A stretch of 64,000 bases of DNA from Thermoplasmata archaeon. Its GTDB lineage: Archaea; Thermoplasmatota; Thermoplasmata; Lutacidiplasmatales; UBA184. This document shows positions 1 to 64,000 of the stretch, piece by piece; position 1 is the first letter of the stretch; each line of letters begins with the position of its first letter. The notes beneath the pieces were generated by a model that saw only the letters and a program-made list of their open reading frames with translations, had not been told where the DNA came from and did no database searches. The stretch covers positions 1,338-65,337 of the forward strand of contig DASRSV010000030.1 in the NCBI GenBank assembly GCA_035656255.1, read 5' to 3'. The translations under genes and the position numbers were made by a program.

Positions 1-555
1 CTCGTGATCCCGGTGCCGGACTCGTCGCGCCCCCAGGCGCTCGGCTTCTCCGAGGTATCGGGGATCCCGTACGCGGAGGGACTGATCAAGAACCGGTTCG
101 TCGAGCGGACGTTCATCCTCCCCGACCAGAAGCGGCGGGAGGAGGAGGTGCGCGTGAAGCTCCACCCGGTGCCGGGGATGCTGAAGGGTCGCCGGATCGT
201 GCTCGTCGACGATTCGATCGTGCGCGGCACCACCCTGCGTGAGATCGTCGGCATGGTCCGGGGCGCCGGGGCGACCTCGATCGACGTCCGGATCGGCTGC
301 CCGCCGATCGTCGCCCCTTGCTACTTCGGGATCGACATGAAGGACCGGCGGCAGCTGGTCGCGGCCGGCCGCACCGAGGAGGAGATCGCCAAGATCGTCG
401 GGGCGGAGTCGGTGAAGTACCTCTCCATCCCGGGGCTGGTGAAGGCGATCGGCTTCCGCGGGGAAGACCTCTGTACGGGCTGCCTTACGGGGCGGTATCC
501 GGTCGACGTTCCCGAAGAGCACCGCCGCTTCCAGAAGAATCTCGAGGAGTTCTAG
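1..555 (+). CDS. purF: Amidophosphoribosyltransferase, C-terminal fragment. The 5' end is truncated by the window edge.
   Basis: Frame-1 ORF open from base 1. The PRTase type-I motif VLVDDSIVRGTT and a conserved PurF C-terminal region are present. Stops at 555. Confidence 0.75.
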   Translation, partial: LVIPVPDSSRPQALGFSEVSGIPYAEGLIKNRFVERTFILPDQKRREEEVRVKLHPVPGMLKGRRIVLVDDSIVRGTTLREIVGMVRGAGATSIDVRIGCPPIVAPCYFGIDMKDRRQLVAAGRTEEEIAKIVGAESVKYLSIPGLVKAIGFRGEDLCTGCLTGRYPVDVPEEHRRFQKNLEEF

Positions 556-559
556 CCCG

Positions 560-1459
560 GTGGCCGGCCCGCGGCTGCTCCGCGCGGGCGGGACCCTCTT
601 CCTCGCGGCGAGCGCGTCGGGAAGATCCACGTTGTTCGAGATCGGCCGATCGCCCGTGGAAGCCGCGGCGATCGTCGAGAATCGGTTCGTTGGGTGGACC
701 AACGACCGGCTGCTCGCCGAACTGCGCGACGCCCCGGAGACCGAGGTGGTCGAACCGGCGCTGGCCGAGTGGCTACGCCGGGAAGGAGTTCGCGGGCAGC
801 TCCTAGGCGCCCCGGAATGGCGCGCGGTCACGCACGAGGCACCGGACCTTCCTCTGCTCCGGGCGTTCCTCCTCGAGCGGGCCCGGCTCGCCCTCGGACG
901 GGCGATCGCGGAGCCCGAGGCCCAGCTCGTGGCGCTCGCCCGCGAGGAGGAACGCACCGAACGGGCAGTCGATCGGGAGGCTGGAGCGGCCGACGCCTGG
1001 ATCACCGGTGGGGCCGTCGACCTGGGAGAACATGCCGACGTCTGGAAGGAGTTCCGGTCCCGATTCGCGGAGCACCATGGCCAGCTCCGGGCCCGGGTCG
1101 AGCGGCTCGCCCGCCGGGTCGTTCCGAACCTTGCCGACGTAGTGGGTCCCCGGACCGCCGCCCGCCTGATCGCGCGCGCCGGCGGTGTCGCGCCCCTCGC
1201 TCGGATGACGGCCGGGCGGATCCAGCTGCTCGGTGCGCGACGTCGCCCGCGTCCGGGGGGACCCCGCTACGGGATCCTGTACTCCGCGCTCGCGACGTTC
1301 GAGCCCCCCGCGGAATCCGCGGGGGCGTTCGCCCGGAGCCTCGCCGCGCTCGCCGCGATCGCCGCCCGTGCGGATGCAACGACCCATCGGGCCATCGGCC
1401 CCGGGCTCGCCCGTCGGCGCGACCGGCGACTGGAGTACCTTCGACGGAGGCGACGATGA
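560..1459 (+). CDS. Nop5/Nop56-family protein (Nop domain), box C/D snoRNP component
   Basis: 299 aa ORF. Its stop overlaps the fibrillarin ATG as ATGA at 1456-1459. Nop5-fibrillarin is a universally conserved archaeal gene pair. The C-terminal helical Nop-like region is recognisable. Confidence 0.6.
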   Translation: MAGPRLLRAGGTLFLAASASGRSTLFEIGRSPVEAAAIVENRFVGWTNDRLLAELRDAPETEVVEPALAEWLRREGVRGQLLGAPEWRAVTHEAPDLPLLRAFLLERARLALGRAIAEPEAQLVALAREEERTERAVDREAGAADAWITGGAVDLGEHADVWKEFRSRFAEHHGQLRARVERLARRVVPNLADVVGPRTAARLIARAGGVAPLARMTAGRIQLLGARRRPRPGGPRYGILYSALATFEPPAESAGAFARSLAALAAIAARADATTHRAIGPGLARRRDRRLEYLRRRRR

Positions 1460-2301
1460 GCGGCTCTTTCCGGACCGACCGCCCCCCGCGCGCATCGAAC
1501 GTCTGGATTCGGGAGGAGGTACCGGCTCCCCAGCCGTACTCGGCCGGGCTCGCCGGCGAACGGCCGGTCTACGGCGAACGGGTGCTCGCTCGCGAAGGCC
1601 GGCACTGGCGTCGGTGGGATCCGCGCCGCAGCAAGCTCTCCGCGGCGTTGGTGCTCGGCTGGACCCAGCCGCTTCCCCGGGACGGCCAGCGCTGGTTGTA
1701 CCTCGGGGCCGCGTCGGGAACGACGGCGTCCCACGTCGCGGACCTGGTCGGAGTGCGCGGGGTAGTGTTCGCCATCGAGCGGAGCGTGCGGCCGTTCGGG
1801 AGGCTGATCGCGACCGCGGAATCGTACCCGAACCTCCTTCCGGTCCTCGCCGACGCGCGCGCTCCGCGGACGTACTCGGGGGACGTCCTCCCCGTCGACG
1901 GGATCTACCTCGATGTCGCGCAACCCGATCAGGTCGAGATCGCGACGGCGAACGCGGAATGGTTCCTCCGCCCAGGGGGCTCCGTCGTGCTCGCGCTCAA
2001 GACCGCGAGCTTGGCCCGCACGGTCGACCCGGCCGCCGAAGCGCGCAAGGCCGCCTCCACGCTGGCCCGGTTCGGTCGCCCGGCGCCGATCCTCGATCTC
2101 GCCCGGTTCCACCGGCGCCACTTTCTCGTCGGGGTCGGGCCGGACGGCGGACCGGCCACCGAACAGGTCGGGTTCAACCGGCCACGCGCGAGCCCCGCTG
2201 GACGACGATGGTCACCACATCCTCGTCGCGAAGGGCGTGCTCCCGACCGACGGTCTGTCCGGGGAACCGGGCGCTCGCGCCCCAGACCTGGGCCGCTTTG
2301 A
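1456..2301 (+). CDS. flpA: Fibrillarin-like rRNA/tRNA 2'-O-methyltransferase
   Basis: ATG at 1456 (MSGSFRTDRP...). SAM-MTase motifs LYLGAASGTTASHVADLV and GIYLDVAQPDQ are present. The canonical C-terminus (RFHRRHFLVGVG) lies near 2140, but the frame stays open to 2301, giving a roughly 50 aa low-complexity tail. Confidence 0.8.
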   Translation: MSGSFRTDRPPRASNVWIREEVPAPQPYSAGLAGERPVYGERVLAREGRHWRRWDPRRSKLSAALVLGWTQPLPRDGQRWLYLGAASGTTASHVADLVGVRGVVFAIERSVRPFGRLIATAESYPNLLPVLADARAPRTYSGDVLPVDGIYLDVAQPDQVEIATANAEWFLRPGGSVVLALKTASLARTVDPAAEARKAASTLARFGRPAPILDLARFHRRHFLVGVGPDGGPATEQVGFNRPRASPAGRRWSPHPRREGRAPDRRSVRGTGRSRPRPGPL

Positions 2302-3292
2302 ACGCGGCCTCGAGCTCCCCCGGGAGGCGGCGCAGGAGGTCCGCGATCTTCTGTCCCCGCCGAAGAATGACGGGCTCCTCCTTGTCGGGGGGCCGGCCGG
2401 GCGGCTTGACGTAGATCCGGATGAACTCGAGCGCGTCCCCGATCTTCTCGACCAGCTGGTCGAGGCGGAGCCCGGTCTTGGCCGAGACGAAGGTCGGGAC
2501 GAACGGCCGCAGGGCGATGCGGAGCCGCTCCATCTCGGCGTTGGAGAGCAGGTCCGACTTGTTCACGGCGAGGATCGCCGGGAGGTAGACCCGATTGCCG
2601 GCGAGCGCGTCGATCAACTGGTCCGAGGTGGCGTCCTCGCGGATGATGATCGAACCGTTGTGCAGTTCGAACTCCCGAGCGATCCCCGCGGCGACGCCCC
2701 CGCCGAGGTGCGAGAGCTTGACCGTGCTCGAAACGGTCAGACCGCCCTTGTCGGTCGTCGCGATGGCGATCCGCGGCGGTCGACCGTTCACGCGCACCCC
2801 GGCCCCCTCGAGCTCCTCGACGAGCCCGCGCAGGTCGAGATGTTCCGGGTCGACGAGGAACAGGATGAGGTCCGTCGAGCGGACGACCGAGAGGACCTCT
2901 CGCCCCCGCCCCCGGCCCTTGGACGCCCCGGGCACGAGCCCGGGCATGTCGAGGATCTGGATCGAGGCGCCGCCGTACCGGAGCATTCCGGGGATGATCG
3001 AGACCGTCGTGAAGTCGTAGGCGCCGACCGCGCTGTCGGCCGACGTGATCCGGTTCAGGAGGGTCGACTTACCGACCGAAGGGTAGCCGACCAGCCCCAC
3101 CGTCGCGTGGCCCGACTTTCGGACCCCGTATCCGAGCCCTCCGCCGCCGCCCTTCGATCGCCGTTCCTTCTCGATGCGCGCCGCGGCGAGCTTGGCCTTG
3201 AGCTTCCCCAGGTGGAGCTGCGTCGCCTTGTTGGACGGTGTCTTGCGGATCTCCTCCTCCAAGGCGGCGATCTGCTCGTCGATCGCGCCCAT
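2174..3292 (-). CDS. Developmentally regulated GTP-binding protein (DRG/Obg family) with a TGS domain
   Basis: 372 aa. N-terminus MGAIDEQIAALEEEIRKTPSNKATQLHLGKLKAKL is typical of DRG. G1 motif GYPSVGKSTLL, G3 DMPGL, G4 NKSD. C-terminal TGS-like region. A GAGGAG sits 8 nt upstream of the ATG. Confidence 0.85.
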   Translation of the reverse strand: MGAIDEQIAALEEEIRKTPSNKATQLHLGKLKAKLAAARIEKERRSKGGGGGLGYGVRKSGHATVGLVGYPSVGKSTLLNRITSADSAVGAYDFTTVSIIPGMLRYGGASIQILDMPGLVPGASKGRGRGREVLSVVRSTDLILFLVDPEHLDLRGLVEELEGAGVRVNGRPPRIAIATTDKGGLTVSSTVKLSHLGGGVAAGIAREFELHNGSIIIREDATSDQLIDALAGNRVYLPAILAVNKSDLLSNAEMERLRIALRPFVPTFVSAKTGLRLDQLVEKIGDALEFIRIYVKPPGRPPDKEEPVILRRGQKIADLLRRLPGELEAAFKAAQVWGASARFPGQTVGREHALRDEDVVTIVVQRGSRVAG

Positions 3293-3501
3293 CGATCCGT
3301 GCTCCTCGACGATTCATCGCGGACGATACTTGACTGTGGCGAACTCGGCGGGCCGGCGGCGCGAATCGCGCCAGAGGTCGAAGCCCCACCTCGATCCAGC
3401 TTCGAGGGAGGGACGGGATTCATCCTTCGGCGGTGGGCGGGGGACTATCGTCCCGCCCTCCGAGCGCCGGCCGTCTCCGCCCCCACCGGAGAGGAGCCCG
3501 G

Positions 3502-5886
3502 ATGGTTCGCGCCTACCGAGTCCGCGCCGGCATCCTACGGCTGGAACCGGACGACCGAGAGGCGTTCATCGCTGGACTCCACGGGGCCGTCGCCGCGGCG
3601 TTCGGCTACGGGGTGAGGCTCGGAGTACGGTGGCGCTCCGGACCCCTCGGGGGCGTCGAGCTTCTAGTGCCGGGCGCGAGGGGACTCGCGTGGAGTCGCC
3701 GGTTCCTCGTCCCTCTGTTCTCGCCGGACCGTCTTACCGAGCTCGGACCCGAAGACACGCTCCGGCCGATCGGCCCACCCCAGCGGGAATCAGTACGGGG
3801 ACCCTTGCCCCCGCTGTTGTCGGCGGGGGACGGACACCATGGCTCGTGGACCGAGACGGCGCTGGGTGGGCTCTTCGGGCTCCCGAACGGTATCACGGTC
3901 GATTTCGAGCTCCGTCCGGGTGCCGGCCTCGGGCCGCCCTCGCCCGCGCCCCGTCCGCCGGGGCTGGAGGCGATCGCGGTCCCCGACCATCATCGTCTCG
4001 CGCCGCTGACCGGCTTCGAACGAGAGAGGCGCGACCGGATCGATCTCGCGGTGACCCGGGTCCGGTGGGGGCTGGTCGGTCGCCTCCACTCGAGACTGCC
4101 CGGATCGCTCACCGAACGAGCCGCCGACCTCCTCGGGGCGCACGATGGCGTCGACCTTGGGGGCGGCTTTGCGTTCCGTCGTTGCGGGGGTCGGCGGCGC
4201 ACCGCGGATACCGTGCCGGTCGGCGACGCGACGGTGGCCGCTCTGTTCCCGTTGCCGTGGATACGAATCCCGGAGTCGGCGAGCGGTGCCCCTTCGAACC
4301 CTGTCGGCCCCGAAATCGGCCGGTCGGGAGACGGCGCGGTCTACCGTCTCCCGTGGACACCGGACGAGGGTCGCCATCTTGTGACGGTGGGCGAGACCGG
4401 CATGGGAAAGAGCACGCTGCTCGTTTCGCTGGCACGGCAGGCGCTCGACCGGCACGCCGCCGTTGTGCTCCTCGATCCGGTCGGCGATACCGGCCGCGAG
4501 CTCGTCCGACGACTGTCGCCCGCGCAGGCCGAGCGGGCCACGTGGGTCTCGGCGGCGTTCGCCCCCCGGGGGATCAACGCGCTGAGCGGGATCGGTACGG
4601 CGGAGCCGGGACCCCGGGAGCGGATCGTCGGAGACCTGGTCACCGCGCTCCGCCGCGTCCGCCTCCAACGGTTCCCCGAGTCTTCGTTCTGGGGACCGAG
4701 GATCGAGGAGATGGTTCGGCGAGCGGTGCTCGTGGCGGCGCGGATCCCCCGCGGGACGCTCGTGGAGGCGGAGGGGCTCCTCGATCCAGCCGGCCGCGTT
4801 CCGGTGGGTCTCGCCGGGCCGGAGGCGCAGTCCGCCGCCGCCCTGCGAGCGCGCGTGGTCGGACGCCCGGACGATGTGGAGGGCGCCCGGCGGCTCCTGT
4901 CCGAGATCACGCGGAACGCCGTCCTTCGACCGATGCTCTGCGCTGCGGAGCCCGATTGGACGCTGGCGGGAGCGGTCGCGCCCGATGCGTTGACGGTGGT
5001 GACCGGCGACGCGTGCGAGGTCGGTGAAACGGCGGCGCGATACCTCCTCGCCGTCTATCTGGGGCTGCTGTGGCCCGAGGTCCTGGCGCGGGCGGAGCGC
5101 TCCAAGGTGGTCGTCGTGCTCGACGAAGCCCAATGGTACGCCCACGCGAGCCTCGGTGAGATGCTCCGACTCGGTCGCCGGTTCAATCTCCACGCCTGGA
5201 TCGCCACGCAGTCGCTCGACGCGATGCCCGAGGAGGTGCGGGAGGCGGCGTTAACGAACGCCTCGGACTTTGTCGTCTTTCGCGGGGCGCCGTCCCACTC
5301 CCGAGAGCTGGCCCGCTGGACGAGCGGGCTCACCGAGGGGAGTTTCCTTCGGCTGGGACGCGGTCGCGCGATCGCCTTCCTCGGAAAGGGCGAGCGCGTC
5401 GAACCGCTCGAAGTGACGGTCTGCGGCGAGCCCGAACGACCGGGGAACGAACGTCGGGTGCTCGACCGATCCCGCGAACGCGCGCGGGACGAGCAGGGAC
5501 GGTCGTCACACGTGGAGTCGTCCGACCCGCCGGGAGGATCCGCCGTCGCGTCGGAGTCGTCCCGGGGGGAGACCGAGATCGTCGAGGTCCTGGCGACGGC
5601 CGCTAGCCTCGTCGGTTCGGCGGAGTTCCGAGCCCACACCGCGACCCTCCGAGCGGTCCTTGACGTGAAGGGTGACGCCCTTCGGCGAGTTGGGGCACTC
5701 CTCCAGCGGGAGGGAGTGCTCCTCGCGACGGGCCGGGACTGGATCGGAACGGTGTGGCGCCTCTCGCGGGAGCGCCTCGCGGCCCTCGCTGCGAAGGGGC
5801 CGGCGCCTTCGACGCAAGCCCGCGAGGGAGGGGCGGCCGCGGAAATCGTGCGGCGGGAAGGGCGTGCCGCGGTCGGGAAGCATTAA
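3502..5886 (+). CDS. P-loop NTPase of the HerA/FtsK/VirB4-like (COG0433-type) class with novel N- and C-terminal regions
   Basis: ATG at 3502, with GGAGAGGAG 8 nt upstream. Walker A VGETGMGKSTLL, Walker B VVVVLDEAQ, followed by IATQSL. The N-terminal roughly 290 aa and C-terminal roughly 190 aa have no recognisable motifs. The six-frame ORF begins at 3433, but the RBS favours 3502. Confidence 0.6.
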   Translation: MVRAYRVRAGILRLEPDDREAFIAGLHGAVAAAFGYGVRLGVRWRSGPLGGVELLVPGARGLAWSRRFLVPLFSPDRLTELGPEDTLRPIGPPQRESVRGPLPPLLSAGDGHHGSWTETALGGLFGLPNGITVDFELRPGAGLGPPSPAPRPPGLEAIAVPDHHRLAPLTGFERERRDRIDLAVTRVRWGLVGRLHSRLPGSLTERAADLLGAHDGVDLGGGFAFRRCGGRRRTADTVPVGDATVAALFPLPWIRIPESASGAPSNPVGPEIGRSGDGAVYRLPWTPDEGRHLVTVGETGMGKSTLLVSLARQALDRHAAVVLLDPVGDTGRELVRRLSPAQAERATWVSAAFAPRGINALSGIGTAEPGPRERIVGDLVTALRRVRLQRFPESSFWGPRIEEMVRRAVLVAARIPRGTLVEAEGLLDPAGRVPVGLAGPEAQSAAALRARVVGRPDDVEGARRLLSEITRNAVLRPMLCAAEPDWTLAGAVAPDALTVVTGDACEVGETAARYLLAVYLGLLWPEVLARAERSKVVVVLDEAQWYAHASLGEMLRLGRRFNLHAWIATQSLDAMPEEVREAALTNASDFVVFRGAPSHSRELARWTSGLTEGSFLRLGRGRAIAFLGKGERVEPLEVTVCGEPERPGNERRVLDRSRERARDEQGRSSHVESSDPPGGSAVASESSRGETEIVEVLATAASLVGSAEFRAHTATLRAVLDVKGDALRRVGALLQREGVLLATGRDWIGTVWRLSRERLAALAAKGPAPSTQAREGGAAAEIVRREGRAAVGKH

Positions 5887-5913
5887 TCGTTCGACCCCTG
5901 CTAGTTATCCAGT

Positions 5914-6693
5914 GTGACCGTCCTCGCCGACGCGCTCCCCGCGTCGTCGCCCCCCGCGCTCGAGCGGTGCCGCACCGGCATCGAGGGGCTCGACAACGTG
6001 CTCTCCGGCGGGATCCCCCGCGGGAACACGGTGCTCGTCTCGGGCAACGTGGGGACGGGCAAGACGACGCTGTCGCTCGAATTCCTGGTTCGCGGCGCCG
6101 AAGCCGGGGAGAAGGGTCTCTTCCTCTCCGTGACGGAGGCGTCCGCCCGACTCATCCAGAACCTCGCGACGTTCGAGTTCTTCCGGCCCGAGCTTGTCGA
6201 CACGCGCCAGATCGTCTTCGTCGACATGCCGGTCCTCTACCAGAAGCTCGGCCTGCACCCGGACGAGCTCACCTCGGACGACATCGACGTCCTCGTGCGG
6301 AACCTGGCCGGGCTCGCGAAGGAGGTCGGGGCGAAGCGCGTCGTCGTCGATTCGCTCACGTCGGTCCTGTACCGCATCCGGCAGCCGGAGCGGGTGCGCG
6401 AATTCGTGCTCAAGGTGAGCCAGGCGCTCAACGAGCTCGACTGCACGACACTGTTCGTGAGCGAACTCGGGGGGACGGCGGGTCCGCTCGCGGGCCACGG
6501 CGTGGAGGAGGCGATCGTGGACGGCGTGATCGTCCTCGGCAACACCCGACGGCAGGGGGACATCCTGCGCGTACTCCAGGTCGTGAAGATGCGCGGGACA
6601 CCGCACTCGCGCGCGCAGTACGTGATCGAGCTCAGCCCGATCGGGCTCCTCATGGCGCCCCACCTGAAGGGCGGCCGCTCCGAGGGGGCGTAG
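5914..6693 (+). CDS. KaiC-like/RecA-superfamily ATPase with intact Walker A and B
   Basis: GTG start at 5914, 29 nt downstream of an ATTAAT element. IEGLDNVLSGGIPRGNTVLVSGNVGTGKTTLSLEF is a classic KaiC/RadA N-terminus. Walker B is RVVVDSLT. Confidence 0.75.
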   Translation: MTVLADALPASSPPALERCRTGIEGLDNVLSGGIPRGNTVLVSGNVGTGKTTLSLEFLVRGAEAGEKGLFLSVTEASARLIQNLATFEFFRPELVDTRQIVFVDMPVLYQKLGLHPDELTSDDIDVLVRNLAGLAKEVGAKRVVVDSLTSVLYRIRQPERVREFVLKVSQALNELDCTTLFVSELGGTAGPLAGHGVEEAIVDGVIVLGNTRRQGDILRVLQVVKMRGTPHSRAQYVIELSPIGLLMAPHLKGGRSEGA

Positions 6694-6695
6694 TC

Positions 6696-7277
6696 GTGCC
6701 CGGCCCGGCAGGCGTAGCGGACCGCCTCCGCGCGCTGAGCGGGGGGTCGGCGGTCGCCCTCCGGCTGCGTCCCGAGCAGTACGCCGACCAGTACTTCGCG
6801 GCCCTCAACGCCACCCTCCGCGAGCTCGGGATGGAGACCCAGGGGCAGACGATCTTCGTCTCGGTGACCAACCCGGCGTCGCTCGTCTGGTCGCTCGCCC
6901 AGGCGCTGGACGTCCCGGCCGACCGGATCCAGTTCGTGGACGCGATCAGCCACACGATGATGAACTACCGCGACCCGCTCCCGAACGCGACGTACGTCGA
7001 GAGCCCGCGCATGCTCGAGAACATCATGCTCCGCGTCGAGTACCTGCTCAGGAAGCACCCGAACCCGCGGACGATCGTCGTCGTCGACAGCGTGAACACG
7101 CTCGCCATCCACAACTCGCCCGACCTCCTCTCGGAGTTCTTCCACATCCTGCTGAACAATCTCAAGAGCCGCCAGGTGCTCACCGTCCTGCTCGCCGTCG
7201 CCGACGACGCCAACCCCGACATCGACCAGATGCTCTCTCTGGTCGTCGACGAGACGATCGACGTCGCGGCCGGGTGA
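6696..7277 (+). CDS. KaiC/RecA-like fold protein with a degenerate P-loop (paralog 2)
   Basis: GTG at 6696, 2 nt after the stop of the upstream gene. Walker-B-like TIVVVDSVNTLA is present. The P-loop position reads QTIFVSVTNPAS (no GKT). 193 aa. Confidence 0.5.
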   Translation: MPGPAGVADRLRALSGGSAVALRLRPEQYADQYFAALNATLRELGMETQGQTIFVSVTNPASLVWSLAQALDVPADRIQFVDAISHTMMNYRDPLPNATYVESPRMLENIMLRVEYLLRKHPNPRTIVVVDSVNTLAIHNSPDLLSEFFHILLNNLKSRQVLTVLLAVADDANPDIDQMLSLVVDETIDVAAG

Positions 7278-7284
7278 GCGCTTC

Positions 7285-8061
7285 ATGGTGGTCGACCCAG
7301 TCTTCGGCATCGCCGAGATCGACGAGCCGTTCGTCCCCTTCCTCCCGGTCGGCTGGACCGGGCTCATCTCGGGGTCGACGGGAACGCACCTGCTCGCGAA
7401 GCAGTTCGCCCGCGTCGGGATCGGGACGATGCCGGTCCTGTACTACACGACCTACGAGCGGGTCGCCGACGTCGAGCGCGCGTTCCACGACTTCGGCTGG
7501 GACGCCTCCGGCATGCAGGTGCGCAATCTCGCGGGGGAGTACTACGATGAGGTGCTCGCGCGCGAGCTCGCGATCGCCCGCGTCCGCGACCGCGGGATCC
7601 GCCTGGACGAGCTCAACGGGGAGGACCGCGTGCACGTTCCCCCCCGCTCCTACGACCTCCCCCGTCGCATCGTCGCCGACCTCGCGGCGCTCGACAGCCG
7701 CTTCCGCTTCGTCCTCGACTCGGTCGACTTCCTGCTCGACGTCTGCCCCGCGCCCGAGGTCGTCAACCTCGCCCGGCAGGTGCGCTACCGGGCCCAGGCG
7801 CTCGGCGGCCAAGCGTTCCTCGTCATCCGGCCCGAGATCCACGACAAGCGGACGACCGGGGCGCTCGAGGACCTCAGCGACGTCATCGTCCGTCTTTCGG
7901 CCGAGTCGTCGACCGAGGGGGCCCGCCTGACCGTCGGGATCGACAAGGTACGGAACCACCCGGAACGCGGCCGGCTCGTCCACCTCGGCGTCGGGCCCAC
8001 CGGGCTCACGGTGGCCGGCGCGGACGGTGACCCCAGCGCCACCAAGTCAAAGTCGCGCTAG
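7285..8061 (+). CDS. KaiC/RecA-like fold protein with a degenerate P-loop (paralog 3)
   Basis: ATG 7 nt after the previous stop. GLISGSTGTHLLA occupies the P-loop position and RFRFVLDSVDFLL is Walker-B-like. 258 aa. Confidence 0.55.
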   Translation: MVVDPVFGIAEIDEPFVPFLPVGWTGLISGSTGTHLLAKQFARVGIGTMPVLYYTTYERVADVERAFHDFGWDASGMQVRNLAGEYYDEVLARELAIARVRDRGIRLDELNGEDRVHVPPRSYDLPRRIVADLAALDSRFRFVLDSVDFLLDVCPAPEVVNLARQVRYRAQALGGQAFLVIRPEIHDKRTTGALEDLSDVIVRLSAESSTEGARLTVGIDKVRNHPERGRLVHLGVGPTGLTVAGADGDPSATKSKSR

Positions 8062-8108
8062 TACACGTTAATTAGCGCCCGTCGGTCAGAATACTCCGGG
8101 AGTCCCGG

Positions 8109-8885
8109 ATGGAAGACGTCCTCGTCCGCATGCTGGACAAGGTCCAGCTCACGAACCCGGTGTTCGTCGAAGGCCTCCCCGGCGTGGGGAACGTCGGCAA
8201 GCTCGCGGCCGACTACCTCAAGGAGAAGCTCGGGGCCAAACCGCTGGCGACGATCCACTCGAAGTTCTTCCCGCCGCAGGTCTACGTGAACGAGGAGGGG
8301 ATCATCCGCCTCGTCTCGAACGAGCTCGCCTACTGGAAGGCGAAGGGGTCGGGCCAGCGCGACCTCCTGATCCTGGGCGGCGACTACCAAGGGATCTCCC
8401 CCGAAGGACAGTACGAGCTGACCCAGAAGACGCTCGAGATTGTCCACCAGCACGGCGCGAAGGAGCTCTACACGCTCGCGGGCTTCGCTCAGGGCCACGT
8501 CGTCGAGACGCCGCGCGTCCTCGGCGCCGCGACCTCGATGGAGCGCGTCGAGGCGCTCAAGAAGCACGGCGTCGTCTTCTCCCGCAACGACCCCGGCGGC
8601 GGGCTCATCGGGGCGAGCGGCCTCTTCCTCGGCCTCGGACGCCTCTTCGACATGGAGGGGGTCTGTCTGATGGGGGAGACCAGCGGCTACTTCGTCGACC
8701 CGCGGAGCGCCGAGGCGGTCCTGAAGGTCCTCGCGAAGGTCCTCAACATCGACCTCGACTTCTCGGACCTCGAGGCGAAGGCGAAGGAGATCGACCGGAT
8801 CGCCCAGAAGATCCACGAGGTCGAGGCGAAGGGGGCCGAGTCGTCCCCGACGTCCACGCGCGAAGACCTGGGATACATCGGCTAG
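8109..8885 (+). CDS. PAC2-family proteasome assembly chaperone
   Basis: 258 aa. FVEGLPGVGNVGKLAADYL N-terminal motif and overall PAC2/PbaA-like architecture. An AT-rich TTAATTA element lies upstream at 8068. Confidence 0.7.
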   Translation: MEDVLVRMLDKVQLTNPVFVEGLPGVGNVGKLAADYLKEKLGAKPLATIHSKFFPPQVYVNEEGIIRLVSNELAYWKAKGSGQRDLLILGGDYQGISPEGQYELTQKTLEIVHQHGAKELYTLAGFAQGHVVETPRVLGAATSMERVEALKKHGVVFSRNDPGGGLIGASGLFLGLGRLFDMEGVCLMGETSGYFVDPRSAEAVLKVLAKVLNIDLDFSDLEAKAKEIDRIAQKIHEVEAKGAESSPTSTREDLGYIG

Positions 8886-8993
8886 GCCTCGGGTCGCCCC
8901 GGGCCCGAGCCGCGTCCGATGAACCGCGATGCGAGGCGCGGGGGAGCGCGCACGCCGGATCGGTCGGAGGGGATTCACACCGTCCCGGCCGCG

Positions 8994-10109
8994 ATGCGCG
9001 CGGCGCTGACCGCTCGAGCCAACGGTGCGGGGATTGTCGGATTCGACACGTTCGTCGAGATCGCTCTCTACACCCCCGGCGTCGGGTACTACGCCCGCGA
9101 GACTACGACCATTGGACCTCAGGGTGACTTCTACACGGCCCCCCAAGTGCACCCTATCTTCGGGGCGGTGGTCGCCCAGCACGTCCTCGCCGAGTTCGAG
9201 CGCCTCGGACGACCGTCGGGGTTCACCTTCGCGGAGCTCGGCCCGGGCGACGGCACGCTCTCGGGGACGGTGCTGGAGGCGATCGGCGAAGACCGGCGCG
9301 CCGACGGGTGGAGCGTTCGCCTCATCGACCGATCGGTCCCTCTCGGGGACGCGGCCTTCCGGCGGGTCCGCGCGGCCGCGTTCCCGGGCCGGTTCGACGT
9401 CCGGTCGATGGGCTCGATCGCGGAGGGCGGACCGTTCGTCGGGGTCGTCCTCGCGAACGAGCTGCTCGACGCCCAACCGTTCCGACGCTTCGTCCGACGG
9501 GCGGGAGAGTGGCGTGAGATCGGGGTGCGGCTCCGGGGTGACTCGTTGGAGCCGACCGAATCCGAGCTCCTGGCGCCCATCGCCGGCGGGCCATTGCCGG
9601 ACCGCGCCCCCGACGGGACGGTGTTCGAGCTCTCCGAGATCGCCGAGGCCGTGCTCCGCGAGGTCGCCGACAATCTGCTCGCCGGCGGCGCGGTGTTCTT
9701 CGACTACGGGGCGACCGAGGACGAGCTCGTCCGGGGGCGCCCGCGGGGAACCGCGACGGCGGTTCGCGCCCACCGCGTGGTCGACGATCTGACCGCGGAC
9801 GCGGGCCAGGTCGACTTGAGCAGTTTTGTCAACTTCACGCGGATGGAGGACGCGTCCGCTCGCGCGGGATTCGAGATCGTCCGGTCGGAAGTACAACGCA
9901 ACGCGTTGGCGGCGTGGGGGTTCGAGGGCGTTCTTGACGCGATGCGCGGCCGTACGACGTCGACGGAGGAGCGGCTCCGCCTCGACCTCGCCGCCAAGCG
10001 GATCCTGTTCGATTTCGAGTCGTTCCGGTGCCTCGAACTCCGACCCCCACGATCGGCGGGTCCACCTCCACGGGGACCTGCCGTTCCCGCCGCAACGGGA
10101 CCGAACTGA
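8994..10109 (+). CDS. MidA/NDUFAF7-family class I SAM-dependent methyltransferase (DUF185)
   Basis: FVEIALYTPGVGYY and the ELGPGDGTL SAM-binding motif. ATG 8994 is preferred over ORF-track 8919, since a GGAGGGG lies upstream, but the start is uncertain. Confidence 0.65.
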   Translation: MRAALTARANGAGIVGFDTFVEIALYTPGVGYYARETTTIGPQGDFYTAPQVHPIFGAVVAQHVLAEFERLGRPSGFTFAELGPGDGTLSGTVLEAIGEDRRADGWSVRLIDRSVPLGDAAFRRVRAAAFPGRFDVRSMGSIAEGGPFVGVVLANELLDAQPFRRFVRRAGEWREIGVRLRGDSLEPTESELLAPIAGGPLPDRAPDGTVFELSEIAEAVLREVADNLLAGGAVFFDYGATEDELVRGRPRGTATAVRAHRVVDDLTADAGQVDLSSFVNFTRMEDASARAGFEIVRSEVQRNALAAWGFEGVLDAMRGRTTSTEERLRLDLAAKRILFDFESFRCLELRPPRSAGPPPRGPAVPAATGPN

Positions 10110-10130
10110 ACGCCCGCCTTGGGGTCCGGC

Positions 10131-10781
10131 CTAGGTCATCGCGCGGCGGACGTCGGCCCCGACGCGCTCCGCCACTTTTGAATCGACCAGAATCCTCGCG
10201 ATCTTCTCGGGAAGCGAAAGCACGTCGTCCTTTCGGAGTTCGATCGACTCGGTGCCGGTGTCGATCGCCCGCTGGTCCTGCAGGATCCGAACGAAGACGG
10301 GCGGGGCGGGCGCCGGAGCGCCCTCCGGCGCTTGGGGCGCCGCGACCGGGCCGGCGGCAGGGTGGGAGCCGGCCAGCGACGTCGGCGTCGGCCCGGACGC
10401 GCCCTCGAGGTACGGCGCGACCGTCGACCGGTGCGCGGCCAAGACCTGGGTCAGCTCGTCGAACAGGCCGCGCTCCTCGGCCAGCAGGTTCGCGACGTCC
10501 TTCGCACCGCCGACCGCGGCCTGGAACGCGAAGGAGACGACCTTCGTCATCCGCGCCTCGACGACGTCGCGGGCGATCTGCGACGCCCGCTGGTACGTCT
10601 GGCGTGCGAGCTCGCTCTTCTTCCCCGCCGGGTTCTCGCGGACCTCGCGTTCGAACGTAGCGCGCGCGTCGCCCAGGTAGACCCGCGTCGCGGCGTAGAA
10701 GTCGTGCGGCAGCTTGCTCAAGCCCCGAGCGGCGGACTCCGCTCGCCGCCACTCGAGGAGCTGGGTGTAGTGATCCGGCAC
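10131..10781 (-). CDS. GINS-like replication factor (Gins51/Sld5-like A+B domains)
   Basis: GTG at 10781 with GGAG upstream. The N-terminal helical domain carries a LPHDFY motif. The C-terminal B-domain-like segment is VFVRILQDQRAIDTGTESIELRKDDVLSLPEKIARILV. The ORF-track N-terminal extension to 11048 is rejected as the shadow of the Toprim gene. Confidence 0.5.
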   Translation of the reverse strand: MPDHYTQLLEWRRAESAARGLSKLPHDFYAATRVYLGDARATFEREVRENPAGKKSELARQTYQRASQIARDVVEARMTKVVSFAFQAAVGGAKDVANLLAEERGLFDELTQVLAAHRSTVAPYLEGASGPTPTSLAGSHPAAGPVAAPQAPEGAPAPAPPVFVRILQDQRAIDTGTESIELRKDDVLSLPEKIARILVDSKVAERVGADVRRAMT

Positions 10782-10878
10782 CGACGACGCTCCCCTCTGG
10801 CGAGAGGGGACGGAGGCTAAGAGCGTTCGGAAACCTACCGGCCCGGCGGACGGTGACTTCGCCGTCCCGGAGCCGTTC

Positions 10879-11325
10879 TTGGAGCCGACCGACCCTCGGC
10901 GGGAGGCATGGCGCGACTTTGTCGAGCTATGGACCGATCTCCAACGGCGCACGAACGAGGAGCGGGCCGTGGTGGTCGTCGAGGGAGAGCGCGACCGGGC
11001 CTCCCTGCAGGCGCTCGGAATCCAGGGCACGATCGTCCTCGTCCACAACGGCCATTCGTTGGCCGCGGTCGCTCAATCGCTCGCCGAACTGCGTCGACCG
11101 GTGGTCGTTCTGACCGACTGGGATACGGAAGGAGGTCATCTCGCCCGGCGTCTGCGCGAGTTCCTCGAGGCGAGCGGTGTCCGTTTCGATCTCGATTTCC
11201 GCCGGAAACTGTCTCGGAGGTTGAAGGGCGAGCTCGTCCACGTCGAGGGACTGGCCGGCTGGGCCCGACGCTCCGCCGAGCGCGAGGGCGCTCCGCTCGA
11301 CCACTTCCTCTCTCCCGAACGGTAG
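10879..11325 (+). CDS. Small Toprim-domain protein (COG1658-like)
   Basis: VVVVEGERDRASL (Toprim catalytic E) and VVVLTDWDTEGGHLARRL (DxD motif). 148 aa. Divergent from the GINS-like gene. Confidence 0.6.
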   Translation: MEPTDPRREAWRDFVELWTDLQRRTNEERAVVVVEGERDRASLQALGIQGTIVLVHNGHSLAAVAQSLAELRRPVVVLTDWDTEGGHLARRLREFLEASGVRFDLDFRRKLSRRLKGELVHVEGLAGWARRSAEREGAPLDHFLSPER

Positions 11326-11605
11326 GCTCGAGCCGTCCCTGCCGGCCGACCCCCCGCCCTTCGGGAGGCCCGGCACGCCGGGACGCTCCTCTCCTACGGG
11401 TGAACGGACGAGGACGGCATCGAGGCGGGCACCTCGAGCGGGGTCTCCCGCACCGGGGCGGCTCCCACGTCGGCCCGCCGCCCCCGCCGGGATCCATCCC
11501 CTAGGTCGCACGGCGGGACGTCGGCTGAGATCTCGGGATGGTGGCCGCGATCCAGTCAGGCGCGCGCCCGTGAATCGTGCTCCCAACCAAGGGGGGGTAC
11601 GCGGG

Positions 11606-12853
11606 TCAGCCGAATCCGATCCCCGTCAGGGCCGAGAGGAGTGAAGGGTTGGCCGCGCTCCCGACCGCGACGAGCCGCAGCGACCCCTTCAGATTGTTCG
11701 GGCAGGAGAAGAAGCTGGGTCCGTCCCACGAGCCGCCCGTCGCCGCCGAGAGCGCGCACCCCGACGTCAGGATCCGGTAGATGTCGCCGCGGACGATCGT
11801 ACCGTTCGGACCGCCCCCCGTCCGACCGGCGGGCCACTGCTTCGAGAGCGGATCGGTCACCCCGTTGTAGAGCGAGATCGTGTCCACGGTGCAGTTACCG
11901 CCCAAGGAACGCGCGCAGAGCGGCCCGGATCGAGCGAGCCACGCGATCGAGTCGTTCGCAATGCCGTTCGACGACCGGGCCCACCCTTCGCACCACGGGC
12001 TCTTCAGGCCAGCACCGAATGTGTACTGAGGCTCACAGTTCGGGCTCTGGCAGCTCCCACGGCAGTACGCCGAGTAGTCCGACGCGCTGACCGAGTAGTT
12101 GACGGAGTACCCTTGGGACCGCGGCGCGGTCGAGCCAATGAGGACGACGACGTGGTGGGCCTTCGTCGACCAGTTGAATCCGCGCGTCCCGAGGGCTCCG
12201 TAGAGCGCGGTTACGGACGAAGAGTGGAGGATGTTGTCCGAAAGGTCGGAGTCCGCGTAGGTCCCACCGCCGCCCAGGACGTGCGCGCGGAACGAAAGGT
12301 TCACGGCCGACTGGAAGGTCGCGGCCGCGGTGAAATTCCGGACGTCCACGTGGAAAGCACTCCCGTCACCGTCGTCGAACTTGTCGGCGGTAGCGAAGAA
12401 GTCCGCGAGACCGAACGTGACCTTCGTTCCCGGATGCCCTGCCGCGATCGCGGAGGCGATCTGGCCCGCCCGGATCACAAAGAACGGCCCGCCGTTCGAC
12501 TCGTTGCACACGTGGATGGAGTTCGGGGCGCCGGCGCAGGCATCGTATCCAGGGTCGCCGGCCGTAGCGTCATAGAAACCGTCGTAGGCCGTCGTCTCCA
12601 GCAGGAACGCGACCTGGACCGCCGACCAGTTGCTCGAACTTCCGCCCGACGGGAGCGGGAGCGTGGCCGAGGAGGCCCCGGCGCCGGACCAAGTCGCCGG
12701 CGGACCGCTGATGTGGGTTCCGGCCGAGACTACGGCGACGAGGGCCACGACGGTGACGGCGAACCCCACGAGGAGTCCCCGCGGTCGGCGGGCTCGCGGT
12801 AGGGATGCGCTTCTTGGCCCGGTGTGCGCCCGTCCCGCACGTCGAGCGTCCAC
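11606..12853 (-). CDS. Secreted/membrane-anchored Cys-rich glycoprotein of unknown function
   Basis: GTG start. Basic N-terminus followed by a hydrophobic helix LLVGFAVTVVALVAVVSAG. Many N-x-S/T sequons and about 12 cysteines. Confidence 0.55.
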   Translation of the reverse strand: MDARRAGRAHTGPRSASLPRARRPRGLLVGFAVTVVALVAVVSAGTHISGPPATWSGAGASSATLPLPSGGSSSNWSAVQVAFLLETTAYDGFYDATAGDPGYDACAGAPNSIHVCNESNGGPFFVIRAGQIASAIAAGHPGTKVTFGLADFFATADKFDDGDGSAFHVDVRNFTAAATFQSAVNLSFRAHVLGGGGTYADSDLSDNILHSSSVTALYGALGTRGFNWSTKAHHVVVLIGSTAPRSQGYSVNYSVSASDYSAYCRGSCQSPNCEPQYTFGAGLKSPWCEGWARSSNGIANDSIAWLARSGPLCARSLGGNCTVDTISLYNGVTDPLSKQWPAGRTGGGPNGTIVRGDIYRILTSGCALSAATGGSWDGPSFFSCPNNLKGSLRLVAVGSAANPSLLSALTGIGFG

Positions 12854-13027
12854 GATCTTGTCGAGCCGGGCATGTGTCTTAATCCTCCCCTATTCGCACC
12901 GCGGCGGGCGGTAGTTCGCTCACGCGAAGTCCTCCCGGTACATCGGGCGCACCGGCAGGGGCCCGAGAGGGACCGACCGGATCTGCACCCTCGCCCCGCG
13001 AGTCCCGCGAGACAGCGGCGTGAGATA

Positions 13028-13642
13028 CTACGGAATGACTTTCGTCTGGGTCCGGCGCGTGTCGCGGCGATTGCGCGAGCGGGACGGACGGAACCGTTCG
13101 GTTCCCTTGCCGGTCCAGCGGAGGCCGCGTCCCTCGCGGCCCGCACGGGTGAGCCCTCGGAAGACCCGTCCCTTGTGGACCGGGTCCGCGATCCACGAAA
13201 GGTGCGGGTCGCTCAGGATCTCCGGATGGACCGGGTCGATGAGGACGACCTCGTAGAACTTCTGCTTCCCGTCCTCGCCGACCCAGTAGGAGTTCAGCAC
13301 CTCGAGGTTCGGGTAGTGCTTCTGCGCCCGCTCCTCTGCGATCCGCTGAAGGCTTTTCGCGAGCGTCATCCGGAGGATCCCCTTGTGCTTCGGTCGCCGC
13401 CCGGCGATGATCGCGCGCTTGTTCTGGCCGCCCCGACGGACGCGGACGCGGGCGAGCACGAATCCCCCCTTCGCCTTCCACCCGATCGCGCGCGCGCGGT
13501 CGAGCCGGGTCGGGTGCTCGAGGCGGGTGACCGACTCCTGCTGACGCCAGTGCAGCAGGCGCTCGTGCCGTAGCGCCGCGCCCTCGGGACCCTGCGTCGC
13601 CCGGAACGACCGGGACATGTACCGATACGCCGAGGTACCCAT
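13028..13642 (-). CDS. rpl15e: 50S ribosomal protein L15e
   Basis: MGTSAYRYMSRSFRATQ... plus the conserved basic core and HPEIL motif. 204 aa. Confidence 0.9.
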   Translation of the reverse strand: MGTSAYRYMSRSFRATQGPEGAALRHERLLHWRQQESVTRLEHPTRLDRARAIGWKAKGGFVLARVRVRRGGQNKRAIIAGRRPKHKGILRMTLAKSLQRIAEERAQKHYPNLEVLNSYWVGEDGKQKFYEVVLIDPVHPEILSDPHLSWIADPVHKGRVFRGLTRAGREGRGLRWTGKGTERFRPSRSRNRRDTRRTQTKVIP

Positions 13643-13677
13643 GGAAGCGGCGGCCGACCTGAGAACGACTTAAAAGC

Positions 13678-14118
13678 CTATGGCCGGGGACGCGCGGCGT
13701 TCGACACCGCCGGCGCGTCCTGGGCCGGCGCCGACTCCCACGGAAGCTGACTCCCCGGCGCGCGCGTCACTTTCGATGTACCGTGGGTCTCCGTGAGAAC
13801 GGACCGCTCGACGTGCGCGAACAGCTCGCGTGCGAACCGGATCATCCGGGGTCGGTCGGGCTCGGTGATCGACTCCGGCCGGTCCCACGTCGCCGCCGAA
13901 CCACCGCTCGTCGGGTAGACATGGAACGCGATCTCCTTCCCCCCGTCCGGGACCGCCGGATTCATCCGGTTGAGCCGGGCGAGGACGCCGCTCTCGGACG
14001 GGTCGGTCGATTCGGTGCGTTCCACGGCGAACCCCGCGGACGTGAGGTACTCCGCGATGTGCGAGGCGAACCGCTCGCGCCCGATCCCGCGTACCCGGGC
14101 CCAGTCCCGTTCAGTCAT
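13678..14118 (-). CDS. Hypothetical protein
   Basis: 146 aa ORF. Its start overlaps the trmH-like stop by 8 nt and it ends 36 nt upstream of rpl15e. Confidence 0.35.
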   Translation of the reverse strand: MTERDWARVRGIGRERFASHIAEYLTSAGFAVERTESTDPSESGVLARLNRMNPAVPDGGKEIAFHVYPTSGGSAATWDRPESITEPDRPRMIRFARELFAHVERSVLTETHGTSKVTRAPGSQLPWESAPAQDAPAVSNAARPRP

Positions 14119-14884
14119 CCCGTTCGGCCGCCCGCCGCTCGAGGCCCTTCAGGAACCCGAGGAGCATTCGCAGCTCCGCCTCGCTCGGCGTCGCGCGACC
14201 GAGCAGGCGTCGGAACAGCAGTAGAAGACCCTTGCGCTTGTGCGCCGGATACCCGGTCCGGCGGGCGAGCGCCCCGATCCGTTCGAGCAGGAGCTCCTTC
14301 TCGCGCCCGTCGAGGAGGACGGTCTCGGGCTGCGGCGTGCTCTGCGGATGGTCGCCGCCTTGGCCGCGGTGGATCGCGTAGAGGACGACCCCGGCGGCGT
14401 GCGAGAGGTTGAGGGTCGGGAACTCGCGACGGGCCGGGACGTGCACGAGCAGGTCGCAGCGGGCGAGCTCCTCGCGTCCCAGCCCGTTGTCCTCGGGGCC
14501 GAATGCCACGGCGACGGTCCCGGCCGTGAGGCGTACCAGCTCCCCCAGCTTCTCGGGGGGCACGGAGTGGCGGAGGTAGGCCCGCGACCGACCGTTCACG
14601 AGGTCGGTCGTGCCGACGACGAAGTCGGCGTCGTCCACCGCTTCGTCGAATGATCGAACGCGCTTCGCCGCCGTGAGCAACGCCAACCCTCCCATCGCCC
14701 GGCGCCGGGCGACGGCGCCGATGCGCGCCCGTGCCGCCACGAGGACGATCTCGTCCGCCCCGAAGTTCCGCGCGAGGCGCGCGACGGCCCCGACGTTCCC
14801 GTCCTCCTTGGGACGGACGAGCACGACCCGCAGCCGGGCGGTCAGGCCGCCTCGCCCTCCGCGAAGAGCCGACGGACCATCCAC
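14111..14884 (-). CDS. SpoU/TrmH-family RNA 2'-O-methyltransferase
   Basis: LRVVLVRPKEDGNVGAVARLARNFG N-terminus and C-terminal SPOUT motifs (LNLSHAAGVVLY). The start may lie downstream of 14884, which would reduce the overlap with ftsY. Confidence 0.7.
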   Translation of the reverse strand: MDGPSALRGGRGGLTARLRVVLVRPKEDGNVGAVARLARNFGADEIVLVAARARIGAVARRRAMGGLALLTAAKRVRSFDEAVDDADFVVGTTDLVNGRSRAYLRHSVPPEKLGELVRLTAGTVAVAFGPEDNGLGREELARCDLLVHVPARREFPTLNLSHAAGVVLYAIHRGQGGDHPQSTPQPETVLLDGREKELLLERIGALARRTGYPAHKRKGLLLLFRRLLGRATPSEAELRMLLGFLKGLERRAAERDD

Positions 14885-16074
14885 TTCGAGTCGAACCGCC
14901 GCAGGTCGCCGTACCCTTGGCCGACCCCGACATAGTACACCGGCTTTCCGGTGACGAAGGTCGCGGAGAGGGCCGCGCCGCCCTTCGCATCCGCGTCGAG
15001 CTTGGTGAGGATCAGCCCGTCGATGCCGAGCGCTTCCTGGAATCGCTTCGCCTGCTCGGTGACGTCGTTGCCGCTCAACGCGTCCCCCACGAACAGGGTG
15101 AGCTGGGGGGCGACGACACGCCGGATCTTCTTCGCCTCTTCGACGAGGTTCTCGTTGGTGTGCTGCCGGCCGGCCGTATCGACCAGGACGACGTCGAGGT
15201 GGCGAGCCTTCGCGTGCGCGACCGCGTCATAGGCGACCGCGGCGGGGTCGCTCCCCTCCTGTTGTCGGACGACCTTGATCCCGAGTCGCTCGCCGTGGAC
15301 GAGCAGTTGCTCGATCGCACCGGCCCGGAACGTGTCCCCCGCCGCGATCGCGACGCCGAGGCCCTGGTCCCGGAAATAGCCGGCGAGCTTCGCGACGGTC
15401 GTGGTCTTGCCGGTGCCGTTCACGCCGACGAACATCACCACGAACGGCTTTGTGGGGAATGCCCGGATCTGCGCGACGAGGTCGGGAGCGGTGCGGCTCA
15501 GGATCGACTGGACCGAGCCCTCGAGCGTCGCGCGGACCGCTTCGTCGACCTCGACCCCCCACTTGAGCTTCCGACCGGCGAGGCTCTTCCCGACGTCGCG
15601 CCGTAGCCGCTCGACGACCGCGAGCGCAACGTCCGACTCGAGCAGAGCGATTTCGAGGTCGTCCAGGACGTCGTCGAGCGCGGCGTCCTTGATTCGGGTC
15701 CCGAAGAACCCGTCCGAGAACATCTCCGCGGGGGGGGCAGTGCTCGGGCGCGGAGTGGGCGTTCGGACGGGGGTCGGGGAGGGACGGGCCGGGGCGGGTG
15801 TCTGTGGGCCGACTGCCCGGGCAGCGGACGCCGGCCGTGCGCCGGCCGCGGCCAGCCCGGTAGGTCGAGAGGTCGTAGAGGGAGTTCGTGTCGACGGAGA
15901 ACCTCGGGGGGGGGCCGGCCCTCCCTTCGGGGTTGCCGCCAAATTTGGGCTCGTGGCCGCCGGCTCCGCCCGGCGCGTCGCCGGTTTCTCCGAGGTCATC
16001 GGCGCCGGCACGGGCGCTTCGGCTGGGGGCTCGTCCTCGTGACGCCGGAATCGCGCCTTAATCGCGGCCCACAT
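14842..16074 (-). CDS. ftsY: Signal recognition particle receptor FtsY
   Basis: NG domain: FVGVNGTGKTTTVAKLA, DTFRAGAIEQL, DTAGRQH, TKLDADAKGG. The N-terminal Pro/Ala-rich acidic region is typical. ATG 16074 overlaps the pfdA stop by 17 nt. Confidence 0.85.
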   Translation of the reverse strand: MWAAIKARFRRHEDEPPAEAPVPAPMTSEKPATRRAEPAATSPNLAATPKGGPAPPRGSPSTRTPSTTSRPTGLAAAGARPASAARAVGPQTPAPARPSPTPVRTPTPRPSTAPPAEMFSDGFFGTRIKDAALDDVLDDLEIALLESDVALAVVERLRRDVGKSLAGRKLKWGVEVDEAVRATLEGSVQSILSRTAPDLVAQIRAFPTKPFVVMFVGVNGTGKTTTVAKLAGYFRDQGLGVAIAAGDTFRAGAIEQLLVHGERLGIKVVRQQEGSDPAAVAYDAVAHAKARHLDVVLVDTAGRQHTNENLVEEAKKIRRVVAPQLTLFVGDALSGNDVTEQAKRFQEALGIDGLILTKLDADAKGGAALSATFVTGKPVYYVGVGQGYGDLRRFDSKWMVRRLFAEGEAA

Positions 16075-16525
16075 CGCCCGCCGGCGGGGCCGACGTGCTC
16101 CGCGAGAGTGCTTCGACGCGCTGCGACATCGCCTCGATGCGCTGCTCGAGCGTCCCAATCTGGCCCTCGAGGTCGCGTGCGGCTTGGTCCAGCTTGGTGA
16201 GGCGCTCGGCGAGCATCTCGCTCGCCTTCGGCGCCTCGAGTTCGACGACCACGCCCGCGCCCAGCCCGAGCAGCACCTTCTGTTCCGGATGCGCGGTCCC
16301 CCGCAGGAACGCGTCCGCGCCGAGCGGGATCAGGATCTCCGAGCCTTCCACCGCCCGCTCGAGCCCCTCAAGCGCTTCGCGCGAGCGAAGGTGGTCGCCG
16401 CGGGAGGCGGTCAGGTACTGATGCTGCTGGAGCATGGCGGAGAGTTGGGATCGGTACGCTTCGAGCCGGACAAGGTCCTCCTGGATCTGCTGCTCCGCGT
16501 CGCGCGGAGGAGCGACGGAGCTCAC
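16058..16525 (-). CDS. pfdA: Prefoldin alpha subunit
   Basis: Coiled-coil/beta-hairpin/coiled-coil architecture. GTG 16525 overlaps the rplX stop as GTGA. The conserved archaeal order rplX-pfdA-ftsY supports the call. Confidence 0.75.
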   Translation of the reverse strand: MSSVAPPRDAEQQIQEDLVRLEAYRSQLSAMLQQHQYLTASRGDHLRSREALEGLERAVEGSEILIPLGADAFLRGTAHPEQKVLLGLGAGVVVELEAPKASEMLAERLTKLDQAARDLEGQIGTLEQRIEAMSQRVEALSRSTSAPPAGDVGRD

Positions 16526-16707
16526 GGTGTCGCCTCGGCGACCGACTCGATCACGATCGATCGACGGGGGACGTGGTGGCATCCACCGATCTCGGAAAGC
16601 GCCCATTCGCGGGCGTGCGCCGCGTCGGGGGCTTCACAGCTCGAGCGGAACGTCTGGTAGAAGCCCCGCCGCGCAAGGTACCGGCCCTGAATGGTGAATG
16701 TCGCCAT
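16522..16707 (-). CDS. rplX: 50S ribosomal protein LX (L18Ae/L20A family)
   Basis: 61 aa. MATFTIQGRYLARRGFYQTFRSSCEAPDAAHAREWALSEIGGCHHVPRRSIVIESVAE matches the LX consensus (R-G-F-x-F...E-A-x-N-E...G-x-x-H-x-x-K-R-x-x-I-x-I-E-S-V-E). Confidence 0.7.
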   Translation of the reverse strand: MATFTIQGRYLARRGFYQTFRSSCEAPDAAHAREWALSEIGGCHHVPRRSIVIESVAEATP

Positions 16708-17051
16708 CGCGTCCCTAAGAGCATCCGACCACCGACGCTTGAGCCATAAAGCTGCCTCGGCGCGGACCGCGCGCCGGCGCGGCGTTCGTCCCGAGGCGTC
16801 GGCTCGTACCCGCCGCGGGGACCGGTATCACTCAGGTGAGCCCCCGGTCCCTTCACCCGGTGCGGATTCCTGAGCTCGGTGCTCCTCGAACTTTCGCCGC
16901 TCGAGCTCCCAGCGGGCGCGCCGGGCCCAGAGCGCTTCATCGACCGGCCGCTCCGGCTCGGGCGCGGGGGGCTCCGCTCCGACCTCAGGTTCGACGCCCC
17001 GAGGCGGCCCCGGCTCGGCGTCGAGCTGCCGGACGTGGGCCGGCCCTCGAG

Positions 17052-17981
17052 CTACGCCGCGACGGCCGCGACCCCGGCCCACCGTTCCTCCACCTCTTCG
17101 TCCGTGAAGGCGATCGTCGGGGAGAACACGACCCGGTCGCCCCATCGCACGCGCGCCTCACCGTACTCCTCGAGCTGGAGCGGCAGCACTATCCCGTCCG
17201 CGTGGAGCTCGTCAGCGAGCTGAACCAACGACGGATGGACGGTCTCGGGAGCATCCGGCGCGAGCTCCACGCGGCCCTCGGGGTCGAACCGCTGGAGGAT
17301 CTCCCGGACGATGCTCTCGCTCGCCCGGGTGGCGACGATCCCGGTCCGGCACCCGCGCTTCATCATCAGGTAGGCCCCAAGGCCGCCCCGGACGCCGTCG
17401 ACGAGGGCGACGACCTTCCCTGCGACCCCGAGGGGAAGTCCTCCCGGGCCACCTTCGCGGCCGAACGAAAGGTACGTCCGCGGTCCGCGTACCTCCACGC
17501 TCAGCTCCACGTCCGGCGCCTCGAGACGGACCGTGAGGTGCCGTTCGGGCCAGCGGGCCAGGACGGCCGCGCCGAGGACGCGCGCGAGCTCCTGGCTCGT
17601 GAACGGGTGGGTCCCTGTCCGCCGCGCCCGGACCGCGAAGCTGGCCCGCTCGGGGAGGTGAACGTCCGCCAGCGCGAGCAGGCGCGACTCGATCGCGGCC
17701 GGCTCGCTGGGGACTTCGAAGACCTCGCTCACCGAGGTGACCCCGAAGACTCGACGAAGGAGTCGTACCGCGGCCACGACGTCCGCCGCCTCGACGTAGA
17801 GGTGGCCATGGTCGGCGCGCACATGGCACTCCGCCCGAGCGGCGCGGAACTGGGCGAGGATGTTGCGGACCAGGGTCCGCTCGAACTCGCGGCGGACCGG
17901 AGCCGACTTGAGCGCGAGTTCGCCGTAGCGGACGAGGACGAGCCCAGCCACGACGCTGCCGTTATGTCGGCGGGCCCGCAT
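17052..17981 (-). CDS. THUMP-domain ThiI-like protein (tRNA-modification family) without a canonical PP-loop
   Basis: LVRYGELALKS is a ThiI/THUMP N-terminal signature. 309 aa. No SGGxDS motif was seen. Confidence 0.55.
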   Translation of the reverse strand: MRARRHNGSVVAGLVLVRYGELALKSAPVRREFERTLVRNILAQFRAARAECHVRADHGHLYVEAADVVAAVRLLRRVFGVTSVSEVFEVPSEPAAIESRLLALADVHLPERASFAVRARRTGTHPFTSQELARVLGAAVLARWPERHLTVRLEAPDVELSVEVRGPRTYLSFGREGGPGGLPLGVAGKVVALVDGVRGGLGAYLMMKRGCRTGIVATRASESIVREILQRFDPEGRVELAPDAPETVHPSLVQLADELHADGIVLPLQLEEYGEARVRWGDRVVFSPTIAFTDEEVEERWAGVAAVAA

Positions 17982-17986
17982 GAGCG

Positions 17987-19810
17987 TTGCTTCCGATGGT
18001 TCCCCCGGCGGCTCCGACCTCGACGCCGCCCGAAGCCACCGACCCGTGGGCCGCGCTCCTCGAGGCCGTCCAGCGAGGTCTCGCCGCCACCGTGCAGCAA
18101 CTGATCGGCGGCGTGGCCCCGCCGGAGCTCGCCGACGTTCTGGACACGACGGGAGGCGCGGACTGGGATATCGCCCTTCCGTGCCATCGGTTCGCGAAGG
18201 CGGCCGGCGTCGAGGTGGTGCCCCTTGCCGAGCGGCTCGCGGGGGCCTACGCTCCTCCTCCCGAGGTCGTCGCCGCGACGCCTGTGCGTGGCTACGTCAA
18301 CCTCCGGATTGACGCCGACTGGCTCACGGACACGACGCTCGCCCTCGTCTTCGCCCGTGGGCCGGCGTACGGGAGCGCGAATCCTTCGGGCGCGCCGGTC
18401 TGCGTCGAGCACACGAGCGCGAACCCGACCGGACCGCTCCACATCGGCCGCGTCCGCAACGGAATCATTGGCGACTCGCTGGCCCGCATCCTCCGCGCGG
18501 CCGGGCACCACGTCACGACGCAGTACTACGCGGACGACATGGGCCGGCAATCGGCGATGATCAGCTGGATCTGGTCGAAGCCGCCGAGCGAGTGGCCCGA
18601 GGTGATTCGGGGCGCGGTCCCCGATGCCGCGGCCCCGCTGGACGACGACCCGCGACCGGACAAGGCGTACGGCCGACCGTACCCCGCGGTCAGCGCCTAT
18701 CTCAAGGAGGACCGCGAGGCCGCGGCGGAGGTCGCAGCGATCGGCGAGCGTCTCGAGACCGGGGAGGTCCCGGCCGAGCATCGAAGGCTCGCCGACAGAA
18801 TCCTGCAGGGAATGCTGGCTTCGCTCGAACGGCTCCACATCGAGTTTGACGAGGTCGTTTGGGAATCCGGGCTCCTCACGGACGGGAGCGTCGCCGAGGT
18901 GGTCCGCCGATTGCGCGCCGCCCCGCACGCCGTCACCGAGGAGAACGGTGCGCTCGCGATCGATGCGACGACCTACGAGCTCCCGAAGGACGACGCGCAC
19001 GTCATCGTCATGCGAGCGAACGGGACGAGCCTCTACGTCACTCGGGACGTCGCCTATCATCTCGCGAAGTTCGCGCGGTTCCCCCGGACGATCGACGTCC
19101 TCGGGAGCGACCACCTCCTTCACGCAAAGACCCTCGGCGCCTTGCTCGACGAGATCGGCGAGGCGCGCCGCCCGGAGTTCGTCCTTTACCAGCTTGTCGC
19201 CCTCCCCGGCGGTGCAAAGATGTCCACGCGGGGCGGGTCCGCGGTCTATCTCGACACCTTGCTCGACGAGGCGGTCGTCCGCGCGCGGGCCGAGGTGCTC
19301 CAACGCCGCGAGGACCTCGCGACGGCGGACGTGGACGCGATCGCGGAGAGCGTCGGGGTCGGCTCGGTCCGCTACCACATCGCCCGGGTCGCCCCGGACA
19401 AGGCGGTCAAGTTCCAGTGGGAAGAGGCGCTCTCGTTCGAAGGTCGGAGCGGCCCGTTCGTCCAGTACGCCTACGCGCGCGCCTCGAGCATCTTGCGCAA
19501 GGCCGGTACGATCCCCTTGACGTGGACGCGACGACCGTCCGACCTCGCCGCGCCCGAAGAGCGCGCGCTCGTGCGGACGATCTCCCGCCTTCCGGGCCGG
19601 GTACTGTACGCCGCGAAGGGCGCGCACGTGCACGCGATCGCCGGGTACGCGCACGACCTGGCCGAGGAGTTCAATCGGTTCTATCAGCAGGTACCGGTGA
19701 TCCGGGCGGGTCCCGAACGCGAGAGCCGCTTGGCCCTCGTGCAGGCGGCGCGCCAGACGCTCGCAAACACTCTGGAGCTTCTCGGGCTTGACTCCCTCGA
19801 AGCGATGTGA
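17987..19810 (+). CDS. argS: Arginine--tRNA ligase
   Basis: Class I HIGH motif region EHTSANPTGPLHIGRVRNGIIGDSLARIL, plus YVTRDVAYHLAKF and a KMSTRGG (KMSKS-like) motif. 607 aa. Confidence 0.9.
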   Translation: MLPMVPPAAPTSTPPEATDPWAALLEAVQRGLAATVQQLIGGVAPPELADVLDTTGGADWDIALPCHRFAKAAGVEVVPLAERLAGAYAPPPEVVAATPVRGYVNLRIDADWLTDTTLALVFARGPAYGSANPSGAPVCVEHTSANPTGPLHIGRVRNGIIGDSLARILRAAGHHVTTQYYADDMGRQSAMISWIWSKPPSEWPEVIRGAVPDAAAPLDDDPRPDKAYGRPYPAVSAYLKEDREAAAEVAAIGERLETGEVPAEHRRLADRILQGMLASLERLHIEFDEVVWESGLLTDGSVAEVVRRLRAAPHAVTEENGALAIDATTYELPKDDAHVIVMRANGTSLYVTRDVAYHLAKFARFPRTIDVLGSDHLLHAKTLGALLDEIGEARRPEFVLYQLVALPGGAKMSTRGGSAVYLDTLLDEAVVRARAEVLQRREDLATADVDAIAESVGVGSVRYHIARVAPDKAVKFQWEEALSFEGRSGPFVQYAYARASSILRKAGTIPLTWTRRPSDLAAPEERALVRTISRLPGRVLYAAKGAHVHAIAGYAHDLAEEFNRFYQQVPVIRAGPERESRLALVQAARQTLANTLELLGLDSLEAM

Positions 19811-19903
19811 GCCTAGGCCCGGGGAACGTTCGCTCGGAATCGCGGTTCGCGGCAGCGAAGTTTCTATCTAGGATGATTCCGTCGCTCGGCCGAGGTGCCT
19901 TGC

Positions 19904-20314
19904 ATGGGAATCCTGGACGAGCTCAAGGCGTTCGCGCTGAAGGGTAGCGTCGTCGACATGGCGGTGGGGATCATCATCGGTACTGCATTCACCGCACTCA
20001 TCACCGCGCTCGTCGGCGACATCTTCCTACCGCTGATCTCGATCCCGGGTTCGGTCGACTTCTCGACCGTCCAGACGCTCGTCGGCCACGGCCTGTTCAA
20101 GGAAGGGGCGTTCCTGACGGAGCTGATCGCGTTCATCATCATCGTACTGGTCGTCTTCTTCCTCATCGTGAAGCCGGTACAGATGCGCCGCGACCGGGCC
20201 GAGGCGCAAAAACCGAAGGCGGCCGCGACGACAAAGGAGTGCCCGTACTGCATCTCGCAGGTCCCTCTCAAGGCGACGCGCTGCATGTACTGCACGAGCC
20301 AGCTGACGGCCTAG
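19904..20314 (+). CDS. mscL: Large-conductance mechanosensitive channel MscL with a C-terminal CxxC...CxxC zinc-ribbon
   Basis: MGILDELKAFALKGSVVDMAVGIIIGTAF is the canonical MscL N-terminus, with two TM helices. C-terminal tail KECPYCISQVPLKATRCMYCTSQL. An alternative GTG lies at 19895. Confidence 0.85.
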   Translation: MGILDELKAFALKGSVVDMAVGIIIGTAFTALITALVGDIFLPLISIPGSVDFSTVQTLVGHGLFKEGAFLTELIAFIIIVLVVFFLIVKPVQMRRDRAEAQKPKAAATTKECPYCISQVPLKATRCMYCTSQLTA

Positions 20315-20335
20315 GTCCGTTCGCGCCGGCCGGCG

Positions 20336-21028
20336 TTAACGCCCGCGCACGGTTGGATCTCGTACCCCGGCGGCCGCGAATCCCTTGGCTCGCAAGCGGC
20401 ATGCATCGCAACGGCCGCACGGGGAACGGCCCCCCGCGTAGCAGCTCCAGGTGAGCCCCCAGGGAACTCCCAGCCGTTCCCCGCGGCGGACGATTTCCGC
20501 CTTCGACCACCGAAGCAGGGGCGCGACGATCTCGGGAGCCCACCCGCGCTCCACGCCCGAGCGGGTCGCGAGGCGGGCAAGACGGCGGAAGGCGCGAAAG
20601 TATTCCGGCCGACAGTCCGGGTAGCCGGAGTAGTCGACGGCGTTGGCGCCGAGGTAGATCCTTCCCAGATCTTCACCTTCGGCGTAGCCCAGCGCCACCG
20701 CGAGGAACACGGTGTTCCGCGCCGGCACGTACGTCGCCGGGATGAGTCGTCCGGTTCGCTTCGGGCGTGGGAGGGCGCGCCCCGGACGCGTGAGCGCGGA
20801 AGGGAGCAGCTGCGCGACCGGCAGCTTGACCACGAGGTGCCGCCGCACCCCGTAATGGGACGCCAGGCGCCGAGCGCTCGCGACTTCGCGGTGGTGCCGC
20901 TGGCCGTAGGAGAACGTGATCGCGTCGACCTTCCGCTCCGACGCCGAGGCGATGGCGAGCGCGGTCGCTGAGTCCATGCCCCCCGACAGGAGGACTACGG
21001 CACCTTCGGGCCCCCGGTCGGTCCTCAC
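20336..21028 (-). CDS. queC: 7-cyano-7-deazaguanine synthase
   Basis: PP-loop VVLLSGGMDS and C-terminal zinc cluster CYAGGRSPCGRCDACRLR. GTG 21028 overlaps the DUF92 stop as GTGA. The ORF-track extension to 21877 is a shadow. Confidence 0.85.
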   Translation of the reverse strand: MRTDRGPEGAVVLLSGGMDSATALAIASASERKVDAITFSYGQRHHREVASARRLASHYGVRRHLVVKLPVAQLLPSALTRPGRALPRPKRTGRLIPATYVPARNTVFLAVALGYAEGEDLGRIYLGANAVDYSGYPDCRPEYFRAFRRLARLATRSGVERGWAPEIVAPLLRWSKAEIVRRGERLGVPWGLTWSCYAGGRSPCGRCDACRLRAKGFAAAGVRDPTVRGR

Positions 21029-21786
21029 AGCGGGACCCCCAGCACGGCGAGCAGGACGAGGGCGAGGACGACGGTGGCGAGCATCGCGAAGAAGTTCGTC
21101 GTCCCCTTCGTGAGCAGCCCCCGATTCTCGAGGAGCTCGCCCATCACGCTGTCGATCTGACATCCCGTGAACCCCGCCAGGAGGGAGATGGCCAAGAACG
21201 AGGCGGGCTGGAGGTCCGGGCTCCCGAAGACGAAGAAGAGGACCAAGCCGACGACCGCGGTCGCCGCCGCCCCGACGATCGCCCAGACCTCGCCGACGAC
21301 CGAGACCCCGCCGTTCGTCCCGGGGGGGACCCGGCGGAACGTGAGGATGCTCCGCGCTCGACCGACCAGGACGCCGAACTCGCTCGCGAACGTGTCGGCC
21401 GAACCGAACGCCAACGCGGCCGTGTAGGCGACGGCGAGCGCCGGCGCCGAGAGCGTATCGGGGGAGACGAACGACGTCACGACGAGCGCGGTCGGGATCA
21501 CGATGTGCGCCAGGACGTTCGAGATCCCGCGTTCGCCGCGGGTTCCCTCCTGGAGCTTCGCGCGGGCCTTCTCCTCGAAGCCGTACCGGGTCGCGAGAAC
21601 GCTCCCGACGACGAACAGGACAAGGAGGATCAGGTAGGGGAACCCGCCGAAGACCACGATGATCGCACCGAAGACCGCGGCCACGAGCCCCGCGAGCGAG
21701 GTGAGCGCGCGCGCGGCGACCGCGGCGCTGGCGAGTCCCGCCGTCGCCGCGACGCCGACCGCGGCGAGGAGGAGGGGGAGAACCAA
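21025..21786 (-). CDS. DUF92/TMEM19-family integral membrane protein
   Basis: 253 aa with 6-7 predicted TM helices. Family resemblance only. Confidence 0.55.
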   Translation of the reverse strand: MVLPLLLAAVGVAATAGLASAAVAARALTSLAGLVAAVFGAIIVVFGGFPYLILLVLFVVGSVLATRYGFEEKARAKLQEGTRGERGISNVLAHIVIPTALVVTSFVSPDTLSAPALAVAYTAALAFGSADTFASEFGVLVGRARSILTFRRVPPGTNGGVSVVGEVWAIVGAAATAVVGLVLFFVFGSPDLQPASFLAISLLAGFTGCQIDSVMGELLENRGLLTKGTTNFFAMLATVVLALVLLAVLGVPL

Positions 21787-21855
21787 CCCGGGGACCCTCC
21801 GCTGGGGCTACGGCGGCGCGGAAAAATGTGTCGACTCGAGCCCGGGACGCCCCGT

Positions 21856-22437
21856 CTAGCCGCAGTTGAGGATCCACTGCGCGGCGGCGCGGAAGCTCGG
21901 TGCCCGGATGTCAGGTCGTACCGGACTTTGAGCGATCTCGCGGCGACTCTCTCGTTCGTGGCCGAATTGGGGGACGAGAACGGTGAGCAGTCCCAGCCGC
22001 TCGCCCGCTTCCATGTCGAGCGCCCGATCACCGATCACGGCGCTACCCGGGAACCGTACGCCGAGATCGTGCGACGCCTGTTCGAAGAGCAGCGTTCCTG
22101 GCTTACGGCACGCACACCCACGCTCCGGGGCGTGCGGACAGTAGTAGAATGCGTCGATCGAGGCACCGCCACGGGCAAGCAGTTCTTGGAGTCGCGCGTG
22201 GATCCGGTCGACATCCTCCGCCGTGTAGAACCCCCGTTCCACGCCGGACTGGTTCGTGACGCAGACGACCCGATACCCGTGGCGACGGAGCAGCCCGATC
22301 GCCTCGGGCACGCCCCGGTACAGCTCGAGGCGAGCCGGGTCGGACAGGTAGTGGAGGTCGGGGTTCAGGGTTCCGTCCCGGTCGACGAACACCGCCCGCC
22401 CAGCCCGCGCGCTTGCACCGTTGCCGGAGGAGTTCAT
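21856..22437 (-). CDS. HAD-IIIA phosphatase (GmhB/histidinol-phosphatase-like)
   Basis: VFVDRDGTLN (DxD nucleophile motif), VCVTNQSG, zinc-binding CxHxxxxGCxCRKP motif, and GDRALDMEAG. Confidence 0.7.
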   Translation of the reverse strand: MNSSGNGASARAGRAVFVDRDGTLNPDLHYLSDPARLELYRGVPEAIGLLRRHGYRVVCVTNQSGVERGFYTAEDVDRIHARLQELLARGGASIDAFYYCPHAPERGCACRKPGTLLFEQASHDLGVRFPGSAVIGDRALDMEAGERLGLLTVLVPQFGHERESRREIAQSPVRPDIRAPSFRAAAQWILNCG

Positions 22438-22529
22438 CCGGATCCGTAGGCTCCCGAACCGTTGAATCGCGGAGACGGAAAAGGCTCATCGGTCGATGGA
22501 TCCCATCCCACCGGATCGACCGACCGCCG

Positions 22530-23282
22530 ATGACCGATCGACTCGGGGAGGAGCTCGCCGACCGCATCCGGGCCGCGACGGCGGCATCGGTGAGCGGGTG
22601 GAGGTCGGCGGAGCTCCTGTTCTCGGGCGGCCTCGACTCCGCGGTGGTCGCAGCGGCGTGCCCGAGCGATCTCGACCTGACGCTCGTGACGGTCGGGGCG
22701 GCCGGGAGCGACGACGCCTCGGTCGCCCCGCGTGCCGCGGAACTACTGCACCGTCCGCACCGCGCCCGGACCTTCGATTCCGCCGATGTTGTGCGGGCGA
22801 CGACCGCGATGGAGACTGAGCTCCAGAGCGCGTCGCCCCCCTTCCGCAGCGCGCTCGCCGCCCTGAGCCTCGCCCTCGAAGCGACCGAAGGCGAGCACGT
22901 GCTGTGCGGCCAAGGCGCGGACGAGCTGTTCTATGGTTACGCCCACTTCCACTCGGTCGACGTTCACGCGGCGATCCGGCTCGGCGACGCCGACCTCGCT
23001 CGGCTGCTCGAGCGGGACTGGCCTCAAACCGTCCGGTTGGCGCAGGAGGGCGGCCGCGCGCTTCGCTCGCCGTTTCTCGAGGAGCGGTTTCTCGAGTGGG
23101 CTCGGACGCTGGCACCCAGCGAGCGTTACCTTCGGGGTCGGCCGAAGCACCTGCTTCGGTCGGCCGCTCGTGCGCTCGGGGTGCCTGAGTCGATCGCCGG
23201 TCGCCCGAAGAAGGCGATCCAGTTCGGGAGCGGCCTCGACCGCTTGGCGAGGGCGGGAACGAGGGTCACGCCCCGCGGGTGA
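22530..23282 (+). CDS. Asparagine-synthetase-like PP-loop ATPase domain protein (no glutaminase domain)
   Basis: LFSGGLDSAVVAAA PP-loop and CGQGADELFYGY motif typical of the AsnB C-domain. Only 250 aa. ATG 22530 is preferred over ORF-track 22413. Confidence 0.55.
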   Translation: MTDRLGEELADRIRAATAASVSGWRSAELLFSGGLDSAVVAAACPSDLDLTLVTVGAAGSDDASVAPRAAELLHRPHRARTFDSADVVRATTAMETELQSASPPFRSALAALSLALEATEGEHVLCGQGADELFYGYAHFHSVDVHAAIRLGDADLARLLERDWPQTVRLAQEGGRALRSPFLEERFLEWARTLAPSERYLRGRPKHLLRSAARALGVPESIAGRPKKAIQFGSGLDRLARAGTRVTPRG

Positions 23283-24225
23283 TCCGCGTCCCGGCGTCGT
23301 TCCGCATCGCGCGCCGCAGCGAGGGGATGTCGGTGATGATCACTCGTTCTCCGCCGTTCGCGAGGAACTCCAGACCCGCCTCCACCTTCGGCCGCATCGA
23401 CCCCTCAGCGAACTCGCCGGCTTCGAGGGCCTGCTGCATCTCGGAGGCGGTCGTGGCGCCGACCCACCGCTCCCACGCCTTGCCGAACCCCAACGCCACC
23501 GCGGGGACGTCGGTGACGATCACGAGCGCCGCCGCGCGTAGCTCACGAGCCACCAGCGCGCTCGAAAGGTCCTTGTCGATCACGGCGTCGACCCCCTGAA
23601 CGGTGCCGTCGTCGCCGCGTACGACCGGGACGCCGCCCCCTCCGGCGACCACCGGGACCACGAGGTGCGCGGCCGGTCCTTCCATGAGCAGCCGGACCGC
23701 CGAGGCCTCCAACCACGCGACCGGACGCGGCGACGGAACGAGGCGGCGCCAGCCTCCGCGGGCCCCATCAAATACGAGCTGCCAGCCTTCCCGCTTCCTA
23801 AGGAGCCGGGCCTCCTCCTCGGAGTAGAACCGCCCGACGGGCTTGGTCGGAGTGCGGAACGCTGGGTCCTTCGGCGACACTTCGACCCGGCTCACGAGGA
23901 CCAGGACGGTGCGCGCCGCCCCGGCTCGATCGAGGGCCGGCGTCAGCTCCTGCTGGATCAGGTACCCGATCTGGCCCTCCGTCTCCGCGTTTAGCGCCGA
24001 GAGCGGCCGGCGTGGGACCTCTCGCTCGGCGAGTTCCACCTGACGGAGAAGGGCCCCGACCTGAGGTCCGTTGCCGTGGGTCAGGATCAGGTCGTGCCCG
24101 TCGGCGACGAGCTCCGCGAGCGCCGGCGCGGTCGCGCGCATTCGGCCGACCGCCTCGTCCCACGCGAGGCTCCCGCCCGGGCGCGCGAGGGCGTTGCCCC
24201 CCAGTGCGACCACGATCCGGGACAT
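23266..24225 (-). CDS. arcC: Carbamate kinase
   Basis: MSRIVVALGGNAL N-terminus, HGNGPQVG, VIDKDLSSALVA. 319 aa. Confidence 0.85.
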   Translation of the reverse strand: MSRIVVALGGNALARPGGSLAWDEAVGRMRATAPALAELVADGHDLILTHGNGPQVGALLRQVELAEREVPRRPLSALNAETEGQIGYLIQQELTPALDRAGAARTVLVLVSRVEVSPKDPAFRTPTKPVGRFYSEEEARLLRKREGWQLVFDGARGGWRRLVPSPRPVAWLEASAVRLLMEGPAAHLVVPVVAGGGGVPVVRGDDGTVQGVDAVIDKDLSSALVARELRAAALVIVTDVPAVALGFGKAWERWVGATTASEMQQALEAGEFAEGSMRPKVEAGLEFLANGGERVIITDIPSLRRAMRNDAGTRITRGA

Positions 24226-24427
24226 TGCTCAGCCTTAAGGGGGCCAGCGAAGGATGTGTAGATTGTCGTCGCGCGCCGGAACGTCTTCTTGGCCAGCCGT
24301 ACGGCATACCGATGGAATAGAACCGAAGTACGCTCCATCGAGGTTTATGAGGCCCGAGCCGGCCCACGCCCTCAGGTAAGCCCGCTCCCATGGATCGGGC
24401 GTTGGGGAAACCCGCAGGGAAGGAAGC

Positions 24428-25360
24428 ATGCAGACCGATCGAAGCGAGACTATCTCGAACCTTCGCAGTGGACGCGGACGTCGTCGGGCCGCGTGGTCCG
24501 GCGTCGCCGGAGCCTTGGCGGTGTCGCTCGTCCTGCTGGTCGCCCCGTCCGTCGGAGCATTCCGTCCGCACACGTATGTCGCCCCGTACCGGGGCACGGC
24601 GGCGACGCCGCTCAACTCGGTCTCGACGGGCGGCCGCTGCCACTCCGCGGCGGTGGTCACCTCCCAGCACTGGCTCCCCAAGACCGGGAACGCGACGTCG
24701 CTCACCACAGCGATTACCCACGGCTGTGCTTCGACCGCCCTCGGGACGGCGTACGGGTACGGCACGGCGTATGGAGAGCTCCAGGTCCTGTGGCCGTTCA
24801 CCGTGGTGACGGGAACGCACAATTTCACCGTGAACGTCTCGTATGCGTTCACGATCCAGATGCCGACGGTCGGCTCGTTCTCCTGCCGACAGGCGAAGAA
24901 CGTGCCGGGGCAGTACACCTACAGCTACTGCGCCTTCAATCGGTCGGCCACCGTCCAGTGGGGGTTCGAGCTGTTCGACCAGACGAACGGGAGCTCGCTC
25001 TCCGCGGGCAGCGCCACCGGCCCGTTCTTCTTCAACTCGAGCTTCCAGGGGAACAACTCGTACTGTTCGGGCGGGAAGTGCTCCTCCAACAACTACAGCC
25101 GCAGCTGCTCGTCGCCGAACCCGTGCGTCGCGGCGGGGACCCTGCAGCGCGGGACGACCAGCCTCTTTCTCAACACGCGAACGACGTCGCCCGGGTGGAC
25201 GCTGAACGGGAATCACAAGCTGTGGCTGGTGCTCTGGTTCAGCAGCTCCGCGCTGATCTTCATGGACGGCTACGGCTCGGGAAACTCCGCCGGCGCCTCC
25301 GTCAATGCCGCCACGCTCGGGAATTCCGGTTGGCAGGTGACCTCGATCACCATCCACTGA
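24428..25360 (+). CDS. Secreted Cys/sequon-rich protein, paralog family member A
   Basis: Signal-like N-terminus (AAWSGVAGALAVSLVLLVAPSVGA), then HTYVAPYRGTAAT. More than 12 N-x-S/T sequons. Shares motifs (FELFDQTNGSSLS vs ISLFDQTNATSLS; RTYLAPYKGT) with the ORFs at 38232, 46217 and 47226. Confidence 0.6.
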   Translation: MQTDRSETISNLRSGRGRRRAAWSGVAGALAVSLVLLVAPSVGAFRPHTYVAPYRGTAATPLNSVSTGGRCHSAAVVTSQHWLPKTGNATSLTTAITHGCASTALGTAYGYGTAYGELQVLWPFTVVTGTHNFTVNVSYAFTIQMPTVGSFSCRQAKNVPGQYTYSYCAFNRSATVQWGFELFDQTNGSSLSAGSATGPFFFNSSFQGNNSYCSGGKCSSNNYSRSCSSPNPCVAAGTLQRGTTSLFLNTRTTSPGWTLNGNHKLWLVLWFSSSALIFMDGYGSGNSAGASVNAATLGNSGWQVTSITIH

Positions 25361-25454
25361 GAGCAGATCGGGGGCGGGGTCCCCCGGATCCGCGCCCCAA
25401 ACCCTCGCGGCGGCCCCCGTGGCTCCTCTCGGGCGCCGCCGCTCGCCTCCCGCC

Positions 25455-25461
25455 TATATAC
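25455..25461 (+). promoter_or_regulatory. TATA-box-like element (TATATAC) about 25 nt upstream of the purB GTG; consistent with a leaderless transcript
   Basis: The only AT-rich hexamer in a GC-rich intergenic stretch, at the correct spacing for an archaeal TATA/TSS. Confidence 0.45.
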
Positions 25462-25482
25462 ACGAGCCCGGCTCACGCCGCC

Positions 25483-26847
25483 GTGGCGGACGACGCGGCC
25501 GCGCTCTTCTGCCCGCTCGAGTTCCGGTACGGTCGACCGGAGGTCCGCGCGCTCTTCTCGCGTGAGGCGCGCCTCGCCCGCGCGCTCCAGGTGGAGGCGG
25601 CGCTCGCGGAGAGCGAGGCCGAGCTGGGAATGATCCCGGCCGACGCCGCGCGCTCGATCGCCCGAGCGGCGAAAGGGAGCGCCGTGACGCTCGAACGGGT
25701 CGACGAGCTGGAGCGAGCGACCCGCCACGACGTGATGGCCATCACCCGCGCGCTCGCCGAGGCGGCCGGCGACGGGGGCGCCTGGGTGCACTTCGGCGCG
25801 ACCTCGGCCGACATCACCGACACGGCCCTAGCCCTCGAGCTCAAGGAAGCCGCGGCGGTGCTCCGCCACGACCTGACCGAGCTCGGCGGGCGGCTCCTCG
25901 AGCTCGCGCGGAAGCATCGGGCCACGCCGGAGGTCGGGCGGACGCACGGCCAGCACGCCGTACCCATCAGTTTCGGTTACAAGATGGCGGTCGCCGCGGC
26001 CGAAGTGACGCGGCACCGCCGTCGTCTCGACGAGCTGCTCCCTCGGCTCGCTGTCGGCAAGATGGCCGGCGCGGTCGGGACCGGCTCGGGGTTCGGCGCG
26101 AACGCCGAGGCAGTCGAGGTGGCCACGATGCTCCGCCTCGGCCTCGGGGTCGACGAGGCCCCGACGCAGGTCGTGGGCCGCGACCGGCACGCCGAGCTCA
26201 CGAACCTCCTCGCGCTGATCGCCGGCACCGCCGAACGGCTCTCGGGCGAGGTGCGGAACCTCCAGCGATCCGAGATCGCCGAGGTGCGGGAGCCGTTCGA
26301 TGAACGGCACCAGGTCGGCAGCTCGACGATGGCGCAGAAGCGCAACCCGGTCGTGAGCGAGAACGTCGGGTCGCTCGCGCGGCTTGTGCGGGCCTTCGCC
26401 CTCCCGCCCCTCGAGAACATCGCGCTCTGGCACGAACGCGACCTGACCAATTCGGCGAACGAGCGGATCGTCCTTCCGCACGCCCTCGTGCTGACGGACG
26501 ATCTTCTCGCGAAGCTGAGCGGCATCTTCGCCGACCTTCAGGTCGACGCTCAGCGGATGTCCGAGACGCTCGCGGCCTCGGAGGGGAGCGTGATGTCCGA
26601 GAACCTCATGCTCGCGCTGACGACCCGCGGGGTCGCCCGTTCGGACGCCCACGAGATGCTCCGGAGCCTCACGAGCCCCGGCGCCAGCGGCACGCTCGCG
26701 ACGCGGACGAAGGCCGACGCCCGCGTCCGGAAGTACCTCCGGCCCGAGGAGGTCGATGGGCTCCTCGATCCGCGGTCGTACGTGCTCGCGGCGGCCGCGA
26801 AGACCGACCGGATCGTCACCCGCCTCGAGACCGAGCTCGCCGCGTGA
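25483..26847 (+). CDS. purB: Adenylosuccinate lyase
   Basis: GTG 25483 (MADDAAALFCPLEFRYGRPEV...). Fumarate-lyase signature GSSTMAQKRNP. 454 aa. The ORF-track extension back to 24289 is a shadow. Confidence 0.9.
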   Translation: MADDAAALFCPLEFRYGRPEVRALFSREARLARALQVEAALAESEAELGMIPADAARSIARAAKGSAVTLERVDELERATRHDVMAITRALAEAAGDGGAWVHFGATSADITDTALALELKEAAAVLRHDLTELGGRLLELARKHRATPEVGRTHGQHAVPISFGYKMAVAAAEVTRHRRRLDELLPRLAVGKMAGAVGTGSGFGANAEAVEVATMLRLGLGVDEAPTQVVGRDRHAELTNLLALIAGTAERLSGEVRNLQRSEIAEVREPFDERHQVGSSTMAQKRNPVVSENVGSLARLVRAFALPPLENIALWHERDLTNSANERIVLPHALVLTDDLLAKLSGIFADLQVDAQRMSETLAASEGSVMSENLMLALTTRGVARSDAHEMLRSLTSPGASGTLATRTKADARVRKYLRPEEVDGLLDPRSYVLAAAAKTDRIVTRLETELAA

Positions 26848-27116
26848 ACGCCGCGCGGCCGCGCTGGACCGCGTCGCTCGAGGTGCGGGCGGGCTCGAAG
26901 GCGGTCGCCGGACGCTGGCGCGTCGCCCTGGGTCCCGAGTCGCAACGTGAGATTCCCCGGGCGACCGCCCGCATCGGCCGCATCCCGGACGCGACCGTTC
27001 GGGTGCACCTGGAAGCGCCGACGCCCGGCGCGCTCCGGGCCGCGGTCAACACGTACCTCGGCTGGTTCGACCTGCTGGCCCGGGCCTCGCAGGTCGCTGA
27101 ATCCCCCGTCGACTGA
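26844..27116 (+). CDS. KEOPS subunit Pcc1-like small protein
   Basis: 90 aa. GTGA overlap with the purB stop. C-terminal ALRAAVNTYLGWFDLLARASQV resembles the Pcc1 helix (LRASLNSYLRWI). Confidence 0.45.
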   Translation: MNAARPRWTASLEVRAGSKAVAGRWRVALGPESQREIPRATARIGRIPDATVRVHLEAPTPGALRAAVNTYLGWFDLLARASQVAESPVD

Positions 27117-27172
27117 CCGTTCCGCCGCCGCCTCCCGCAGTGCTTATCACGCGAGCGTCGCGTGGACGCACC

Positions 27173-27553
27173 GTGGCCCTTCCGGCGAAGCTCCAGAACG
27201 ACCTGCGGCAGTTCCAACGTTTGCAGCAGGACCTGGGGGCGGTCAGCCAACAGCGGCTCCAGTTCGACCTGAAGCTGCGCGAGATCACCCACACCCTCGA
27301 GGAGCTCAAGACGATCCCGGAGGATGCCGGGCTCTACCGACCGATTGGGAGCCTCCTCGTCCGGGCGAAGAGCCGGCAGGAGGTCGTCGACCTCCTGACC
27401 GAGGAGAAGGAGACGCTCGAGGTGCGGCTGAAGGCCGCCGAGCGCCAGGAGAACGGACTCAAGGAACGATACTCCACCATGCAACGCGAGCTCTCCGACG
27501 CCCTGCAAGCCGCCGGGGTCGCTCCGGCCGGCGCGGCGACCGGCGAACCGTAG
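27173..27553 (+). CDS. pfdB: Prefoldin beta subunit
   Basis: GTG 27173. Coiled-coil/hairpin with LEELKTIPEDAGLYRPIGSLLV, typical of the GimC beta class. Confidence 0.7.
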   Translation: MALPAKLQNDLRQFQRLQQDLGAVSQQRLQFDLKLREITHTLEELKTIPEDAGLYRPIGSLLVRAKSRQEVVDLLTEEKETLEVRLKAAERQENGLKERYSTMQRELSDALQAAGVAPAGAATGEP

Positions 27554-27563
27554 CCGCCGCCCG

Positions 27564-28625
27564 CTACACCGACCGGACGGTCAGCCGGTCCGCGATCTCT
27601 TCGAGCAGCGGTCGGTGCGCGGGGCGCACCGCGCGCGACCGACGGACGCGCGCGCGGGCCCGGTCGCTCAGTTCTCGAATCCTCTTCTCCGACCGCTCGA
27701 CGGCACCGGACCGTCGGAGCGCTTCGCGCGCCGCGTCGACCTGCGCCGGGGTCGCTCGTGGGTTCCCCAGCACCCGTCCGATCGCCCGACGGTCGGCCGC
27801 GTCGCCGAGCCGCCACGCGTCGACGACCAGAAGCGTCCGCTTACCTTCGACGACATCGTTCGCGCTCTTCTCGGCTTGGGTCGCCGAGAGCCCGGCGCCG
27901 AGAACGTCGTCGCGGAGCTGGAACGCGACGCCGGCGGCCGAGCCGAACGACCAGAGGTCGCGAACGAGCGCGGGCGATGCTCCCCCGAGCACCGCGCCGA
28001 TCTCGAGCGGCCCGGCTACGGTGTAGACAGCCGACTTGAGCAGGTGGACGGTGAGGACATCCTCTTCGCGGACCCGTTCGACGGGAAGCGTTCCGTTGCG
28101 GATGTCGAGCAGCTGACCGAGCGCCGTCTGCCGTGCCATCCGGGCGTACGCCTCGAGGGCCCGGAGGCGTCGCGCGGCGGGCACGCGGGTCGCGAGCAAG
28201 CTCCGGACCGTCACGGGCTCCTCCAGATCGCCCAACGTGATCCCCAAGCCGACCCCGAGGGCCACGGGATCTCCGATCGCCCCGGAGGCTCGGACCCGCG
28301 CCTCGATCGAACGGTACAGGGCGGGACCTCCGCGCCGGAGTTCGGAGTGGTCGATGATGTCGTCGTGGATCAGCATCCAGCTCTGGAAGTGCTCGAGCGC
28401 CGCGGCCGCCGGCAGCGCCGGCGACGGGTCCTTTCCGGTCGCGAGATGGTAGCCGGCGAGGACGAGCAACGCTCGGAACCGCTTGCCCCCGCGGAGGGTG
28501 AACTCCTCGAGGAGGTCCCAGTACTCGGAGAACTCACGGTCCGATCCTCTCCGCTCCCCCGCATACCGCGTGCGGAGCGCCCGTTCCAGCCGGGGACGAA
28601 ACGCGGTGAGTCGCTCGAAGTTCAA
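27564..28625 (-). CDS. idsA: Polyprenyl (geranylgeranyl) diphosphate synthase
   Basis: FARM MLIHDDIID and SARM FQLRDDVLG aspartate-rich motifs. TTG 28625 is the proposed start; the 5' ORF-track extension to 29075 is rejected. Confidence 0.8.
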   Translation of the reverse strand: MNFERLTAFRPRLERALRTRYAGERRGSDREFSEYWDLLEEFTLRGGKRFRALLVLAGYHLATGKDPSPALPAAAALEHFQSWMLIHDDIIDHSELRRGGPALYRSIEARVRASGAIGDPVALGVGLGITLGDLEEPVTVRSLLATRVPAARRLRALEAYARMARQTALGQLLDIRNGTLPVERVREEDVLTVHLLKSAVYTVAGPLEIGAVLGGASPALVRDLWSFGSAAGVAFQLRDDVLGAGLSATQAEKSANDVVEGKRTLLVVDAWRLGDAADRRAIGRVLGNPRATPAQVDAAREALRRSGAVERSEKRIRELSDRARARVRRSRAVRPAHRPLLEEIADRLTVRSV

Positions 28626-28651
28626 GGTCGGTCGCGGCTCCGGCTTACGCG

Positions 28652-28658
28652 TATATAA
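28652..28658. promoter_or_regulatory. Single TATATAA element centred about 27-30 nt from two divergent start codons (TTG 28625 on -, GTG 28683 on +)
   Basis: Near-palindromic TATA element in a 57-nt divergent intergenic region; both flanking genes would be leaderless. Confidence 0.4.
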
Positions 28659-28682
28659 CCGCCGAGGCGAATCCGGTCGTCG

Positions 28683-29828
28683 GTGGCCGTTCCGGTGTTC
28701 TCCGAACTCGTCGCCGGCCTCGTGGAGGCGCTCGGGGAGCGGATGGACGCGGCCCGACCGATCGACGAGGGCCTGCTCGTGCGGACGCAGGACGGTTTCC
28801 TCTTCGCGTTCCTGGAGGACCCGAACCGCGTCTCGCTCGACACGGTCCGGCGACTGTTCGACGAGGTCGCTCCGACCCCGGCCCGGCTCGCGGTGCTCGC
28901 ACCGGGGCGGCTTCCGCTCGCCATCGGTACGGAGGTACTGAAGCAGGGCGGGAGCCTCATCGACGGTCAGCGGTTCGTCGAGCTCGCGCGCGGGCTCGGG
29001 CTCGACCAGTACCTGGGTCAGGAGCCGAAGCCGACGGCGGCGCGGGAGAGTTCGCGGCTCCTCCCGAGCGCGCAACAGCTCGACGTCGTGATGGGTCGAG
29101 GGAGGACCTGGCTCGACTGGGGCGTGCCCGCCCTCGCCCTCCGGTTCTTCCGTCAGGCCCTCGCCCAGAAGCCGGAATTCCTACCGGCGAAGGTGGGCGT
29201 CGGCACCGCCCTGCTCGGGCTCGGGCTCACGGACGACGCGGAGCGGACGTTCCAGGAAGCCCTCGGGCAGCATCCTGAGGACGTGGATGCGCGGATCGGC
29301 CTCGCTTCGGTGCTCGGCGCCCGCGGCAAGATCGCCGAAGAGGTCGCCGTCTACCGCGAGATCCTCGCCGGTGCTCCGTCGATCGCGCGCGTCCGCGCCC
29401 ACCTCCTGGCCGCCCTGATGTTCGAGAAGAACTGGTCGGAGGCGCGCACCGAGGTCGAAGCGATGCTCACGTCGACCCCGGAGGAGCCGCAGCTCCGGTT
29501 CCTCCACGGAGTGTCGCTCACCGAATCCGGGGCGACCGCCGAGGGGGAGCGGGAGAAGCAGCGAGGCCGCGAGCTCGGGCTCACGTGGGATCGTGAGCGG
29601 GCCCTCCTCGAGCACTTGGGCCTGCCGGTGCCGGCTCCGCCCATCCGCGGCGTGCCCTCGGCGCCGACGTCCGCTCCGTCGGAGGTGCGGGCGTCGGCCG
29701 GCCGCCGACCCGCCTCGGTCCGCCCGCGACCGCGTCGGCCCCGAACGAGGAGCGCACGCACGACCGGACCGCCCACGAAGAGGCGCCGGCGTACGCCGAC
29801 CGGCCGTTCGGGCCGTAAACGTAAGTAG
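28683..29828 (+). CDS. Restriction-endonuclease-like (Mrr-cat-like) N-domain / TPR-repeat protein with a highly basic C-terminal tail
   Basis: N-terminal FSELVAGLVEALGERMD...GLLVRTQDGFLFAFLE resembles REase-fold N-domains. There are at least 4 TPR-like repeats. The last roughly 70 aa are R/P/T/K-rich. Confidence 0.5.
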   Translation: MAVPVFSELVAGLVEALGERMDAARPIDEGLLVRTQDGFLFAFLEDPNRVSLDTVRRLFDEVAPTPARLAVLAPGRLPLAIGTEVLKQGGSLIDGQRFVELARGLGLDQYLGQEPKPTAARESSRLLPSAQQLDVVMGRGRTWLDWGVPALALRFFRQALAQKPEFLPAKVGVGTALLGLGLTDDAERTFQEALGQHPEDVDARIGLASVLGARGKIAEEVAVYREILAGAPSIARVRAHLLAALMFEKNWSEARTEVEAMLTSTPEEPQLRFLHGVSLTESGATAEGEREKQRGRELGLTWDRERALLEHLGLPVPAPPIRGVPSAPTSAPSEVRASAGRRPASVRPRPRRPRTRSARTTGPPTKRRRRTPTGRSGRKRK

Positions 29829-29861
29829 CGGCGCCCGGGGTCGCCGCCCCCGGAGAGCGTC

Positions 29862-30779
29862 GTGCGGGTCGTCTCCGTGCTTCCGAGCGCGACCGAGATC
29901 GTCTGCGCCCTCGGACTCCGGGGAAGCCTCGTCGGCCGCAGCGAGGAGTGCGACTACCCTCCCTCGGTCCGGGAACTTCCGGTCGTCATGCACGCCCGGA
30001 GCGCGGACACCGACCGAGCCTCCGCCGAGATCGATGTTCGGGTGCAAGCGGCGCGTCGCGCCGGGGCGAGCCTCTACACGCTCGACGTGGCCACCCTCGC
30101 CGCGCTGCGCCCCGATGTGATCCTCACCCAGGACCTCTGCGGCGTCTGCTCGGTGACGACCGACGAGGTCGCGGACGGCTGCGCGAGGGCCGGGGTCTCG
30201 CCACGGATCGTCACGCTGACGCCGCGCACCCTGGCCGACGTCTGGGCGTCCGCGGAGACGATCGGAGCCTCGCTCGGCGTCCCGGAACGGGGCCAGGAAC
30301 TTGCGTCGGGCCTGCGCACCCGATCGATGCCCGGCTCCGCGGGGGACCGGCGACCTCGCGTCGCGGTTGTCGAATGGGTCGATCCGCCGATCTTGGCTGG
30401 GCTTTGGGTACCGGAGATGATCGGGAGCGCCGGGGGCGATCCGGTCGGACCGGCCCCCGGGGAGGTCGGCGAACGAACGACGTGGCCGGAGGTCGCCGAT
30501 CGGCACCCCGACCTTGTCATCGTCAGCCCGTGCAGCTTCTCGGTCGAACGGACCCGCGCGGAACTTCGGGCGAGCCGCACGGCGCGGGGGCTCCTTCGGC
30601 TGCGCCCCCCACTCGGCACGTGGATCCTCGATGAATCGTACTTCAGCCGTCCCGGGCCCCGGCTCGCGAACGGGGTCGCACTGCTCCGGGCCCTCGTTCG
30701 GAGGGAGCTAGCCGCCGATGGTGGGGCGAACCCGACTTGGATGCCGCTCCTTCCCCCGGTCGCCGAGGAGGCTGCGTGA
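29862..30779 (+). CDS. Periplasmic-binding-protein family 2 (cobalamin/siderophore BtuF-like) substrate-binding protein
   Basis: MRVVSVLPSATEIVCALGL, DVILTQDLC and LVIVSPC are Peripla_BP_2 hallmarks. A GGAGAG lies upstream of GTG 29862. Confidence 0.65.
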   Translation: MRVVSVLPSATEIVCALGLRGSLVGRSEECDYPPSVRELPVVMHARSADTDRASAEIDVRVQAARRAGASLYTLDVATLAALRPDVILTQDLCGVCSVTTDEVADGCARAGVSPRIVTLTPRTLADVWASAETIGASLGVPERGQELASGLRTRSMPGSAGDRRPRVAVVEWVDPPILAGLWVPEMIGSAGGDPVGPAPGEVGERTTWPEVADRHPDLVIVSPCSFSVERTRAELRASRTARGLLRLRPPLGTWILDESYFSRPGPRLANGVALLRALVRRELAADGGANPTWMPLLPPVAEEAA

Positions 30780-31471
30780 GCGCCCCGTCGTACGTTTGGG
30801 GTCCCGCCCCCGCGCCCGTTCAGCGGATCACGACCTCGCGGACCGAGATCCTCCATCTGCTGATCGCGTACCTGGTCCTGACGGTCGACATAGCGATCCT
30901 GCGGGAGGGTGTCGGCTTCGGGGTTCCCACCGGCTTCGCGCTCTCCCAGCTCCCGTTCGATCTTGGCCTCGGCGCGGCGGTCGCGGCCACCGGGTTCGTC
31001 GCCCACGAGCTCGCGCACAAGATCGTCGCCCAGCGCTACGGATTCTGGGCGGAGTTCCGGATGTCCCCGATCGGGCTCCTCGTTTCGGTCATGACGTCGT
31101 TCGTCGGCTTCCTCATGGCGCTCCCCGGCGCGACCGTGATCGGTGGGCTCGGCGACGAGCGCGAGTGGGGAAGGACGAGCCTCGCCGGTCCGGTGCTGAA
31201 CCTCGTGGAGGGGACCGTCTTCTTCGCCCTCGCGTGGGTCGCCTGGTTCGTCGCGCTCGCCCCGACGGCGGCGATCTTCCTCCTCCTCCTCGCCCTGTTC
31301 AACGGCGTGTTCGCGTCGTTCAACCTGATCCCGCTCGGGCTGCTGGACGGCCGGAAGGTGTTCCGCTGGAACAAGGCGGTCTGGGCCGTCAGCTTCGCCG
31401 GGGCGCTCGTGTTCACCGGCTGGATGTTTGCGACCTTCTACCTACCCACCCCGCCGCCGCCGTTCTCGTGA
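30776..31471 (+). CDS. Site-2 protease family (M50) zinc metalloprotease
   Basis: HELAHK HExxH motif within a TM helix, a multi-pass membrane topology and LDGGRV-like NPDG (LLDGRKV) motif. GTGA overlap with the upstream gene. Confidence 0.7.
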   Translation: MSAPSYVWGPAPAPVQRITTSRTEILHLLIAYLVLTVDIAILREGVGFGVPTGFALSQLPFDLGLGAAVAATGFVAHELAHKIVAQRYGFWAEFRMSPIGLLVSVMTSFVGFLMALPGATVIGGLGDEREWGRTSLAGPVLNLVEGTVFFALAWVAWFVALAPTAAIFLLLLALFNGVFASFNLIPLGLLDGRKVFRWNKAVWAVSFAGALVFTGWMFATFYLPTPPPPFS

Positions 31472-31478
31472 GCTCCTG

Positions 31479-32411
31479 ATGGTCGGAGGTTCCGTCTCCG
31501 ATCTCGGCTCGGGGCGACTGCTCCTCGATCTCAACTTTCGCGACGAGGAAGGACTGGTCGCGAGCTACCTGCTGCCCACTGACGATGGGTGGTCGCTGGT
31601 GGAGACGGGGCCGACGACCTGCCGGCCACAGCTGCTCGATGCGCTCGGTCGGGCCGGGGCCGGGCCGTCGGATGTCCGACGGGTGTTCCTCACGCACATC
31701 CACCTCGACCACGCGGGCGGGGCGGGAGCGCTCGCGGCCGACCTCCCGAACGCCCGGTTCTACGTCCACGAAGCAGGGGTGCGCCACCTGGTCGATCCCG
31801 CCCGGCTCGTCGAAAGCGCCCGGAGGGCTTGGGGGCCCGCGGCGGACGAGCTGTGGGGCCCGGTGATTCCCCTCCCGTCCGGTCGCGTAGCAGCGCTGGC
31901 CGGGGGCGAACGGTTCCCCCACGAGGGGGGAGAGCTGGTCACCCTCGCCACCCCCGGTCACGCGCGGCACCATCTCTCGTTCTTCGATACGGCGACTGGG
32001 AGCGTGTTCACCGGCGATTCGGCCGGGGTCCGCCTTCCGGGGAGCGGGCGAGCCCGCCCCGCGGTTCCTCCGCCCGACCTCGACCTCGAGCAGCTCTTCG
32101 CGAGCCTCGACCGGATGGCGGAGCTAGGGCCGCGGCGGCTGCTGTACAGCCATTTCGGCCCCGTCGAGGGCGGAGTGGAGCTCCTGCGCGACTATCGAGC
32201 GGCGGTCGATGAATGGAAGACGGTCGCCTTGGAAGCGGCGCGGAGAGACCCATCTCCGGAGTCGGTCGCCGGCGCCCTCCGCTCGGCCTCCAGTGCCGAG
32301 GCGCCGAGCCCGCCGTGGATCGAGCGACGGGGCGAGATCATCTCGAGCTACGTGGTGGCCGCTCAGGGGTTGCTCCGCTACTTTCGGGTGCGGGGGCTGA
32401 TCCCGGGGTGA
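31479..32411 (+). CDS. MBL-fold metallo-hydrolase
   Basis: THIHLDHAGG (HxHxDH) motif and downstream His residues (TPGHARHH). Confidence 0.75.
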   Translation: MVGGSVSDLGSGRLLLDLNFRDEEGLVASYLLPTDDGWSLVETGPTTCRPQLLDALGRAGAGPSDVRRVFLTHIHLDHAGGAGALAADLPNARFYVHEAGVRHLVDPARLVESARRAWGPAADELWGPVIPLPSGRVAALAGGERFPHEGGELVTLATPGHARHHLSFFDTATGSVFTGDSAGVRLPGSGRARPAVPPPDLDLEQLFASLDRMAELGPRRLLYSHFGPVEGGVELLRDYRAAVDEWKTVALEAARRDPSPESVAGALRSASSAEAPSPPWIERRGEIISSYVVAAQGLLRYFRVRGLIPG

Positions 32412-33658
32412 ACGCGGCCCCCGAGGTGCCGAAGCGACGTCGTGACGTCGCGGCGGCGGCGCTCTTCGTCGCACGGCTCGTCTACGCCTTCAATTGGTAC
32501 AACGTCGGGGCGGTTCTCCCGCTCATCGGCGCGTCGCTGCATGCGTCGACCGCCGAGCTCGGGATCGTCCTCGGCGCGTTCCTCGTCGGGGTCGGCGCGT
32601 TCCAGATCCCGGCAGGGATCGCCGCCACGCGGTGGAACCCACGCGAGGTCTCGATGGTCGGACTCGCGGCGATGTCGGCGTTCTGCATCGCGTCGGCGTT
32701 CGCTCCGAGCTGGCCGCTCCTCGCGCTAGCCCGCTTCGGCGCGGGGGTCGGGGCGGCGTTTTTCTTCGCCCCCGCGCTCAGCCTGATCGCCGCGTACTAT
32801 GCTGCGGGCCAGCGTGGGCTCGTGGTCGGAATGTACAACGGCGGGTTCAGCATCGGTGGGGCCGTGGGCCTCTTCGCCGGGGCCGCCGCGGGGCTCGCGT
32901 ACGGATGGCCGTTCGCCCTCGGGGCCGGAGGCGTCGCGCTGGCCCTCAGCACGGGGATCACCTGGGCCCTCCTCCCGCTGCCGGCCTCCGTTCCTCGCCG
33001 ACACGACCTCTCGTCGACCCTCGCCACGAGCCGGCGCGTCCTCCTCTCCCGATCGATCTGGGCCCTCGCCCTGGGCCTCACGGGCTTCTGGGCGGCGATC
33101 TACGTTGTGGCGCAGTACTTCGTGAAGTACGCCGCCGACGTCCAACCCCAGTGGGGACTCGGGGTCGCGGCGATCCTCTCCGGGGTCACGGTGTTCGCCT
33201 CGTTCCCGGGGGGCCCGGTCGGCGGGTGGCTCGCCGAGCGCGGGATGGACCGGCGTTGGCTCGTGGGCGTCTTCGGCCTCGCGACGGGCCTGCTGGTTCT
33301 GGCGCTCCCGTTCACTCCGCTGTTCGCGCTCTGGCCGCTCTTCGCTCTGCTCGGGCTCGTCGACGGGATTGTCTTCGCGGTCGAGTACCTCATCCCGGCC
33401 TACCTCTCGGACACGGCCGGGGAGGGGGTCGCGCTCGGGGTCGCGTTCATCAATTCACTCCAGGTGCTGATCGGCAGCGGGATCGCGATCGGATTCGGGT
33501 TCCTCGCGGCGGCTGATGGCTACTTGCCGGCGTGGATCGTGATCGCCGTGCTCACCGTGGGGCTGCTCCCCCTCCTCGCGTGGGTCGAGCCCAACCGTGC
33601 GCGCGGAGACGCGACGCCGAGACCGACCGAAGTGAAACCGGGGGGCGCGCGCGGCTAG
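32408..33658 (+). CDS. MFS transporter
   Basis: 12 predicted TM helices. GTG 32408 overlaps the MBL stop as GTGA. Confidence 0.7.
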   Translation: MNAAPEVPKRRRDVAAAALFVARLVYAFNWYNVGAVLPLIGASLHASTAELGIVLGAFLVGVGAFQIPAGIAATRWNPREVSMVGLAAMSAFCIASAFAPSWPLLALARFGAGVGAAFFFAPALSLIAAYYAAGQRGLVVGMYNGGFSIGGAVGLFAGAAAGLAYGWPFALGAGGVALALSTGITWALLPLPASVPRRHDLSSTLATSRRVLLSRSIWALALGLTGFWAAIYVVAQYFVKYAADVQPQWGLGVAAILSGVTVFASFPGGPVGGWLAERGMDRRWLVGVFGLATGLLVLALPFTPLFALWPLFALLGLVDGIVFAVEYLIPAYLSDTAGEGVALGVAFINSLQVLIGSGIAIGFGFLAAADGYLPAWIVIAVLTVGLLPLLAWVEPNRARGDATPRPTEVKPGGARG

Positions 33659-33798
33659 TCCGGTGCCGTTCGACGACCCCGGGTGGCCGGAACTCGGCGG
33701 GAGGACGCCCGGCAACGCGGCCCCCCCATCGATGACGGCCCCGGGAATCGTGGGCAAGGTTTAGACCTGATCTTCGGTGCGGAAGACGAAGGAGACCG

Positions 33799-34533
33799 AT
33801 GTCCACGATTCCCCCTGCCCCGCGGAAGGTCCGCCTCTTGGACTCCCACCCGGAGACCGCGGAGGCGCGGACATTCCGGTTCGATCGCGGGAGTCCGCCG
33901 TACGAGTGGCGAGCCGGTCAGAACCTCGTCATGACCATCTCGGGGGTGGAGGGGCCGAAAGGACCCACCTACCCTTTCACCGTCTCGTCGAGTCCGACCG
34001 AACCTGGGTTCCTCGCGATCACGACGTTCCTTCGGGACACGCCGTTCAAGCGTCGGCTGGCCGCCCTCAAGCCCGGAGAGACCGTCGATCTCGACGGCCC
34101 CGAGGGCACGTTCGTGCTCGAGCCCGGTAGGCCGGCGGTCATGGTCGCCGGCGGGATCGGCGTCACGCCGTTCCGAAGCATGCTTCGCTTCGCGACGGAC
34201 TCGCGACTCGAAAAGCCGCTCGTGCTCGTCTATTCGAGCCGCACCCTCGAATCGATCGTCTTCCGGGCCGAGCTCGATGAGCTCGCGCGCCGCAATCACG
34301 CGATCCGCGTCCTCCACACGATCACCCGCCCCGACGCCTCGGATCCGCGGTGGGGGGGACGGACGGGCCGGATCGACGGGGAGTTGCTCCGCGAAGCGAT
34401 GCGGGGGGTCCGCCACCCCCTCGTCTACGTCGCTGGGCCCCCGGAGTTCGTGCGCGCCGGCCGCAAGCTGCTCGCCGACGAGATCCGCATCGCCGCCGAC
34501 GACATCCGGACCGACGAGTTCGACGGATACTGA
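33799..34533 (+). CDS. FNR-like FAD/NAD(P)-binding oxidoreductase
   Basis: RxYS-type FAD motif region (FTVSSSP) and GGIGVTP NAD-binding motif. GGAGA lies 6 nt upstream of the ATG. Confidence 0.7.
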   Translation: MSTIPPAPRKVRLLDSHPETAEARTFRFDRGSPPYEWRAGQNLVMTISGVEGPKGPTYPFTVSSSPTEPGFLAITTFLRDTPFKRRLAALKPGETVDLDGPEGTFVLEPGRPAVMVAGGIGVTPFRSMLRFATDSRLEKPLVLVYSSRTLESIVFRAELDELARRNHAIRVLHTITRPDASDPRWGGRTGRIDGELLREAMRGVRHPLVYVAGPPEFVRAGRKLLADEIRIAADDIRTDEFDGY

Positions 34534-34564
34534 TCCCCCGTCTCGGGCAGGCTCCGGTCGGGCC

Positions 34565-34573
34565 ACTTAATTA
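34565..34573 (+). promoter_or_regulatory. TATA-like element (ACTTAATTA) about 27 nt upstream of tRNA-Gln
   Basis: AT-rich element at the canonical archaeal spacing before the mature tRNA 5' end. Confidence 0.5.
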
Positions 34574-34596
34574 CCGGGCCCTGACGTGGAGTCTCC

Positions 34597-34669
34597 AGCC
34601 CCGTGGTGTAGCGGCCAAGCATGCTGGCCTTTGGAGCCGGCGACAGCGGTTCGAATCCGCTCGGGGCTA
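34597..34669 (+). tRNA. tRNA-Gln (anticodon TTG/UUG); CCA not encoded
   Basis: 7-bp acceptor stem (AGCCCCG/CGGGGCT) with discriminator A. Anticodon arm CTGGC-CTTTGGA-GCCGG (U33, anticodon UUG, G37). T arm GCGG-TTCGAAT-CCGC. Nearly identical in layout to haloarchaeal tRNA-Gln(UUG). Confidence 0.85.
34642..34669 (+). repeat. Left copy of the direct repeat (tRNA-Gln 3' end; attL-like)
   Basis: ACAGCGG..CGAATCCGCTCGGGGCTA. The 18-nt core CGAATCCGCTCGGGGCTA is repeated exactly at 37904-37921. Confidence 0.7.
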
Positions 34670-35085
34670 TGGTCCGAATGGGGGCATCTCCCCTCACCCG
34701 AACCCGCCTCCGCCGAGGTGAGGCCTCCAGAAGTTCGGCTCGAAACGGACTCCGGCGGCCCGCGAAGCGTGCCTTGTGGACGGCCCGATCGTGGCTGACC
34801 CATGGGCGCTCGGGAATCCCCCCACCCGAACTTCCCCCGAGCGGCAACTCGGTGTAGCGCAGTCTCAATAGAAATCTCGAATTTCACGCGAGTTCGTGGG
34901 TCGGCTCGCGTCCAAGAGAGAGGTCCAAGAGCCCTTCGCTCGCGTCGACCGCCCGGCCCCGACCAGCTCCGAGGCGACCGGATCGATTCAAACCAGGCGA
35001 CGGCGCGACGACCCACTCCACCGGGGAACAAGATGTCTCAAGCCCGGCGCGAAAATGACTTGCCGGCCGCTCAGGTCGGTCGAGG

Positions 35086-37266
35086 TTGATATTCTTACGC
35101 GCGGTGGTTGGTCCCAGAGGAACCCCTTCGGTTCAGGGGGAACACGTGGTCGCAACGGATCTGGGCCGACCTGCCCAATCCTCGCTGGTGTTCGCGGTCT
35201 TACCCATCGTTGTCGCGATTGTAATTGTTAGCTCCCTGCCGACAGGGGTGCTGACCGAACGGAGCAGCGCTTTCGCGCCGGCGACAACCGGGGCACATAT
35301 TCACGCGACTCGAGCCGCCTACGCGGCGTCCCAACTTGCCGCCGCGAGAAACTCACTCCTCCCGGGCCAGGAGGCGTCGTGTCCAGTCACCGGAGCCGCG
35401 GGCTCGGGCCGGTGCCCCGCGGGTCCCGGGCCTTCTGGGGCCCGGCAGCACCTCGCGACAATTGGCCCCCTCCTGGTGCCGACCCCGTCGTGGAGCCAAA
35501 TCCGCTACCTGATTCCCCAGGGTCGACAGGTCGCGTCGATGGCTTACGATGCGAAGGACAAGTATGTACTGCTCTTCGGTGGGCTCAACAGTTCGGCCTC
35601 GTTGGGCGACACCTGGTCGTTCTCCGCGGGGGTATGGACGGCGATTCACACAGCGACGTCGCCTCAAGCTCGATACGGCGCCGCCATGACCTTCGACGGC
35701 GCGGACAACTATATCGTCCTCTTCGGCGGCTACAACAGTGCCGGCGCGCTCTCCGACACTTGGAAGTACGCCGCGGGCACGTGGACCAAACTCACCCCCA
35801 CCAAGAACCCGACCGCGGCTCTCTACGCGACGTTGAGTTACGACAGCAAGGACGGATACGCAGTCTACATCGGGGGACTCAGTGGTGCGCTGGTCGCCCA
35901 GAACGCGACTTGGGAATTCAAGGCCGGTCAATGGACACAGCTGACACCCACCCCTTCCCCGACGGCCCGCTACTTGGCGAGCCTCGCCTACGACGGACGG
36001 GACAGCTACCTGGTTCTCTTCGGCGGGGTTAACGCGACCTTCGCCTACCTTGGCGACACTTGGAACTTCTCCGCGGGCCATTGGTCCAAGCTGACTCCTC
36101 CGAAGGCGCCATCCGCAAGGGCGGAGTCGAGTCTAGGCTTTAGCGCGAGGGACGGGGAGCTGGTGCTCTTCGGGGGATACACCGGGGCGGCCTACCTCTC
36201 GGACGCCTGGACGTTCGTGGGCGGGGGGTGGACGAAGATAAGTACGGCTTTTCACCCGTCTTCGCGTGCCGGGGCGATGATCGCCGATGGGACCACCTCC
36301 CAGAATTTGGTGCTGTACGGAGGGGTCGTGGTTTCGGGCACGGTCATCAACCAGACATGGACGTTCCACGGTCTCGTCTGGACGAAGGCCATCCCCCGCT
36401 CGCCGGTGGGCCGAAGCCTTACAGCGATGACGTACGATGAGGCGGACGGCTATGTTCTACTGTTTGGTGGAAGCGACCTTGGTTACTTGGGCGACAGCTG
36501 GAAGTACCTCCACGGAACCTGGACGCCGATTCACACCTCCCCGTCACCACCCGCTCGAATCAGCGCCGCCATGGCGTACGACCAGGCCGACGGGTACGTT
36601 GTGTTGTTCGGGGGGAGAAATGCGAGCGGGCCTCTCTCGGACACGTGGACCTATCTCGCCGGGACCTGGAGCCAAGTGGTGGCCCCGGTTCCCCCGTCCC
36701 CGCGGGAATCGGCAAGCATGACCTACGACGCCGCAGACGGGTACATCCTCCTGTTCGGGGGATACGATCTCAGCGCGCTGAACGATACCTGGTCGTTCTC
36801 CGCCGGGATGTGGACGAACGTCAGTCCGCTTTCGGGTCCGTCGCCGCGATTCTCCTCGCAGCTGACCTACGATTCGGCGGACGGGTATGTCCTGCTCTTT
36901 TCAGGCTACCAGCCGTACCTCGTTCCCAACTCGTACAACGACACTTGGAGCTACAGCGCGGGTACGTGGACCAACCTCACCGCTGGCCTCGCCACAAGCC
37001 CCCCCGGACGAAGCATCGGGGTGATTTCGGACGATACCTACGACGGCTATCTGGTCCTGTATGGGGGATCCGACTCCAGCGGCGCTGGCGGTTACGTGAC
37101 GACGACCTGGAGCTTCGTGAACGGCGCTTGGGCGCAGCTTTTTCCGGCCGCGAATCCTGGTGTCCTCCTCTATATGTCGAGCGCATTTGACCCGCCAGAC
37201 AACTCCCTCATCATGTTCGGGGGAACTAACGGCTTGACGCTCCAAGGTGGAACCTGGTCATACTGA
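35086..37266 (+). CDS. Membrane-anchored Kelch-repeat (12 blades, two beta-propellers) surface protein
   Basis: N-terminal TM helix LVFAVLPIVVAIVIVSSL, then twelve repeats of the type YDxxDxYxxLFGG...DTWxxxAGxWT. Alternative GTG start at 35146. A GAAAATGA element lies about 24 nt upstream of ATG 35086. Confidence 0.7.
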   Translation: MIFLRAVVGPRGTPSVQGEHVVATDLGRPAQSSLVFAVLPIVVAIVIVSSLPTGVLTERSSAFAPATTGAHIHATRAAYAASQLAAARNSLLPGQEASCPVTGAAGSGRCPAGPGPSGARQHLATIGPLLVPTPSWSQIRYLIPQGRQVASMAYDAKDKYVLLFGGLNSSASLGDTWSFSAGVWTAIHTATSPQARYGAAMTFDGADNYIVLFGGYNSAGALSDTWKYAAGTWTKLTPTKNPTAALYATLSYDSKDGYAVYIGGLSGALVAQNATWEFKAGQWTQLTPTPSPTARYLASLAYDGRDSYLVLFGGVNATFAYLGDTWNFSAGHWSKLTPPKAPSARAESSLGFSARDGELVLFGGYTGAAYLSDAWTFVGGGWTKISTAFHPSSRAGAMIADGTTSQNLVLYGGVVVSGTVINQTWTFHGLVWTKAIPRSPVGRSLTAMTYDEADGYVLLFGGSDLGYLGDSWKYLHGTWTPIHTSPSPPARISAAMAYDQADGYVVLFGGRNASGPLSDTWTYLAGTWSQVVAPVPPSPRESASMTYDAADGYILLFGGYDLSALNDTWSFSAGMWTNVSPLSGPSPRFSSQLTYDSADGYVLLFSGYQPYLVPNSYNDTWSYSAGTWTNLTAGLATSPPGRSIGVISDDTYDGYLVLYGGSDSSGAGGYVTTTWSFVNGAWAQLFPAANPGVLLYMSSAFDPPDNSLIMFGGTNGLTLQGGTWSY

Positions 37267-37403
37267 GCGCCCTACCCTCGCACTCCGCGCGCGCCGCCGA
37301 TCCCGGCAGACAGGTCGATGAAAGTGAATGCGGCACGCAAGGGGCGTCGCGCGCGACGAGTCCGCGTCGCCGACGGCTCGGGGTTTGCTTCGGCCATTAG
37401 GCC

Positions 37404-37688
37404 TCAGTCTCCGCCCGCCCTATCGAGCCGCCTCGCCACCTTCTGGTACACCCTCACCGGCGCGCCCTGTCTGAGGCGCTTTTGGTGATACCAGAGGGTC
37501 GTCTTCGGTATCCCGAGTTTCCGGGCCTCCGGAACGGTCAGGGCAGCGATCTTGGCCGCCTGAACCGAGTTCCCGAGCGTCTCGGGCTGAATCTCGGGGA
37601 GGGGCAGGTCGAACTCGAACGTTCGGGGTCGGCGGCGCTCGGTCGCGACCTCCTCCGCGAATCTCTGGGCTCCGCGCAGAAGGGCCAT
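37404..37688 (-). CDS. Small HTH-domain protein (transposase/excisionase-type N-terminal HTH-like)
   Basis: AAKIAALTVPEARKLGIPKTTLWYHQKRL is a helix-turn-helix. 94 aa. It lies inside the putative island adjacent to the attR-like repeat. Confidence 0.45.
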   Translation of the reverse strand: MALLRGAQRFAEEVATERRRPRTFEFDLPLPEIQPETLGNSVQAAKIAALTVPEARKLGIPKTTLWYHQKRLRQGAPVRVYQKVARRLDRAGGD

Positions 37689-37895
37689 CTCCCAAGTCGT
37701 GGGCCGATCCCCCGGGATCTTGCGGGAAAACGGATGGTCAAGCCTTTGGAGGAGCTTCGGGGCTGCGCCTTCAGACGGGTCGATTGAGGAGGGCGGGATT
37801 GTCTACCGTCCCCGAGGAGCGTTTGCAGCGGGAGTAGCTCGTTGTCCGGGCGATTTCGCTCCCTTCCGTCAATAGTGTATCCATATCATCCAGTT

Positions 37896-37921
37896 ACAGC
37901 GGGCGAATCCGCTCGGGGCTA
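37896..37921 (+). repeat. Right copy of the direct repeat (partial tRNA-Gln 3' end; attR-like)
   Basis: ACAGCGGGCGAATCCGCTCGGGGCTA. The upstream sequence has no D or anticodon arm, so this is a fragment, not a tRNA. Confidence 0.7.
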
Positions 37922-38231
37922 CGGCCCTCGCGGGGGCACTCCTCCTCATACGAACCCCCGCTGCCCAGTGGGCTGGCTCTCGATCTCACGCGTTGTGCGG
38001 GCGATTGGGAGTCTCGCGGCTCGGGGTCGAGGGGACGACCCGCCCTGGCCCGGACGACCCCCCACCGGAACGTGTCCCGATAGGGGTCGGCAGACGTCCG
38101 TGCTCTCGGCCCTGCCCTCGGGAGGTTGCGCGCGGGGGATCCGCGGCCGGACGCGATCCGCTCTAGGATCGACCTCCCCGGTCCGGGGCGAGCTGCCCTC
38201 CGCGGCGTGGGGGGCGGGTCCTATGTGACCG

Positions 38232-39428
38232 TCAAGGATGTGTGACGCGGAATCCGGCGTTGCCGGCCGTCGCGCCGTTGAACGTCGCGGCCGCACGGAA
38301 TCCGTGCAGGTAGCCGCCGCTGACGGACTCGGTCAAGATCCCGAAGGACACGATGAACCAGTAGCGATGACTGGAGTTCAACGTCCAGTTGTGCCAGACG
38401 TCGCAGTACGTGTATGCGATCGCCAGGCAGTTGTCGCCGGGGGTGAGCGTCAGGGAGCCGTTCCCGACCGCGACGCCGCTGGCCGGAACACAACTCCCGA
38501 GCCCGAGCTCGCCGGGAAAGCGAAAGGATTGCACGAAGTCAGGACAAGCGTAGGTAAAGTTGGCCGAGGCGCACCCCGTTCGATAGCACCACGTGTAATT
38601 CTCGACGCCGCTCGCGTTCCCCGGCCCGTACCAATAGTCGAGCAGGCTGCTGAGCGAAGTGGCATTCGTCTGGTCGAAGAGCGAGATGTTCACCCAAGCG
38701 TACGACTGCACCCCCGCCGCGCAGTAGGATTGCGCCCGTGTATGGTTGGTCGGCTTCTGTGCGAGCGGACAGCTCTGGGTTCCTCCGATGGATACGTCCA
38801 CCGTATAGCCATACGAGAACGAAACCCGGAGCGAGTGGGCCGCGCTGTTCGCGATCCGAACCGGGACGAGCAGCGTGCCGAAGGAGCGGGCCAGGGCGAA
38901 GGCCCCGGCGTTCCTCCGCGTCGTCGGGGTGGTGCACCCGCTCAGCCCCGCGTGAGCGTATCCATGGATACCGGCGGTCTTGGGCGACCAGTCGACATGG
39001 CGGAGTGCGGTCGAGGCGCGACACGGGCCGCTCTCAAAGAGCTCCGCGGCGAAACTGGCCCGTGCGCCTTTCAGGGAGGTCACGGGCCCGGTCGGTGCCG
39101 TCGCCCCGGCGAGCGATGCGGCGACCGTGCTCAGGGCGACGAGCGTGGAGAACCCGGCGATGGCTGAGGTCCGATTCCGACGGAGCCGTGGGCGCGACGA
39201 GCGGAGAGAGCTCGGCTTCCCGCGTCCGATGGTCGAGCCATGAACGCGCACCCGTTCGGCCCGCGGCGTTTGAGGCGAGTGTTGTGTATAAACCTCGACT
39301 AGTCCGCGTGCGGAAACACGGCCGCAGGAGTGCACTCCAGCGTCGAGATCAATGTCGCGGCTGGCCGGTCTGCCCGTCGTCTGGCTGAACGGACGGACTC
39401 GGGCCGGGCCCTCACCGAATGTGGACAA
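38232..39428 (-). CDS. Secreted Cys/sequon-rich protein, paralog family member B (start uncertain)
   Basis: Internal signal-like segment RTSAIAGFSTLVALSTVAASLAGATAP suggests the true start is near 39240. C-terminal motifs are shared with the ORFs at 24428, 46217 and 47226. Confidence 0.5.
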   Translation of the reverse strand: MSTFGEGPARVRPFSQTTGRPASRDIDLDAGVHSCGRVSARGLVEVYTQHSPQTPRAERVRVHGSTIGRGKPSSLRSSRPRLRRNRTSAIAGFSTLVALSTVAASLAGATAPTGPVTSLKGARASFAAELFESGPCRASTALRHVDWSPKTAGIHGYAHAGLSGCTTPTTRRNAGAFALARSFGTLLVPVRIANSAAHSLRVSFSYGYTVDVSIGGTQSCPLAQKPTNHTRAQSYCAAGVQSYAWVNISLFDQTNATSLSSLLDYWYGPGNASGVENYTWCYRTGCASANFTYACPDFVQSFRFPGELGLGSCVPASGVAVGNGSLTLTPGDNCLAIAYTYCDVWHNWTLNSSHRYWFIVSFGILTESVSGGYLHGFRAAATFNGATAGNAGFRVTHP

Positions 39429-39431
39429 CGC

Positions 39432-39917
39432 CTACCGGGAGAGGTCGACCACCCGAGCCCGTTCTCGAGTCTGACCCCGCGGCTTTGAGCGTCGTCCCGC
39501 GCGCTCTTCCGTTGCTGTTGGCCAACGAAAGACTTCCACCCAATTCCCGTCGGGATCTTTTACGCAGGCCATCCAACCTCCGGTCTTCTGGGGAGTGACG
39601 GAGGTGGGTCGCGCCCCGCCTCGCAACAGTCGCTCATAGACCCGAACCAGTCTTGCCGGCGGCGCACGGCCGAGCGCGAATCCAATGTGGTCGAGCGCCT
39701 CCCCCGGGCGGTACCTCACCCCGAACCTCGAGCCGGGGGGATACCAGTTGAGCTCGAGTCTTGCTTTCGACTTGGGATCCTGCAGCCCCACCCAGATTCC
39801 GCGGCCGAAATCGCGAAGGTCTCCGCGAATGACCTCCCGGAGGCCGAGCACGCGGGTGTAGAAGCGGAGGGAACGTCGGAGATCTGAGACGCGGATCCCC
39901 ACGTAATGCAACTGCAT
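39432..39917 (-). CDS. VOC-family (glyoxalase/bleomycin-resistance fold) protein
   Basis: MQLHYVGIRVSDLRRSLRFY...LELNWYPPGSRF...LDHIGF. Paralogous to the ORF at 61969. Confidence 0.7.
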   Translation of the reverse strand: MQLHYVGIRVSDLRRSLRFYTRVLGLREVIRGDLRDFGRGIWVGLQDPKSKARLELNWYPPGSRFGVRYRPGEALDHIGFALGRAPPARLVRVYERLLRGGARPTSVTPQKTGGWMACVKDPDGNWVEVFRWPTATEERAGRRSKPRGQTRERARVVDLSR

Positions 39918-40114
39918 GAACCGAAGAGGTCCGCGGGGAATATCAGCCCGCGATGATCGTCGTTGCCCTGTGCGGAGCATTAGTAACATCCCCCTGTTGC
40001 TCCCCGTCGGTCCGTCCGGCCGGCCGATGCGGCCAGCGGCACGAAGCGACAGGGTCTCCCATCTCTTGTCCGCTTGAGACGCATCCGCTCAGGCCTATGC
40101 CCGCACGGAAGGCG

Positions 40115-40933
40115 TCAGGCGGCCGCCGGTCTCCGCACCCAGGCTTGGAACATTCGAGGTCCCGAGATCAGAGATTGCGGGTCCTCGGTGAATCCGGCGA
40201 GATCCTCCAAGGCGGACCGCAGTTCGGACGGGGTCGCGACGCCCGCGGCGAGGATCGCTTCGCTCGATGCCTCGAGGGTCGACCACGCCAGGGATTTCGC
40301 CTCTCCCTCGTAGCGCATCGGTTGCACGAAGCCGAACTGCGCTTCGGGGATCCCCACGTCGCGAAAGTATCGGCGAAGCTTTCTGCCCGCCGTCGGATCC
40401 CCGCCGTGCCGTCGCAGGACCTCGCTGTAGGCACGGACGAAGAAGGCGAATCCTTCGTTAGGCGGGTCACAGAACCATCCCTCAAAGTCGGCGTCCTCGA
40501 TCGCGAGCACCCCGCCGGCTCGCGCCGCCGTCCACATGCGGTGAACGAGGGCGATCGGATCGAGCAGATGTTGCACGAGCGCCCGCGAGTAGACGAGGTC
40601 GAACGCGTCGGGATCGTCCCATCGATTCACATCCATCCGGAGGAACTCGACGTTGCGAATCCCGCGCGTCGCCGCGGCCGCGCGCGCGAGTTCGAGGTTG
40701 ACGTCGTTCATGTCGATGCCCGTTGCCGAGCCCCCGGGACCGACGATTTCGGCCAGACCGAGGGTGACCTCTCCGCTCCCGCATCCGAGGTCGAGGCACT
40801 TCATTCCCGGGCGTACACCCGTCCGCTGGAACATTGCCGCCGTATCCGGCCATCGATCCCGGGCCAGCACGAGGAGACGATCGTACCCGGCCCGGCCCCC
40901 ACGGAGCACATACTTCTTGGGCTTCGAGTCCAT
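40115..40933 (-). CDS. Class I SAM-dependent methyltransferase
   Basis: Motif I CLDLGCGSG and motif post-I DLVYSRALVQHL. ATG 40933. Confidence 0.75.
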   Translation of the reverse strand: MDSKPKKYVLRGGRAGYDRLLVLARDRWPDTAAMFQRTGVRPGMKCLDLGCGSGEVTLGLAEIVGPGGSATGIDMNDVNLELARAAAATRGIRNVEFLRMDVNRWDDPDAFDLVYSRALVQHLLDPIALVHRMWTAARAGGVLAIEDADFEGWFCDPPNEGFAFFVRAYSEVLRRHGGDPTAGRKLRRYFRDVGIPEAQFGFVQPMRYEGEAKSLAWSTLEASSEAILAAGVATPSELRSALEDLAGFTEDPQSLISGPRMFQAWVRRPAAA

Positions 40934-41313
40934 CCGCGCACCTCTCGGCCGGTCTCGTGACCGACTCAAAAGGCCGCGGGTGGAGAGTGTGTGGGCGCTC
41001 GGCCGACGATCTCACGGCCGTCGGGCTGAACCCCGGCGGCAGTCCCTTGCCTCCGCCCGGCCGCGGTCGCCGGGGCGGTACGGGATCGGTGCCGAACTCC
41101 GATCGGACCCCCCTTTTCCGAACTCCGCGAGCGGGTGGCTTCGAGGTCAGCGAAGCTCACGACCGGTCCGGACCCTCCCCGGGACGCGGCGGGGCTCGCG
41201 CGGGCCGACAAAATCGGTGGCGAGCGGCCTCGTATCGCCCGGGCCGGTGGACGAGCCCCTGAACGACCCCGCGACCCGCGCTCGATAAGAAACGGCGACG
41301 TTCGATTCGGATC

Positions 41314-42270
41314 ATGAGTGCTGCGCCGCGGATTCGTCAGTGGCTCGCCGGCCCGAGCGCCGACCCGAGCGTCCGGCTGCGCTACTGGTCGGAGGTCGAG
41401 GGGCGACCCGCGTCGGACGCCCGGGTCCGCTCTGCCCGGAGATCGATCGGCCGCCTTGGATGGGCCGCCGAGCTCCTTTCGCGCCAGTTCCCCGACGGGC
41501 ACTGGGTCACTCGAGGCTCGACCGGTCGGGAGCTCTACCGGCCGAAGTACATCGCCACCAATTGGTGCGCCATCGTGCTCGGCGACCTCGGAATGACCCG
41601 GGACGACCGCAGGATCCGCCGTGCCGCGGAACTGATCCTCTCACGGTGGCGCCGCGACCTCCACGGAAGGGGCGCCGAGATCTGTATCACCGGCAATGCC
41701 GTTCGGACGCTGATCCGGTTCGGCTACCTGGAGCACGCCACCGTCCAGCGGTCGATCGACTGGATCGTCGATGCGCAGAAGGCGGACGGAGGGTGGCACT
41801 GCTTCCCCTCGCGGAGAGGTACGCTCGACGGGTGGGAGGGACTGGCCGCCCTGGCCGAGATCCCCGAGGCGAGAAGGAACGGGTCGGTGCGGCGCTCGAT
41901 CGAGCGCGGGGCGGAGTTCTTCCTGAGTCGGCACCTGATGGAGGAGGGTCGCGAGCGGTACGGCCCGTGGTTCCGCATCCACTATCCGAACCACTACTAC
42001 TACGACGTCCTCGTGGGGCTCCGGATCCTGACCCGCCTCGGGTACGGGTCGGACCCAAGGCTCGAACCCGCCCTTGACTGGCTCACGTCGAAGCGACGGC
42101 CGGACGGGACGTGGGCTTTGGACACCGATCATCCGGATATCGACGTCCGCCTCGCCGACTACGCCCCGCAACTCCCGGTCTTCCCGATGCGGTTGGAAAC
42201 GCCGAACGAACCGAGCCGGTGGGCCACGGTCGAGGCGTTGAGCGTCCTCGCCCGGCGGGTACGGTCCTAG
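41314..42270 (+). CDS. Prenyltransferase/squalene-oxidase-repeat-like (alpha/alpha toroid) protein
   Basis: Repeated DGHW / DGGW / DGTW aromatic-Gly motifs, typical of terpenoid cyclase/prenyltransferase beta-subunit repeats. A GATAAGA element lies about 27 nt upstream. Confidence 0.45.
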   Translation: MSAAPRIRQWLAGPSADPSVRLRYWSEVEGRPASDARVRSARRSIGRLGWAAELLSRQFPDGHWVTRGSTGRELYRPKYIATNWCAIVLGDLGMTRDDRRIRRAAELILSRWRRDLHGRGAEICITGNAVRTLIRFGYLEHATVQRSIDWIVDAQKADGGWHCFPSRRGTLDGWEGLAALAEIPEARRNGSVRRSIERGAEFFLSRHLMEEGRERYGPWFRIHYPNHYYYDVLVGLRILTRLGYGSDPRLEPALDWLTSKRRPDGTWALDTDHPDIDVRLADYAPQLPVFPMRLETPNEPSRWATVEALSVLARRVRS

Positions 42271-42355
42271 GCGGTCCCCCGACTTCCGTCCGTTCGGGCG
42301 CCGCGTCCCTCCCAGGGACCCCGTTATCCGCGGCTCTCCGCTCCTCGTCGGACGG

Positions 42356-43060
42356 ATGGTGTCCGACCCCTCGGCGGAGCCGGCGCCCTCGCTGCTCCGC
42401 GTCACCGTACGTCGGTCGATCGTCGCCGGGCGGATCTATCTCGCCATCGGGGCCGGCGTTTCGGTCCTGATCGGCAGCGCCCTCAGTCTCACGGCGGGCG
42501 CCGGTCTGTCGCTCGGGTTCCCGCTCCTGTTCCCGGTCTACGCCACGGTGGGAGGCATCGGAGGCCTGATGGTGTTCACCGACGACCGGATCAAGGGCGT
42601 CCTCGAGTATCTCATGGCGTACGGGGTCTCCCCGCGTCGCCTCTTCGTCAACGTTCTCATTTCGGCGATGGTCCTGGTCTCGATCGTCCTCACCCTCTCG
42701 GTCGGGACCGCGCTGGGTCTGCTCGTCGGCCGGGGGCTTACGATACCCCCGGTCCTCCTCGAGGTGCTGGTCGTCTATTCGATACCGATGACCTTCGCCT
42801 CGGTCGCGTTCGCCGCAACGGTCGGGATGTTCTGGACCTCCCTCTCCTCCCCCCGCGAGGGGATGAACAGTCCGGCGGGCCTGGCCCCGATCCTCGGGGT
42901 GGGACCGCCCGTCCTCACGCTCATCGCGGTCGGCCTCGCCCCGGCCGATTTTCTGACGGTTCTCGCCGGGGCGGTGCTCGCCATGGTCGTTCTCGTCACG
43001 CTCCTCGTGAACAACGTCAACCGCCTGCTGCCGCGGGAGCGACTGCTCTCGCCGGCGTAG
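42356..43060 (+). CDS. ABC-2-type transporter permease-like membrane protein
   Basis: 6 predicted TM helices immediately upstream of the ABC ATPase. Confidence 0.5.
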   Translation: MVSDPSAEPAPSLLRVTVRRSIVAGRIYLAIGAGVSVLIGSALSLTAGAGLSLGFPLLFPVYATVGGIGGLMVFTDDRIKGVLEYLMAYGVSPRRLFVNVLISAMVLVSIVLTLSVGTALGLLVGRGLTIPPVLLEVLVVYSIPMTFASVAFAATVGMFWTSLSSPREGMNSPAGLAPILGVGPPVLTLIAVGLAPADFLTVLAGAVLAMVVLVTLLVNNVNRLLPRERLLSPA

Positions 43061-43076
43061 CCGGGGGCTCGGATCC

Positions 43077-43973
43077 TTGGAAGTGTCGACGCCGCTCACC
43101 GGCGGTTCCACGGGCACCGCTTCCGGTGGGGCCGAACTCGAATGCCGCTCCGTGAGCTCGGGCTATCTGGGCCATCGAGTACTGGAGAACATCTCGTTCA
43201 CGATCGACGCTCCGTCGGTCTACGTCGTGCTCGGCCCGAACGGTGCGGGGAAGACCACCCTATTCCGCACGCTCGCGGGGATACTCCCTCCCATGTCGGG
43301 GGAGGTGTTGATCGACGGAACCCCCGTCGCGCACCAAGCTTCGAGGAACCGGATGCACTACCTGTCGCACATGGATGGCATCCCGTCGGGACTGAAGGTC
43401 CGCGAGGCGCTCGACTACTACGCCCACGTCGAGCGGGCCGCTCCGGCGGACGTCGATCGAGTCCTCGACCTCCTCGACCTGCGGGAGCTCCGCGGGAAGT
43501 TCCTCTCCCAGCTGAGCCAAGGACAACGCAAGCGCGTCTCGGTCGCCCGCGTGTTCCTGCGCGACCGGGCGATCTACCTCCTCGACGAGCCGACGAGCAA
43601 CCTCGACCCGAAGCTCGCCCGGGAGATCCGGTCGCTCATCCTCGAGCTGAGCCGCGAGAAGATCGTCCTCTACTCGTCCCACAACCTCTACGAGGCGCGC
43701 GAGATCGGCCGTCACGTCCTGGCCGTACGCGACGGGAAGCTCGCGCTCTTCGACCGGATCGAGAATCTGCGCAGCGCGAAGTTCATCGTGGGGATCCGCG
43801 TGCTCGAACCGAACGACGCGCTGGACGACTACTCCCGCCAGGGCGACTACTTCCTCAAGGAGCTCGCCGGCCCGGCAGAGGTTCCTTCGCTGATCCGCGA
43901 ACTGGAATCCCGCGGCGTGAAGATCCGCGAACTCCGCGAGATGGAGAATCCGCTCGAGGATCTCTTCACCTGA
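43077..43973 (+). CDS. ABC transporter ATP-binding protein
   Basis: Walker A GPNGAGKTT, signature LSQGQRKR, Walker B LLDEPTSNLD, and H-loop SSHNL. TTG 43077 or GTG 43083 start. Confidence 0.85.
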   Translation: MEVSTPLTGGSTGTASGGAELECRSVSSGYLGHRVLENISFTIDAPSVYVVLGPNGAGKTTLFRTLAGILPPMSGEVLIDGTPVAHQASRNRMHYLSHMDGIPSGLKVREALDYYAHVERAAPADVDRVLDLLDLRELRGKFLSQLSQGQRKRVSVARVFLRDRAIYLLDEPTSNLDPKLAREIRSLILELSREKIVLYSSHNLYEAREIGRHVLAVRDGKLALFDRIENLRSAKFIVGIRVLEPNDALDDYSRQGDYFLKELAGPAEVPSLIRELESRGVKIRELREMENPLEDLFT

Positions 43974-44034
43974 TCCGCCCGAGCTTCGAGTGCCTACACC
44001 GGCTGTCGATTCCGGACCCCCGCGCGTCCGAGGT

Positions 44035-44613
44035 CTAGCGGCCGCGCGCGAGTTCCCGATACCGGAAGCAGCCGGTCAGATGGTCGTTTACCATTCCGAC
44101 CGCCTGCATGTGGGCGTAGACCACGGTGGAGCCGACGAACCGGAAGCCGCGCTGCTTGAGGTCCGCACTGAATCGGTCGGACTCGTCGGTGGTCGCCGGT
44201 AGCTCCCGCATCGACCGCCATCGGTTCACCTTCGGGCGACCCCCGACGAACGGCCAGCAGTAGGCGTCGAAGCTGCCGAACTCCCGCTGGACCTCGAGGA
44301 ACCGCTGGGCGTTGGAGACCGCGGCCTCCACTTTCAATCGGTTGCGCACGATCGCGGGATTCTTCAACAGCGTTCGGACCTTCGCGGTCGTGAACCGAGC
44401 GACCCGCGACGGGTCGAACCCTTCGAACGCCGCGCGGAACCCATCGCGCTTGTGGAGCACCACCGACCAACTGAGCCCTGCCTGGGCCGCTTCTAGCACC
44501 AGAAACTCGTAGTGGCGGGCGTCGTCGTGGGAGGGGACGCCCCACTCGGTATCGTGGTAGCTCACCATCTGGGGGTCGTCCGAATTCGCCCACGCGCACC
44601 GAATCTTCGGCAT
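44035..44613 (-). CDS. tag: DNA-3-methyladenine glycosylase I
   Basis: CAWANSDDPQMVSYHDTEWG and zinc-binding C...H...H...C pattern. 192 aa. Confidence 0.85.
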   Translation of the reverse strand: MPKIRCAWANSDDPQMVSYHDTEWGVPSHDDARHYEFLVLEAAQAGLSWSVVLHKRDGFRAAFEGFDPSRVARFTTAKVRTLLKNPAIVRNRLKVEAAVSNAQRFLEVQREFGSFDAYCWPFVGGRPKVNRWRSMRELPATTDESDRFSADLKQRGFRFVGSTVVYAHMQAVGMVNDHLTGCFRYRELARGR

Positions 44614-44850
44614 CGGTCCCGAGGCCGGCCCCAGTCCGCGACTCCGTAATCAGTTCGACTCGTCTCGCAGAGCCGGACCCGAAGCGTCGGTACTGGTTCG
44701 CTCGGGAAGCATCATCTGCGGGCCAGGACTCGGAGGAAGGTGATCGCGCCGACGGAGCGACCATCCTCGCCCGGCTACGCCCTCGTTCAGGACTCGCGTC
44801 GATCCGAACCCTCCGGCGTCTCCGAGGGTGCCCGGCGAGGATTACTCACG

Positions 44851-46239
44851 ATGGCGGTGCTGCTCGCGTCGTCGCTCCTCGTGCTCTCCGCTACGAGCAC
44901 GACGGGGTCCTCTACGGACCGCTCCGTCCCGGGCGGCCCCGACCGCTCCTCGCTCCACTTCTCCCCGTCCTTGGCCATCTACTCGAGCTCCACGATCAAC
45001 TACACGAGCTCCGTGGACGGATTCCTGCTGAGCTATGTGGAGACGCTCCCCGCCGGGTTCAACAAGTCCCGCACCTACCCGCTCGCGGTCGAGCTCCACG
45101 GACTTACCGGCGAAACCGTCCCGATCTCGGGCGGCCTCCCGAGCTACGTGGTGCCGACGACCGCCCAGGCAGCGGCGGCCGCGGGATTCATCCTCCTGAA
45201 TCCGAACACGCGGACCGGCTCCGGGTGGTACATCAATTCGAACTACACGGGGCCGCAGGAGCAGGACATCCTGGACGCGATCGCGATGGAGCGGACCGTC
45301 CGCCACATCGGCTCCGTCTACCTCTTCGGCGAAAGTATGGGCTCCATCGGGACGCTCGAGATCGGCCTCGACCACCCGCACCTGTTCCGCGGCCTCGGCG
45401 CGATCGCCAGCTTCTCGGACTTCTTCGAGATGTACGACTACCTCAACTCGACGGCGTACTCCTACCTCACGCAGTTCATGCTGCTTCCGAGTGGCGGCGC
45501 TCTGCCCAACGCCTCCGCGTACGCTCGCGGGATCTTCGTGCACCTCTCCTCGCTTCGGTTCCACCCGCAGAATCTGAGCGGGCAGCGGCTCTATGTGGCG
45601 AACGGAGCGCAGGACGTGCTCGCGTCGAACAACCTCTCCCTCTGGCCGTATCAGCAGGAGAACAACACCCTCGTGAACCGCACGTGCCTCACGAGCACGA
45701 CGTTCGCCGAGCCGTCGAACTGCACGACCCCCGTCGGGGCCCTCGCGGCGCTCCACCCAGGGCAGTTCGCCTACCGTTACGTCTTCGAGCCGAACGGACC
45801 CCACGATTACTACCTGATGAACGCCTCCGACATGTTCGCGTTCTGGCTTGGCCAGCGTCCCTCGGGAACGTATTGGGGTCACTGGCCGATCCCGACGCTG
45901 GTCGCCCCGCCCCAACCGATCGTGACGGTCGCGACGTTCCCCTGGGGGTGCGGCGCCGTCCGGGTCGGAGGCCACGCGCTTCACTCGGGCGACGTCCTCG
46001 TGACGAAGCCAGGGAACTACTCGATGCGGATCCGCTCGTGCGGGAACCTTTCCGTTCGCGCGGTACGCGCGAACGGGGGGCTCAGATGGCACGGGCTCAC
46101 GATGACGCTCTCGGTGAATGGCAGCGGAGCGATCGTCGTGACGTTCACCTCGCCGGGCCGGGGTCGGGGGGCCGGTCGGTTCGCCGATCGCGGACCCAAG
46201 CGGAGCTCGTGCGGGCTTAGGCGATTATCACCTGGGTAA
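44851..46239 (+). CDS. Secreted alpha/beta-hydrolase (esterase/depolymerase-like) glycoprotein
   Basis: Signal peptide MAVLLASSLLVLSATS. Nucleophile elbow GESMG. Many sequons. Confidence 0.55.
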   Translation: MAVLLASSLLVLSATSTTGSSTDRSVPGGPDRSSLHFSPSLAIYSSSTINYTSSVDGFLLSYVETLPAGFNKSRTYPLAVELHGLTGETVPISGGLPSYVVPTTAQAAAAAGFILLNPNTRTGSGWYINSNYTGPQEQDILDAIAMERTVRHIGSVYLFGESMGSIGTLEIGLDHPHLFRGLGAIASFSDFFEMYDYLNSTAYSYLTQFMLLPSGGALPNASAYARGIFVHLSSLRFHPQNLSGQRLYVANGAQDVLASNNLSLWPYQQENNTLVNRTCLTSTTFAEPSNCTTPVGALAALHPGQFAYRYVFEPNGPHDYYLMNASDMFAFWLGQRPSGTYWGHWPIPTLVAPPQPIVTVATFPWGCGAVRVGGHALHSGDVLVTKPGNYSMRIRSCGNLSVRAVRANGGLRWHGLTMTLSVNGSGAIVVTFTSPGRGRGAGRFADRGPKRSSCGLRRLSPG

Positions 46240-47131
46240 GGTCGACCGCGTTCGGTCCCGACCCGAAGTCGATCGAGGCGAGGGCGGACCCGGCCGCAGG
46301 CGCTACCCGGGTGAAGTTCAGGCTCGAAGTGTCGACCTGGGCGAAGCCGGTCGTCAGGAAGTAGGTGACGAGCTCCCAGCTGTGGGTCGCGTTCGGCGCG
46401 CCGATCGCGAAGCGGTAGGTGAAGGTGGAGGAGCCGTTGCGCGCCACGGACGCCCCGGTCGTCGTGAGGGAGTGGGTGCACGTGGGAGCGCAGGAGACTA
46501 GCTTGGACTGGGAGGAGTAATTGTACAAGCTCGGGAAGAGGGCGCTCGACGACCCGTAGTACCGGCCGGCCGTGGCGTCCGCGACCAGGCTCAGCAGCTC
46601 CATCGAAGCCGAGGCCGTAACGCGGCACGACAGGTAGCCGAACGAGGCACTCGGAGCCAGGCGACCGCTGCAGAGGTGGACCGCGGAGAGGGAAACGTTC
46701 TCCGTCCATCGGAACGACCAGCTCGCGTTCACCCAGGCCGTCGACGCGTTCGGGGGTAGCCGGAGCGGCAGGACCACGTACCAGCTTTGACCCCAAGAAG
46801 CAACCGAATCGGTCCCGGTCCCGGGGGCGTAGGCTCGGCAGCCGTGAGCCTCGGCGACGCCGCCCGCCACGCCGACACCCGAGGAAGGGAACCATCGCGG
46901 CGAGGACGTGGACCACGAGCCCGCGCATCCACTCGAGAATTGGTATGACGCCCAGACGACTCCGGCGTGGCGGTACGGAGCAGTCGCGCCGGCCGCGCCT
47001 CCGAGGGGGGCGACCAAGACGGCAACCCCCACCGCTGCGCCGAACCGGACCGCGGGACGACCCCAAGAGGCGACGCGGAGGCGGACCGGTCCGGGACCCT
47101 CGGCTCGAGGCCGCCTCCCGGGAAAGCGCAT
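46217..47131 (-). CDS. Secreted Cys/sequon-rich protein, paralog family member C
   Basis: Signal-like FGAAVGVAVLVAPLGGAAGATAPYRHAG. Motifs are shared with the other paralogs. Confidence 0.5.
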   Translation of the reverse strand: MRFPGRRPRAEGPGPVRLRVASWGRPAVRFGAAVGVAVLVAPLGGAAGATAPYRHAGVVWASYQFSSGCAGSWSTSSPRWFPSSGVGVAGGVAEAHGCRAYAPGTGTDSVASWGQSWYVVLPLRLPPNASTAWVNASWSFRWTENVSLSAVHLCSGRLAPSASFGYLSCRVTASASMELLSLVADATAGRYYGSSSALFPSLYNYSSQSKLVSCAPTCTHSLTTTGASVARNGSSTFTYRFAIGAPNATHSWELVTYFLTTGFAQVDTSSLNFTRVAPAAGSALASIDFGSGPNAVDLTQVIIA

Positions 47132-47225
47132 TACGAGCCCCCTACCGCGCCCTGCGCTTAACGAGCGCCGCGGCGCCGGCGCGCCGACCGACTGTTTCTT
47201 AGTTGGTGAGCGCTTTCGCGGCTCG

Positions 47226-48149
47226 ATGTCGCGGCGGCTCCGAGATTCGATCGGTTCCTACCGGATCGCTGCCACCGTGTTGGCTCTCACGGGGGTTCTC
47301 GCGACGGTCGGCGCGAGCGCGACGCATCCATCGCCGCGCACGTATCTTGCTCCGTACAAGGGGACCGTGAGCTCCCCGGGGGTCTCGACCGGTGCGCAGG
47401 CTTGCGCCAAGGCCGTTCAGACCATACCGAAGTGGAGCCCGCAGCTCGGCATTATGAACGAGTCCGACTCGGCGAGCGCAAAGGTCTGTGCGAAGTCGCT
47501 CGGGGGGGTGGGCTACTTCAGCTCCGCCTACTCGAGCGGACAGCTCGCCCTCGCGATCCCGATCCGGATCCCCACCAACGGGAGCCACACGATCGAGATC
47601 AACTGGACGCTGACGCTGGCGACCATCCAGAGCTGGACGGTCGGGGGATGCCCGCGCGCGAACTTCTCGTTCCCGGTCCCGTCTAGTTCGAGCGAAGACG
47701 CCTACTGCACGAACCAGGAGCTCGTCGACGTCTACATCACCGCCTACCTGGTCGATCTCACGAACTCGAGCTACAACGGTGCGACGTACGCGTGTGCGTC
47801 CGACTACAACAGCTCGGGATGGCAGAACAGCTCCTACTGCTACAATTACGGGACCCCCGGCTGCTCGAACACGACGGGGCCGTTCAACTACAGCAACAAC
47901 TACGGGTACAACAACCCCGGTTGGTCGGCGTTCACCTGGAACGGGATGACCAAATTCTCTCTCTGGACGAACGGGACCAAGATGGTCCGGACCGATCGGT
48001 GGATTGTCGAGCTCAACTTCTACAAGGACTCGCAGGCGGCGGCCGGGGCGTACCACGTGCTCGGTGCGTGGCCGGGCGCCGCGCGGGCGTTGATCAACAT
48101 GGGAACCCTCGGGAACTCGGCGAAGATCGACTCGATCACTGTCTACTAG
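47226..48149 (+). CDS. Secreted Cys/sequon-rich protein, paralog family member D
   Basis: ATG 47226, with a TTTCTTAG element about 27 nt upstream. Signal IAATVLALTGVLATVGASA followed by RTYLAPYKGT (compare HTYVAPYRGT in member A). Confidence 0.6.
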   Translation: MSRRLRDSIGSYRIAATVLALTGVLATVGASATHPSPRTYLAPYKGTVSSPGVSTGAQACAKAVQTIPKWSPQLGIMNESDSASAKVCAKSLGGVGYFSSAYSSGQLALAIPIRIPTNGSHTIEINWTLTLATIQSWTVGGCPRANFSFPVPSSSSEDAYCTNQELVDVYITAYLVDLTNSSYNGATYACASDYNSSGWQNSSYCYNYGTPGCSNTTGPFNYSNNYGYNNPGWSAFTWNGMTKFSLWTNGTKMVRTDRWIVELNFYKDSQAAAGAYHVLGAWPGAARALINMGTLGNSAKIDSITVY

Positions 48150-48163
48150 GGAAAGAGGAGCCG

Positions 48164-48583
48164 ATGACGAGTCGCCCGACCGCGGGACGAATCTCGCCGG
48201 CGTTCGACCGGCTGGTCGCGGACCTCACGAAGCTCCCCGGAGTGTCGCAGCCGACGCGGCGCGGTTTTGGCAACGCGGCGCTGTGGGCCGGCCACCGAAT
48301 GTTCGCGTTCCTCGACGCCCGAGGCTCGTTCGTCGTGAAGCTGCCCGCGACGCGCGTTGATGCGCTCGTGGCGGAGGGCCGCGGGGTCCGCTGGGTCCCG
48401 GGAAGAGGACGGTCCATGCGGGAGTGGGTCGCGCTGGACGGCGCCCACGCCGGGAGCTGGTTGGACCTCGCGATCGACGCGCGGGCGTTCGTCGCGGAGG
48501 GGAAGTCTTCCAAACTCCGGTCCGGGGCGATTGCGACGCGCAGCGCGCGAGCGAAGCGGAACCCGGCAAAGCGCACCCGCTGA
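48164..48583 (+). CDS. TfoX N-terminal-domain-like small protein
   Basis: GFGNAALWAGHRMFAFLDARGSFVVKLP resembles the TfoX_N core. Paralogous to the ORF at 58591. GGAGG lies 6 nt upstream. Confidence 0.5.
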   Translation: MTSRPTAGRISPAFDRLVADLTKLPGVSQPTRRGFGNAALWAGHRMFAFLDARGSFVVKLPATRVDALVAEGRGVRWVPGRGRSMREWVALDGAHAGSWLDLAIDARAFVAEGKSSKLRSGAIATRSARAKRNPAKRTR

Positions 48584-48767
48584 GCGTCGAGCGGCCGCCG
48601 ACGGTGCGCGCCGGCTCTCGCTCGAGCGACGGATGCATGCGTAGCCATACATGGGGTACATATCGGAGTCGGATGGGCGCCGGGATTGGCGCGCAAGCCG
48701 TGGCGGACCGGAGCAGGTTTGGCAACGAACGAGCGGTTAAAGAGAGGCCCGGTTCTCCCGCGCCGAG

Positions 48768-51290
48768 ATGTCCGCTCGCCGTTGGGTTCTCGGGTTAGCG
48801 ACCGCCGCCGCCGTACTGGTGCTCTTCGCCCCTAGCGCTGCCGCGTCGACGTCGGGGGTCGGCGGCCACGCCGCCGCGCCCGTCGGGGTGGCGGTATCGC
48901 ACGCAGCGGCCTCGGAGCTCTCGGCGCACGCCCTCTCGGTGCTCAACTCGATCAAGGCCGCGCACGTCCCGATGCACGATGTGTTCCTGCCGAACTTCAA
49001 CGCGCGCCTCGGCGTCTCGAACGGGATCGTTTCCCCGCTCTACACGACCGCGCCCGCGCCGATGGGGCTCGGCGACTTCGGGATCCGCGACGTACACGGC
49101 CACAACGTCGGGACGATCTCCTACACCCAGAGCGACAAGGCGGTCGTCAAGATCAACTCCGTGGACCCGTTCTACCTCGCGTCGTCGTCGCCGGATTGGT
49201 TCACGCTGCAGCTCAACAGCGTCCTCACCGGCGTAACGGTGCTCAACAACACGTCGGGCCAGTACTGGATCCAGAACGTACCGATCTACCAGGCGTCGAC
49301 CCAGACGCTGAGCATCGAGGACAACATCTGGAACTTCAGCTCGCCCGGCGCCGGAATGTACCGGAGCACGCTCTACAGCTACTTCGGGAACGTCGTGCAA
49401 CCGACATTCTACTACGCGACGGGTCCCGCGTGGCACATGCCCACGCCGTTCACGATCGCGCTCTACAACAACGCGACAGTCCTGAACGACCGGCCCACGG
49501 TGTTCTTCAACTACTCCATCACGGCGGCGAACGGCTCGATCTACGCGGGCACGTTCGATCAAGTGGAGTTCAACTCGACCGGGCTCGCAACCCCGACCGG
49601 GCCGGCGGCGACGCCCTCCTTCCAGATCAACGGCAAGGCGTTCGACCCGATCGGGCTCCTCAACGATGAAGAGATCATGATCGGGGGACCGGGCGGCGGC
49701 TCGACGACGACGCTCCTCGGCTTCCATGCGACCATGTCGCTCGCGACGCTCCCGAACGGATCGACGAACTACCGCAACGCCCCGGCCGGCTGGGGCTTCG
49801 GGACCGACACCGGCGAGACGAGCGAGGGGATCTCCGTCTGGACGACCGGCGGCGCCAACCCGGTAGCGACGTTGGGCGAAGGGCCGTCGATCCTCGCCCC
49901 GCTCTGGGGCATCGCGGGCGCGGCGGGCGGCACGACGACGATCCACCTTACCGTCACTCCGAGCAACGCGTTCGTCTTCGTCTCACCCGGGAAGACGTTC
50001 TCGCTCGCGACCTCGGCGTGGATACCGATGCCCGCCTCGGGCTCGATCGCGTTCACACTTCCGGACGGCAGCTACACGGTCCGCGTGCTCCTGAGCAACT
50101 TCAACCCCCAGACCCATACGGTCGGGCCCCACAGCGGCGGGCTCACGGTGAACCTCCACGCGAACACGGCGATGGGAGTGTACACGCCCCTCTGGGCGTG
50201 GAACGACGGGCAGCTCGCCGCGATCTCGCAGCCCGGCGGCGCGGGGACGATCGCCCACCCGTACGTCCTCTGGAACAACCAGATCGGGCTGCTGAGCCCG
50301 CTCTTCGGGGAGGTCAACGACTACTTCTTCCCGGTCTTTGCGGGAATCTTCCTGGGCGACACGACGGCGCACGTCACCGTCACGGCCCCGTCGCTCGCGA
50401 TCGCTTACACGCTCCCTGCGACCGCGGGCGCGTGCACGTTCTTCGGCCTCCCGTGCACGAACAACCTCCCGCTCCAGTTCTACAACGCCCAGCACGTCGC
50501 GCTGTACGGCTCGCCGATGATCACGGGCTGGTTCGCGAACTTCGTGACCTACACCTCCGAGGTCGAGCTGTGGAACGTCTCGCACAGCCTGATCGCGAAC
50601 AACACGTTCGGCGTCCAAAGCGTCGGGCTCATCCTCTCGGTCGGCGGGAGCTCGAACTGGGTGTTCGGGAACGTGTTCAACTCGGCGACCACCACCGCCA
50701 CGAGCCCAGGGGCGGTCTTGCAGGGCACCGCGCCGATCGGGATCGAGGAGTACGAGAACCACGACCTGATCTGGAACAACGAGTTCCTCACGACCGTCAC
50801 CGCCTACACGCCGCCGTTCGACCTCTACTCGGGCGCGTTCAACTTCTGGTCGGACTGGTGGAACGTGGCGACGCAGCCGGCGGGGAACCCCCACGTGCAC
50901 GACGGCTGGACCTTGAGCGGGAGCATCCTGGGCCTCCCGACCGTCGGAGGGAACTACTGGGCGAACTACGGCACCCAGTCGGACCCGTACGGTCGGATGC
51001 CGTACAACGACGGCGGCGCGATCTTCGTCGGGGGCGACTGGGCCCCGCAGACGACGTTCGCGCTCTACAAGCTCACGTTCGTCGAGAGCGGGCTTGCCCA
51101 CGGGACGAACTGGACGGTCACGTTGAACGGGATCAGCTGGACAACGAGCGGCACGACGATCGCGTTCTGGGACCCGAACGGGACGTACGCGTTCACCGTC
51201 ACGCCGGTCGCGGGCTACACAGCGCATCCGACGAAGGGCGCGGAGACGGTGAACGGCGCGAACCAGTCGCGCGGGATCACCTTCACCTAG
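48768..51290 (+). CDS. Large secreted thermopsin-like / parallel beta-helix glycoprotein
   Basis: Signal peptide WVLGLATAAAVLVLFAPSAAAS. 840 aa with more than 25 sequons. The C-terminal half has repeated beta-helix-like strands (e.g. NNTFGVQSVGLILSVGGSSNWVFGNVFN). A TTAAAG element lies about 28 nt upstream. Confidence 0.55.
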   Translation: MSARRWVLGLATAAAVLVLFAPSAAASTSGVGGHAAAPVGVAVSHAAASELSAHALSVLNSIKAAHVPMHDVFLPNFNARLGVSNGIVSPLYTTAPAPMGLGDFGIRDVHGHNVGTISYTQSDKAVVKINSVDPFYLASSSPDWFTLQLNSVLTGVTVLNNTSGQYWIQNVPIYQASTQTLSIEDNIWNFSSPGAGMYRSTLYSYFGNVVQPTFYYATGPAWHMPTPFTIALYNNATVLNDRPTVFFNYSITAANGSIYAGTFDQVEFNSTGLATPTGPAATPSFQINGKAFDPIGLLNDEEIMIGGPGGGSTTTLLGFHATMSLATLPNGSTNYRNAPAGWGFGTDTGETSEGISVWTTGGANPVATLGEGPSILAPLWGIAGAAGGTTTIHLTVTPSNAFVFVSPGKTFSLATSAWIPMPASGSIAFTLPDGSYTVRVLLSNFNPQTHTVGPHSGGLTVNLHANTAMGVYTPLWAWNDGQLAAISQPGGAGTIAHPYVLWNNQIGLLSPLFGEVNDYFFPVFAGIFLGDTTAHVTVTAPSLAIAYTLPATAGACTFFGLPCTNNLPLQFYNAQHVALYGSPMITGWFANFVTYTSEVELWNVSHSLIANNTFGVQSVGLILSVGGSSNWVFGNVFNSATTTATSPGAVLQGTAPIGIEEYENHDLIWNNEFLTTVTAYTPPFDLYSGAFNFWSDWWNVATQPAGNPHVHDGWTLSGSILGLPTVGGNYWANYGTQSDPYGRMPYNDGGAIFVGGDWAPQTTFALYKLTFVESGLAHGTNWTVTLNGISWTTSGTTIAFWDPNGTYAFTVTPVAGYTAHPTKGAETVNGANQSRGITFT

Positions 51291-51444
51291 TCGCAGTGGA
51301 GGGCCGTCCGGTCTCCCGCCGGGTGGGGGGGCCGGACGGTGATGCCGCCCGTGGAAGCCGCCCCGGGCCGGGAGGCGGTGCCCGACTTCGGCCCGGACGA
51401 TTGCTCTATCTACGGGGAGCCCCGAGTTCCTTCCCAGAGCTTCG

Positions 51445-52041
51445 ATGGCCGCTGGAACCGTAGCGTGTCCCAAGTGCGGGGCCTCGAACGCGGCCGGTAG
51501 CCGGTTCTGCCTCGTTTGCGGCCAGCCCTTGACGGCGGGGGCGGTCCCGTCGCCTCCTCCCCCGCCCCCGCCGCCGACCCCATCCCCCTACGGCGGCGGG
51601 CCGGGCGCGGTCCCGGGGCCGTACCCGGCGATGCCGCCACCCGCGCCGAAGCGGTCGATGAAGACGATCGTGATCGCCCTCGTCGTCGTCGTCATCGCGG
51701 TCGTCATCCTGGTGGTCCTCGCGACCGTGCCGGTCGTCGCCGAGCAGACGCACGACACCGTGAGCTGCGGCGGCTTCGCGGGTCTCACGTCCCGGAGCTT
51801 CCCCTCGGGAACCAACGTGAACATCTACTGGACCACCGGACCCGGCGGTGCGAACGTCACCTTCGCGATCGCCGGCGGGTCGATCACCGCTCCGACGGTC
51901 TACTCCCATACGGGGAGCTCGGACTCGACCCAGCTCCATTCGACCGGGGGCACGTACTACTTCACGTGCGTACCGAGCGGCACCGGCACGACCTCGCCCG
52001 ACGTCGCGGTGACCGAGAACTTCACTGCGCCCATCCTGTAG
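51445..52041 (+). CDS. Zinc-ribbon / poly-proline linker / single-TM / extracellular beta-rich domain protein
   Basis: CPKCG...CLVCG at the N-terminus, then PPPPPPPPTPSPY, a TM helix IVIALVVVVIAVVILVVLA, and an extracellular domain with sequons. Confidence 0.5.
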   Translation: MAAGTVACPKCGASNAAGSRFCLVCGQPLTAGAVPSPPPPPPPPTPSPYGGGPGAVPGPYPAMPPPAPKRSMKTIVIALVVVVIAVVILVVLATVPVVAEQTHDTVSCGGFAGLTSRSFPSGTNVNIYWTTGPGGANVTFAIAGGSITAPTVYSHTGSSDSTQLHSTGGTYYFTCVPSGTGTTSPDVAVTENFTAPIL

Positions 52042-52089
52042 ACCGTCGCGGCCGGCCACCCCCCGGCGGCCGGCGCCGCCACACCCTCC

Positions 52090-53190
52090 TCAGCCGGTCA
52101 CGTGGGCGGGCACGGCGGAGCGGTGGGGGACCCCGGCCGCGGCGCGGAGGCTCGCCGAACGGTACAGCCGAAGGAGAAAGAGCCCAAACGCGAGGTCGGC
52201 GAGCAGGACGACCTCGATCGGGAACTGCGCCACGAATCCGAACACCATCACCGGCAGCACGAGGCCCGCGGCGAGGGCGATCAGCTGGCGGTCGTCCCGC
52301 CCCGGGGTGAGCCGCCGCCCCGCGAAGTAGCACCACGCAAGGATCACCGCGCAGACGAGCACGAAGGTGGCGGACGCGGGCCAACCGAGCGCTCCCGGAA
52401 TCGCCTCCGAGAACAGCACCGCCGGGAACGCCGAGAGTCCGAGGAGACCGTACGCCAGCGGACTGCCCGCGAGACCGCGGCGACCGCGTGCGAGCAGGTC
52501 GGGGGGCACGCGTCGCGCGAGCAGGACCAAGCCTCCGATGACCGCGAGGCTGGCGCCGAGGATGACGGGGCCCATGAAGTAGTGGAGACCGAGCACCGTG
52601 ATCGCCATCAGGATCAGGACGTCGACGACGAGGATGGACCCGACGATCCACGTTCCCCGGCGGGTGAGGAGCGACCGTCCGCGCTGTTCGGGGAGCGCCA
52701 GGTCGAAGAGCAGGAGCGGTAGGCAGATGCTGAAGACGGTGTGGAAGAACACGATCGAAGGGACCCAGATCCAGTTGACACCGAGCCAGTGACCGTAGCC
52801 CCCGAGCACACCCACGTTCGGCGAGGTCGGGTCGAACATGGTGCTCAGCGCCACCCCCTCCTCCAGGATCCCGTACGCGGCCGCCAGTACGGCGACGGTC
52901 GCGAACCCCACCTTCCATCGGACGCGCGCCTCGCGGATCAGGAGCACCCCGGGACCGTACAGTCCGAGGTTGAGCGCCAGGAAGATCGGGAAGACGAGCG
53001 GCGCGACCACGAGGCCGGAAAGCTTCGACGACCCCGAGAGGTATTCCGGGATGCCGGGGGTGAGGACGAGAAGGGTCAGGATCGGGTGGGCCCGGAAGAA
53101 CGAGATGATGCGCTGGAGGAACGAGGGACGCGATGGAGCCGGCTTCGGCACGCCGTCGGGCCGATCCCCCTCGGTAGGCCCGATCGCCAT
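52090..53190 (-). CDS. Polytopic membrane protein of unknown function
   Basis: About 10 predicted TM helices. Downstream of, and co-oriented with, the hxlR-like gene. Confidence 0.5.
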   Translation of the reverse strand: MAIGPTEGDRPDGVPKPAPSRPSFLQRIISFFRAHPILTLLVLTPGIPEYLSGSSKLSGLVVAPLVFPIFLALNLGLYGPGVLLIREARVRWKVGFATVAVLAAAYGILEEGVALSTMFDPTSPNVGVLGGYGHWLGVNWIWVPSIVFFHTVFSICLPLLLFDLALPEQRGRSLLTRRGTWIVGSILVVDVLILMAITVLGLHYFMGPVILGASLAVIGGLVLLARRVPPDLLARGRRGLAGSPLAYGLLGLSAFPAVLFSEAIPGALGWPASATFVLVCAVILAWCYFAGRRLTPGRDDRQLIALAAGLVLPVMVFGFVAQFPIEVVLLADLAFGLFLLRLYRSASLRAAAGVPHRSAVPAHVTG

Positions 53191-53282
53191 GGTCCGCGCT
53201 CCCGGGTCCGGAGAGGCGGTATTTCAATCCCTACGAACGAATGATTCTCCGAGCGAGAGCATGCGCATGGACGCGCACACAC

Positions 53283-53729
53283 TTACGACTTCTGGCGCGC
53301 GAACCGCGCGAGGTCCCGGAGCATGACGTCGGCGGACCCGGGATAGAGCTGCCCCACGGCTCGGGACCGACCGTCCTGGAACACCGCGCTCGGGTGGTTC
53401 TTCACCCCGTACTCCATGAGCGCGGTCAGCACCGGCCAGACATCTTTCCCCTTCGGCGCGAGGACGTACCGCGGCCGACGGGCGCCCAGGGTCGTCTCGC
53501 GCTCGATCAGCCCCTCGGCGGCGAGCTGCCGGAGGCGGAGCGACAGTGTTCGTTGGCGGAGTCCCGGATTGTTCTTCCGTATCAGTCCGAACGTTGCTCC
53601 CGGAAAGAACGCGATGTCGCGGAGGATCGTGAGGGTCCACTTGCGGCCGAGCGTCCCCAGACTCGCGAAGATCGGGCATGTGATGAACTCGGTGGTGGGA
53701 GGCGGGAGCACCTCGGTCTCGGTCTGCAC
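53283..53729 (-). CDS. HxlR-family winged-helix transcriptional regulator
   Basis: CPIFASLGTLGRKWTLTILRDI is the HxlR signature. Confidence 0.8.
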   Translation of the reverse strand: MQTETEVLPPPTTEFITCPIFASLGTLGRKWTLTILRDIAFFPGATFGLIRKNNPGLRQRTLSLRLRQLAAEGLIERETTLGARRPRYVLAPKGKDVWPVLTALMEYGVKNHPSAVFQDGRSRAVGQLYPGSADVMLRDLARFARQKS

Positions 53730-53914
53730 GGATCCTCCTGGCGCTGCGAGGGCGCACCCGTGGGGGTATCCGGAGCCCTCCTGAAACCTTCGTTGGTTCT
53801 CCCCGCTCGCCGGGGGCCGCCGCCCGACGGCACGGATGGTATCCTTACGTGCCGAGCGCCCTTATCGCCCCGGGACCCTTCGGGATGCGCGCCCGCTGGG
53901 CGGAGGATGGATCG

Positions 53915-54289
53915 ATGACCCACCATGAGGAGAAGCCGAAGTTGGACCACGTCGAGTTCGCGTCGAAGGACCCTGCCGCGACGCGGAAGTTCCTCGAGAA
54001 GGCGTTCGGGTTCAAGATCACCGTGATGCCGGAGATGGGCGGCTACGCGATGCACGGGCGGAGCGAGGGCGCCGTCGCGGCGAGCTTCGGCGTCCGCGAG
54101 CTGATGGGGCCGGAGCAGCCCGGGTCCGTCGTCTACATTACGGTCGGGAACATCGACGAGGCGCTCAAGAACGTGAAGGCGGCCGGCGCTTCGGTCATGA
54201 TGGAGAAGACCGAGATCCCGGGGATCGGCTGGTCCGCGGTGTACCACGCCCCCGGCGGAGTCGTCCAGGGCCTGTTCCAGAACAAGTAG
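53915..54289 (+). CDS. VOC-family (glyoxalase/bleomycin-resistance) protein
   Basis: LDHVEFASKDPAATRKFLEKAFGF. A GGAGGATGG lies upstream. Divergent from hxlR. Confidence 0.65.
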   Translation: MTHHEEKPKLDHVEFASKDPAATRKFLEKAFGFKITVMPEMGGYAMHGRSEGAVAASFGVRELMGPEQPGSVVYITVGNIDEALKNVKAAGASVMMEKTEIPGIGWSAVYHAPGGVVQGLFQNK

Positions 54290-54475
54290 TCCGGTCGACC
54301 CCCCCGTCGTCGGCCCGCCGTTCGGCGCGGGCCGGCGAACGCTGCGTCGCCGTACCACTCCCGAACGGGGGACACCGGCGCGACCCACCCGTCATCGGTC
54401 GAACCCGAGCCCGCCGGGCGGGGAACGGCACGATCGTGCCGCGTCCCCTTATCTCCCCGCAGGAGGTGCGAGGGC

Positions 54476-54904
54476 ATGGTCCGAGTCGTTGACCAAGGGT
54501 CGCACTTCGAGGCGCCGATCGACAAGGTCTGGAAACTGATCGAAGCCCACCAGCACGATATGGACGGGGTCCACCCCGGCAGCAAGAACATCAAGCAGGC
54601 GATGGAGGGACCGAACCAGGCGGTCGCGGCGTGGACCGTCGAGATGAACGGCCGGGACACGCCGATGAAGATCCGCGTCACACCCCTTCCGCCGCTCGGA
54701 CAAGCGATAGAAGTGCTGGAGGGACCGATGGCCGGAAGCAAGTTCATGAACTACTACACGCCGCGGGGGAACAAGACCGAGGTCACCGTCGTCGGCGAGT
54801 TCGCCTCGCCCATGATCCCGGAGTCCCAGCTCGAGGGCGCGGTCCGGCAGTTCCTGAACGACGCCTTCGACCAGGATTCGGCGTACCTCAGGAAGATGAA
54901 GTAG
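54476..54904 (+). CDS. SRPBCC (Bet v1-like) domain protein
   Basis: 142 aa. A start-like FEAPIDKVWKLIEAHQ and overall SRPBCC/AHSA1-like layout. Confidence 0.5.
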   Translation: MVRVVDQGSHFEAPIDKVWKLIEAHQHDMDGVHPGSKNIKQAMEGPNQAVAAWTVEMNGRDTPMKIRVTPLPPLGQAIEVLEGPMAGSKFMNYYTPRGNKTEVTVVGEFASPMIPESQLEGAVRQFLNDAFDQDSAYLRKMK

Positions 54905-54968
54905 ACCGGCGGCACTCGGCCGGCCGAACCCATTCCTCTCGATCCACGCGCCGGGCAGCGCGCGGGCC

Positions 54969-55541
54969 CTAGGCCCGAGCGGCGGGCGCCCTCAGCCGGG
55001 AGGCATACTGCTTACGAAACTTCGCGACCTTCGGCGCCACGACGAACTGGCAGTAAGCCTGGGTCGGGTTGCGACGGAAGTAGTCGTGGTGGTACTCCTC
55101 GGCCGGGTAGAACGTCGTGAGCGGGACAATCTCGGTCACGAGGCGCCGTCGCCAGAGCCCCGCCTCCTCGATCTCCCGCTTGACCGCTTCCGCGGTCGCC
55201 CGCTGCGCGGCGTCCTTGGGGAGGATGATCGACCGGTACTGGGTGCCGGCGTCCGCCCCCTGGCGGTTGAGGGTCGTCGGGTCGTGGACGGTGAAGAAGA
55301 TCCGCAGCAGGTCCGCGTACGAGAGGACGGTCGGGTCGAACGTGATCTGGATGACCTCGGCGTGGCCGGTCGTGCCGGTGCAGACCTCCTCATAGGACGG
55401 ATTCGCCGCCGTCCCCCCGGCGTACCCCGGGACCACCGACCGTACGCCCTCGAGCTCCGCGTAGACCGCTTCGGTGCACCAAAAGCATCCGCCGCCGACG
55501 ACCGCCGACTCCGTTCGGGAGCTGGCGCCGCTGTCCGTCAT
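54969..55541 (-). CDS. msrA: Peptide methionine sulfoxide reductase A
   Basis: GGGCFWCTEA active-site motif. ATG 55541 overlaps the upstream stop as ATGA. Confidence 0.9.
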   Translation of the reverse strand: MTDSGASSRTESAVVGGGCFWCTEAVYAELEGVRSVVPGYAGGTAANPSYEEVCTGTTGHAEVIQITFDPTVLSYADLLRIFFTVHDPTTLNRQGADAGTQYRSIILPKDAAQRATAEAVKREIEEAGLWRRRLVTEIVPLTTFYPAEEYHHDYFRRNPTQAYCQFVVAPKVAKFRKQYASRLRAPAARA

Positions 55542-56104
55542 TGACGGCCGCCTGCCCCCCGGCTGTTGCCGGGGCGGCGCATAGCGCCTCGGGGGGGCAG
55601 GGGACCGAGCACTCCGAACTGCTGCGCCCATTTCGTGGAGAGCTCGTCGCGCCGCGGGTGATACACCCGCTCAAAGAACCCCGACCGCGACTTGAGCGTC
55701 CCCTCGTCCGTCGCCGCGACGATCGCCTCGGCCTCCGCCCACGCGACGCGGAAGTTCGCATCGCTCCCGAACCGGGACGCGACCTGCTTGAGGAACGACT
55801 CCTCGGTCTGTGTCTCTCCGCCGATCGTGAACATGGGCGTAGCGTGGTTCGGGTCGCGGGGCGCCTCGTCGTCGCCGAGCTGGAAGAACCTGGGCCCCGC
55901 GGACGGGCCCGTCCCGCTCCCCTCGCCGCTCCCGCCCTCTCCTCCTCCACGGAAGCCACGCTTCGCCGCGGCGTAGAAGATCGCCCGATTGAGCCCCCAG
56001 GAATAGGCGGACTCCCGAGCCAAGCCGAGGCGGGCGGCACGCGCCGCCTGGAGCATCGCCATCACGGTGAACCGAGTGATTCGAGGGGGGCGGGCGAGGG
56101 CCAC
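55538..56104 (-). CDS. Hypothetical protein with a Gly-rich linker, translationally coupled to msrA
   Basis: 188 aa ORF ending in ATGA overlap with msrA. No recognisable motifs. Confidence 0.35.
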   Translation of the reverse strand: MALARPPRITRFTVMAMLQAARAARLGLARESAYSWGLNRAIFYAAAKRGFRGGGEGGSGEGSGTGPSAGPRFFQLGDDEAPRDPNHATPMFTIGGETQTEESFLKQVASRFGSDANFRVAWAEAEAIVAATDEGTLKSRSGFFERVYHPRRDELSTKWAQQFGVLGPLPPRGAMRRPGNSRGAGGRQ

Positions 56105-56181
56105 CTATACCACCGACCGCGCCGGGGGAAGGCCGGCCCCGTTCGGGAGATCTGGAATCGGCTCGGGATCCGCGGGCGTCG

Positions 56182-56550
56182 TCACGACCCCGTCCGGTCG
56201 AGCGCCGCCGCCGCTCGGATCATCCGGGCCAACGACGCGCGCTCCGCATCCTTCAGGCTCCGGACCTTGACGTGACGAAGCGATTTCCCCGTCCCCTCGA
56301 TCTCGGGGAACCGCGGCGCGAGCTCAGCACCTCGGAAGAATCCGAGGTTAATGTGGTCACGGTGGAGCATGAGGTAGATCGCGTTGGACCGGCCGGACCA
56401 CACCGGATTGCCCCAGAGGAAGCGCTCCTGCAGCCCCGGGGCGTGGGTCCGGATCAAGCGCAACAGCTGCCGCCCGATCGGCCGCAGATCGCGATCCAGG
56501 CCGTCGATGGCCGCCCGGGCGCGGACGTCCCGACCGGCTGTCGGCGCCAT
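56182..56550 (-). CDS. DUF1801 (YdhG-like) domain protein
   Basis: IRAAAALD and overall YdhG-like pattern. ATG 56550. Confidence 0.45.
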   Translation of the reverse strand: MAPTAGRDVRARAAIDGLDRDLRPIGRQLLRLIRTHAPGLQERFLWGNPVWSGRSNAIYLMLHRDHINLGFFRGAELAPRFPEIEGTGKSLRHVKVRSLKDAERASLARMIRAAAALDRTGS

Positions 56551-56660
56551 CCCGCCCTCGTACGCCTCGGGAGCACATCCCGTTGCTGTTCCGGCCGCGG
56601 CCCGACCGGGCTGCTCGCGAGACGAGAGCCCTTCGGCGGCGTCCACCCGCTCTCGATCGC

Positions 56661-58004
56661 TCAGGATGCTCGGGGGCGGGCGGCGATGACCTCGCGCGCC
56701 GCCCGATAGCCGGTTTCGATCGCCCCGTGGACGGTAGCGGAGTCGCCTCCGTCATGGGCCGCCTCACCGGCGAAGAAGAGACGCCGCTCGAGCGGCTCCG
56801 CGAGACGGGTCCGTTCCTCGAGTCGGCAGCCCACCCCCAGAAACGAGTAGGCGCCGAGCGCGTACGGGTCACGTATCCACCGGCGGATCGCGGTTCGCCG
56901 CGGCGCCCCGACCGAGGGTCCCTCCGGTGCGACCGACCGCAGCTCGTCGAGCGTGCTGGCGATCAGCTCGGGGTCGGCGAGGTCCGTGCGACGAACCGCC
57001 TCGCGGCCGGTCGTGAACGCCGAGAGGACCACGTCCCCCCCGTCGACCCGCGGGAGCGACCGGAGGAAGGTGCTCGCGGTTCCCGCCCAGAGGAGGACCG
57101 TCGTCCGAAGCGTGCGCGGGAGGTCCTCGCGGCGAAACCGTAGGTGGACGGTCATCGCATCGCCGAAGGAGATCGCCCGAACGGCGCGTTGCTTGGTCTC
57201 GGGAAGCTCGGGAGTGAACGCGATCGCCCCGACCTTCAGGACCGACAGCGGTACGGTCACCACGACGGCCCGCGTCCGGAATTCGCTCGGTGCGTCAGGG
57301 CCGGCTTCGACCCCGACGCGCACCTCGGGTGAGCTCCAGTCGATCGTGCGGACCGGCGAGGAGCGTCGCAGCCGGTCCCCGAGCTGGGCGGCGCGCCGCT
57401 CCATGAGCGTCGAGTATCCCTCCGCGACCCGGTAGTTGTGGAACCCGAACCGCTCGCGCTCGCGTCCGACCTCCTCGGCCGGGCCGATGACGCCGAGGCG
57501 GTCCGCATCCGTGGCGTAGGTGTGGCAGCTCAGAAGGTCGGAAAGCAGGCGGGCCGCGGGCCCGGGGCGCGCCCGGTCCATGAACTCCCCCCAGGAGAGA
57601 TCCGGACCGGAGTACTCTCGGCGGGCGCGCGGGAGGCGCCGCGTGGCGTCGAGGTAGGCGCGGGTCCCGAACGTCGGATGGAACGGAAGGACGAGGTAGG
57701 GCGTCGAGGCGAATCGATCCCCGACGCGAAACACCGCCCGCTGGGTAGTACGGAACCGATACGCGCGCAGCCCGAGCTCACGCACCCACCGGTGGGTGAC
57801 GACGTGCCGCCCGTGGATCATGAGGGCCCCCTGCTCCACGGGGACCCCCCCCGCGATCTCGAAGTTGGTGTGGGCCCGGCCTCCGACCCGGTCGGAGGCC
57901 TCGAGGACGATCACGCCGACGCCGGCCCGTTGGAGCTCCGTGGCGCAGGCGAGGCCCGCCGGCCCCGCGCCGACGACGATCGCGTCGACGCTCGGAGCGG
58001 CCAC
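56661..58004 (-). CDS. FAD-dependent amine oxidase / protoporphyrinogen-oxidase-like flavoprotein
   Basis: GxGxxG dinucleotide-binding motif IVVGAGPAGLACA...VLEASDRVGGR at the N-terminus. 447 aa. Confidence 0.75.
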   Translation of the reverse strand: MAAPSVDAIVVGAGPAGLACATELQRAGVGVIVLEASDRVGGRAHTNFEIAGGVPVEQGALMIHGRHVVTHRWVRELGLRAYRFRTTQRAVFRVGDRFASTPYLVLPFHPTFGTRAYLDATRRLPRARREYSGPDLSWGEFMDRARPGPAARLLSDLLSCHTYATDADRLGVIGPAEEVGRERERFGFHNYRVAEGYSTLMERRAAQLGDRLRRSSPVRTIDWSSPEVRVGVEAGPDAPSEFRTRAVVVTVPLSVLKVGAIAFTPELPETKQRAVRAISFGDAMTVHLRFRREDLPRTLRTTVLLWAGTASTFLRSLPRVDGGDVVLSAFTTGREAVRRTDLADPELIASTLDELRSVAPEGPSVGAPRRTAIRRWIRDPYALGAYSFLGVGCRLEERTRLAEPLERRLFFAGEAAHDGGDSATVHGAIETGYRAAREVIAARPRAS

Positions 58005-58093
58005 CGGTACCTGCGACGAGGGGGCCAGAGCGCCCTACCCCCCGACCCCACGAGCGGAGGGCCGGGCGGCGGAGCTCGTCGCCCACCCTCGCG

Positions 58094-58552
58094 CTATCGA
58101 ACCAGCTCCTTCGCCATGATGCGGTTCGTCGTCCGGTACCCCAGCTTCTCGTAGAGTCCGATCGCGTTCGCGTTGTGCCCGAAGACGTGAAGGGCGATCG
58201 ACGTCGCTCCGCGGATCCGAGCGAACTCCTCCGCCGCCCGCATCGCTTCGGCGGCGAAGCCTCGACGCCGGTACCTCGGGTACACCTCGAGATCGTACAC
58301 GTACGCGCCCGGGGATCCGTCGGCGCGGCGGTCCGCGACCCAGAGGTGCCCCACCGCGTCGCCGACGCCGTCGGCGCGGATCTGGAACAGGAACTGACCA
58401 GGGGTCTCCACGCCCGTCGGGAGGAGACGGTCGAACTCCGCCCGGGCCCGGTCGATCGAGCCGGCTTCCTCCCACCGGCCGGAGCGTACGTGCTCGGCGG
58501 CATACTGTCGGATCGCCGGCTCGATGTACCCGCGGAACTGCTCCGCCGTCAT
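58094..58552 (-). CDS. GNAT-family N-acetyltransferase
   Basis: RRRGFAAEAMRAAEEFA (acetyl-CoA-binding motif A, R-x-x-G-x-A). Confidence 0.75.
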   Translation of the reverse strand: MTAEQFRGYIEPAIRQYAAEHVRSGRWEEAGSIDRARAEFDRLLPTGVETPGQFLFQIRADGVGDAVGHLWVADRRADGSPGAYVYDLEVYPRYRRRGFAAEAMRAAEEFARIRGATSIALHVFGHNANAIGLYEKLGYRTTNRIMAKELVR

Positions 58553-58590
58553 CGGCTCGAGGAGGACGCCGGGCGGAACGGTACACCCCC

Positions 58591-58944
58591 TCAGGCGCGC
58601 TTCGCCTTCGGCGCGAGCTTGCCCGCGAACTTGAGCGAGCGCTCAACCCAACCGGACGCCCGCTTGGGGTCGCCCAAGACCGACGGGGGAAGCACCACGT
58701 ATTCGGACATCGGGCGCCCTGGCATCGGCTCGAGCGGATGCGCTCCCGCGACCTTCCCGAGCTCCGCACGGTCGGTCTCGGCGAGACGCACGAACACCTC
58801 GTCGCCGTACACGCCGAAGAATAGGTTGCCGTTCACGAAGGCCGCCGGCTGGCCGAACATCTTGCGGACCGCGACATTCGGCTTCTGGGGTCGGAGGGCG
58901 TCGAACCGTGCGACCGCCTCCGGCGCGGACTTCGGGATCTTCAT
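58591..58944 (-). CDS. TfoX N-terminal-domain-like small protein (paralog of 48164)
   Basis: VRKMFGQPAAFVNGNLFFGVYGDEVFVRL. ATG 58944; the ORF-track extension to 59265 is rejected. Confidence 0.55.
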   Translation of the reverse strand: MKIPKSAPEAVARFDALRPQKPNVAVRKMFGQPAAFVNGNLFFGVYGDEVFVRLAETDRAELGKVAGAHPLEPMPGRPMSEYVVLPPSVLGDPKRASGWVERSLKFAGKLAPKAKRA

Positions 58945-59043
58945 CGGCGTCCCCCGAGGGTCCGCCCGGAGGATGAAGCCTCCCGGGGCGCCCGCGCGAG
59001 TAAATACAGGAGGGCGTTCGTCCCCTTGGGAGCCACGAGAACA

Positions 59044-59838
59044 ATGAGCTTGAGCGTTCGCAGCGTAACGGTCGGATGCCTCGCGGTGCTCGTCCTCGCC
59101 TACGCTGCGCCGGGCCTCGCCCTCGCGACGGGCAGCGTTCATCGCGGCCTCATCATGCACGGGACGACGACGTCGTCCAGCACCAACTGGGCCGGTTACG
59201 CGGTGACCTCGGGACGACACACGGTCACGGATGTGAAAGGCTCCTGGATCGTTCCCTCGATCCACGGTTCGTGCCCGTCATCGAACCAGTACTCGTCGTT
59301 CTGGGTCGGGATCGACGGCTTCAGCAGCTCGACCGTCGAGCAGACAGGAACGGACTCCGACTGCCAGAGCGGCAGCGCGGTCTACTACGCGTGGTACGAG
59401 TTCTTCCCGAAGCCCTCGCATCTCATCACGACGCTCACGGTCTCGGCAGGGGACACGATCAGCGCTGAGGTCTCGTTTGCCGGCACCTCGTTCAAGGCGA
59501 CGATCAAGGACGTGACGACCGGAAAGTCGTTCTCGACCTCGGCGAACGTCAAGGCACAACGGAATTCGGCGGAGTGGATCGCCGAGGCGCCGTCCGGGAG
59601 CGGTGGGATCCTTCCGCTCGCCGATTTCGGTAACGTCTCCTTCGGCACGGATTACACGAGCGTCGCGAGCACGAACGACGCGACGATCTCGGGATCGACG
59701 CACGTCATCGGGGGCTTCACGAACATCCAGCTCATCGATATGATCAACAATGCCGGCACCGCGGCGAAAGCGACGCCGTCGGCGTTATCGACGGACGGGT
59801 CGAGCTTTACCGTCGCCTGGAACAGCGCGGGTCCATAG
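59044..59838 (+). CDS. Secreted peptidase-G1 (eqolisin/scytalidoglutamic peptidase)-like protein
   Basis: Signal peptide. NWAGYAV, SWIVP, SFWVGIDG, VEQTG, YYAWYEFFP, EWIAEAP and LADFGNVSF are the conserved G1-family blocks in order. Confidence 0.6.
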   Translation: MSLSVRSVTVGCLAVLVLAYAAPGLALATGSVHRGLIMHGTTTSSSTNWAGYAVTSGRHTVTDVKGSWIVPSIHGSCPSSNQYSSFWVGIDGFSSSTVEQTGTDSDCQSGSAVYYAWYEFFPKPSHLITTLTVSAGDTISAEVSFAGTSFKATIKDVTTGKSFSTSANVKAQRNSAEWIAEAPSGSGGILPLADFGNVSFGTDYTSVASTNDATISGSTHVIGGFTNIQLIDMINNAGTAAKATPSALSTDGSSFTVAWNSAGP

Positions 59839-59874
59839 CGCCGAGCATCCGCGGCCGCCGCGCCCTCGCCCCAA

Positions 59875-60345
59875 TCAGCGGCCCTTTCGGTCCTCGCCGA
59901 TCGCCCGGGCGATCCGGCGCCACGCGGCCGCGTCCTCGGTCCGGATCCGCTGGGCGAACGCGCGCAACGACGCGGGCGTCGGGCGGCGGCGGTGTCGCTC
60001 GAACTGAAGGCCCGTGAACCGAAAGCGCGAGGACCCCCGGGGCCCGGCCCTCAGTTCGTAGAGGAACTGCGAGTGCGTGGTGGGGCCGGTGATGTGGGTC
60101 GAGGTCCAGAGCAATCGGTCAGGGTACAGGCGCACCAGTTTCGTCTTTACGACTGGGCCACCGGAGTGTCGAAACGTATCGATGAGGAGGATCGTCGAAG
60201 GGTCGAGCACCGTCACGCTGCGGCGTCCGTCCTCGCCCATCAGATCCAGGTCGCTCGGCCGATAGTCGGTCAGCCACTCGAACGCCGCTCGGGGCGGCGC
60301 CGGGATCGCTTGCTCGAACCGGTAGGCGACGGACCACGGCCACAT
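59875..60345 (-). CDS. SRPBCC-family protein
   Basis: 157 aa. Polyketide-cyclase/START-like pattern. Confidence 0.45.
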   Translation of the reverse strand: MWPWSVAYRFEQAIPAPPRAAFEWLTDYRPSDLDLMGEDGRRSVTVLDPSTILLIDTFRHSGGPVVKTKLVRLYPDRLLWTSTHITGPTTHSQFLYELRAGPRGSSRFRFTGLQFERHRRRPTPASLRAFAQRIRTEDAAAWRRIARAIGEDRKGR

Positions 60346-61147
60346 CGGCGCGCGCGAGTTGCCGCCCACGATTACCGTGTCGGGCAGCGGTGGGCGTGCC
60401 GGCGCGACGGTCGCTCAATGGCCCGACCACCAGCGGGCCCTCGTGCCACTGCCACGGCGGCGCCTCGCGCCCCCTCGCGGGATTCGGCGACGAACGTATG
60501 AGGGCGGTGCATGATACGGTCTGTCAGACACATGGTTCGGGATTCCACGGCGAGGGCGAGCCCGGCTCGGAGAATCGGCTCGATCAATCGGCGCCGGGTG
60601 GCGGCGGCGGTGTCCGCCGCGGCAATCCTGCTCGTCGGATTCGCCGCGATCGGTGCGGCGGGCGCTTCGGCGACCGGCCCGCGGTCCGCCGGCCTCAGGA
60701 GCGGTACGGCCGTACTCGTTTCGGCGTCCGCGGTCCCCCTGGCCTGGGGACCCCCAGCCCTTCACTACCGAACCCTCGCGGTCGCGCATCCGCTCGGGAG
60801 CACCTCGGCTCCGGCGACGGTAGCACCGTTCAGCTCCAGTCTCTCCGCGGCTTCTCCCGCCATCGGCGGGACGGTCACAATGGGTGCCGGTGGAGGCTTC
60901 GCGCCGATGATGCACTGTTCCCACATGGCGCAGACCCAGGACTCGAGCACTCTCGGTACCGCTCGATAGTCCCGAGGTCTGCCCCCTAGGGGCGCCTCCG
61001 TCGGTGCGATCCACGTCCCGCGGGAACGGCGTCGCCCGCCCAGGGAGGAGCGTCCGATCTCCGCCCCGCGACGGGACGTTCGCACGGCGACGTTTCGAGG
61101 AGCATCCCTCATGTGGTCCGTTGAATCGAGCCGGTGGCCTCGAGCCC

Positions 61148-61897
61148 ATGGCGGGTCGGAAGAAATCCAGGGGAACCCCCGACGGGAGTGCCATCACCCT
61201 CGTCATCGACATCGGTGGAACGCACGTCAAGTTGTACACGTCACGCCGAACGACCGGCACGAAATTCCCGTCGGGTCCGAAGATGACCCCGTCGGAGTTC
61301 CTAACGCGGTTCCGGAAGCAGACCCATTACTGGCGCTACGGTCGGGTGTCGATCGGATACCCGGGTCCGGTGTTCCACGGTCGACCGGTCGCGAACCCTC
61401 CGAACCTCGGGAAGGGCTGGACGGGATTCCAATTCGGCCGCGCCCTCCGCCGGCCGGTCCGGATCGTGAACGACGCGGTGCTCCAGGCGATCGGCGCCTA
61501 CCGCGGTGGCCGGATGCTGTTCCTCGGGTTCGGCACGGGGCTCGGAACGGCCCTCATCGTCGACGGCCGTGTCGAAGCGATGGAGATCGGCCACCTGCCG
61601 TTCCGCAAGGGGCGGAGCTACGAGGATTATGTCGGTGAGCGGGGGCTCCTTCGGCTTGGGAAGCGGCGGTGGCGCCGAAAGGTGTTCACCGTGATCGAGG
61701 AGTTTCGGGCCGCTTTGGAACCGGAGTACGTCGTGGTGGGCGGTGGGAATGCGGCGCTGCTCCGACAGCTCCCTCCCAAAACGGCGCGGGTCGATAACCG
61801 GGCCGGCTTCACCGGCGGGCTGCGGCTCTGGGAGACGGAGATCGGGGGAGGTCATCTCGACCTCGGCCGGCCGTCGTCGGGCTCTCCGCGGGCGTAG
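61148..61897 (+). CDS. ROK-family / polyphosphate-glucokinase-like sugar kinase
   Basis: LVIDIGGTHVKL (ASKHA phosphate-1 motif) and VNDAVLQAIG. Confidence 0.65.
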   Translation: MAGRKKSRGTPDGSAITLVIDIGGTHVKLYTSRRTTGTKFPSGPKMTPSEFLTRFRKQTHYWRYGRVSIGYPGPVFHGRPVANPPNLGKGWTGFQFGRALRRPVRIVNDAVLQAIGAYRGGRMLFLGFGTGLGTALIVDGRVEAMEIGHLPFRKGRSYEDYVGERGLLRLGKRRWRRKVFTVIEEFRAALEPEYVVVGGGNAALLRQLPPKTARVDNRAGFTGGLRLWETEIGGGHLDLGRPSSGSPRA

Positions 61898-61968
61898 CGC
61901 TCCGCCGTGGCTCCGCCGATCCGCACGACGGCATCAAGCAGATATCGGTCCGACCGGCTCTCCCCCCG

Positions 61969-62382
61969 ATGGCTCCTCCCCGACTCCGGTTCGGTTACGC
62001 AGGGATCCGCGTCCGCGACCTGCGCCGTTCGCTCGCGTTCTACCGCGGCATGGGATTCCGCATCCACCGTCGGGGGAAGATGGAGCACGGCGGCGAGTGG
62101 GTCCACTTACGCTACGGTCGACAGATGCAGAAGCTCGAACTGAACTTCTATCCGCCCGGGAGCCGATTCCATGAGCCGTACCGCGCGGGGACCGAACTCG
62201 ACCATCTCGGATTCTTCACTTCGGACGTCGACTACTGGGTCCAGCGGGCGCGGAGGCTCGGTGCGACCGTCGCCGTCGATTTTTCCGAGACGCGCGAGCG
62301 GCTCGCCTACGTCCGCGACCCGAACGGGATCTGGATCGAGTTCTGCGGACCCCCCCGTGCGGCCAAACGACCGGCGAAGTAG
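61969..62382 (+). CDS. VOC-family protein (paralog of 39432)
   Basis: LRFGYAGIRVRDLRRSLAFY...LELNFYPPGSRF...LDHLGF is near-identical in motif set to the 39432 ORF. Confidence 0.7.
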   Translation: MAPPRLRFGYAGIRVRDLRRSLAFYRGMGFRIHRRGKMEHGGEWVHLRYGRQMQKLELNFYPPGSRFHEPYRAGTELDHLGFFTSDVDYWVQRARRLGATVAVDFSETRERLAYVRDPNGIWIEFCGPPRAAKRPAK

Positions 62383-62531
62383 TCGGATCGCGCCGAACGG
62401 GCCGGCCGAAAAGCGCGGAGTCCTTCGTCCGTGAGCTCCGCCTCGGGCACGGACCACCATCCCGCGACCGGATGCCCTCCGTGGACCCCGTATTCGGGGG
62501 TTTGAAATACGAAAAGTCCGATGCGCCCGCG

Positions 62532-63416
62532 ATGGCGCAAACGGGAACGGTCGCTCCCCCTCCCGAAGCCGTTCGTCAGGGCGTCGGACGGGGCGTGGCC
62601 GTAGCGGTGGTGGTCGTCGTAGGCGTGGCGGCGCTGGGCGCCGGCATCGAGATCGGTCGAACCGTCCTCGCCCCCAGTACGAGCTCGAAGGCCCACTTTC
62701 TGATCGTCGGGACGAACATCCCGTTCCCGCCGTTCGAGAACTTCAACACGACGACGGGCCTCTACGAGGGATTCGACATCAACTTCTCCGCCATGGTCGC
62801 GTTCGCAGCGCACCGGACGCTCGTTATCCAGAACTATGCGGACTTCGGGGTCCTCCTGCTGGACGCGGGGAAGGGGGCGGTCGATATGGCCGCCTCGGCG
62901 ATCACGATGTCGGGCAGCGCGGGAGCGACCCGGAACGGGACCATGTCGTTCTCGATCCCGTACTACAACGCGAACCAGGCCGTACTTGTCCGGAGCGGCA
63001 GCACGTTGAGCTGTCCGAGCAACACCTGTACCCAGGTTCAGCTCGAGTCGCTCATCGTCGGGGTCCAGTCGGGAACGACGAGCGAGACGTGGGCGAACAC
63101 GTACCTCGCGCCGAACATGTCGAACCCGACGAACCAGCTCAAGCACTTCACGACGGTCGATGTGGAGATCGCCTCGCTCTCGGCCGGCGCGCTGGACGCG
63201 GTCATCATCGACAACCCGATCGCCACCTCCTACGCCGGCGGCTCCGGTGGGAAGCTCAAGGTCGCGGGCCAGATCATCACCGGCGAGCTGTACGGGTTCG
63301 CCGTGGCCCACGGCGACCCGGAGGGCCTCGTGCCGATCATCAACAGCGTCATCGCGCAGTCGATGACGAACGGGACGTACCAAAAGCTCATCTCCGAGTG
63401 GTTCGGCCACCCGTAG
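62532..63416 (+). CDS. Polar amino-acid ABC transporter substrate-binding protein
   Basis: SBP_bac_3-like layout (VDMAASAITMSGSAGATRNG; DAVIIDNPIA). N-terminal hydrophobic anchor. Confidence 0.65.
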   Translation: MAQTGTVAPPPEAVRQGVGRGVAVAVVVVVGVAALGAGIEIGRTVLAPSTSSKAHFLIVGTNIPFPPFENFNTTTGLYEGFDINFSAMVAFAAHRTLVIQNYADFGVLLLDAGKGAVDMAASAITMSGSAGATRNGTMSFSIPYYNANQAVLVRSGSTLSCPSNTCTQVQLESLIVGVQSGTTSETWANTYLAPNMSNPTNQLKHFTTVDVEIASLSAGALDAVIIDNPIATSYAGGSGGKLKVAGQIITGELYGFAVAHGDPEGLVPIINSVIAQSMTNGTYQKLISEWFGHP

Positions 63417-63500
63417 GGTCCCGCCCGCGGAGGGAGCGGTCCTCGCGCGGGAAGGAGGGGGAGGGTCGCGGACCGGGTACGGCTCCCGTCGCGTGTCGCC

Positions 63501-64000
63501 GACCGCCTCACCTCCGAGCGGTTCTGGCTGCGCATCGCCTACGCCGCGAGCGCCACCTGGGGTGCGTTCGTCCTGGTCCTGTGGCTCGGGGTCGTCGGCG
63601 TCTATGACCTCCGCTACGCCCTGCTCATCCTCCCGTCGCTCGTCACCGGGTTCATCGTCACGGCGCAGCTCATCGCCGTGGTGATCCCGCTCGGGTTCAC
63701 CGTCGGATTCTTCGTCGGTTGGGCGCGGACGACTCGGTACGCGGTGCTCCGCGGGGTCGGCGCCGCCTACGTCGACTTCTTCCGGAGCATGCCCCCGATC
63801 GTCCTGATCGCCTTCGCCTCGCTCATCGGGCTCACGGCCCTGCGCACGAGCGGGAGCGACCCGTACCTCGCGTTCTCCATCTCCCGGTGGTTGGGCGTGG
63901 TCGCCCTCGGCCTCCACACGGCGGCCTACCAGGCGGAAATCGTTCGGGCGGGGATCCTCTCGGTGCCGCGGGGCCAGGTCGAGGCCGCGGAGTCCGTCGG
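63501..64000 (+). CDS. Polar amino-acid ABC transporter permease (HisM/Q-like). The 3' end is truncated by the window, and no canonical start codon was found.
   Basis: Frame-0 translation ...LILPSLVTGFIVTAQLIAVVIPLGFTVGFFVGWARTTRYAVLRGVGAAYVDFFRSMPPIVLIAF matches the permease core. The frame is open from 63417 with no ATG, GTG or TTG before the first TM segment. Confidence 0.55.

Follow-up and report, generated by a model that had tools for sequence, protein, structure and literature searches.

A lineage-specific family of cysteine- and sequon-rich, predicted exported beta-sandwich proteins in acid-soil Thermoplasmata

The window, meaning the whole 64,000-nucleotide stretch of DNA analysed here, belongs to a metagenome-assembled genome (MAG) of a Thermoplasmata archaeon with ~70% GC, close to Ca. 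Lutacidiplasmatales and from acid forest soil. It holds four dispersed ORFs that a sequence-only reading had described as paralogous secreted proteins rich in cysteine and N-glycosylation sequons, possibly associated with an S-layer, with adhesion or with antigenic variation. The locus raises the question of whether these ORFs form a true gene family, how far that family extends, and what its products might do outside the cell.

Four genes, their starts and their promoters

Judged by their sequences, the four ORFs, here designated A to D, are real genes and true homologues. They are present where the sequence-only reading had placed them and look coding by GC3, which lies at 0.80–0.89 versus 0.48–0.55 in antisense ORFs. 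An HMM trained with the window sequences left out matches all four at E values of 1e-39 to 1e-76, and a six-frame scan of the window with the family HMM finds exactly four members; the cysteine- and sequon-rich ORF at 11606–12886 on the minus strand, considered as a fifth, is unrelated. Against a window background of 0.6 sequons and 1.3 cysteines per 300 residues, A to D are enriched more than 10-fold. The ranges first claimed, 10–20 sequons and 8–14 cysteines, need correction: A, B, C and D carry 8, 10, 7 and 10 sequons and 8, 11 (10 from the likely start), 6 and 7 cysteines, respectively.

Paralog A (24428..25360, plus strand; 310 aa, GC3 0.89) runs from an Arg-rich n-region through the hydrophobic segment AAWSGVAGALAVSLVLLVAPSVGA into the beta-sandwich domain, with its near-invariant Asp at residue 184, within LFDQTN. 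The NCBI entry VFF67_10595 is the A gene at 100% identity, but the start given there, GTG 24521, falls within the signal segment; ATG 24428 has the SD-like GGGAAGGAAGC immediately 5′ of it and an equivalent N-terminus in the ortholog. Upstream of A, the BRE/TATA-like element CGAGGTTTATGAG (24340..24352, plus strand) represents a degenerate form of the family promoter motif described below.

Paralog B (38232..39251, minus strand; GC3 0.80) comprises 339 aa when counted from GTG 39251, while its open frame reaches TTG 39428. GTG 39251 is most likely the start, as suggested by the TTTATA box 37 nt upstream (39293–39288), which forms part of the promoter-like element CGAGGTTTATACAC (39284..39297, minus strand). 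B is of a 10-Cys subtype with a degenerate APY motif near its N-terminus and matches the window-free HMM at E 1e-39; its public gene call, P0004, is N-terminally truncated. One member had been described as abutting a tRNA-linked insertion, and B does lie ~310 nt past an att-like repeat of the tRNA-Gln 3′ end, but it sits outside this distal repeat and is not part of the insertion.

Paralogs C (46217..47131, minus strand; 304 aa, GC3 0.85) and D (47226..48149, plus strand; 307 aa, GC3 0.88) are arranged head-to-head. C is the most divergent of the four, matching the same HMM at E 1e-41 over HMM positions 11–297; a convergent esterase-like gene overlaps its 3′ end by 23 nt, and public gene calling retains its last 128 codons only. 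D represents the most widespread subtype (E 1e-76; near-invariant Asp at residue 177) and has relatives at 37–44% identity in two GTDB MAGs. The divergent intergenic region (47132..47225) places exactly 94 nt between the two start codons, as had been read, yet C and D are only ~21–23% identical, so their adjacency does not reflect the recent local duplication that had been proposed. Two AT-richer patches lie within this region, cTTAAc at ~47158–47163 and TTTCTTAG at 47195–47202, each ~24–31 nt from the respective ATG. Motif searches found no family promoter motif there, and we infer that C and D may be transcribed without leaders.

Most other members share a promoter-like element. The motif CGAGGTCTAAATAC, a near-consensus BRE/TATA common to most copies in relatives, is located 85–95 nt upstream of most members. 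GGTTTAT is found at just two places in the 64 kb window; each precedes a family gene and reads in the sense direction. Across about 240 kb, every one of the 17 matches of the expression GA[AG][AG]T[CTA]TA[AT] precedes a family gene. Among the 14 non-duplicate TYTAAATA boxes at the loci examined, 13 precede family genes and one precedes a pilin-like gene in L017.

Extent, copy number and divergence of the family

An exhaustive profile search recovers 331 cluster representatives at E ≤ 1e-3 (201 at E ≤ 1e-10), nearly all of them full-length single-domain proteins of 250–350 aa. All named members derive from Thermoplasmata or Ca. Lutacidiplasmatales MAGs, the latter group including AcS5-116, a 98%-complete MAG from pine-forest soil (PMC9287336). 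The family thus appears to be a lineage-specific, unannotated one, confined to acid-soil Thermoplasmata (Lutacidiplasmatales and relatives). The description as a family of four holds for the window alone, since at least 11 copies are present in the source MAG, five of them in a tandem array. Copies are both tandem and dispersed, and tandem pairs, triples and one quintuple are observed elsewhere.

A syntenic ortholog of A is found in L002 between AA-kinase and adenylosuccinate lyase genes. It is 63% identical to A, compared with a median of ~84% for 19 syntenic neighbours; the family diverges faster than the genes around it. Insertion hot spots follow family positions 131, 199, 223 and 249. A comparison of the surroundings of A, P0003, P0007, P0011 and D, together with eight GTDB loci, reveals no constant neighbour, which rules out a conserved operon or partner in the contexts compared. 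Kelch-propeller genes occur within 8 kb in three contexts, possibly by coincidence.

The description of these proteins as lacking a recognisable function is upheld. Pfam yields no match for A to D at E ≤ 1 and no recurrent match among 110 members at E ≤ 10, NCBIfam matches none of eight members and PHROGs none of seven, and a PDB sequence search with the family profile returns nothing, not even reaching 8okh (see below). By these searches the family is missing from the protein-family databases checked (Pfam, NCBIfam and PHROGs), and no characterised family was matched. A viral origin was considered and rejected, as a BFVD fold search gives TM scores of at most 0.34 and an IMG/VR scan contains no relative.

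Export signal, conserved residues and predicted fold

The N-terminus is Arg-rich and continues into a hydrophobic segment of 20–26 aa, the signal-like feature already noticed in the window proteins and confirmed in all four of them and in 97 of 110 family members. The segment ends with a conserved Pro and small residues, and the globular domain begins directly after it, where the conserved short motif PHxxxAPYxG also stands. The shared blocks that had been pointed out are all found: PHTYVAPYRGT and PRTYLAPYKGT, FELFDQTNGSSLS and ISLFDQTNATSLS, and the cysteine of YSYC. Some n-regions contain RR (GRRRAAW in A, YRRVGRF in P0005) at a position that is not conserved, and the Pfam TAT_signal model matches one of 110 members (E 0.21). 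No class III signal of the form [KRDE][GA][ALIFQMVED][ILMVTAS]x3 is visible by eye in A to D or in the D-type and A-type alignments. The checks for a lipobox and for PGF-CTERM suggested earlier both come out negative: the hydrophobic segment of A to D and of aligned relatives contains no Cys and is not closely followed by one, and a C-terminal transmembrane helix, PGF-CTERM or sorting signal is absent, A to D ending in a beta-strand (…VTSITIH, …IDSITVY). A hydrophobic C-terminal 19-mer occurs in 7/110 members. Retention at the surface would thus need an uncleaved N-terminal helix or another partner.

The four cysteines C40, C69, C122 and C137 never vary; with C182 and C187, which are about 87–90% conserved, they amount by sequence to three conserved pairs. 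At four columns 62–79% of members keep a sequon Asn, the median number of sequons per member being 8 (110 members). Charged residues make up ~8% of the proteins (medians of 3.6% for Asp+Glu and 4.9% for Lys+Arg), and Ser+Thr account for 21–25% in the window ORFs. The Asp of an LxDxTN motif is present in 162 of 164 members and replaced by Asn in two; besides it no acidic or catalytic-type residue is conserved, position 232 being His or Asp. Neither a known S-layer domain nor a conserved sugar-binding or Ca-binding signature was identified in the family.

AF2 models of A (pLDDT 94.5) and D (pLDDT 91.8) are both all-beta, with strands of up to 24 residues, and predict the family domain as an elongated all-beta sandwich of ~270 aa. 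In these models a long strand ends at a hairpin tip that carries the LxDxTN Asp, and the best-conserved sequon follows three residues later. Foldseek returns a single high-probability PDB match for both models (0.97 and 0.98), namely 8okh, the structure of Bd1399, although the superposition is poor (TM 0.19–0.34, rmsd 12–17 Å). Bd1399 is a secreted elongated beta-sandwich in which two conserved disulfides act as a lock (PMC10792529). Bd1399/DUF4360 (PF14273) combines a signal peptide and secretion with a disulfide-locked, two-sheet elongated beta-sandwich, which in Bd1399 has about 14 strands; a comparable make-up is predicted for the family, possibly with the same fold. The two differ in that Bd1399 has 165 aa and two disulfides versus about 270 aa and a predicted three to five, and in that DUF4360 is bacterial or fungal with no heavy N-glycosylation reported, whereas the family is archaeal and sequon-rich. 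Concanavalin-A-like lectins, CBM4/16/61 and phage tail-fibre tip domains, likewise all-beta sandwiches, stand lower in the Foldseek lists; their TM scores of at most 0.3 and probabilities mostly below 0.3 indicate a likeness of fold class only. The legume lectin jelly-roll is not superposable (TM 0.10–0.16, probability ≤ 0.21).

Possible roles at the cell surface and beyond

The explanation favoured here, tentatively, is an exported, disulfide-locked, glycan-covered, non-enzymatic surface or binding beta-sandwich family of acid-soil Thermoplasmata. The Sec pathway would export the protein; signal peptidase I would then cut it free at an AxA-like site, or it would stay held by type II N-terminal anchoring. 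The conserved cysteines would form three disulfides and AglB would add N-glycans outside the cell, yielding a rigid, acid-stable, glycan-covered elongated beta-sandwich. Such a product may serve as a coat, in adhesion or in ligand binding at the cell surface, with paralogs probably differing chiefly in indel-rich loops. The conserved cysteines, the conserved sequons and the low charge, in which the neighbouring thermopsin is similar, speak for an extracellular protein exposed to acid. The non-enzymatic assignment is suggested by the finding that only one acidic or catalytic-type residue is conserved, an Asp placed at a hairpin tip beside the best-conserved sequon. Sequence features further predict that the proteins are most likely abundant. 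Against this explanation, its sole repeatable fold neighbour, Bd1399/DUF4360, superposes poorly and is itself of unassigned function, a C-terminal anchor is absent, the window's own C and D are without the shared promoter motif, and the near-invariant Asp could be functional after all.

Within this setting, the S-layer-associated, adhesion or antigenic-variation role put forward by the sequence-only reading is plausible only. A strong shared promoter, many copies, fast divergence and no catalytic signature are consistent with it, as are the signal sequence and the dense, presumably glycosylated sequons. Archaeal S-layer and surface glycoproteins such as Sulfolobus SlaA and Haloferax csg similarly pair a signal sequence with dense N-glycosylation and have strong promoters, and those of acidophiles are low in charge. 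The family members are nevertheless much smaller (about 30 kDa), lack a C-terminal TM anchor, PGF-CTERM, lipobox or known S-layer domain, and exist as many divergent paralogs, unlike S-layer proteins with their one or two genes. For a role as a major cell protein forming the surface lattice, the near-consensus TATA box common to most members gives the one indirect hint. The stronger claim that Lutacidiplasmatales-like archaea use the family as their principal and highly expressed surface coat, a new fold and an N-terminally anchored, glycan-shielded, disulfide-locked modular substitute for an S-layer, with paralogs giving surface variation, is an unlikely one; if true, dozens of paralogs under one strong promoter would supply variation against viruses or soil chemistry.

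There is likewise a small chance that the proteins are released rather than retained and act as secreted effectors on other cells or the environment, as distant structural relatives of DUF4360/Bd1399; the family may then be the first archaeal branch of DUF4360-type secreted invasion or effector proteins. The signal segment is the only possible membrane anchor, rapid divergence and many paralogs are typical of effector families, and the class that 8okh represents, matched with high probability by both models, is needed for Bdellovibrio predation and present among fungal effector candidates. This proposal is weakened by the poor superposition and the difference in length noted above, by the Pfam DUF4360 model, which matches neither A to D (E ≤ 1) nor any of 110 members (E ≤ 10), and by DUF4360 being without known function itself. 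Lutacidiplasmatales are, in addition, predicted to be free-living organoheterotrophs (PMC9287336).

On another reading the proteins would be acid-stable extracellular hydrolases, for example a new acid peptidase or glycanase family, that use the near-invariant Asp of the hydrophobic-x-D-x-T-N motif, possibly as homodimers, and complement thermopsin. Organisms of this type depend on the extracellular acid peptidases thermopsin, S53 and A4 (PMC9287336). A thermopsin of 840 aa (PF05317, E 1.9e-50; MEROPS A5) is encoded at 48768–51290, 600 nt downstream of D, and the esterase-like gene next to C is secreted. Thermopsin resembles the family in being exported, sequon-rich, charge-poor and acid-exposed with a similar composition, but it is nearly free of cysteine (2 in 840 aa). 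Kinship between them was rejected: Pfam gives no match, and hhalign of the family profile against the neighbour aligns the signal peptides alone. A thermopsin beside a family gene was not seen in the other contexts examined. Together with the Asn found in two members, the absence of a second conserved acidic, His or Ser residue and the location of the Asp three residues before a conserved glycosylation site, these findings leave a hydrolase improbable.

Filament or matrix subunits are more doubtful again. The Sulfolobus thread subunit and TasA-like archaeal bundling pilins are Sec-exported, N-glycosylated beta-sandwich surface subunits, and comparable subunits here would polymerise by strand exchange through PHxxxAPYxG. 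The position of this conserved motif directly after the signal segment, the beta-sandwich with its predicted glycosylation, the high copy number, the strong promoter and the same type of TATA box at the pilin-like gene in L017 would suit such an assembly. In the monomer models, by contrast, the APYxG segment is packed (pLDDT about 98) and does not dangle like a donor strand, no homology to threads or TasA-like pilins is detected, inspection by eye shows no class III (prepilin) cleavage motif, and the 20–30 highly divergent paralogs of each clade do not resemble one major filament subunit.

That the similarity is compositional only, or that the ORFs are not genes, as the Ser+Thr bias, the long spurious ORFs common in high-GC DNA and the truncation of A, B and C by public gene callers might suggest, is refuted by GC3, the invariant Cys columns, full-length matches to the window-free HMM (E ≤ 1e-39), confident AF2 models and the syntenic ortholog, leaving the homology true.

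Acid soils harbour Lutacidiplasmatales in abundance, and these archaea are uncultured. Most gene families dating from the origin of the order are without annotation (PMC9287336). The present family comprises about 0.5% of the genes in a ~2 Mb genome, possesses the most canonical promoters of the regions examined and yields confident structure models, with no closely related structure solved. Its gene share, promoters and models make it a good candidate for the cell-envelope or extracellular component that defines how these archaea meet their acidic surroundings. It lends itself well to a new Pfam entry, metaproteomic detection and structural work, and the link to DUF4360, if real, would bring archaea into a poorly understood class of secreted proteins.

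Homology, extent and diversification of the family

The paralogs A (24428..25360, +), B (38232..39251, −, with an open frame reaching TTG 39428), C (46217..47131, −) and D (47226..48149, +) lie in a window of ~70% GC throughout, in which long spurious ORFs are numerous. Their frames bear the codon-position signature of genes, with GC3 values of 0.89, 0.80, 0.85 and 0.88, respectively, against just 0.48–0.55 in the overlapping antisense ORFs. Pairwise BLASTP connects A with B (E = 1e-18), D (1e-13) and C (1e-5 to 8e-7), and D with C (6e-4) and B (8e-5). Moreover, a family HMM of 105 members, all window sequences left out, matches D, A, C and B at E = 1e-76, 1e-62, 1e-41 and 1e-39 (database size 1.8e9), with essentially the whole model covered in each. 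The blocks common to A–D, whose motifs the sequence-only reading had named and which are indeed present, therefore represent true homology, and a six-frame HMM scan of the window returns exactly these four members. The sequon (N-x-S/T) and cysteine counts first given were too high: A, B, C and D carry 8, 10, 7 and 10 sequons and 8, 11 (10 from the likely start of B), 6 and 7 Cys, over a background of 0.6 sequons and 1.3 Cys per 300 aa in 13 confident genes. Apart from these numbers, that observation was essentially right.

Searched exhaustively with a profile, 1.84 billion representatives yield 331 proteins at E ≤ 1e-3 (201 reaching 1e-10 and 32 reaching 1e-30), nearly all of 250–350 aa with a single full-length match; the named members are all 'hypothetical protein' of Thermoplasmata or Ca. 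Lutacidiplasmatales MAGs. Among GTDB species representatives, eight family loci occur in two MAGs, one of them AcS5-116. This Lutacidiplasmatales genome from pine-forest soil is 98% complete and has 68% GC (PMC9287336). In agreement with the earlier remark that no function is recognisable, no known family is matched in Pfam (0 of 110 members, even at E ≤ 10, single chance hits aside), NCBIfam (eight members), PHROGs (seven members) or a PDB sequence search with the family profile, and an IMG/VR scan gives no viral relative.

The window's MAG holds at least 11 copies, comprising the four described here, five in tandem on another contig (VFF67_02465 to 02485) and two more (VFF67_03465 and VFF67_04770). 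Among loci from relatives, L009 has four copies within 17 kb, L011 a tandem pair, L012 a divergent pair and L013 a tandem triple; no constant neighbour gene is found across the contexts compared. Members fall into D-type, A/B-type (10 Cys) and divergent groups, the last including C. The divergent genes C and D, separated by 94 nt from ATG to ATG, share only ~21–23% identity, so that their head-to-head arrangement, initially ascribed to local duplication, is old. The syntenic ortholog of A at L002, located between AA-kinase and adenylosuccinate-lyase genes, is 63% identical to A, whereas 19 orthologous genes flanking A have a median identity of ~84%. Collectively, the family is genuine, unannotated, lineage-restricted, multi-copy and fast-diverging, with an export-type N-terminus.

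Gene starts, conserved anatomy and predicted fold

A is 100% identical to NCBI VFF67_10595 ('Thermoplasmata archaeon' MAG), whose annotated start, GTG 24521, falls within the hydrophobic segment. The first start of the frame is ATG 24428, preceded by GGGAAGGAAGC, and the L002 ortholog has an equivalent N-terminus with an Arg-rich n-region and hydrophobic segment. For B, the most probable start is GTG 39251, which follows a TTTATA box by 37 nt, rather than TTG 39428. The family model matches C from end to end, although a public gene caller keeps just 128 codons of it. Public calls are systematically N-terminally truncated (window 24521, 39251 region and 46217–46603; calls P0001, P0002 and P0004, the last being B): A and its ortholog begin inside the hydrophobic segment, and B and C are reduced to 283 and 128 aa.

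The N-terminal hydrophobic segment, present in 97 of 110 members, spans 20–26 residues, follows an Arg-rich region of 20–30 residues and has Pro and small residues (AGA, VGA) at its end. RR motifs occur at non-conserved positions, and a lipobox, class III motif, C-terminal TM helix and PGF-CTERM are all absent from the members inspected. The segment could be either cleaved, giving a secreted protein, or retained as a type II anchor. Just past it lies an A-P-Y-x-G motif, and a block N-x-A-T-x-G-N-G marks the C-terminal part. Counted from GTG 24521 of A (add 31 for the ATG start), C40, C69, C122 and C137 are invariant, C182 and C187 are ~87–90% conserved, and the A/B subtype has additional Cys pairs. 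Sequon Asn columns 156, 172, 178 and 225 are conserved in 62–79% of members.

AlphaFold2 models built from a 110-sequence alignment (A, pLDDT 94.5, pTM 0.87; D, pLDDT 91.8, pTM 0.83) are confident and all-beta with 13–15 strands, several of them 16–24 residues long, and the sandwich is therefore elongated. Foldseek finds no convincing PDB neighbour for either model: 8okh (Bdellovibrio Bd1399) is the sole high-probability hit of each (0.97 and 0.98, but TM 0.19–0.34), followed by lectins, CBMs, birnavirus VP2 and tail-fibre tips at TM ≤ 0.3. A BFVD search gives nothing better.

Shared promoter motif and gene surroundings

A shared promoter is a new observation. The motif CGAGGTCTAAATAC lies 85–95 nt before the start codon in most family genes of relatives (L004, L005, L009, L011–L016) and occurs in the window at 24340–24352 and 39284–39297; a variable leader of ~60 nt follows, then an SD-like sequence, GGAGGAA or GGAACGAAA. 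DNA-level conservation also extends to the first codons of D-type genes (ATGGGGGAGAACGG, MGENG). All 17 matches to GA[AG][AG]T[CTA]TA[AT] in ~240 kb are upstream of family genes in sense orientation; the window has two, before A and B, and the motif is not found upstream of its C and D. Of 14 non-duplicate TYTAAATA occurrences in ~240 kb, 13 precede family genes, and the remaining one precedes a Ser/Thr-rich ORF of 172 aa at L017 5849–6416 (+), whose N-terminus (MRRIEGRTIYVATAATILALIGGF...) resembles that of pilins or archaellins. We take the motif to be a BRE/TATA of unusually canonical form, which would mark genes for highly expressed surface proteins.

Genes for extracellular glycoproteins occupy 6.5 kb around D: C, D itself, an exported 462-aa protein (44851–46239, +; 14 sequons, only a weak esterase-like Pfam hit) convergent with C and overlapping its 3′ end by 23 nt, and a secreted 840-aa thermopsin-family protein (48768–51290, +; PF05317, E = 1.9e-50, residues 89–354). 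The latter lies 600 nt downstream of D and has 13 sequons, only 2% Lys+Arg and a ~480-aa C-terminal extension without a Pfam match. A basic 139-aa ORF (48164–48583, +), called in the public assembly, lacking a signal sequence and without a Pfam match, begins 15 nt beyond the D stop codon and may share a transcript with D.

Elsewhere, tRNA-Gln(ttg) (34597–34669) has its 3′ 27 nt repeated at about 37897–37922, with looser similarity downstream and a second block, 34818–34840, matching 38058–38080. This att-like direct repeat (34597–38080) encloses ~3.25 kb of lower-GC DNA (0.64–0.67) that lacks an integrase and holds just a 94-aa ORF and a Kelch beta-propeller gene (35086–37266, +; 726 aa, ten ~147-nt repeats, membrane-anchored or secreted); B sits ~310 nt outside the distal repeat. 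Kelch genes lie ~1–8 kb from family members in three independent contexts (L011 11133–12095, −; L017 9148–10164, +; and the window's own), which may reflect either chance or a loose grouping of genes for extracellular proteins. The 426-aa ORF at 11606–12886 (−), with a signal-like segment, 9 sequons, 10 Cys and no Pfam match, shows no relationship to the family in hhalign and is a further putative exported Cys-rich glycoprotein, itself uncharacterised.

Possible function

The proteins would be exported via the Sec pathway, would then form three disulfides and would be N-glycosylated by AglB. Their median composition (Asp+Glu 3.6%, Lys+Arg 4.9%) fits acid-exposed proteins and resembles that of the thermopsin beside D. 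Our leading but tentative reading is that they act non-enzymatically on or close to the cell surface, serving as a coat, in adhesion or in ligand binding; the earlier suggestion of S-layer-associated or adhesion/antigenic-variation proteins is plausible as a hypothesis. A released, DUF4360-like effector is unlikely. Slightly less likely again is an acid hydrolase relying on the conserved D153, which lies in L-x-D-x-T-N and is retained by 162 of 164 sequences, with Asn replacing it in two. Position 232 is His in some members and Asp in others. The absence of a second invariant polar residue from the family alignment speaks against an enzyme. A filament subunit is improbable, and an artefact is scarcely credible given window-free HMM E-values of at most 1e-39 and GC3 of 0.80–0.89 for A–D. 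The family is new as such, but its kind is familiar, that of archaeal extracellular glycoproteins, and the N-terminal truncation of public calls would conceal its signal sequences from automated secretome predictions.

Follow-up and report, generated by a model that had tools for sequence, protein, structure and literature searches.

How did a gene-poor segment of 3.25 kb (34670-37921), bounded by a direct repeat of the 3′ end of a tRNA-Gln gene and encoding no working recombinase, come to lie in the genome of an archaeon (a Thermoplasmata MAG)? The window, that is, the whole 64-kb stretch of DNA that was analysed, had been given a preliminary description in which the segment was taken for a tRNA-targeting integrative element, either decayed or served by a recombinase acting in trans. 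It was verified that the segment is a discrete unit and that its right end has the features of an att-type site; however, a casposon terminal inverted repeat (TIR) and a relic of a casposase (Cas1-solo) were found inside it, and the locus as a whole combines element types that are already known.

The tRNA-Gln gene, the repeat and the genes around it

34597-34669, plus strand: tRNA-Gln(UUG) gene of archaeal type, the integration target (ARAGORN and Rfam RF00005, 58.8 bits)
34652-34669, plus strand: core of the putative attL, the left 18-nt copy, from the T-loop CGAAT to the discriminator A (exact repeat; boundary as in contigs L129 and L128)
35146-37266, plus strand: Kelch protein of 706 aa with 12 repeats, predicted to be membrane-anchored and N-glycosylated (Pfam, motifs)
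37904-37921, plus strand: core of the putative attR, the right 18-nt copy (18/18 identical to the left copy)
38232-39251, minus strand: predicted secreted or anchored N-glycosylated protein of no Pfam family (Pfam, sequence features)
40115-40933, minus strand: class I methyltransferase, the conserved right flank of the hot spot (Pfam via Logan gene call)

The tRNA-Gln(UUG) gene is the sole tRNA gene detected by ARAGORN and Rfam in the window, and 71-73 of its 73 nt are identical in about 48 related metagenome contigs, which are designated here by L-numbers. The exact recurrence of the tRNA 3′ end at the right boundary, as previously described, was confirmed: the 18-nt core CGAATCCGCTCGGGGCTA is present in two copies in 64 kb, and still in only two when 2 mismatches are allowed, against a shuffle expectation of 0.01. 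Both cores are preceded by ACAGCGG, the linker being TT in the tRNA and G in the right copy. Additionally, the similarity extends past the tRNA end (54 nt at 78%), which had been missed in the preliminary description; the 35 nt that follow the right core are about 66% identical to the left trailer, and a further 23-nt patch is shared at about +140 to +150 nt (34818-34840, repeated at 38058-38080).

The gene between the repeats does encode the 12-blade, membrane-anchored Kelch protein previously reported. Its start agrees with an independent gene call (exact look-up), and the ORF shows strong Kelch Pfam matches, 12 xxW[STKNE][FY] repeats spaced by 47-54 aa, an N-terminal hydrophobic anchor and 10 N-glycosylation sequons. 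The composition of the unit, a comparison of which with the flanks had been suggested earlier, deviates only mildly: GC3 is 0.76 in the Kelch gene and averages 0.85 over the window (z = –1.7), and low values are likewise found in the two genes that come next outside the unit. The gene at 38232-39251, for which a shorter start (283 aa) was called in Logan, lies outside the unit, in a variable stretch between a second casposon terminus (see below) and the conserved methyltransferase gene.

Casposon remnants in and beside the segment

34666-34679, plus strand: 14 nt at the position of a casposon target site duplication (TSD), GCTA plus the spacer TGGTCCGAAT (TSD layout of contigs L139 and L132)
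34680-34725, plus strand: TIR-L1, a solo casposon terminus (TIR comparison and profile)
34726-35145, no strand: non-coding subterminal stretch separating TIR-L1 from the Kelch gene (no coding signal)
37404-37775, minus strand: relic of a casposase, Cas1-solo (71% identity to residues 288-400 of P0179)
37932-37956, plus strand: TIR-L2, a second, decayed terminus (TIR comparison)

The 475 nt that follow the tRNA, described earlier as non-coding DNA, open with a casposon TIR. The first 25 nt of TIR-L1 match the family TIR GGGGGCATCCCCCCTCACCCGAACC at 24 of 25 positions, starting exactly +10 nt from the tRNA end, and the terminus was recovered in a TIR profile scan with E=3.2e-8. The second terminus, TIR-L2, begins exactly +10 nt from the right core and matches the TIR of L132 at 20/25 and the left TIR variant of L139 at 22/25 positions; an unanchored profile scan scored it poorly (E=0.76), and the chance of at least 20/25 matches at a fixed position is about 4e-7. 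In the 128 kb of strand scanned, TIR matches of at least 19/25 occur only at 34680 and 37932, both at +10 from a core. Both termini face the same (left) orientation, and no inverted TIR partner was found in the 64 kb. The DNA between TIR-L1 and the Kelch gene (34726-35145) has no coding GC3 signal, no Pfam match for its ORFs and no integrase-family match in six frames, the search for integrase fragments after the tRNA that had been suggested earlier being thereby negative.

At the other end of the segment, the supposed 94-aa HTH protein exists as an ORF (37404-37688, minus strand), but its HTH Pfam matches are all below threshold and it is really a casposase fragment. The relic aligns with residues 288-400 of P0179, a 417-aa casposase of this family, at 71% identity (E=5e-53). 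These 113 codons correspond to the C-terminal 27% of the 417-aa Cas1, namely the C-terminal HTH domain together with the last part of the Cas1 domain; the conserved Met has been lost, stop codons lie upstream, and the PF01867 domain (residues 5-294 in P0179) is absent from the relic. The casposase family in turn matches the structure of the M. mazei casposase, 6OPM, with E=3.4e-31, the HTH region included. With a casposon TIR at +10 and a C-terminal Cas1 relic, a recombinase relic is therefore present in the segment, of the Cas1 class.

What an intact member of this family looks like is known from L139, where a 16-kb casposon lies at the same tRNA-Gln after the same 10-nt spacer length, with TIRs at 497-521 and 16466-16490, a perfect 14-nt TSD (GCTATGGCTCAGAA), an intact 417-aa Cas1 (PF01867, E=7.6e-40) and a PolB (PF03175). 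Its flanks, MFS on one side and methyltransferase on the other, are those of the window segment, and the two methyltransferases are 58% identical in aa. In L132, a decayed casposon at tRNA-Val retains a perfect 25-nt TIR and a 14-nt TSD (13/14); in both contigs the TSD consists of the terminal 4 nt of the tRNA and the 10 nt that follow. A sister lineage displays an empty site in L058, only a scar in L009, and in L037 an insert of 1444 nt whose left end resembles a TIR and whose TSD matches at 11/14 positions. The window spacer TGGTCCGAAT is of the trailer type found in other lineages (L100, L009, L037 and L106).

The window itself lacks a full Cas1-solo gene, paired TIRs, a TSD and PolB, and tblastn of the L139 PolB against it gave nothing at E≤0.01. 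It thus holds a casposon remnant, consisting of a solo TIR and a casposase relic, and not a casposon. Of the 3.25 kb, about 3.1 kb are enclosed by the casposon terminus on one side and the 3′ end of the casposase gene on the other, in the order and orientation of L132, and the Kelch gene occupies the cargo slot between them. Given TIR-L1, the place where it lies and the relic of Cas1, the segment is probably a casposon stump, composite with an att-type site at a tRNA-Gln hot spot, and this is the reading that we favour.

Integrase use of the core and the family of arm/core sites

The 18-nt core is also used by another kind of element. In L097 and L128, where the synteny is the same, a PF00589 integrase gene lies at a distance of 40 nt from the end of tRNA-Gln; L129 represents the unintegrated junction, a virus attP in which GTCC is directly followed by CGAATCCGCTCGGGGCTA, and in L136 the integrase is followed by an att copy and then by host genes. 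The L129 attP and the integrated L128 share the left boundary of the window core, between TT and CGAAT. These findings show that tyrosine-integrase viruses and elements of the same clade recombine at the core sequence of the window.

The preliminary description would make the segment such an element, decayed by loss of its integrase, with the casposon pieces as incidental cargo or later debris. The att-type repeat and its arm, the use of the same site by integrase elements and the mild depression of GC and GC3 are consistent with it, and the absence of an integrase or transposase catalytic domain between the repeats was borne out: none was found by Pfam search of the ORFs of the unit, no ORF carries PF00589 or another recombinase domain, and an integrase-family HMM gave no match at E≤1 on the six-frame translation of the window. 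However, the lack of even an integrase fragment in any frame weighs against a plain decayed island, as does an interior devoid of typical integrative-element content and enclosed almost entirely by casposon boundaries in an L132-like order. This explanation is therefore considered unlikely. As regards the recognised classes, the att repeat and attR arm of an integrative element are present and the integrase is absent; the ORFs crossing or abutting both cores show no family matches that would indicate an SSV-type split integrase, and the arm, whose conservation includes indels, has no consistent reading frame; and, as in a cis-mobilizable element (CIME), attL and attR are intact while recombination and transfer genes are lacking.

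The right boundary is a member of a conserved site family of about 63 nt, composed of a 45-nt GTATCC arm and the 18-nt tRNA core, to which the following feature belongs.

37867-37903, plus strand: arm of the right site, non-tRNA (ending in AGTGTATCCATATCATCCAGTTACAGCGGG), with GTATCC 27 nt before the core (site profile; 15-site alignment)

A profile built solely from 12 sites of other contigs, with the window site left out, matched 37867-37923 with E=1.6e-11, whereas the tRNA matched its core part only. The arm is conserved across 15 aligned sites from different contigs, all with G rather than TT before CGAAT, and about a dozen related contigs carry such sites, singly or in arrays, at distances of 0.6-6.5 kb downstream of tRNA-Gln (L011, L040, L045, L046, L067, L071, L106, L111 and L137/L138). 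There are often two or three per contig with unrelated cargo between them; they adjoin genes of both orientations and delimit segments of zero to three genes running either way. Accordingly, the right-hand repeat is classed as an att-type site, although no integrase linked to the GTATCC-arm family was found, the L129 and L136 elements having different arms.

It could also be supposed that casposons alone were responsible, tandem insertions having produced both repeat and interior, with the second core as a duplicated target and no tyrosine recombinase involved. A casposon terminus does lie at +10 after each core, tandem casposons separated by the TSD alone are known (PMC4779613), and the casposase target includes an 18-bp T-loop segment (PMC5137440). 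However, this family duplicates 14 nt, GCTA plus 10 nt, and the corresponding stretches of the window (34666-34679 and 37918-37931) match at 8/14 only, while the 18 nt that fall outside the duplication expected from casposition match perfectly. Moreover, the second copy is preceded by the conserved 45-nt non-casposon arm instead of an inverted TIR, and no TIR was found near the arm/core sites of about ten other contigs. A casposon-only origin is for these reasons distinctly unlikely.

A different question is raised by the age of the arrangement. The Kelch protein has 4306 homologues, the best being 53% identical and from Thermoplasmata, and the closest is encoded at the same locus in L137, where an arm/core site follows. 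Between L137/L138 and the window, Kelch is 52% identical and five flanking genes 47-60%. The Kelch gene being as diverged as its flanks, the Kelch-plus-site arrangement is old or shared rather than a recent one-off insertion. A relative with Kelch beside tRNA-Gln had been named in the preliminary description as adverse to an insertion if it lacked the repeat; L137 has the gene there, but with the site behind it. The arm/core sites are likewise intact across genomes with about 50-60% identical orthologues, and L071b and L111c, a positionally orthologous pair, show 84% identity between the sites next to a flank gene of 45% aa identity. Old attR sites that had simply decayed would not be expected to stay intact in this way, which counts against the explanation that we prefer.

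Old vertical inheritance, in which Kelch and the arm/core site are resident, immobile and under selection, for example as a regulatory or processing mimic of the tRNA 3′ end, would account for this conservation. On the other hand, among similarly distant relatives the DNA between tRNA-Gln and the first site is wholly different, being unrelated or missing, and both empty and occupied states are found. The comparison of relatives that had been proposed earlier thus had a divided outcome, with an empty site (L058) or other content in some and a homologous unit in L137. Presence or absence exactly at the cores is also implied by an independent assembly, the Logan contigs of SRR12347816, of which one ends at 34669, one spans 34640..37933 and one starts at 37904; the overlaps equal the k-1=30 of a bubble in which the alternative path connects the tRNA end with CGGCCC…. 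From these contig ends only, we infer that an empty-site allele may coexist in the sample, with the expected junction …GGTTCGAATCCGCTCGGGGCTA joined to CGGCCCTCGCGG, a sequence encountered in no contig or read. Additionally, no conserved secondary structure or covariation was detected, RNAalifold on the 15 sites giving only a 4-5-bp hairpin; no Rfam match was obtained for the sites; and, as already mentioned, the flanking genes lie in both orientations. Vertical inheritance without mobility has, in our estimation, an equally small chance of being correct as the casposon-only origin. Finally, it is highly improbable that tandem duplication gave rise to another tRNA-Gln gene or pseudogene, of which the right-hand copy would be what is left: this copy agrees with the tRNA at 25 of its final 27 positions, but ARAGORN and Rfam (E≤1) detect no tRNA-like body before the right core, in agreement with the earlier report that D and anticodon arms are missing there, and the upstream 45 nt are the non-tRNA arm common to the 15 sites, all with G for TT.

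Proposed assembly of the locus and its counterparts in known systems

In the favoured reading, a casposon stump joined to an att-type site, the tRNA-Gln 3′ end would serve as landing pad for two kinds of mobile DNA in this Thermoplasmata lineage. Tyrosine-recombinase elements would cross over in the T-loop and leave the 18-nt direct repeat, with element arm plus core as the distal attR, while the casposon Cas1 appears to read the T-loop and 3′ end as a ‘leader’ and to insert +10 nt past the tRNA with a 14-nt duplication. The segment 34670-37921 would then combine both, the arm+core site forming its right boundary and its interior being what remains of a casposon that entered at +10: one TIR, Kelch as presumed cargo and the casposase 3′ end. 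The remainder, including the Cas1 catalytic domain, PolB, the far terminus and the far target duplication, would have been deleted. TIR-L2 may be an older casposon terminus pushed behind the repeat copy, marking an earlier hit. Loss or movement of the unit would be possible only through recombination of the 18-nt cores, either by means of a trans-acting integrase, in the manner of cis-mobilizable elements, or by repeat-mediated deletion. The near-perfect TIR-L1 suggests that this terminus may be young, in contrast to the L137 Kelch gene, which is as diverged as its flanks and has no casposon traces around it. An order of events in which Kelch was already present fits the layout poorly, with the TIR upstream of it and the Cas1 relic downstream.

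A further possibility, which we hold to be rather unlikely, is that the arm+core sites of about 63 nt are the working sites of a tRNA-Gln-anchored cassette platform of soil and peat Thermoplasmata, the recombinase being encoded elsewhere. In that case, small gene segments, often for anchored glycosylated surface proteins (Kelch, NHL, YVTN, beta-helix), would be shuffled in and out by a system integron-like in function but with a tRNA 3′ end as its basis. The casposase ‘leader’ would also be recreated at each site, so that casposons would stack behind it, and the resulting natural leader-adjacent solo TIRs would represent the arrangement proposed as precursor of CRISPR arrays.

In integron arrays and CALINs, the gene segments vary and each is closed by a conserved site of the recombination type, about 60 nt long; the sites are better conserved than the cargo, and many arrays have no adjoining recombinase. 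The arrays of arm/core sites are similar in combining variable segments with conserved end sites of about 63 nt. Unlike integrons, however, the window has no IntI at the first site, its upstream neighbours being an MFS and an FNR-like gene with no recombinase among them; no conserved attC-type hairpin was found; and the core is a tRNA 3′ end.

Passages of Krupovic et al. 2019 (PMC6563490) on archaea deal with att repeats of about 17 bp in the 3′ part of tRNA genes, with cryptic integrated elements, and with casposons and tyrosine-recombinase elements that have integrated in tandem. The elements treated in those passages generally keep their integrase, unlike the window unit, and arrays of integrase-less units with a common arm are not among the cases they describe. 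CIMEs and their tandem accretion, known from the Streptococcus ICESt1/ICESt3 system (reviewed in PMC5704250), are alike in being gene-poor segments between attL and attR without recombination genes, which could be mobilised only by the integrase of a related element, and in arrays arising through repeated integration at one site; they differ from the window unit in that its host is archaeal and there is no conjugation context.

The casposase of Aciduliprofundum boonei requires, next to a 15-bp TSD of which 5 bp fall within the end of tRNA-Pro, 18 bp of the TΨC region (Béguin et al. 2016, PMC5137440). The target is a tRNA 3′ end here as well, with a TSD overlap of 4 nt and the TIR at +10, although the TSD is of 14 nt, the tRNA is another one and recognition is deduced from three or four natural insertions. 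A parallel in layout is the tRNA-Leu locus of Methanosarcina mazei, where a casposon and a tyrosine-integrase element have overlapping sites and solo TIRs are common (Krupovic et al. 2016, PMC4779613). As in the family described here, a single tRNA 3′ end serves as att site and casposon target with overlapping signals, and 14-nt TSDs, tandem hits and decayed casposons left as single TIRs are found (PMC4779613). The window differs in its lineage (Thermoplasmata) and its tRNA (Gln, or Val in L132), and the intact member of its family has a PF03175-type PolB; moreover, its att-type partner would have lost all genes, while the casposon keeps one TIR and a 3′ fragment of the casposase gene.

Direct repeat of tRNA-Gln and the unit that it bounds

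The exact recurrence of the 3′ end of tRNA-Gln, with a further 7-nt match upstream, was borne out as given in the preliminary description, and it is unique within the window. The features considered here are listed below.

Features of the unit (window positions)
34597-34669, + strand: tRNA-Gln(UUG), ARAGORN, confirmed by Rfam
34652-34669 and 37904-37921, + strand: two copies of the 18-mer core CGAATCCGCTCGGGGCTA, sequence search
34680-34704: TIR-L1, casposon terminus, 24/25 match to GGGGGCATCCCCCCTCACCCGAACC, exactly 10 nt past tRNA-Gln
37425-37775: casposase relic homology, from homologue comparison
37932-37956: TIR-L2, decayed casposon terminus, 20/25 match to GGGGGCATCCCCCCTCACCCGAACC, exactly 10 nt past the repeat copy

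No further core copies were found in the window with two mismatches tolerated, 0.01 matches being expected from shuffles. Both copies are preceded by ACAGCGG, followed by TT in the tRNA and by G in the second copy. The preliminary description was equally right that no tRNA body precedes the second copy: ARAGORN recognized one tRNA in the whole window, and besides it no Rfam match was obtained in 33500-39500 at E≤1. A second tRNA or pseudogene at 37904-37921 is ruled out by both programs and by the alignment of related sites, which share a non-tRNA arm. Core identity is 18/18, while the following 35 nt are only about 66% identical, and therefore the core differs from its surroundings in history or constraint. 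The similarity extends beyond the tRNA end (54 nt at 78%, plus a patch at about +140 to +150 nt) because a casposon terminus lies at +10 after both core copies.

In the independent Logan assembly of SRR12347816 (k=31), three contigs cover the region of the unit (34670-37921). The first terminates exactly at the tRNA 3′ end (34669), the second, of 3294 nt, corresponds to 34640..37933, and the third begins at 37904. The overlaps of 30 nt each (34640-34669 and 37904-37933) are those expected from a de Bruijn bubble, in which a second path would join …GGTTCGAATCCGCTCGGGGCTA straight to CGGCCCTCGCGG…. As the 18-nt repeat falls short of k, it is insufficient by itself to break the contigs, and since the first contig is continuous across the entire tRNA, another tRNA-Gln-bearing species is unlikely to be the cause. 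The contig ends are thus good, if indirect, evidence that an allele lacking the 3252-nt unit coexists in this sample.

Observed and predicted junctions of the unit
Occupied left, window sequence: …GGGGCTA/TGGTCCGAAT
Occupied right, window sequence: …CAGCGGGCGAATCC…GCTA/CGGCCC
Empty allele, predicted from the Logan bubble: …CAGCGGTTCGAATCCGCTCGGGGCTA/CGGCCCTCGCGG
Circle of the excised unit, predicted: …CAGCGGGCGAATCCGCTCGGGGCTA/TGGTCCGAAT

Regarding composition, for which the preliminary description had proposed to compare codon usage and GC skew between insert and flanks, a mild depression of GC and GC3 was found that is not limited to the unit. The G+C content is 69% in the window and 64-67% in the 34-40 kb stretch, and the Kelch gene has a GC3 of 0.76 versus a mean of 0.85 (z=-1.7), with the next two genes likewise low; the compositional signal is weak and extends outside the repeats. 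Among the upstream genes of the window are those of Pcc1, prefoldin and polyprenyl synthase. Between the MFS gene and tRNA-Gln lies a gene (33799-34533) for an FNR-like NAD-binding oxidoreductase. None was found at that position in any of the examined relatives; L137 and L128 have a pyruvate kinase gene there and most others have nothing. Therefore, the upstream side of the tRNA is variable too. A genome-collection scan for empty sites with this protein returned only distant matches, in Nitrososphaera and Nitrosopumilales (the best, 37-46%) and in Marmoricola. On the other side, a glyoxalase-family ORF at 39432-39917 (− strand; Pfam E=1.3e-12, weak GC3 signal), between TIR-L2 and the methyltransferase gene, may be in decay; neither of the two starts tried has an exact gene call on record, and none is listed there in the Logan contig.

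A casposase relic and the casposon family to which it belongs

The preliminary description had read the 94-aa ORF of the unit (VFF67_10660 at NCBI) as an HTH protein, and this reading has to be replaced, since the ORF is a casposase fragment. Among its seven homologues, which are 68-78% identical, one sits after a PF01867 Cas1 gene in contig L132, and in another the reading frame continues from the C-terminus of Cas1 (MVRAEP…DWGLRLAPETA…KRPMTWETALL). A search of 1.8 billion representatives gave P0179, the 417-aa casposase of contig L139 with its Cas1 domain over residues 5-294, and many Cas1 proteins of ~390-410 aa that match the relic at their C-termini. The window relic is 71% identical to residues 288-400 of P0179 (E=5e-53); it has lost a conserved Met (PTTWEMALL) and has stops upstream. 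Additionally, the protein of L132, once reconstructed, gave a match to 6OPM, the structure of the M. mazei casposase, at E=3.4e-31 and through the C-terminal HTH region, a domain essential for integration (PMC6977970). The claim that the unit has no integrase or transposase catalytic domain stands in that no integrase fragment was found, but a relic of a Cas1-class recombinase is present, which explains the apparently missing recombinase.

L139 (414-16504; JGI 3300085996 Ga0679475_0000380) holds an intact casposon of ~16 kb at the tRNA-Gln of a relative, the locus that the unit occupies in the window, with 25-nt TIRs and a PolB of the protein-primed type (PF03175). The tRNA (414-486), preceded by an MFS gene, is followed by the spacer TGGCTCAGAA and the left TIR (497-521), and the right TIR lies at 16466-16490; between them are found, in order, SIR2, a DprA-like gene, PolB, P0179 and a type IIG restriction-modification gene. 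Beyond the perfect 14-nt target-site duplication (TSD), GCTATGGCTCAGAA, come a PIN gene and a methyltransferase gene whose product is 58% identical to that of window 40115-40933. This looks like a casposon family from uncultured Thermoplasmata for which no match among described families was found.

L132 contains a member of the same family in decay, inverted relative to L139. Its PolB, now split over four frames, was missed by gene calls and Pfam and recovered as a frameshifted gene only by tblastn with the L139 PolB. In L132 (1900-14761; ENA ERZ25039587 contig_184992; tRNA-Val), a frameshift and an in-frame stop interrupt the casposase, and another truncated TIR start just past the far TSD represents a tandem remnant. 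Its perfect 25-nt inverted repeat, GGGGGCATCCCCCCTCACCCGAACC, has arms 12.8 kb apart with the Cas1 gene between them, one arm beginning exactly 10 nt after tRNA-Val, and the element is flanked by a 14-nt duplication (13/14), to which the tRNA end contributes 4 nt, the other 10 nt lying beyond it. Judging from its natural insertions, the family targets tRNA-Gln and tRNA-Val at a fixed +10 with a 14-nt duplication.

TIR-L1 and TIR-L2 are the only TIR matches of at least 19/25 on both strands of the window, where neither an inverted TIR partner nor a TSD partner was found, and the 14-nt target stretches match at 8/14. In the window, as in L132, a cargo slot separates the tRNA-proximal terminus from the casposase 3′ end that faces it. 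The window has the Kelch gene in this slot, where L132 and L139 have restriction-modification genes; such a slot can accommodate a host-type surface-protein gene. The tblastx matches between the window and L132 were mostly summed-statistics noise and were disregarded.

Arm and core sites and tyrosine integrases behind tRNA-Gln

A metagenome scan with the repeat and its 7-nt extension returned 120 stretches, about 48 of which are close relatives (tRNA-Gln 71-73/73 identical, upstream MFS 42-54% aa identity), the DNA after tRNA-Gln differing entirely among them. Ten contigs plus L137/L138 carry extra core copies, 1-3 per contig, 0.6-6.5 kb downstream of tRNA-Gln. Every downstream copy has G in place of TT before CGAAT, and in front of each lies a conserved arm of non-tRNA sequence, the GTATCC arm, with the consensus TGTATCCC-TTGTGATGTAACAGCRRG. 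A profile of 12 sites, built with the window left out, matches window 37867-37923 (E=1.6e-11), and the window tRNA-Gln matches its core part only. Because there is no conserved fold and no Rfam match, and the arms have indels and stops in every frame, the sites appear to act as DNA and to be neither genes nor RNAs; they remain intact across strongly diverged genomes. A structured RNA or attC-like hairpin was ruled out by the lack of an Rfam match and of a consensus fold, and an SSV-type split integrase by the absence of a conserved coding frame in the arms.

The segments between sites contain 0-3 genes in either orientation, often for anchored N-glycosylated proteins, and no integrase was found in any of them. 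In one subfamily, conservation extends ~270 nt upstream of the core at 66-80% nt identity (L045:1630-1899; L111, tRNA-oriented, 5437-5706; L071, 2873-3139); this stretch gave no match in Rfam, and each of its six frames has stops. A third, decayed core in the window (40080-40097, beside the methyltransferase stop) was suggestive by eye but not significant in the profile (E=8.6), and was excluded from the argument. This weak core-like sequence, CGCATCCGCTCAGGCCTA (15/18; within 40052-40097), is separated from the stop codon by 18 nt, has GTCTCC at 26 nt upstream and could be a very old third site.

The Kelch protein of the unit, whose 12 repeats have a period of ~49 aa, carries an N-terminal anchor as well as 10 sequons and is a member of a very large family in Thermoplasmata (4306 matches). 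Its best homologue (52-53% aa) occupies the same locus in L137/L138, where 291 nt separate tRNA-Gln from Kelch and another 318 nt separate Kelch from an arm/core site (E=4.9e-20), with a second such site 4.8 kb further on; no TIR or Cas1 relic was found in L137. Five flanking orthologues are 47-60% identical to those of the window, and therefore lineages of ancient divergence have the arrangement of Kelch and site in common, which means that it is itself old or that related cassettes circulate among them. In L126 (tRNA-oriented, 1358-4421), from a further relative, a Kelch homologue of 33% identity sits ~1.1 kb past tRNA-Gln and runs in the same orientation; the contig ends 170 nt after the gene.

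A 23-nt degenerate second tRNA 3′ end, TGGTTCGAATCCGACCGGAGCCA, directly abuts the tRNA or core in L009, L073, L100 and L111 (5712-5729), is absent from L058, and looks like the scar of an emptied site; a scar of this type supplies the TGGTYCGAAT spacer at the left junction of the window. A sister lineage presents three states of the hot spot. L009 has only the scar, L037 has an insert of 1444 nt whose left end resembles a TIR and whose TSD matches at 11/14, and L058 has the empty locus that the preliminary description had proposed to look for in relatives.

Tyrosine integrases do use this core. In L097, a PF00589 integrase gene lies 40 nt from the tRNA-Gln end, and L128, a longer contig of the same element, presents the integrated state, with virus-like genes, integrase and tRNA-Gln followed by the same host synteny. 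L129 is another junction, with virus DNA in place of the tRNA body and an attP (…GGAGAGTCC/CGAATCCGCTCGGGGCTA/CCCGACAGAG…) whose left boundary is that of the window repeat. L128 (1-11041) and L129 (1-17846; ENA ERZ27237319 / ERZ27237336) represent one virus-like element, integrated and unintegrated, respectively; L129 carries DNA methylase, Mom, HNH and resolvase genes, and the inverted repeat TCTCTGTCGG / CCGACAGAGA lies on both sides of the attP core. In L136, an integrase 60% identical precedes an att copy and then host genes. The arms of these integrase-bearing elements (L097/L128/L129, L136) differ from the GTATCC family, and in the two further contexts where a link was sought, L135 targets a tRNA-Val-like site and L136 targets tRNA-Gln with another arm.

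No integrase fragment was detected in the non-coding stretches or core-crossing ORFs of the window (Pfam E≤1) or in six-frame translations with an HMM of 50 clade integrases; this includes the 475 nt after the tRNA, where the preliminary description had proposed to look for integrase pseudogene fragments. A scan of viral contigs gave no match with the extended repeat or the TIR, and a single one, without arm and likely irrelevant, with the core alone. Integrase-less arrays of conserved arm and core sites lie behind tRNA-Gln in many related genomes and, if active, would represent a new organisation of variable archaeal surface-protein genes.

Probable composite origin of the unit

It is concluded that the unit is a composite, in which an att-type boundary of arm and core surrounds the stump of a casposon; behind it lies a casposon terminus that is older. 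Judging from the sequences, it is argued that the left junction would have arrived by crossover within the core and not by local casposition, because the block of perfect identity is the 18-nt core and not the 14-nt casposon target (8/14), and because other lineages (L100, L009, L037 and L106) have the 10-nt spacer TGGTCCGAAT as their trailer type, whereas the window's own trailer, after the second copy, is CGGCCCTCGC. No one simple history accommodates a TIR-L1 that looks young together with a Kelch unit that looks old and a Cas1 relic that lies downstream of Kelch.

The attL/attR footprint of the preliminary description is a real finding, broadly read correctly, but there is no call to see in the unit a mysterious island without integrase: two known kinds of archaeal mobile elements have left their debris at a tRNA target that both use. 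In M. mazei, a casposon and a tyrosine-integrase element are found on one tRNA, and solo TIRs occur (PMC4779613). In the A. boonei target, the TSD overlaps the tRNA end and the adjacent 18-bp TΨC segment is required (PMC5137440). This geometry, established in vitro, agrees with the TSD overlapping the tRNA end in the present family, where it is seen in natural insertions, and the natural record of the family thus fits the leader-plus-TSD target rule.
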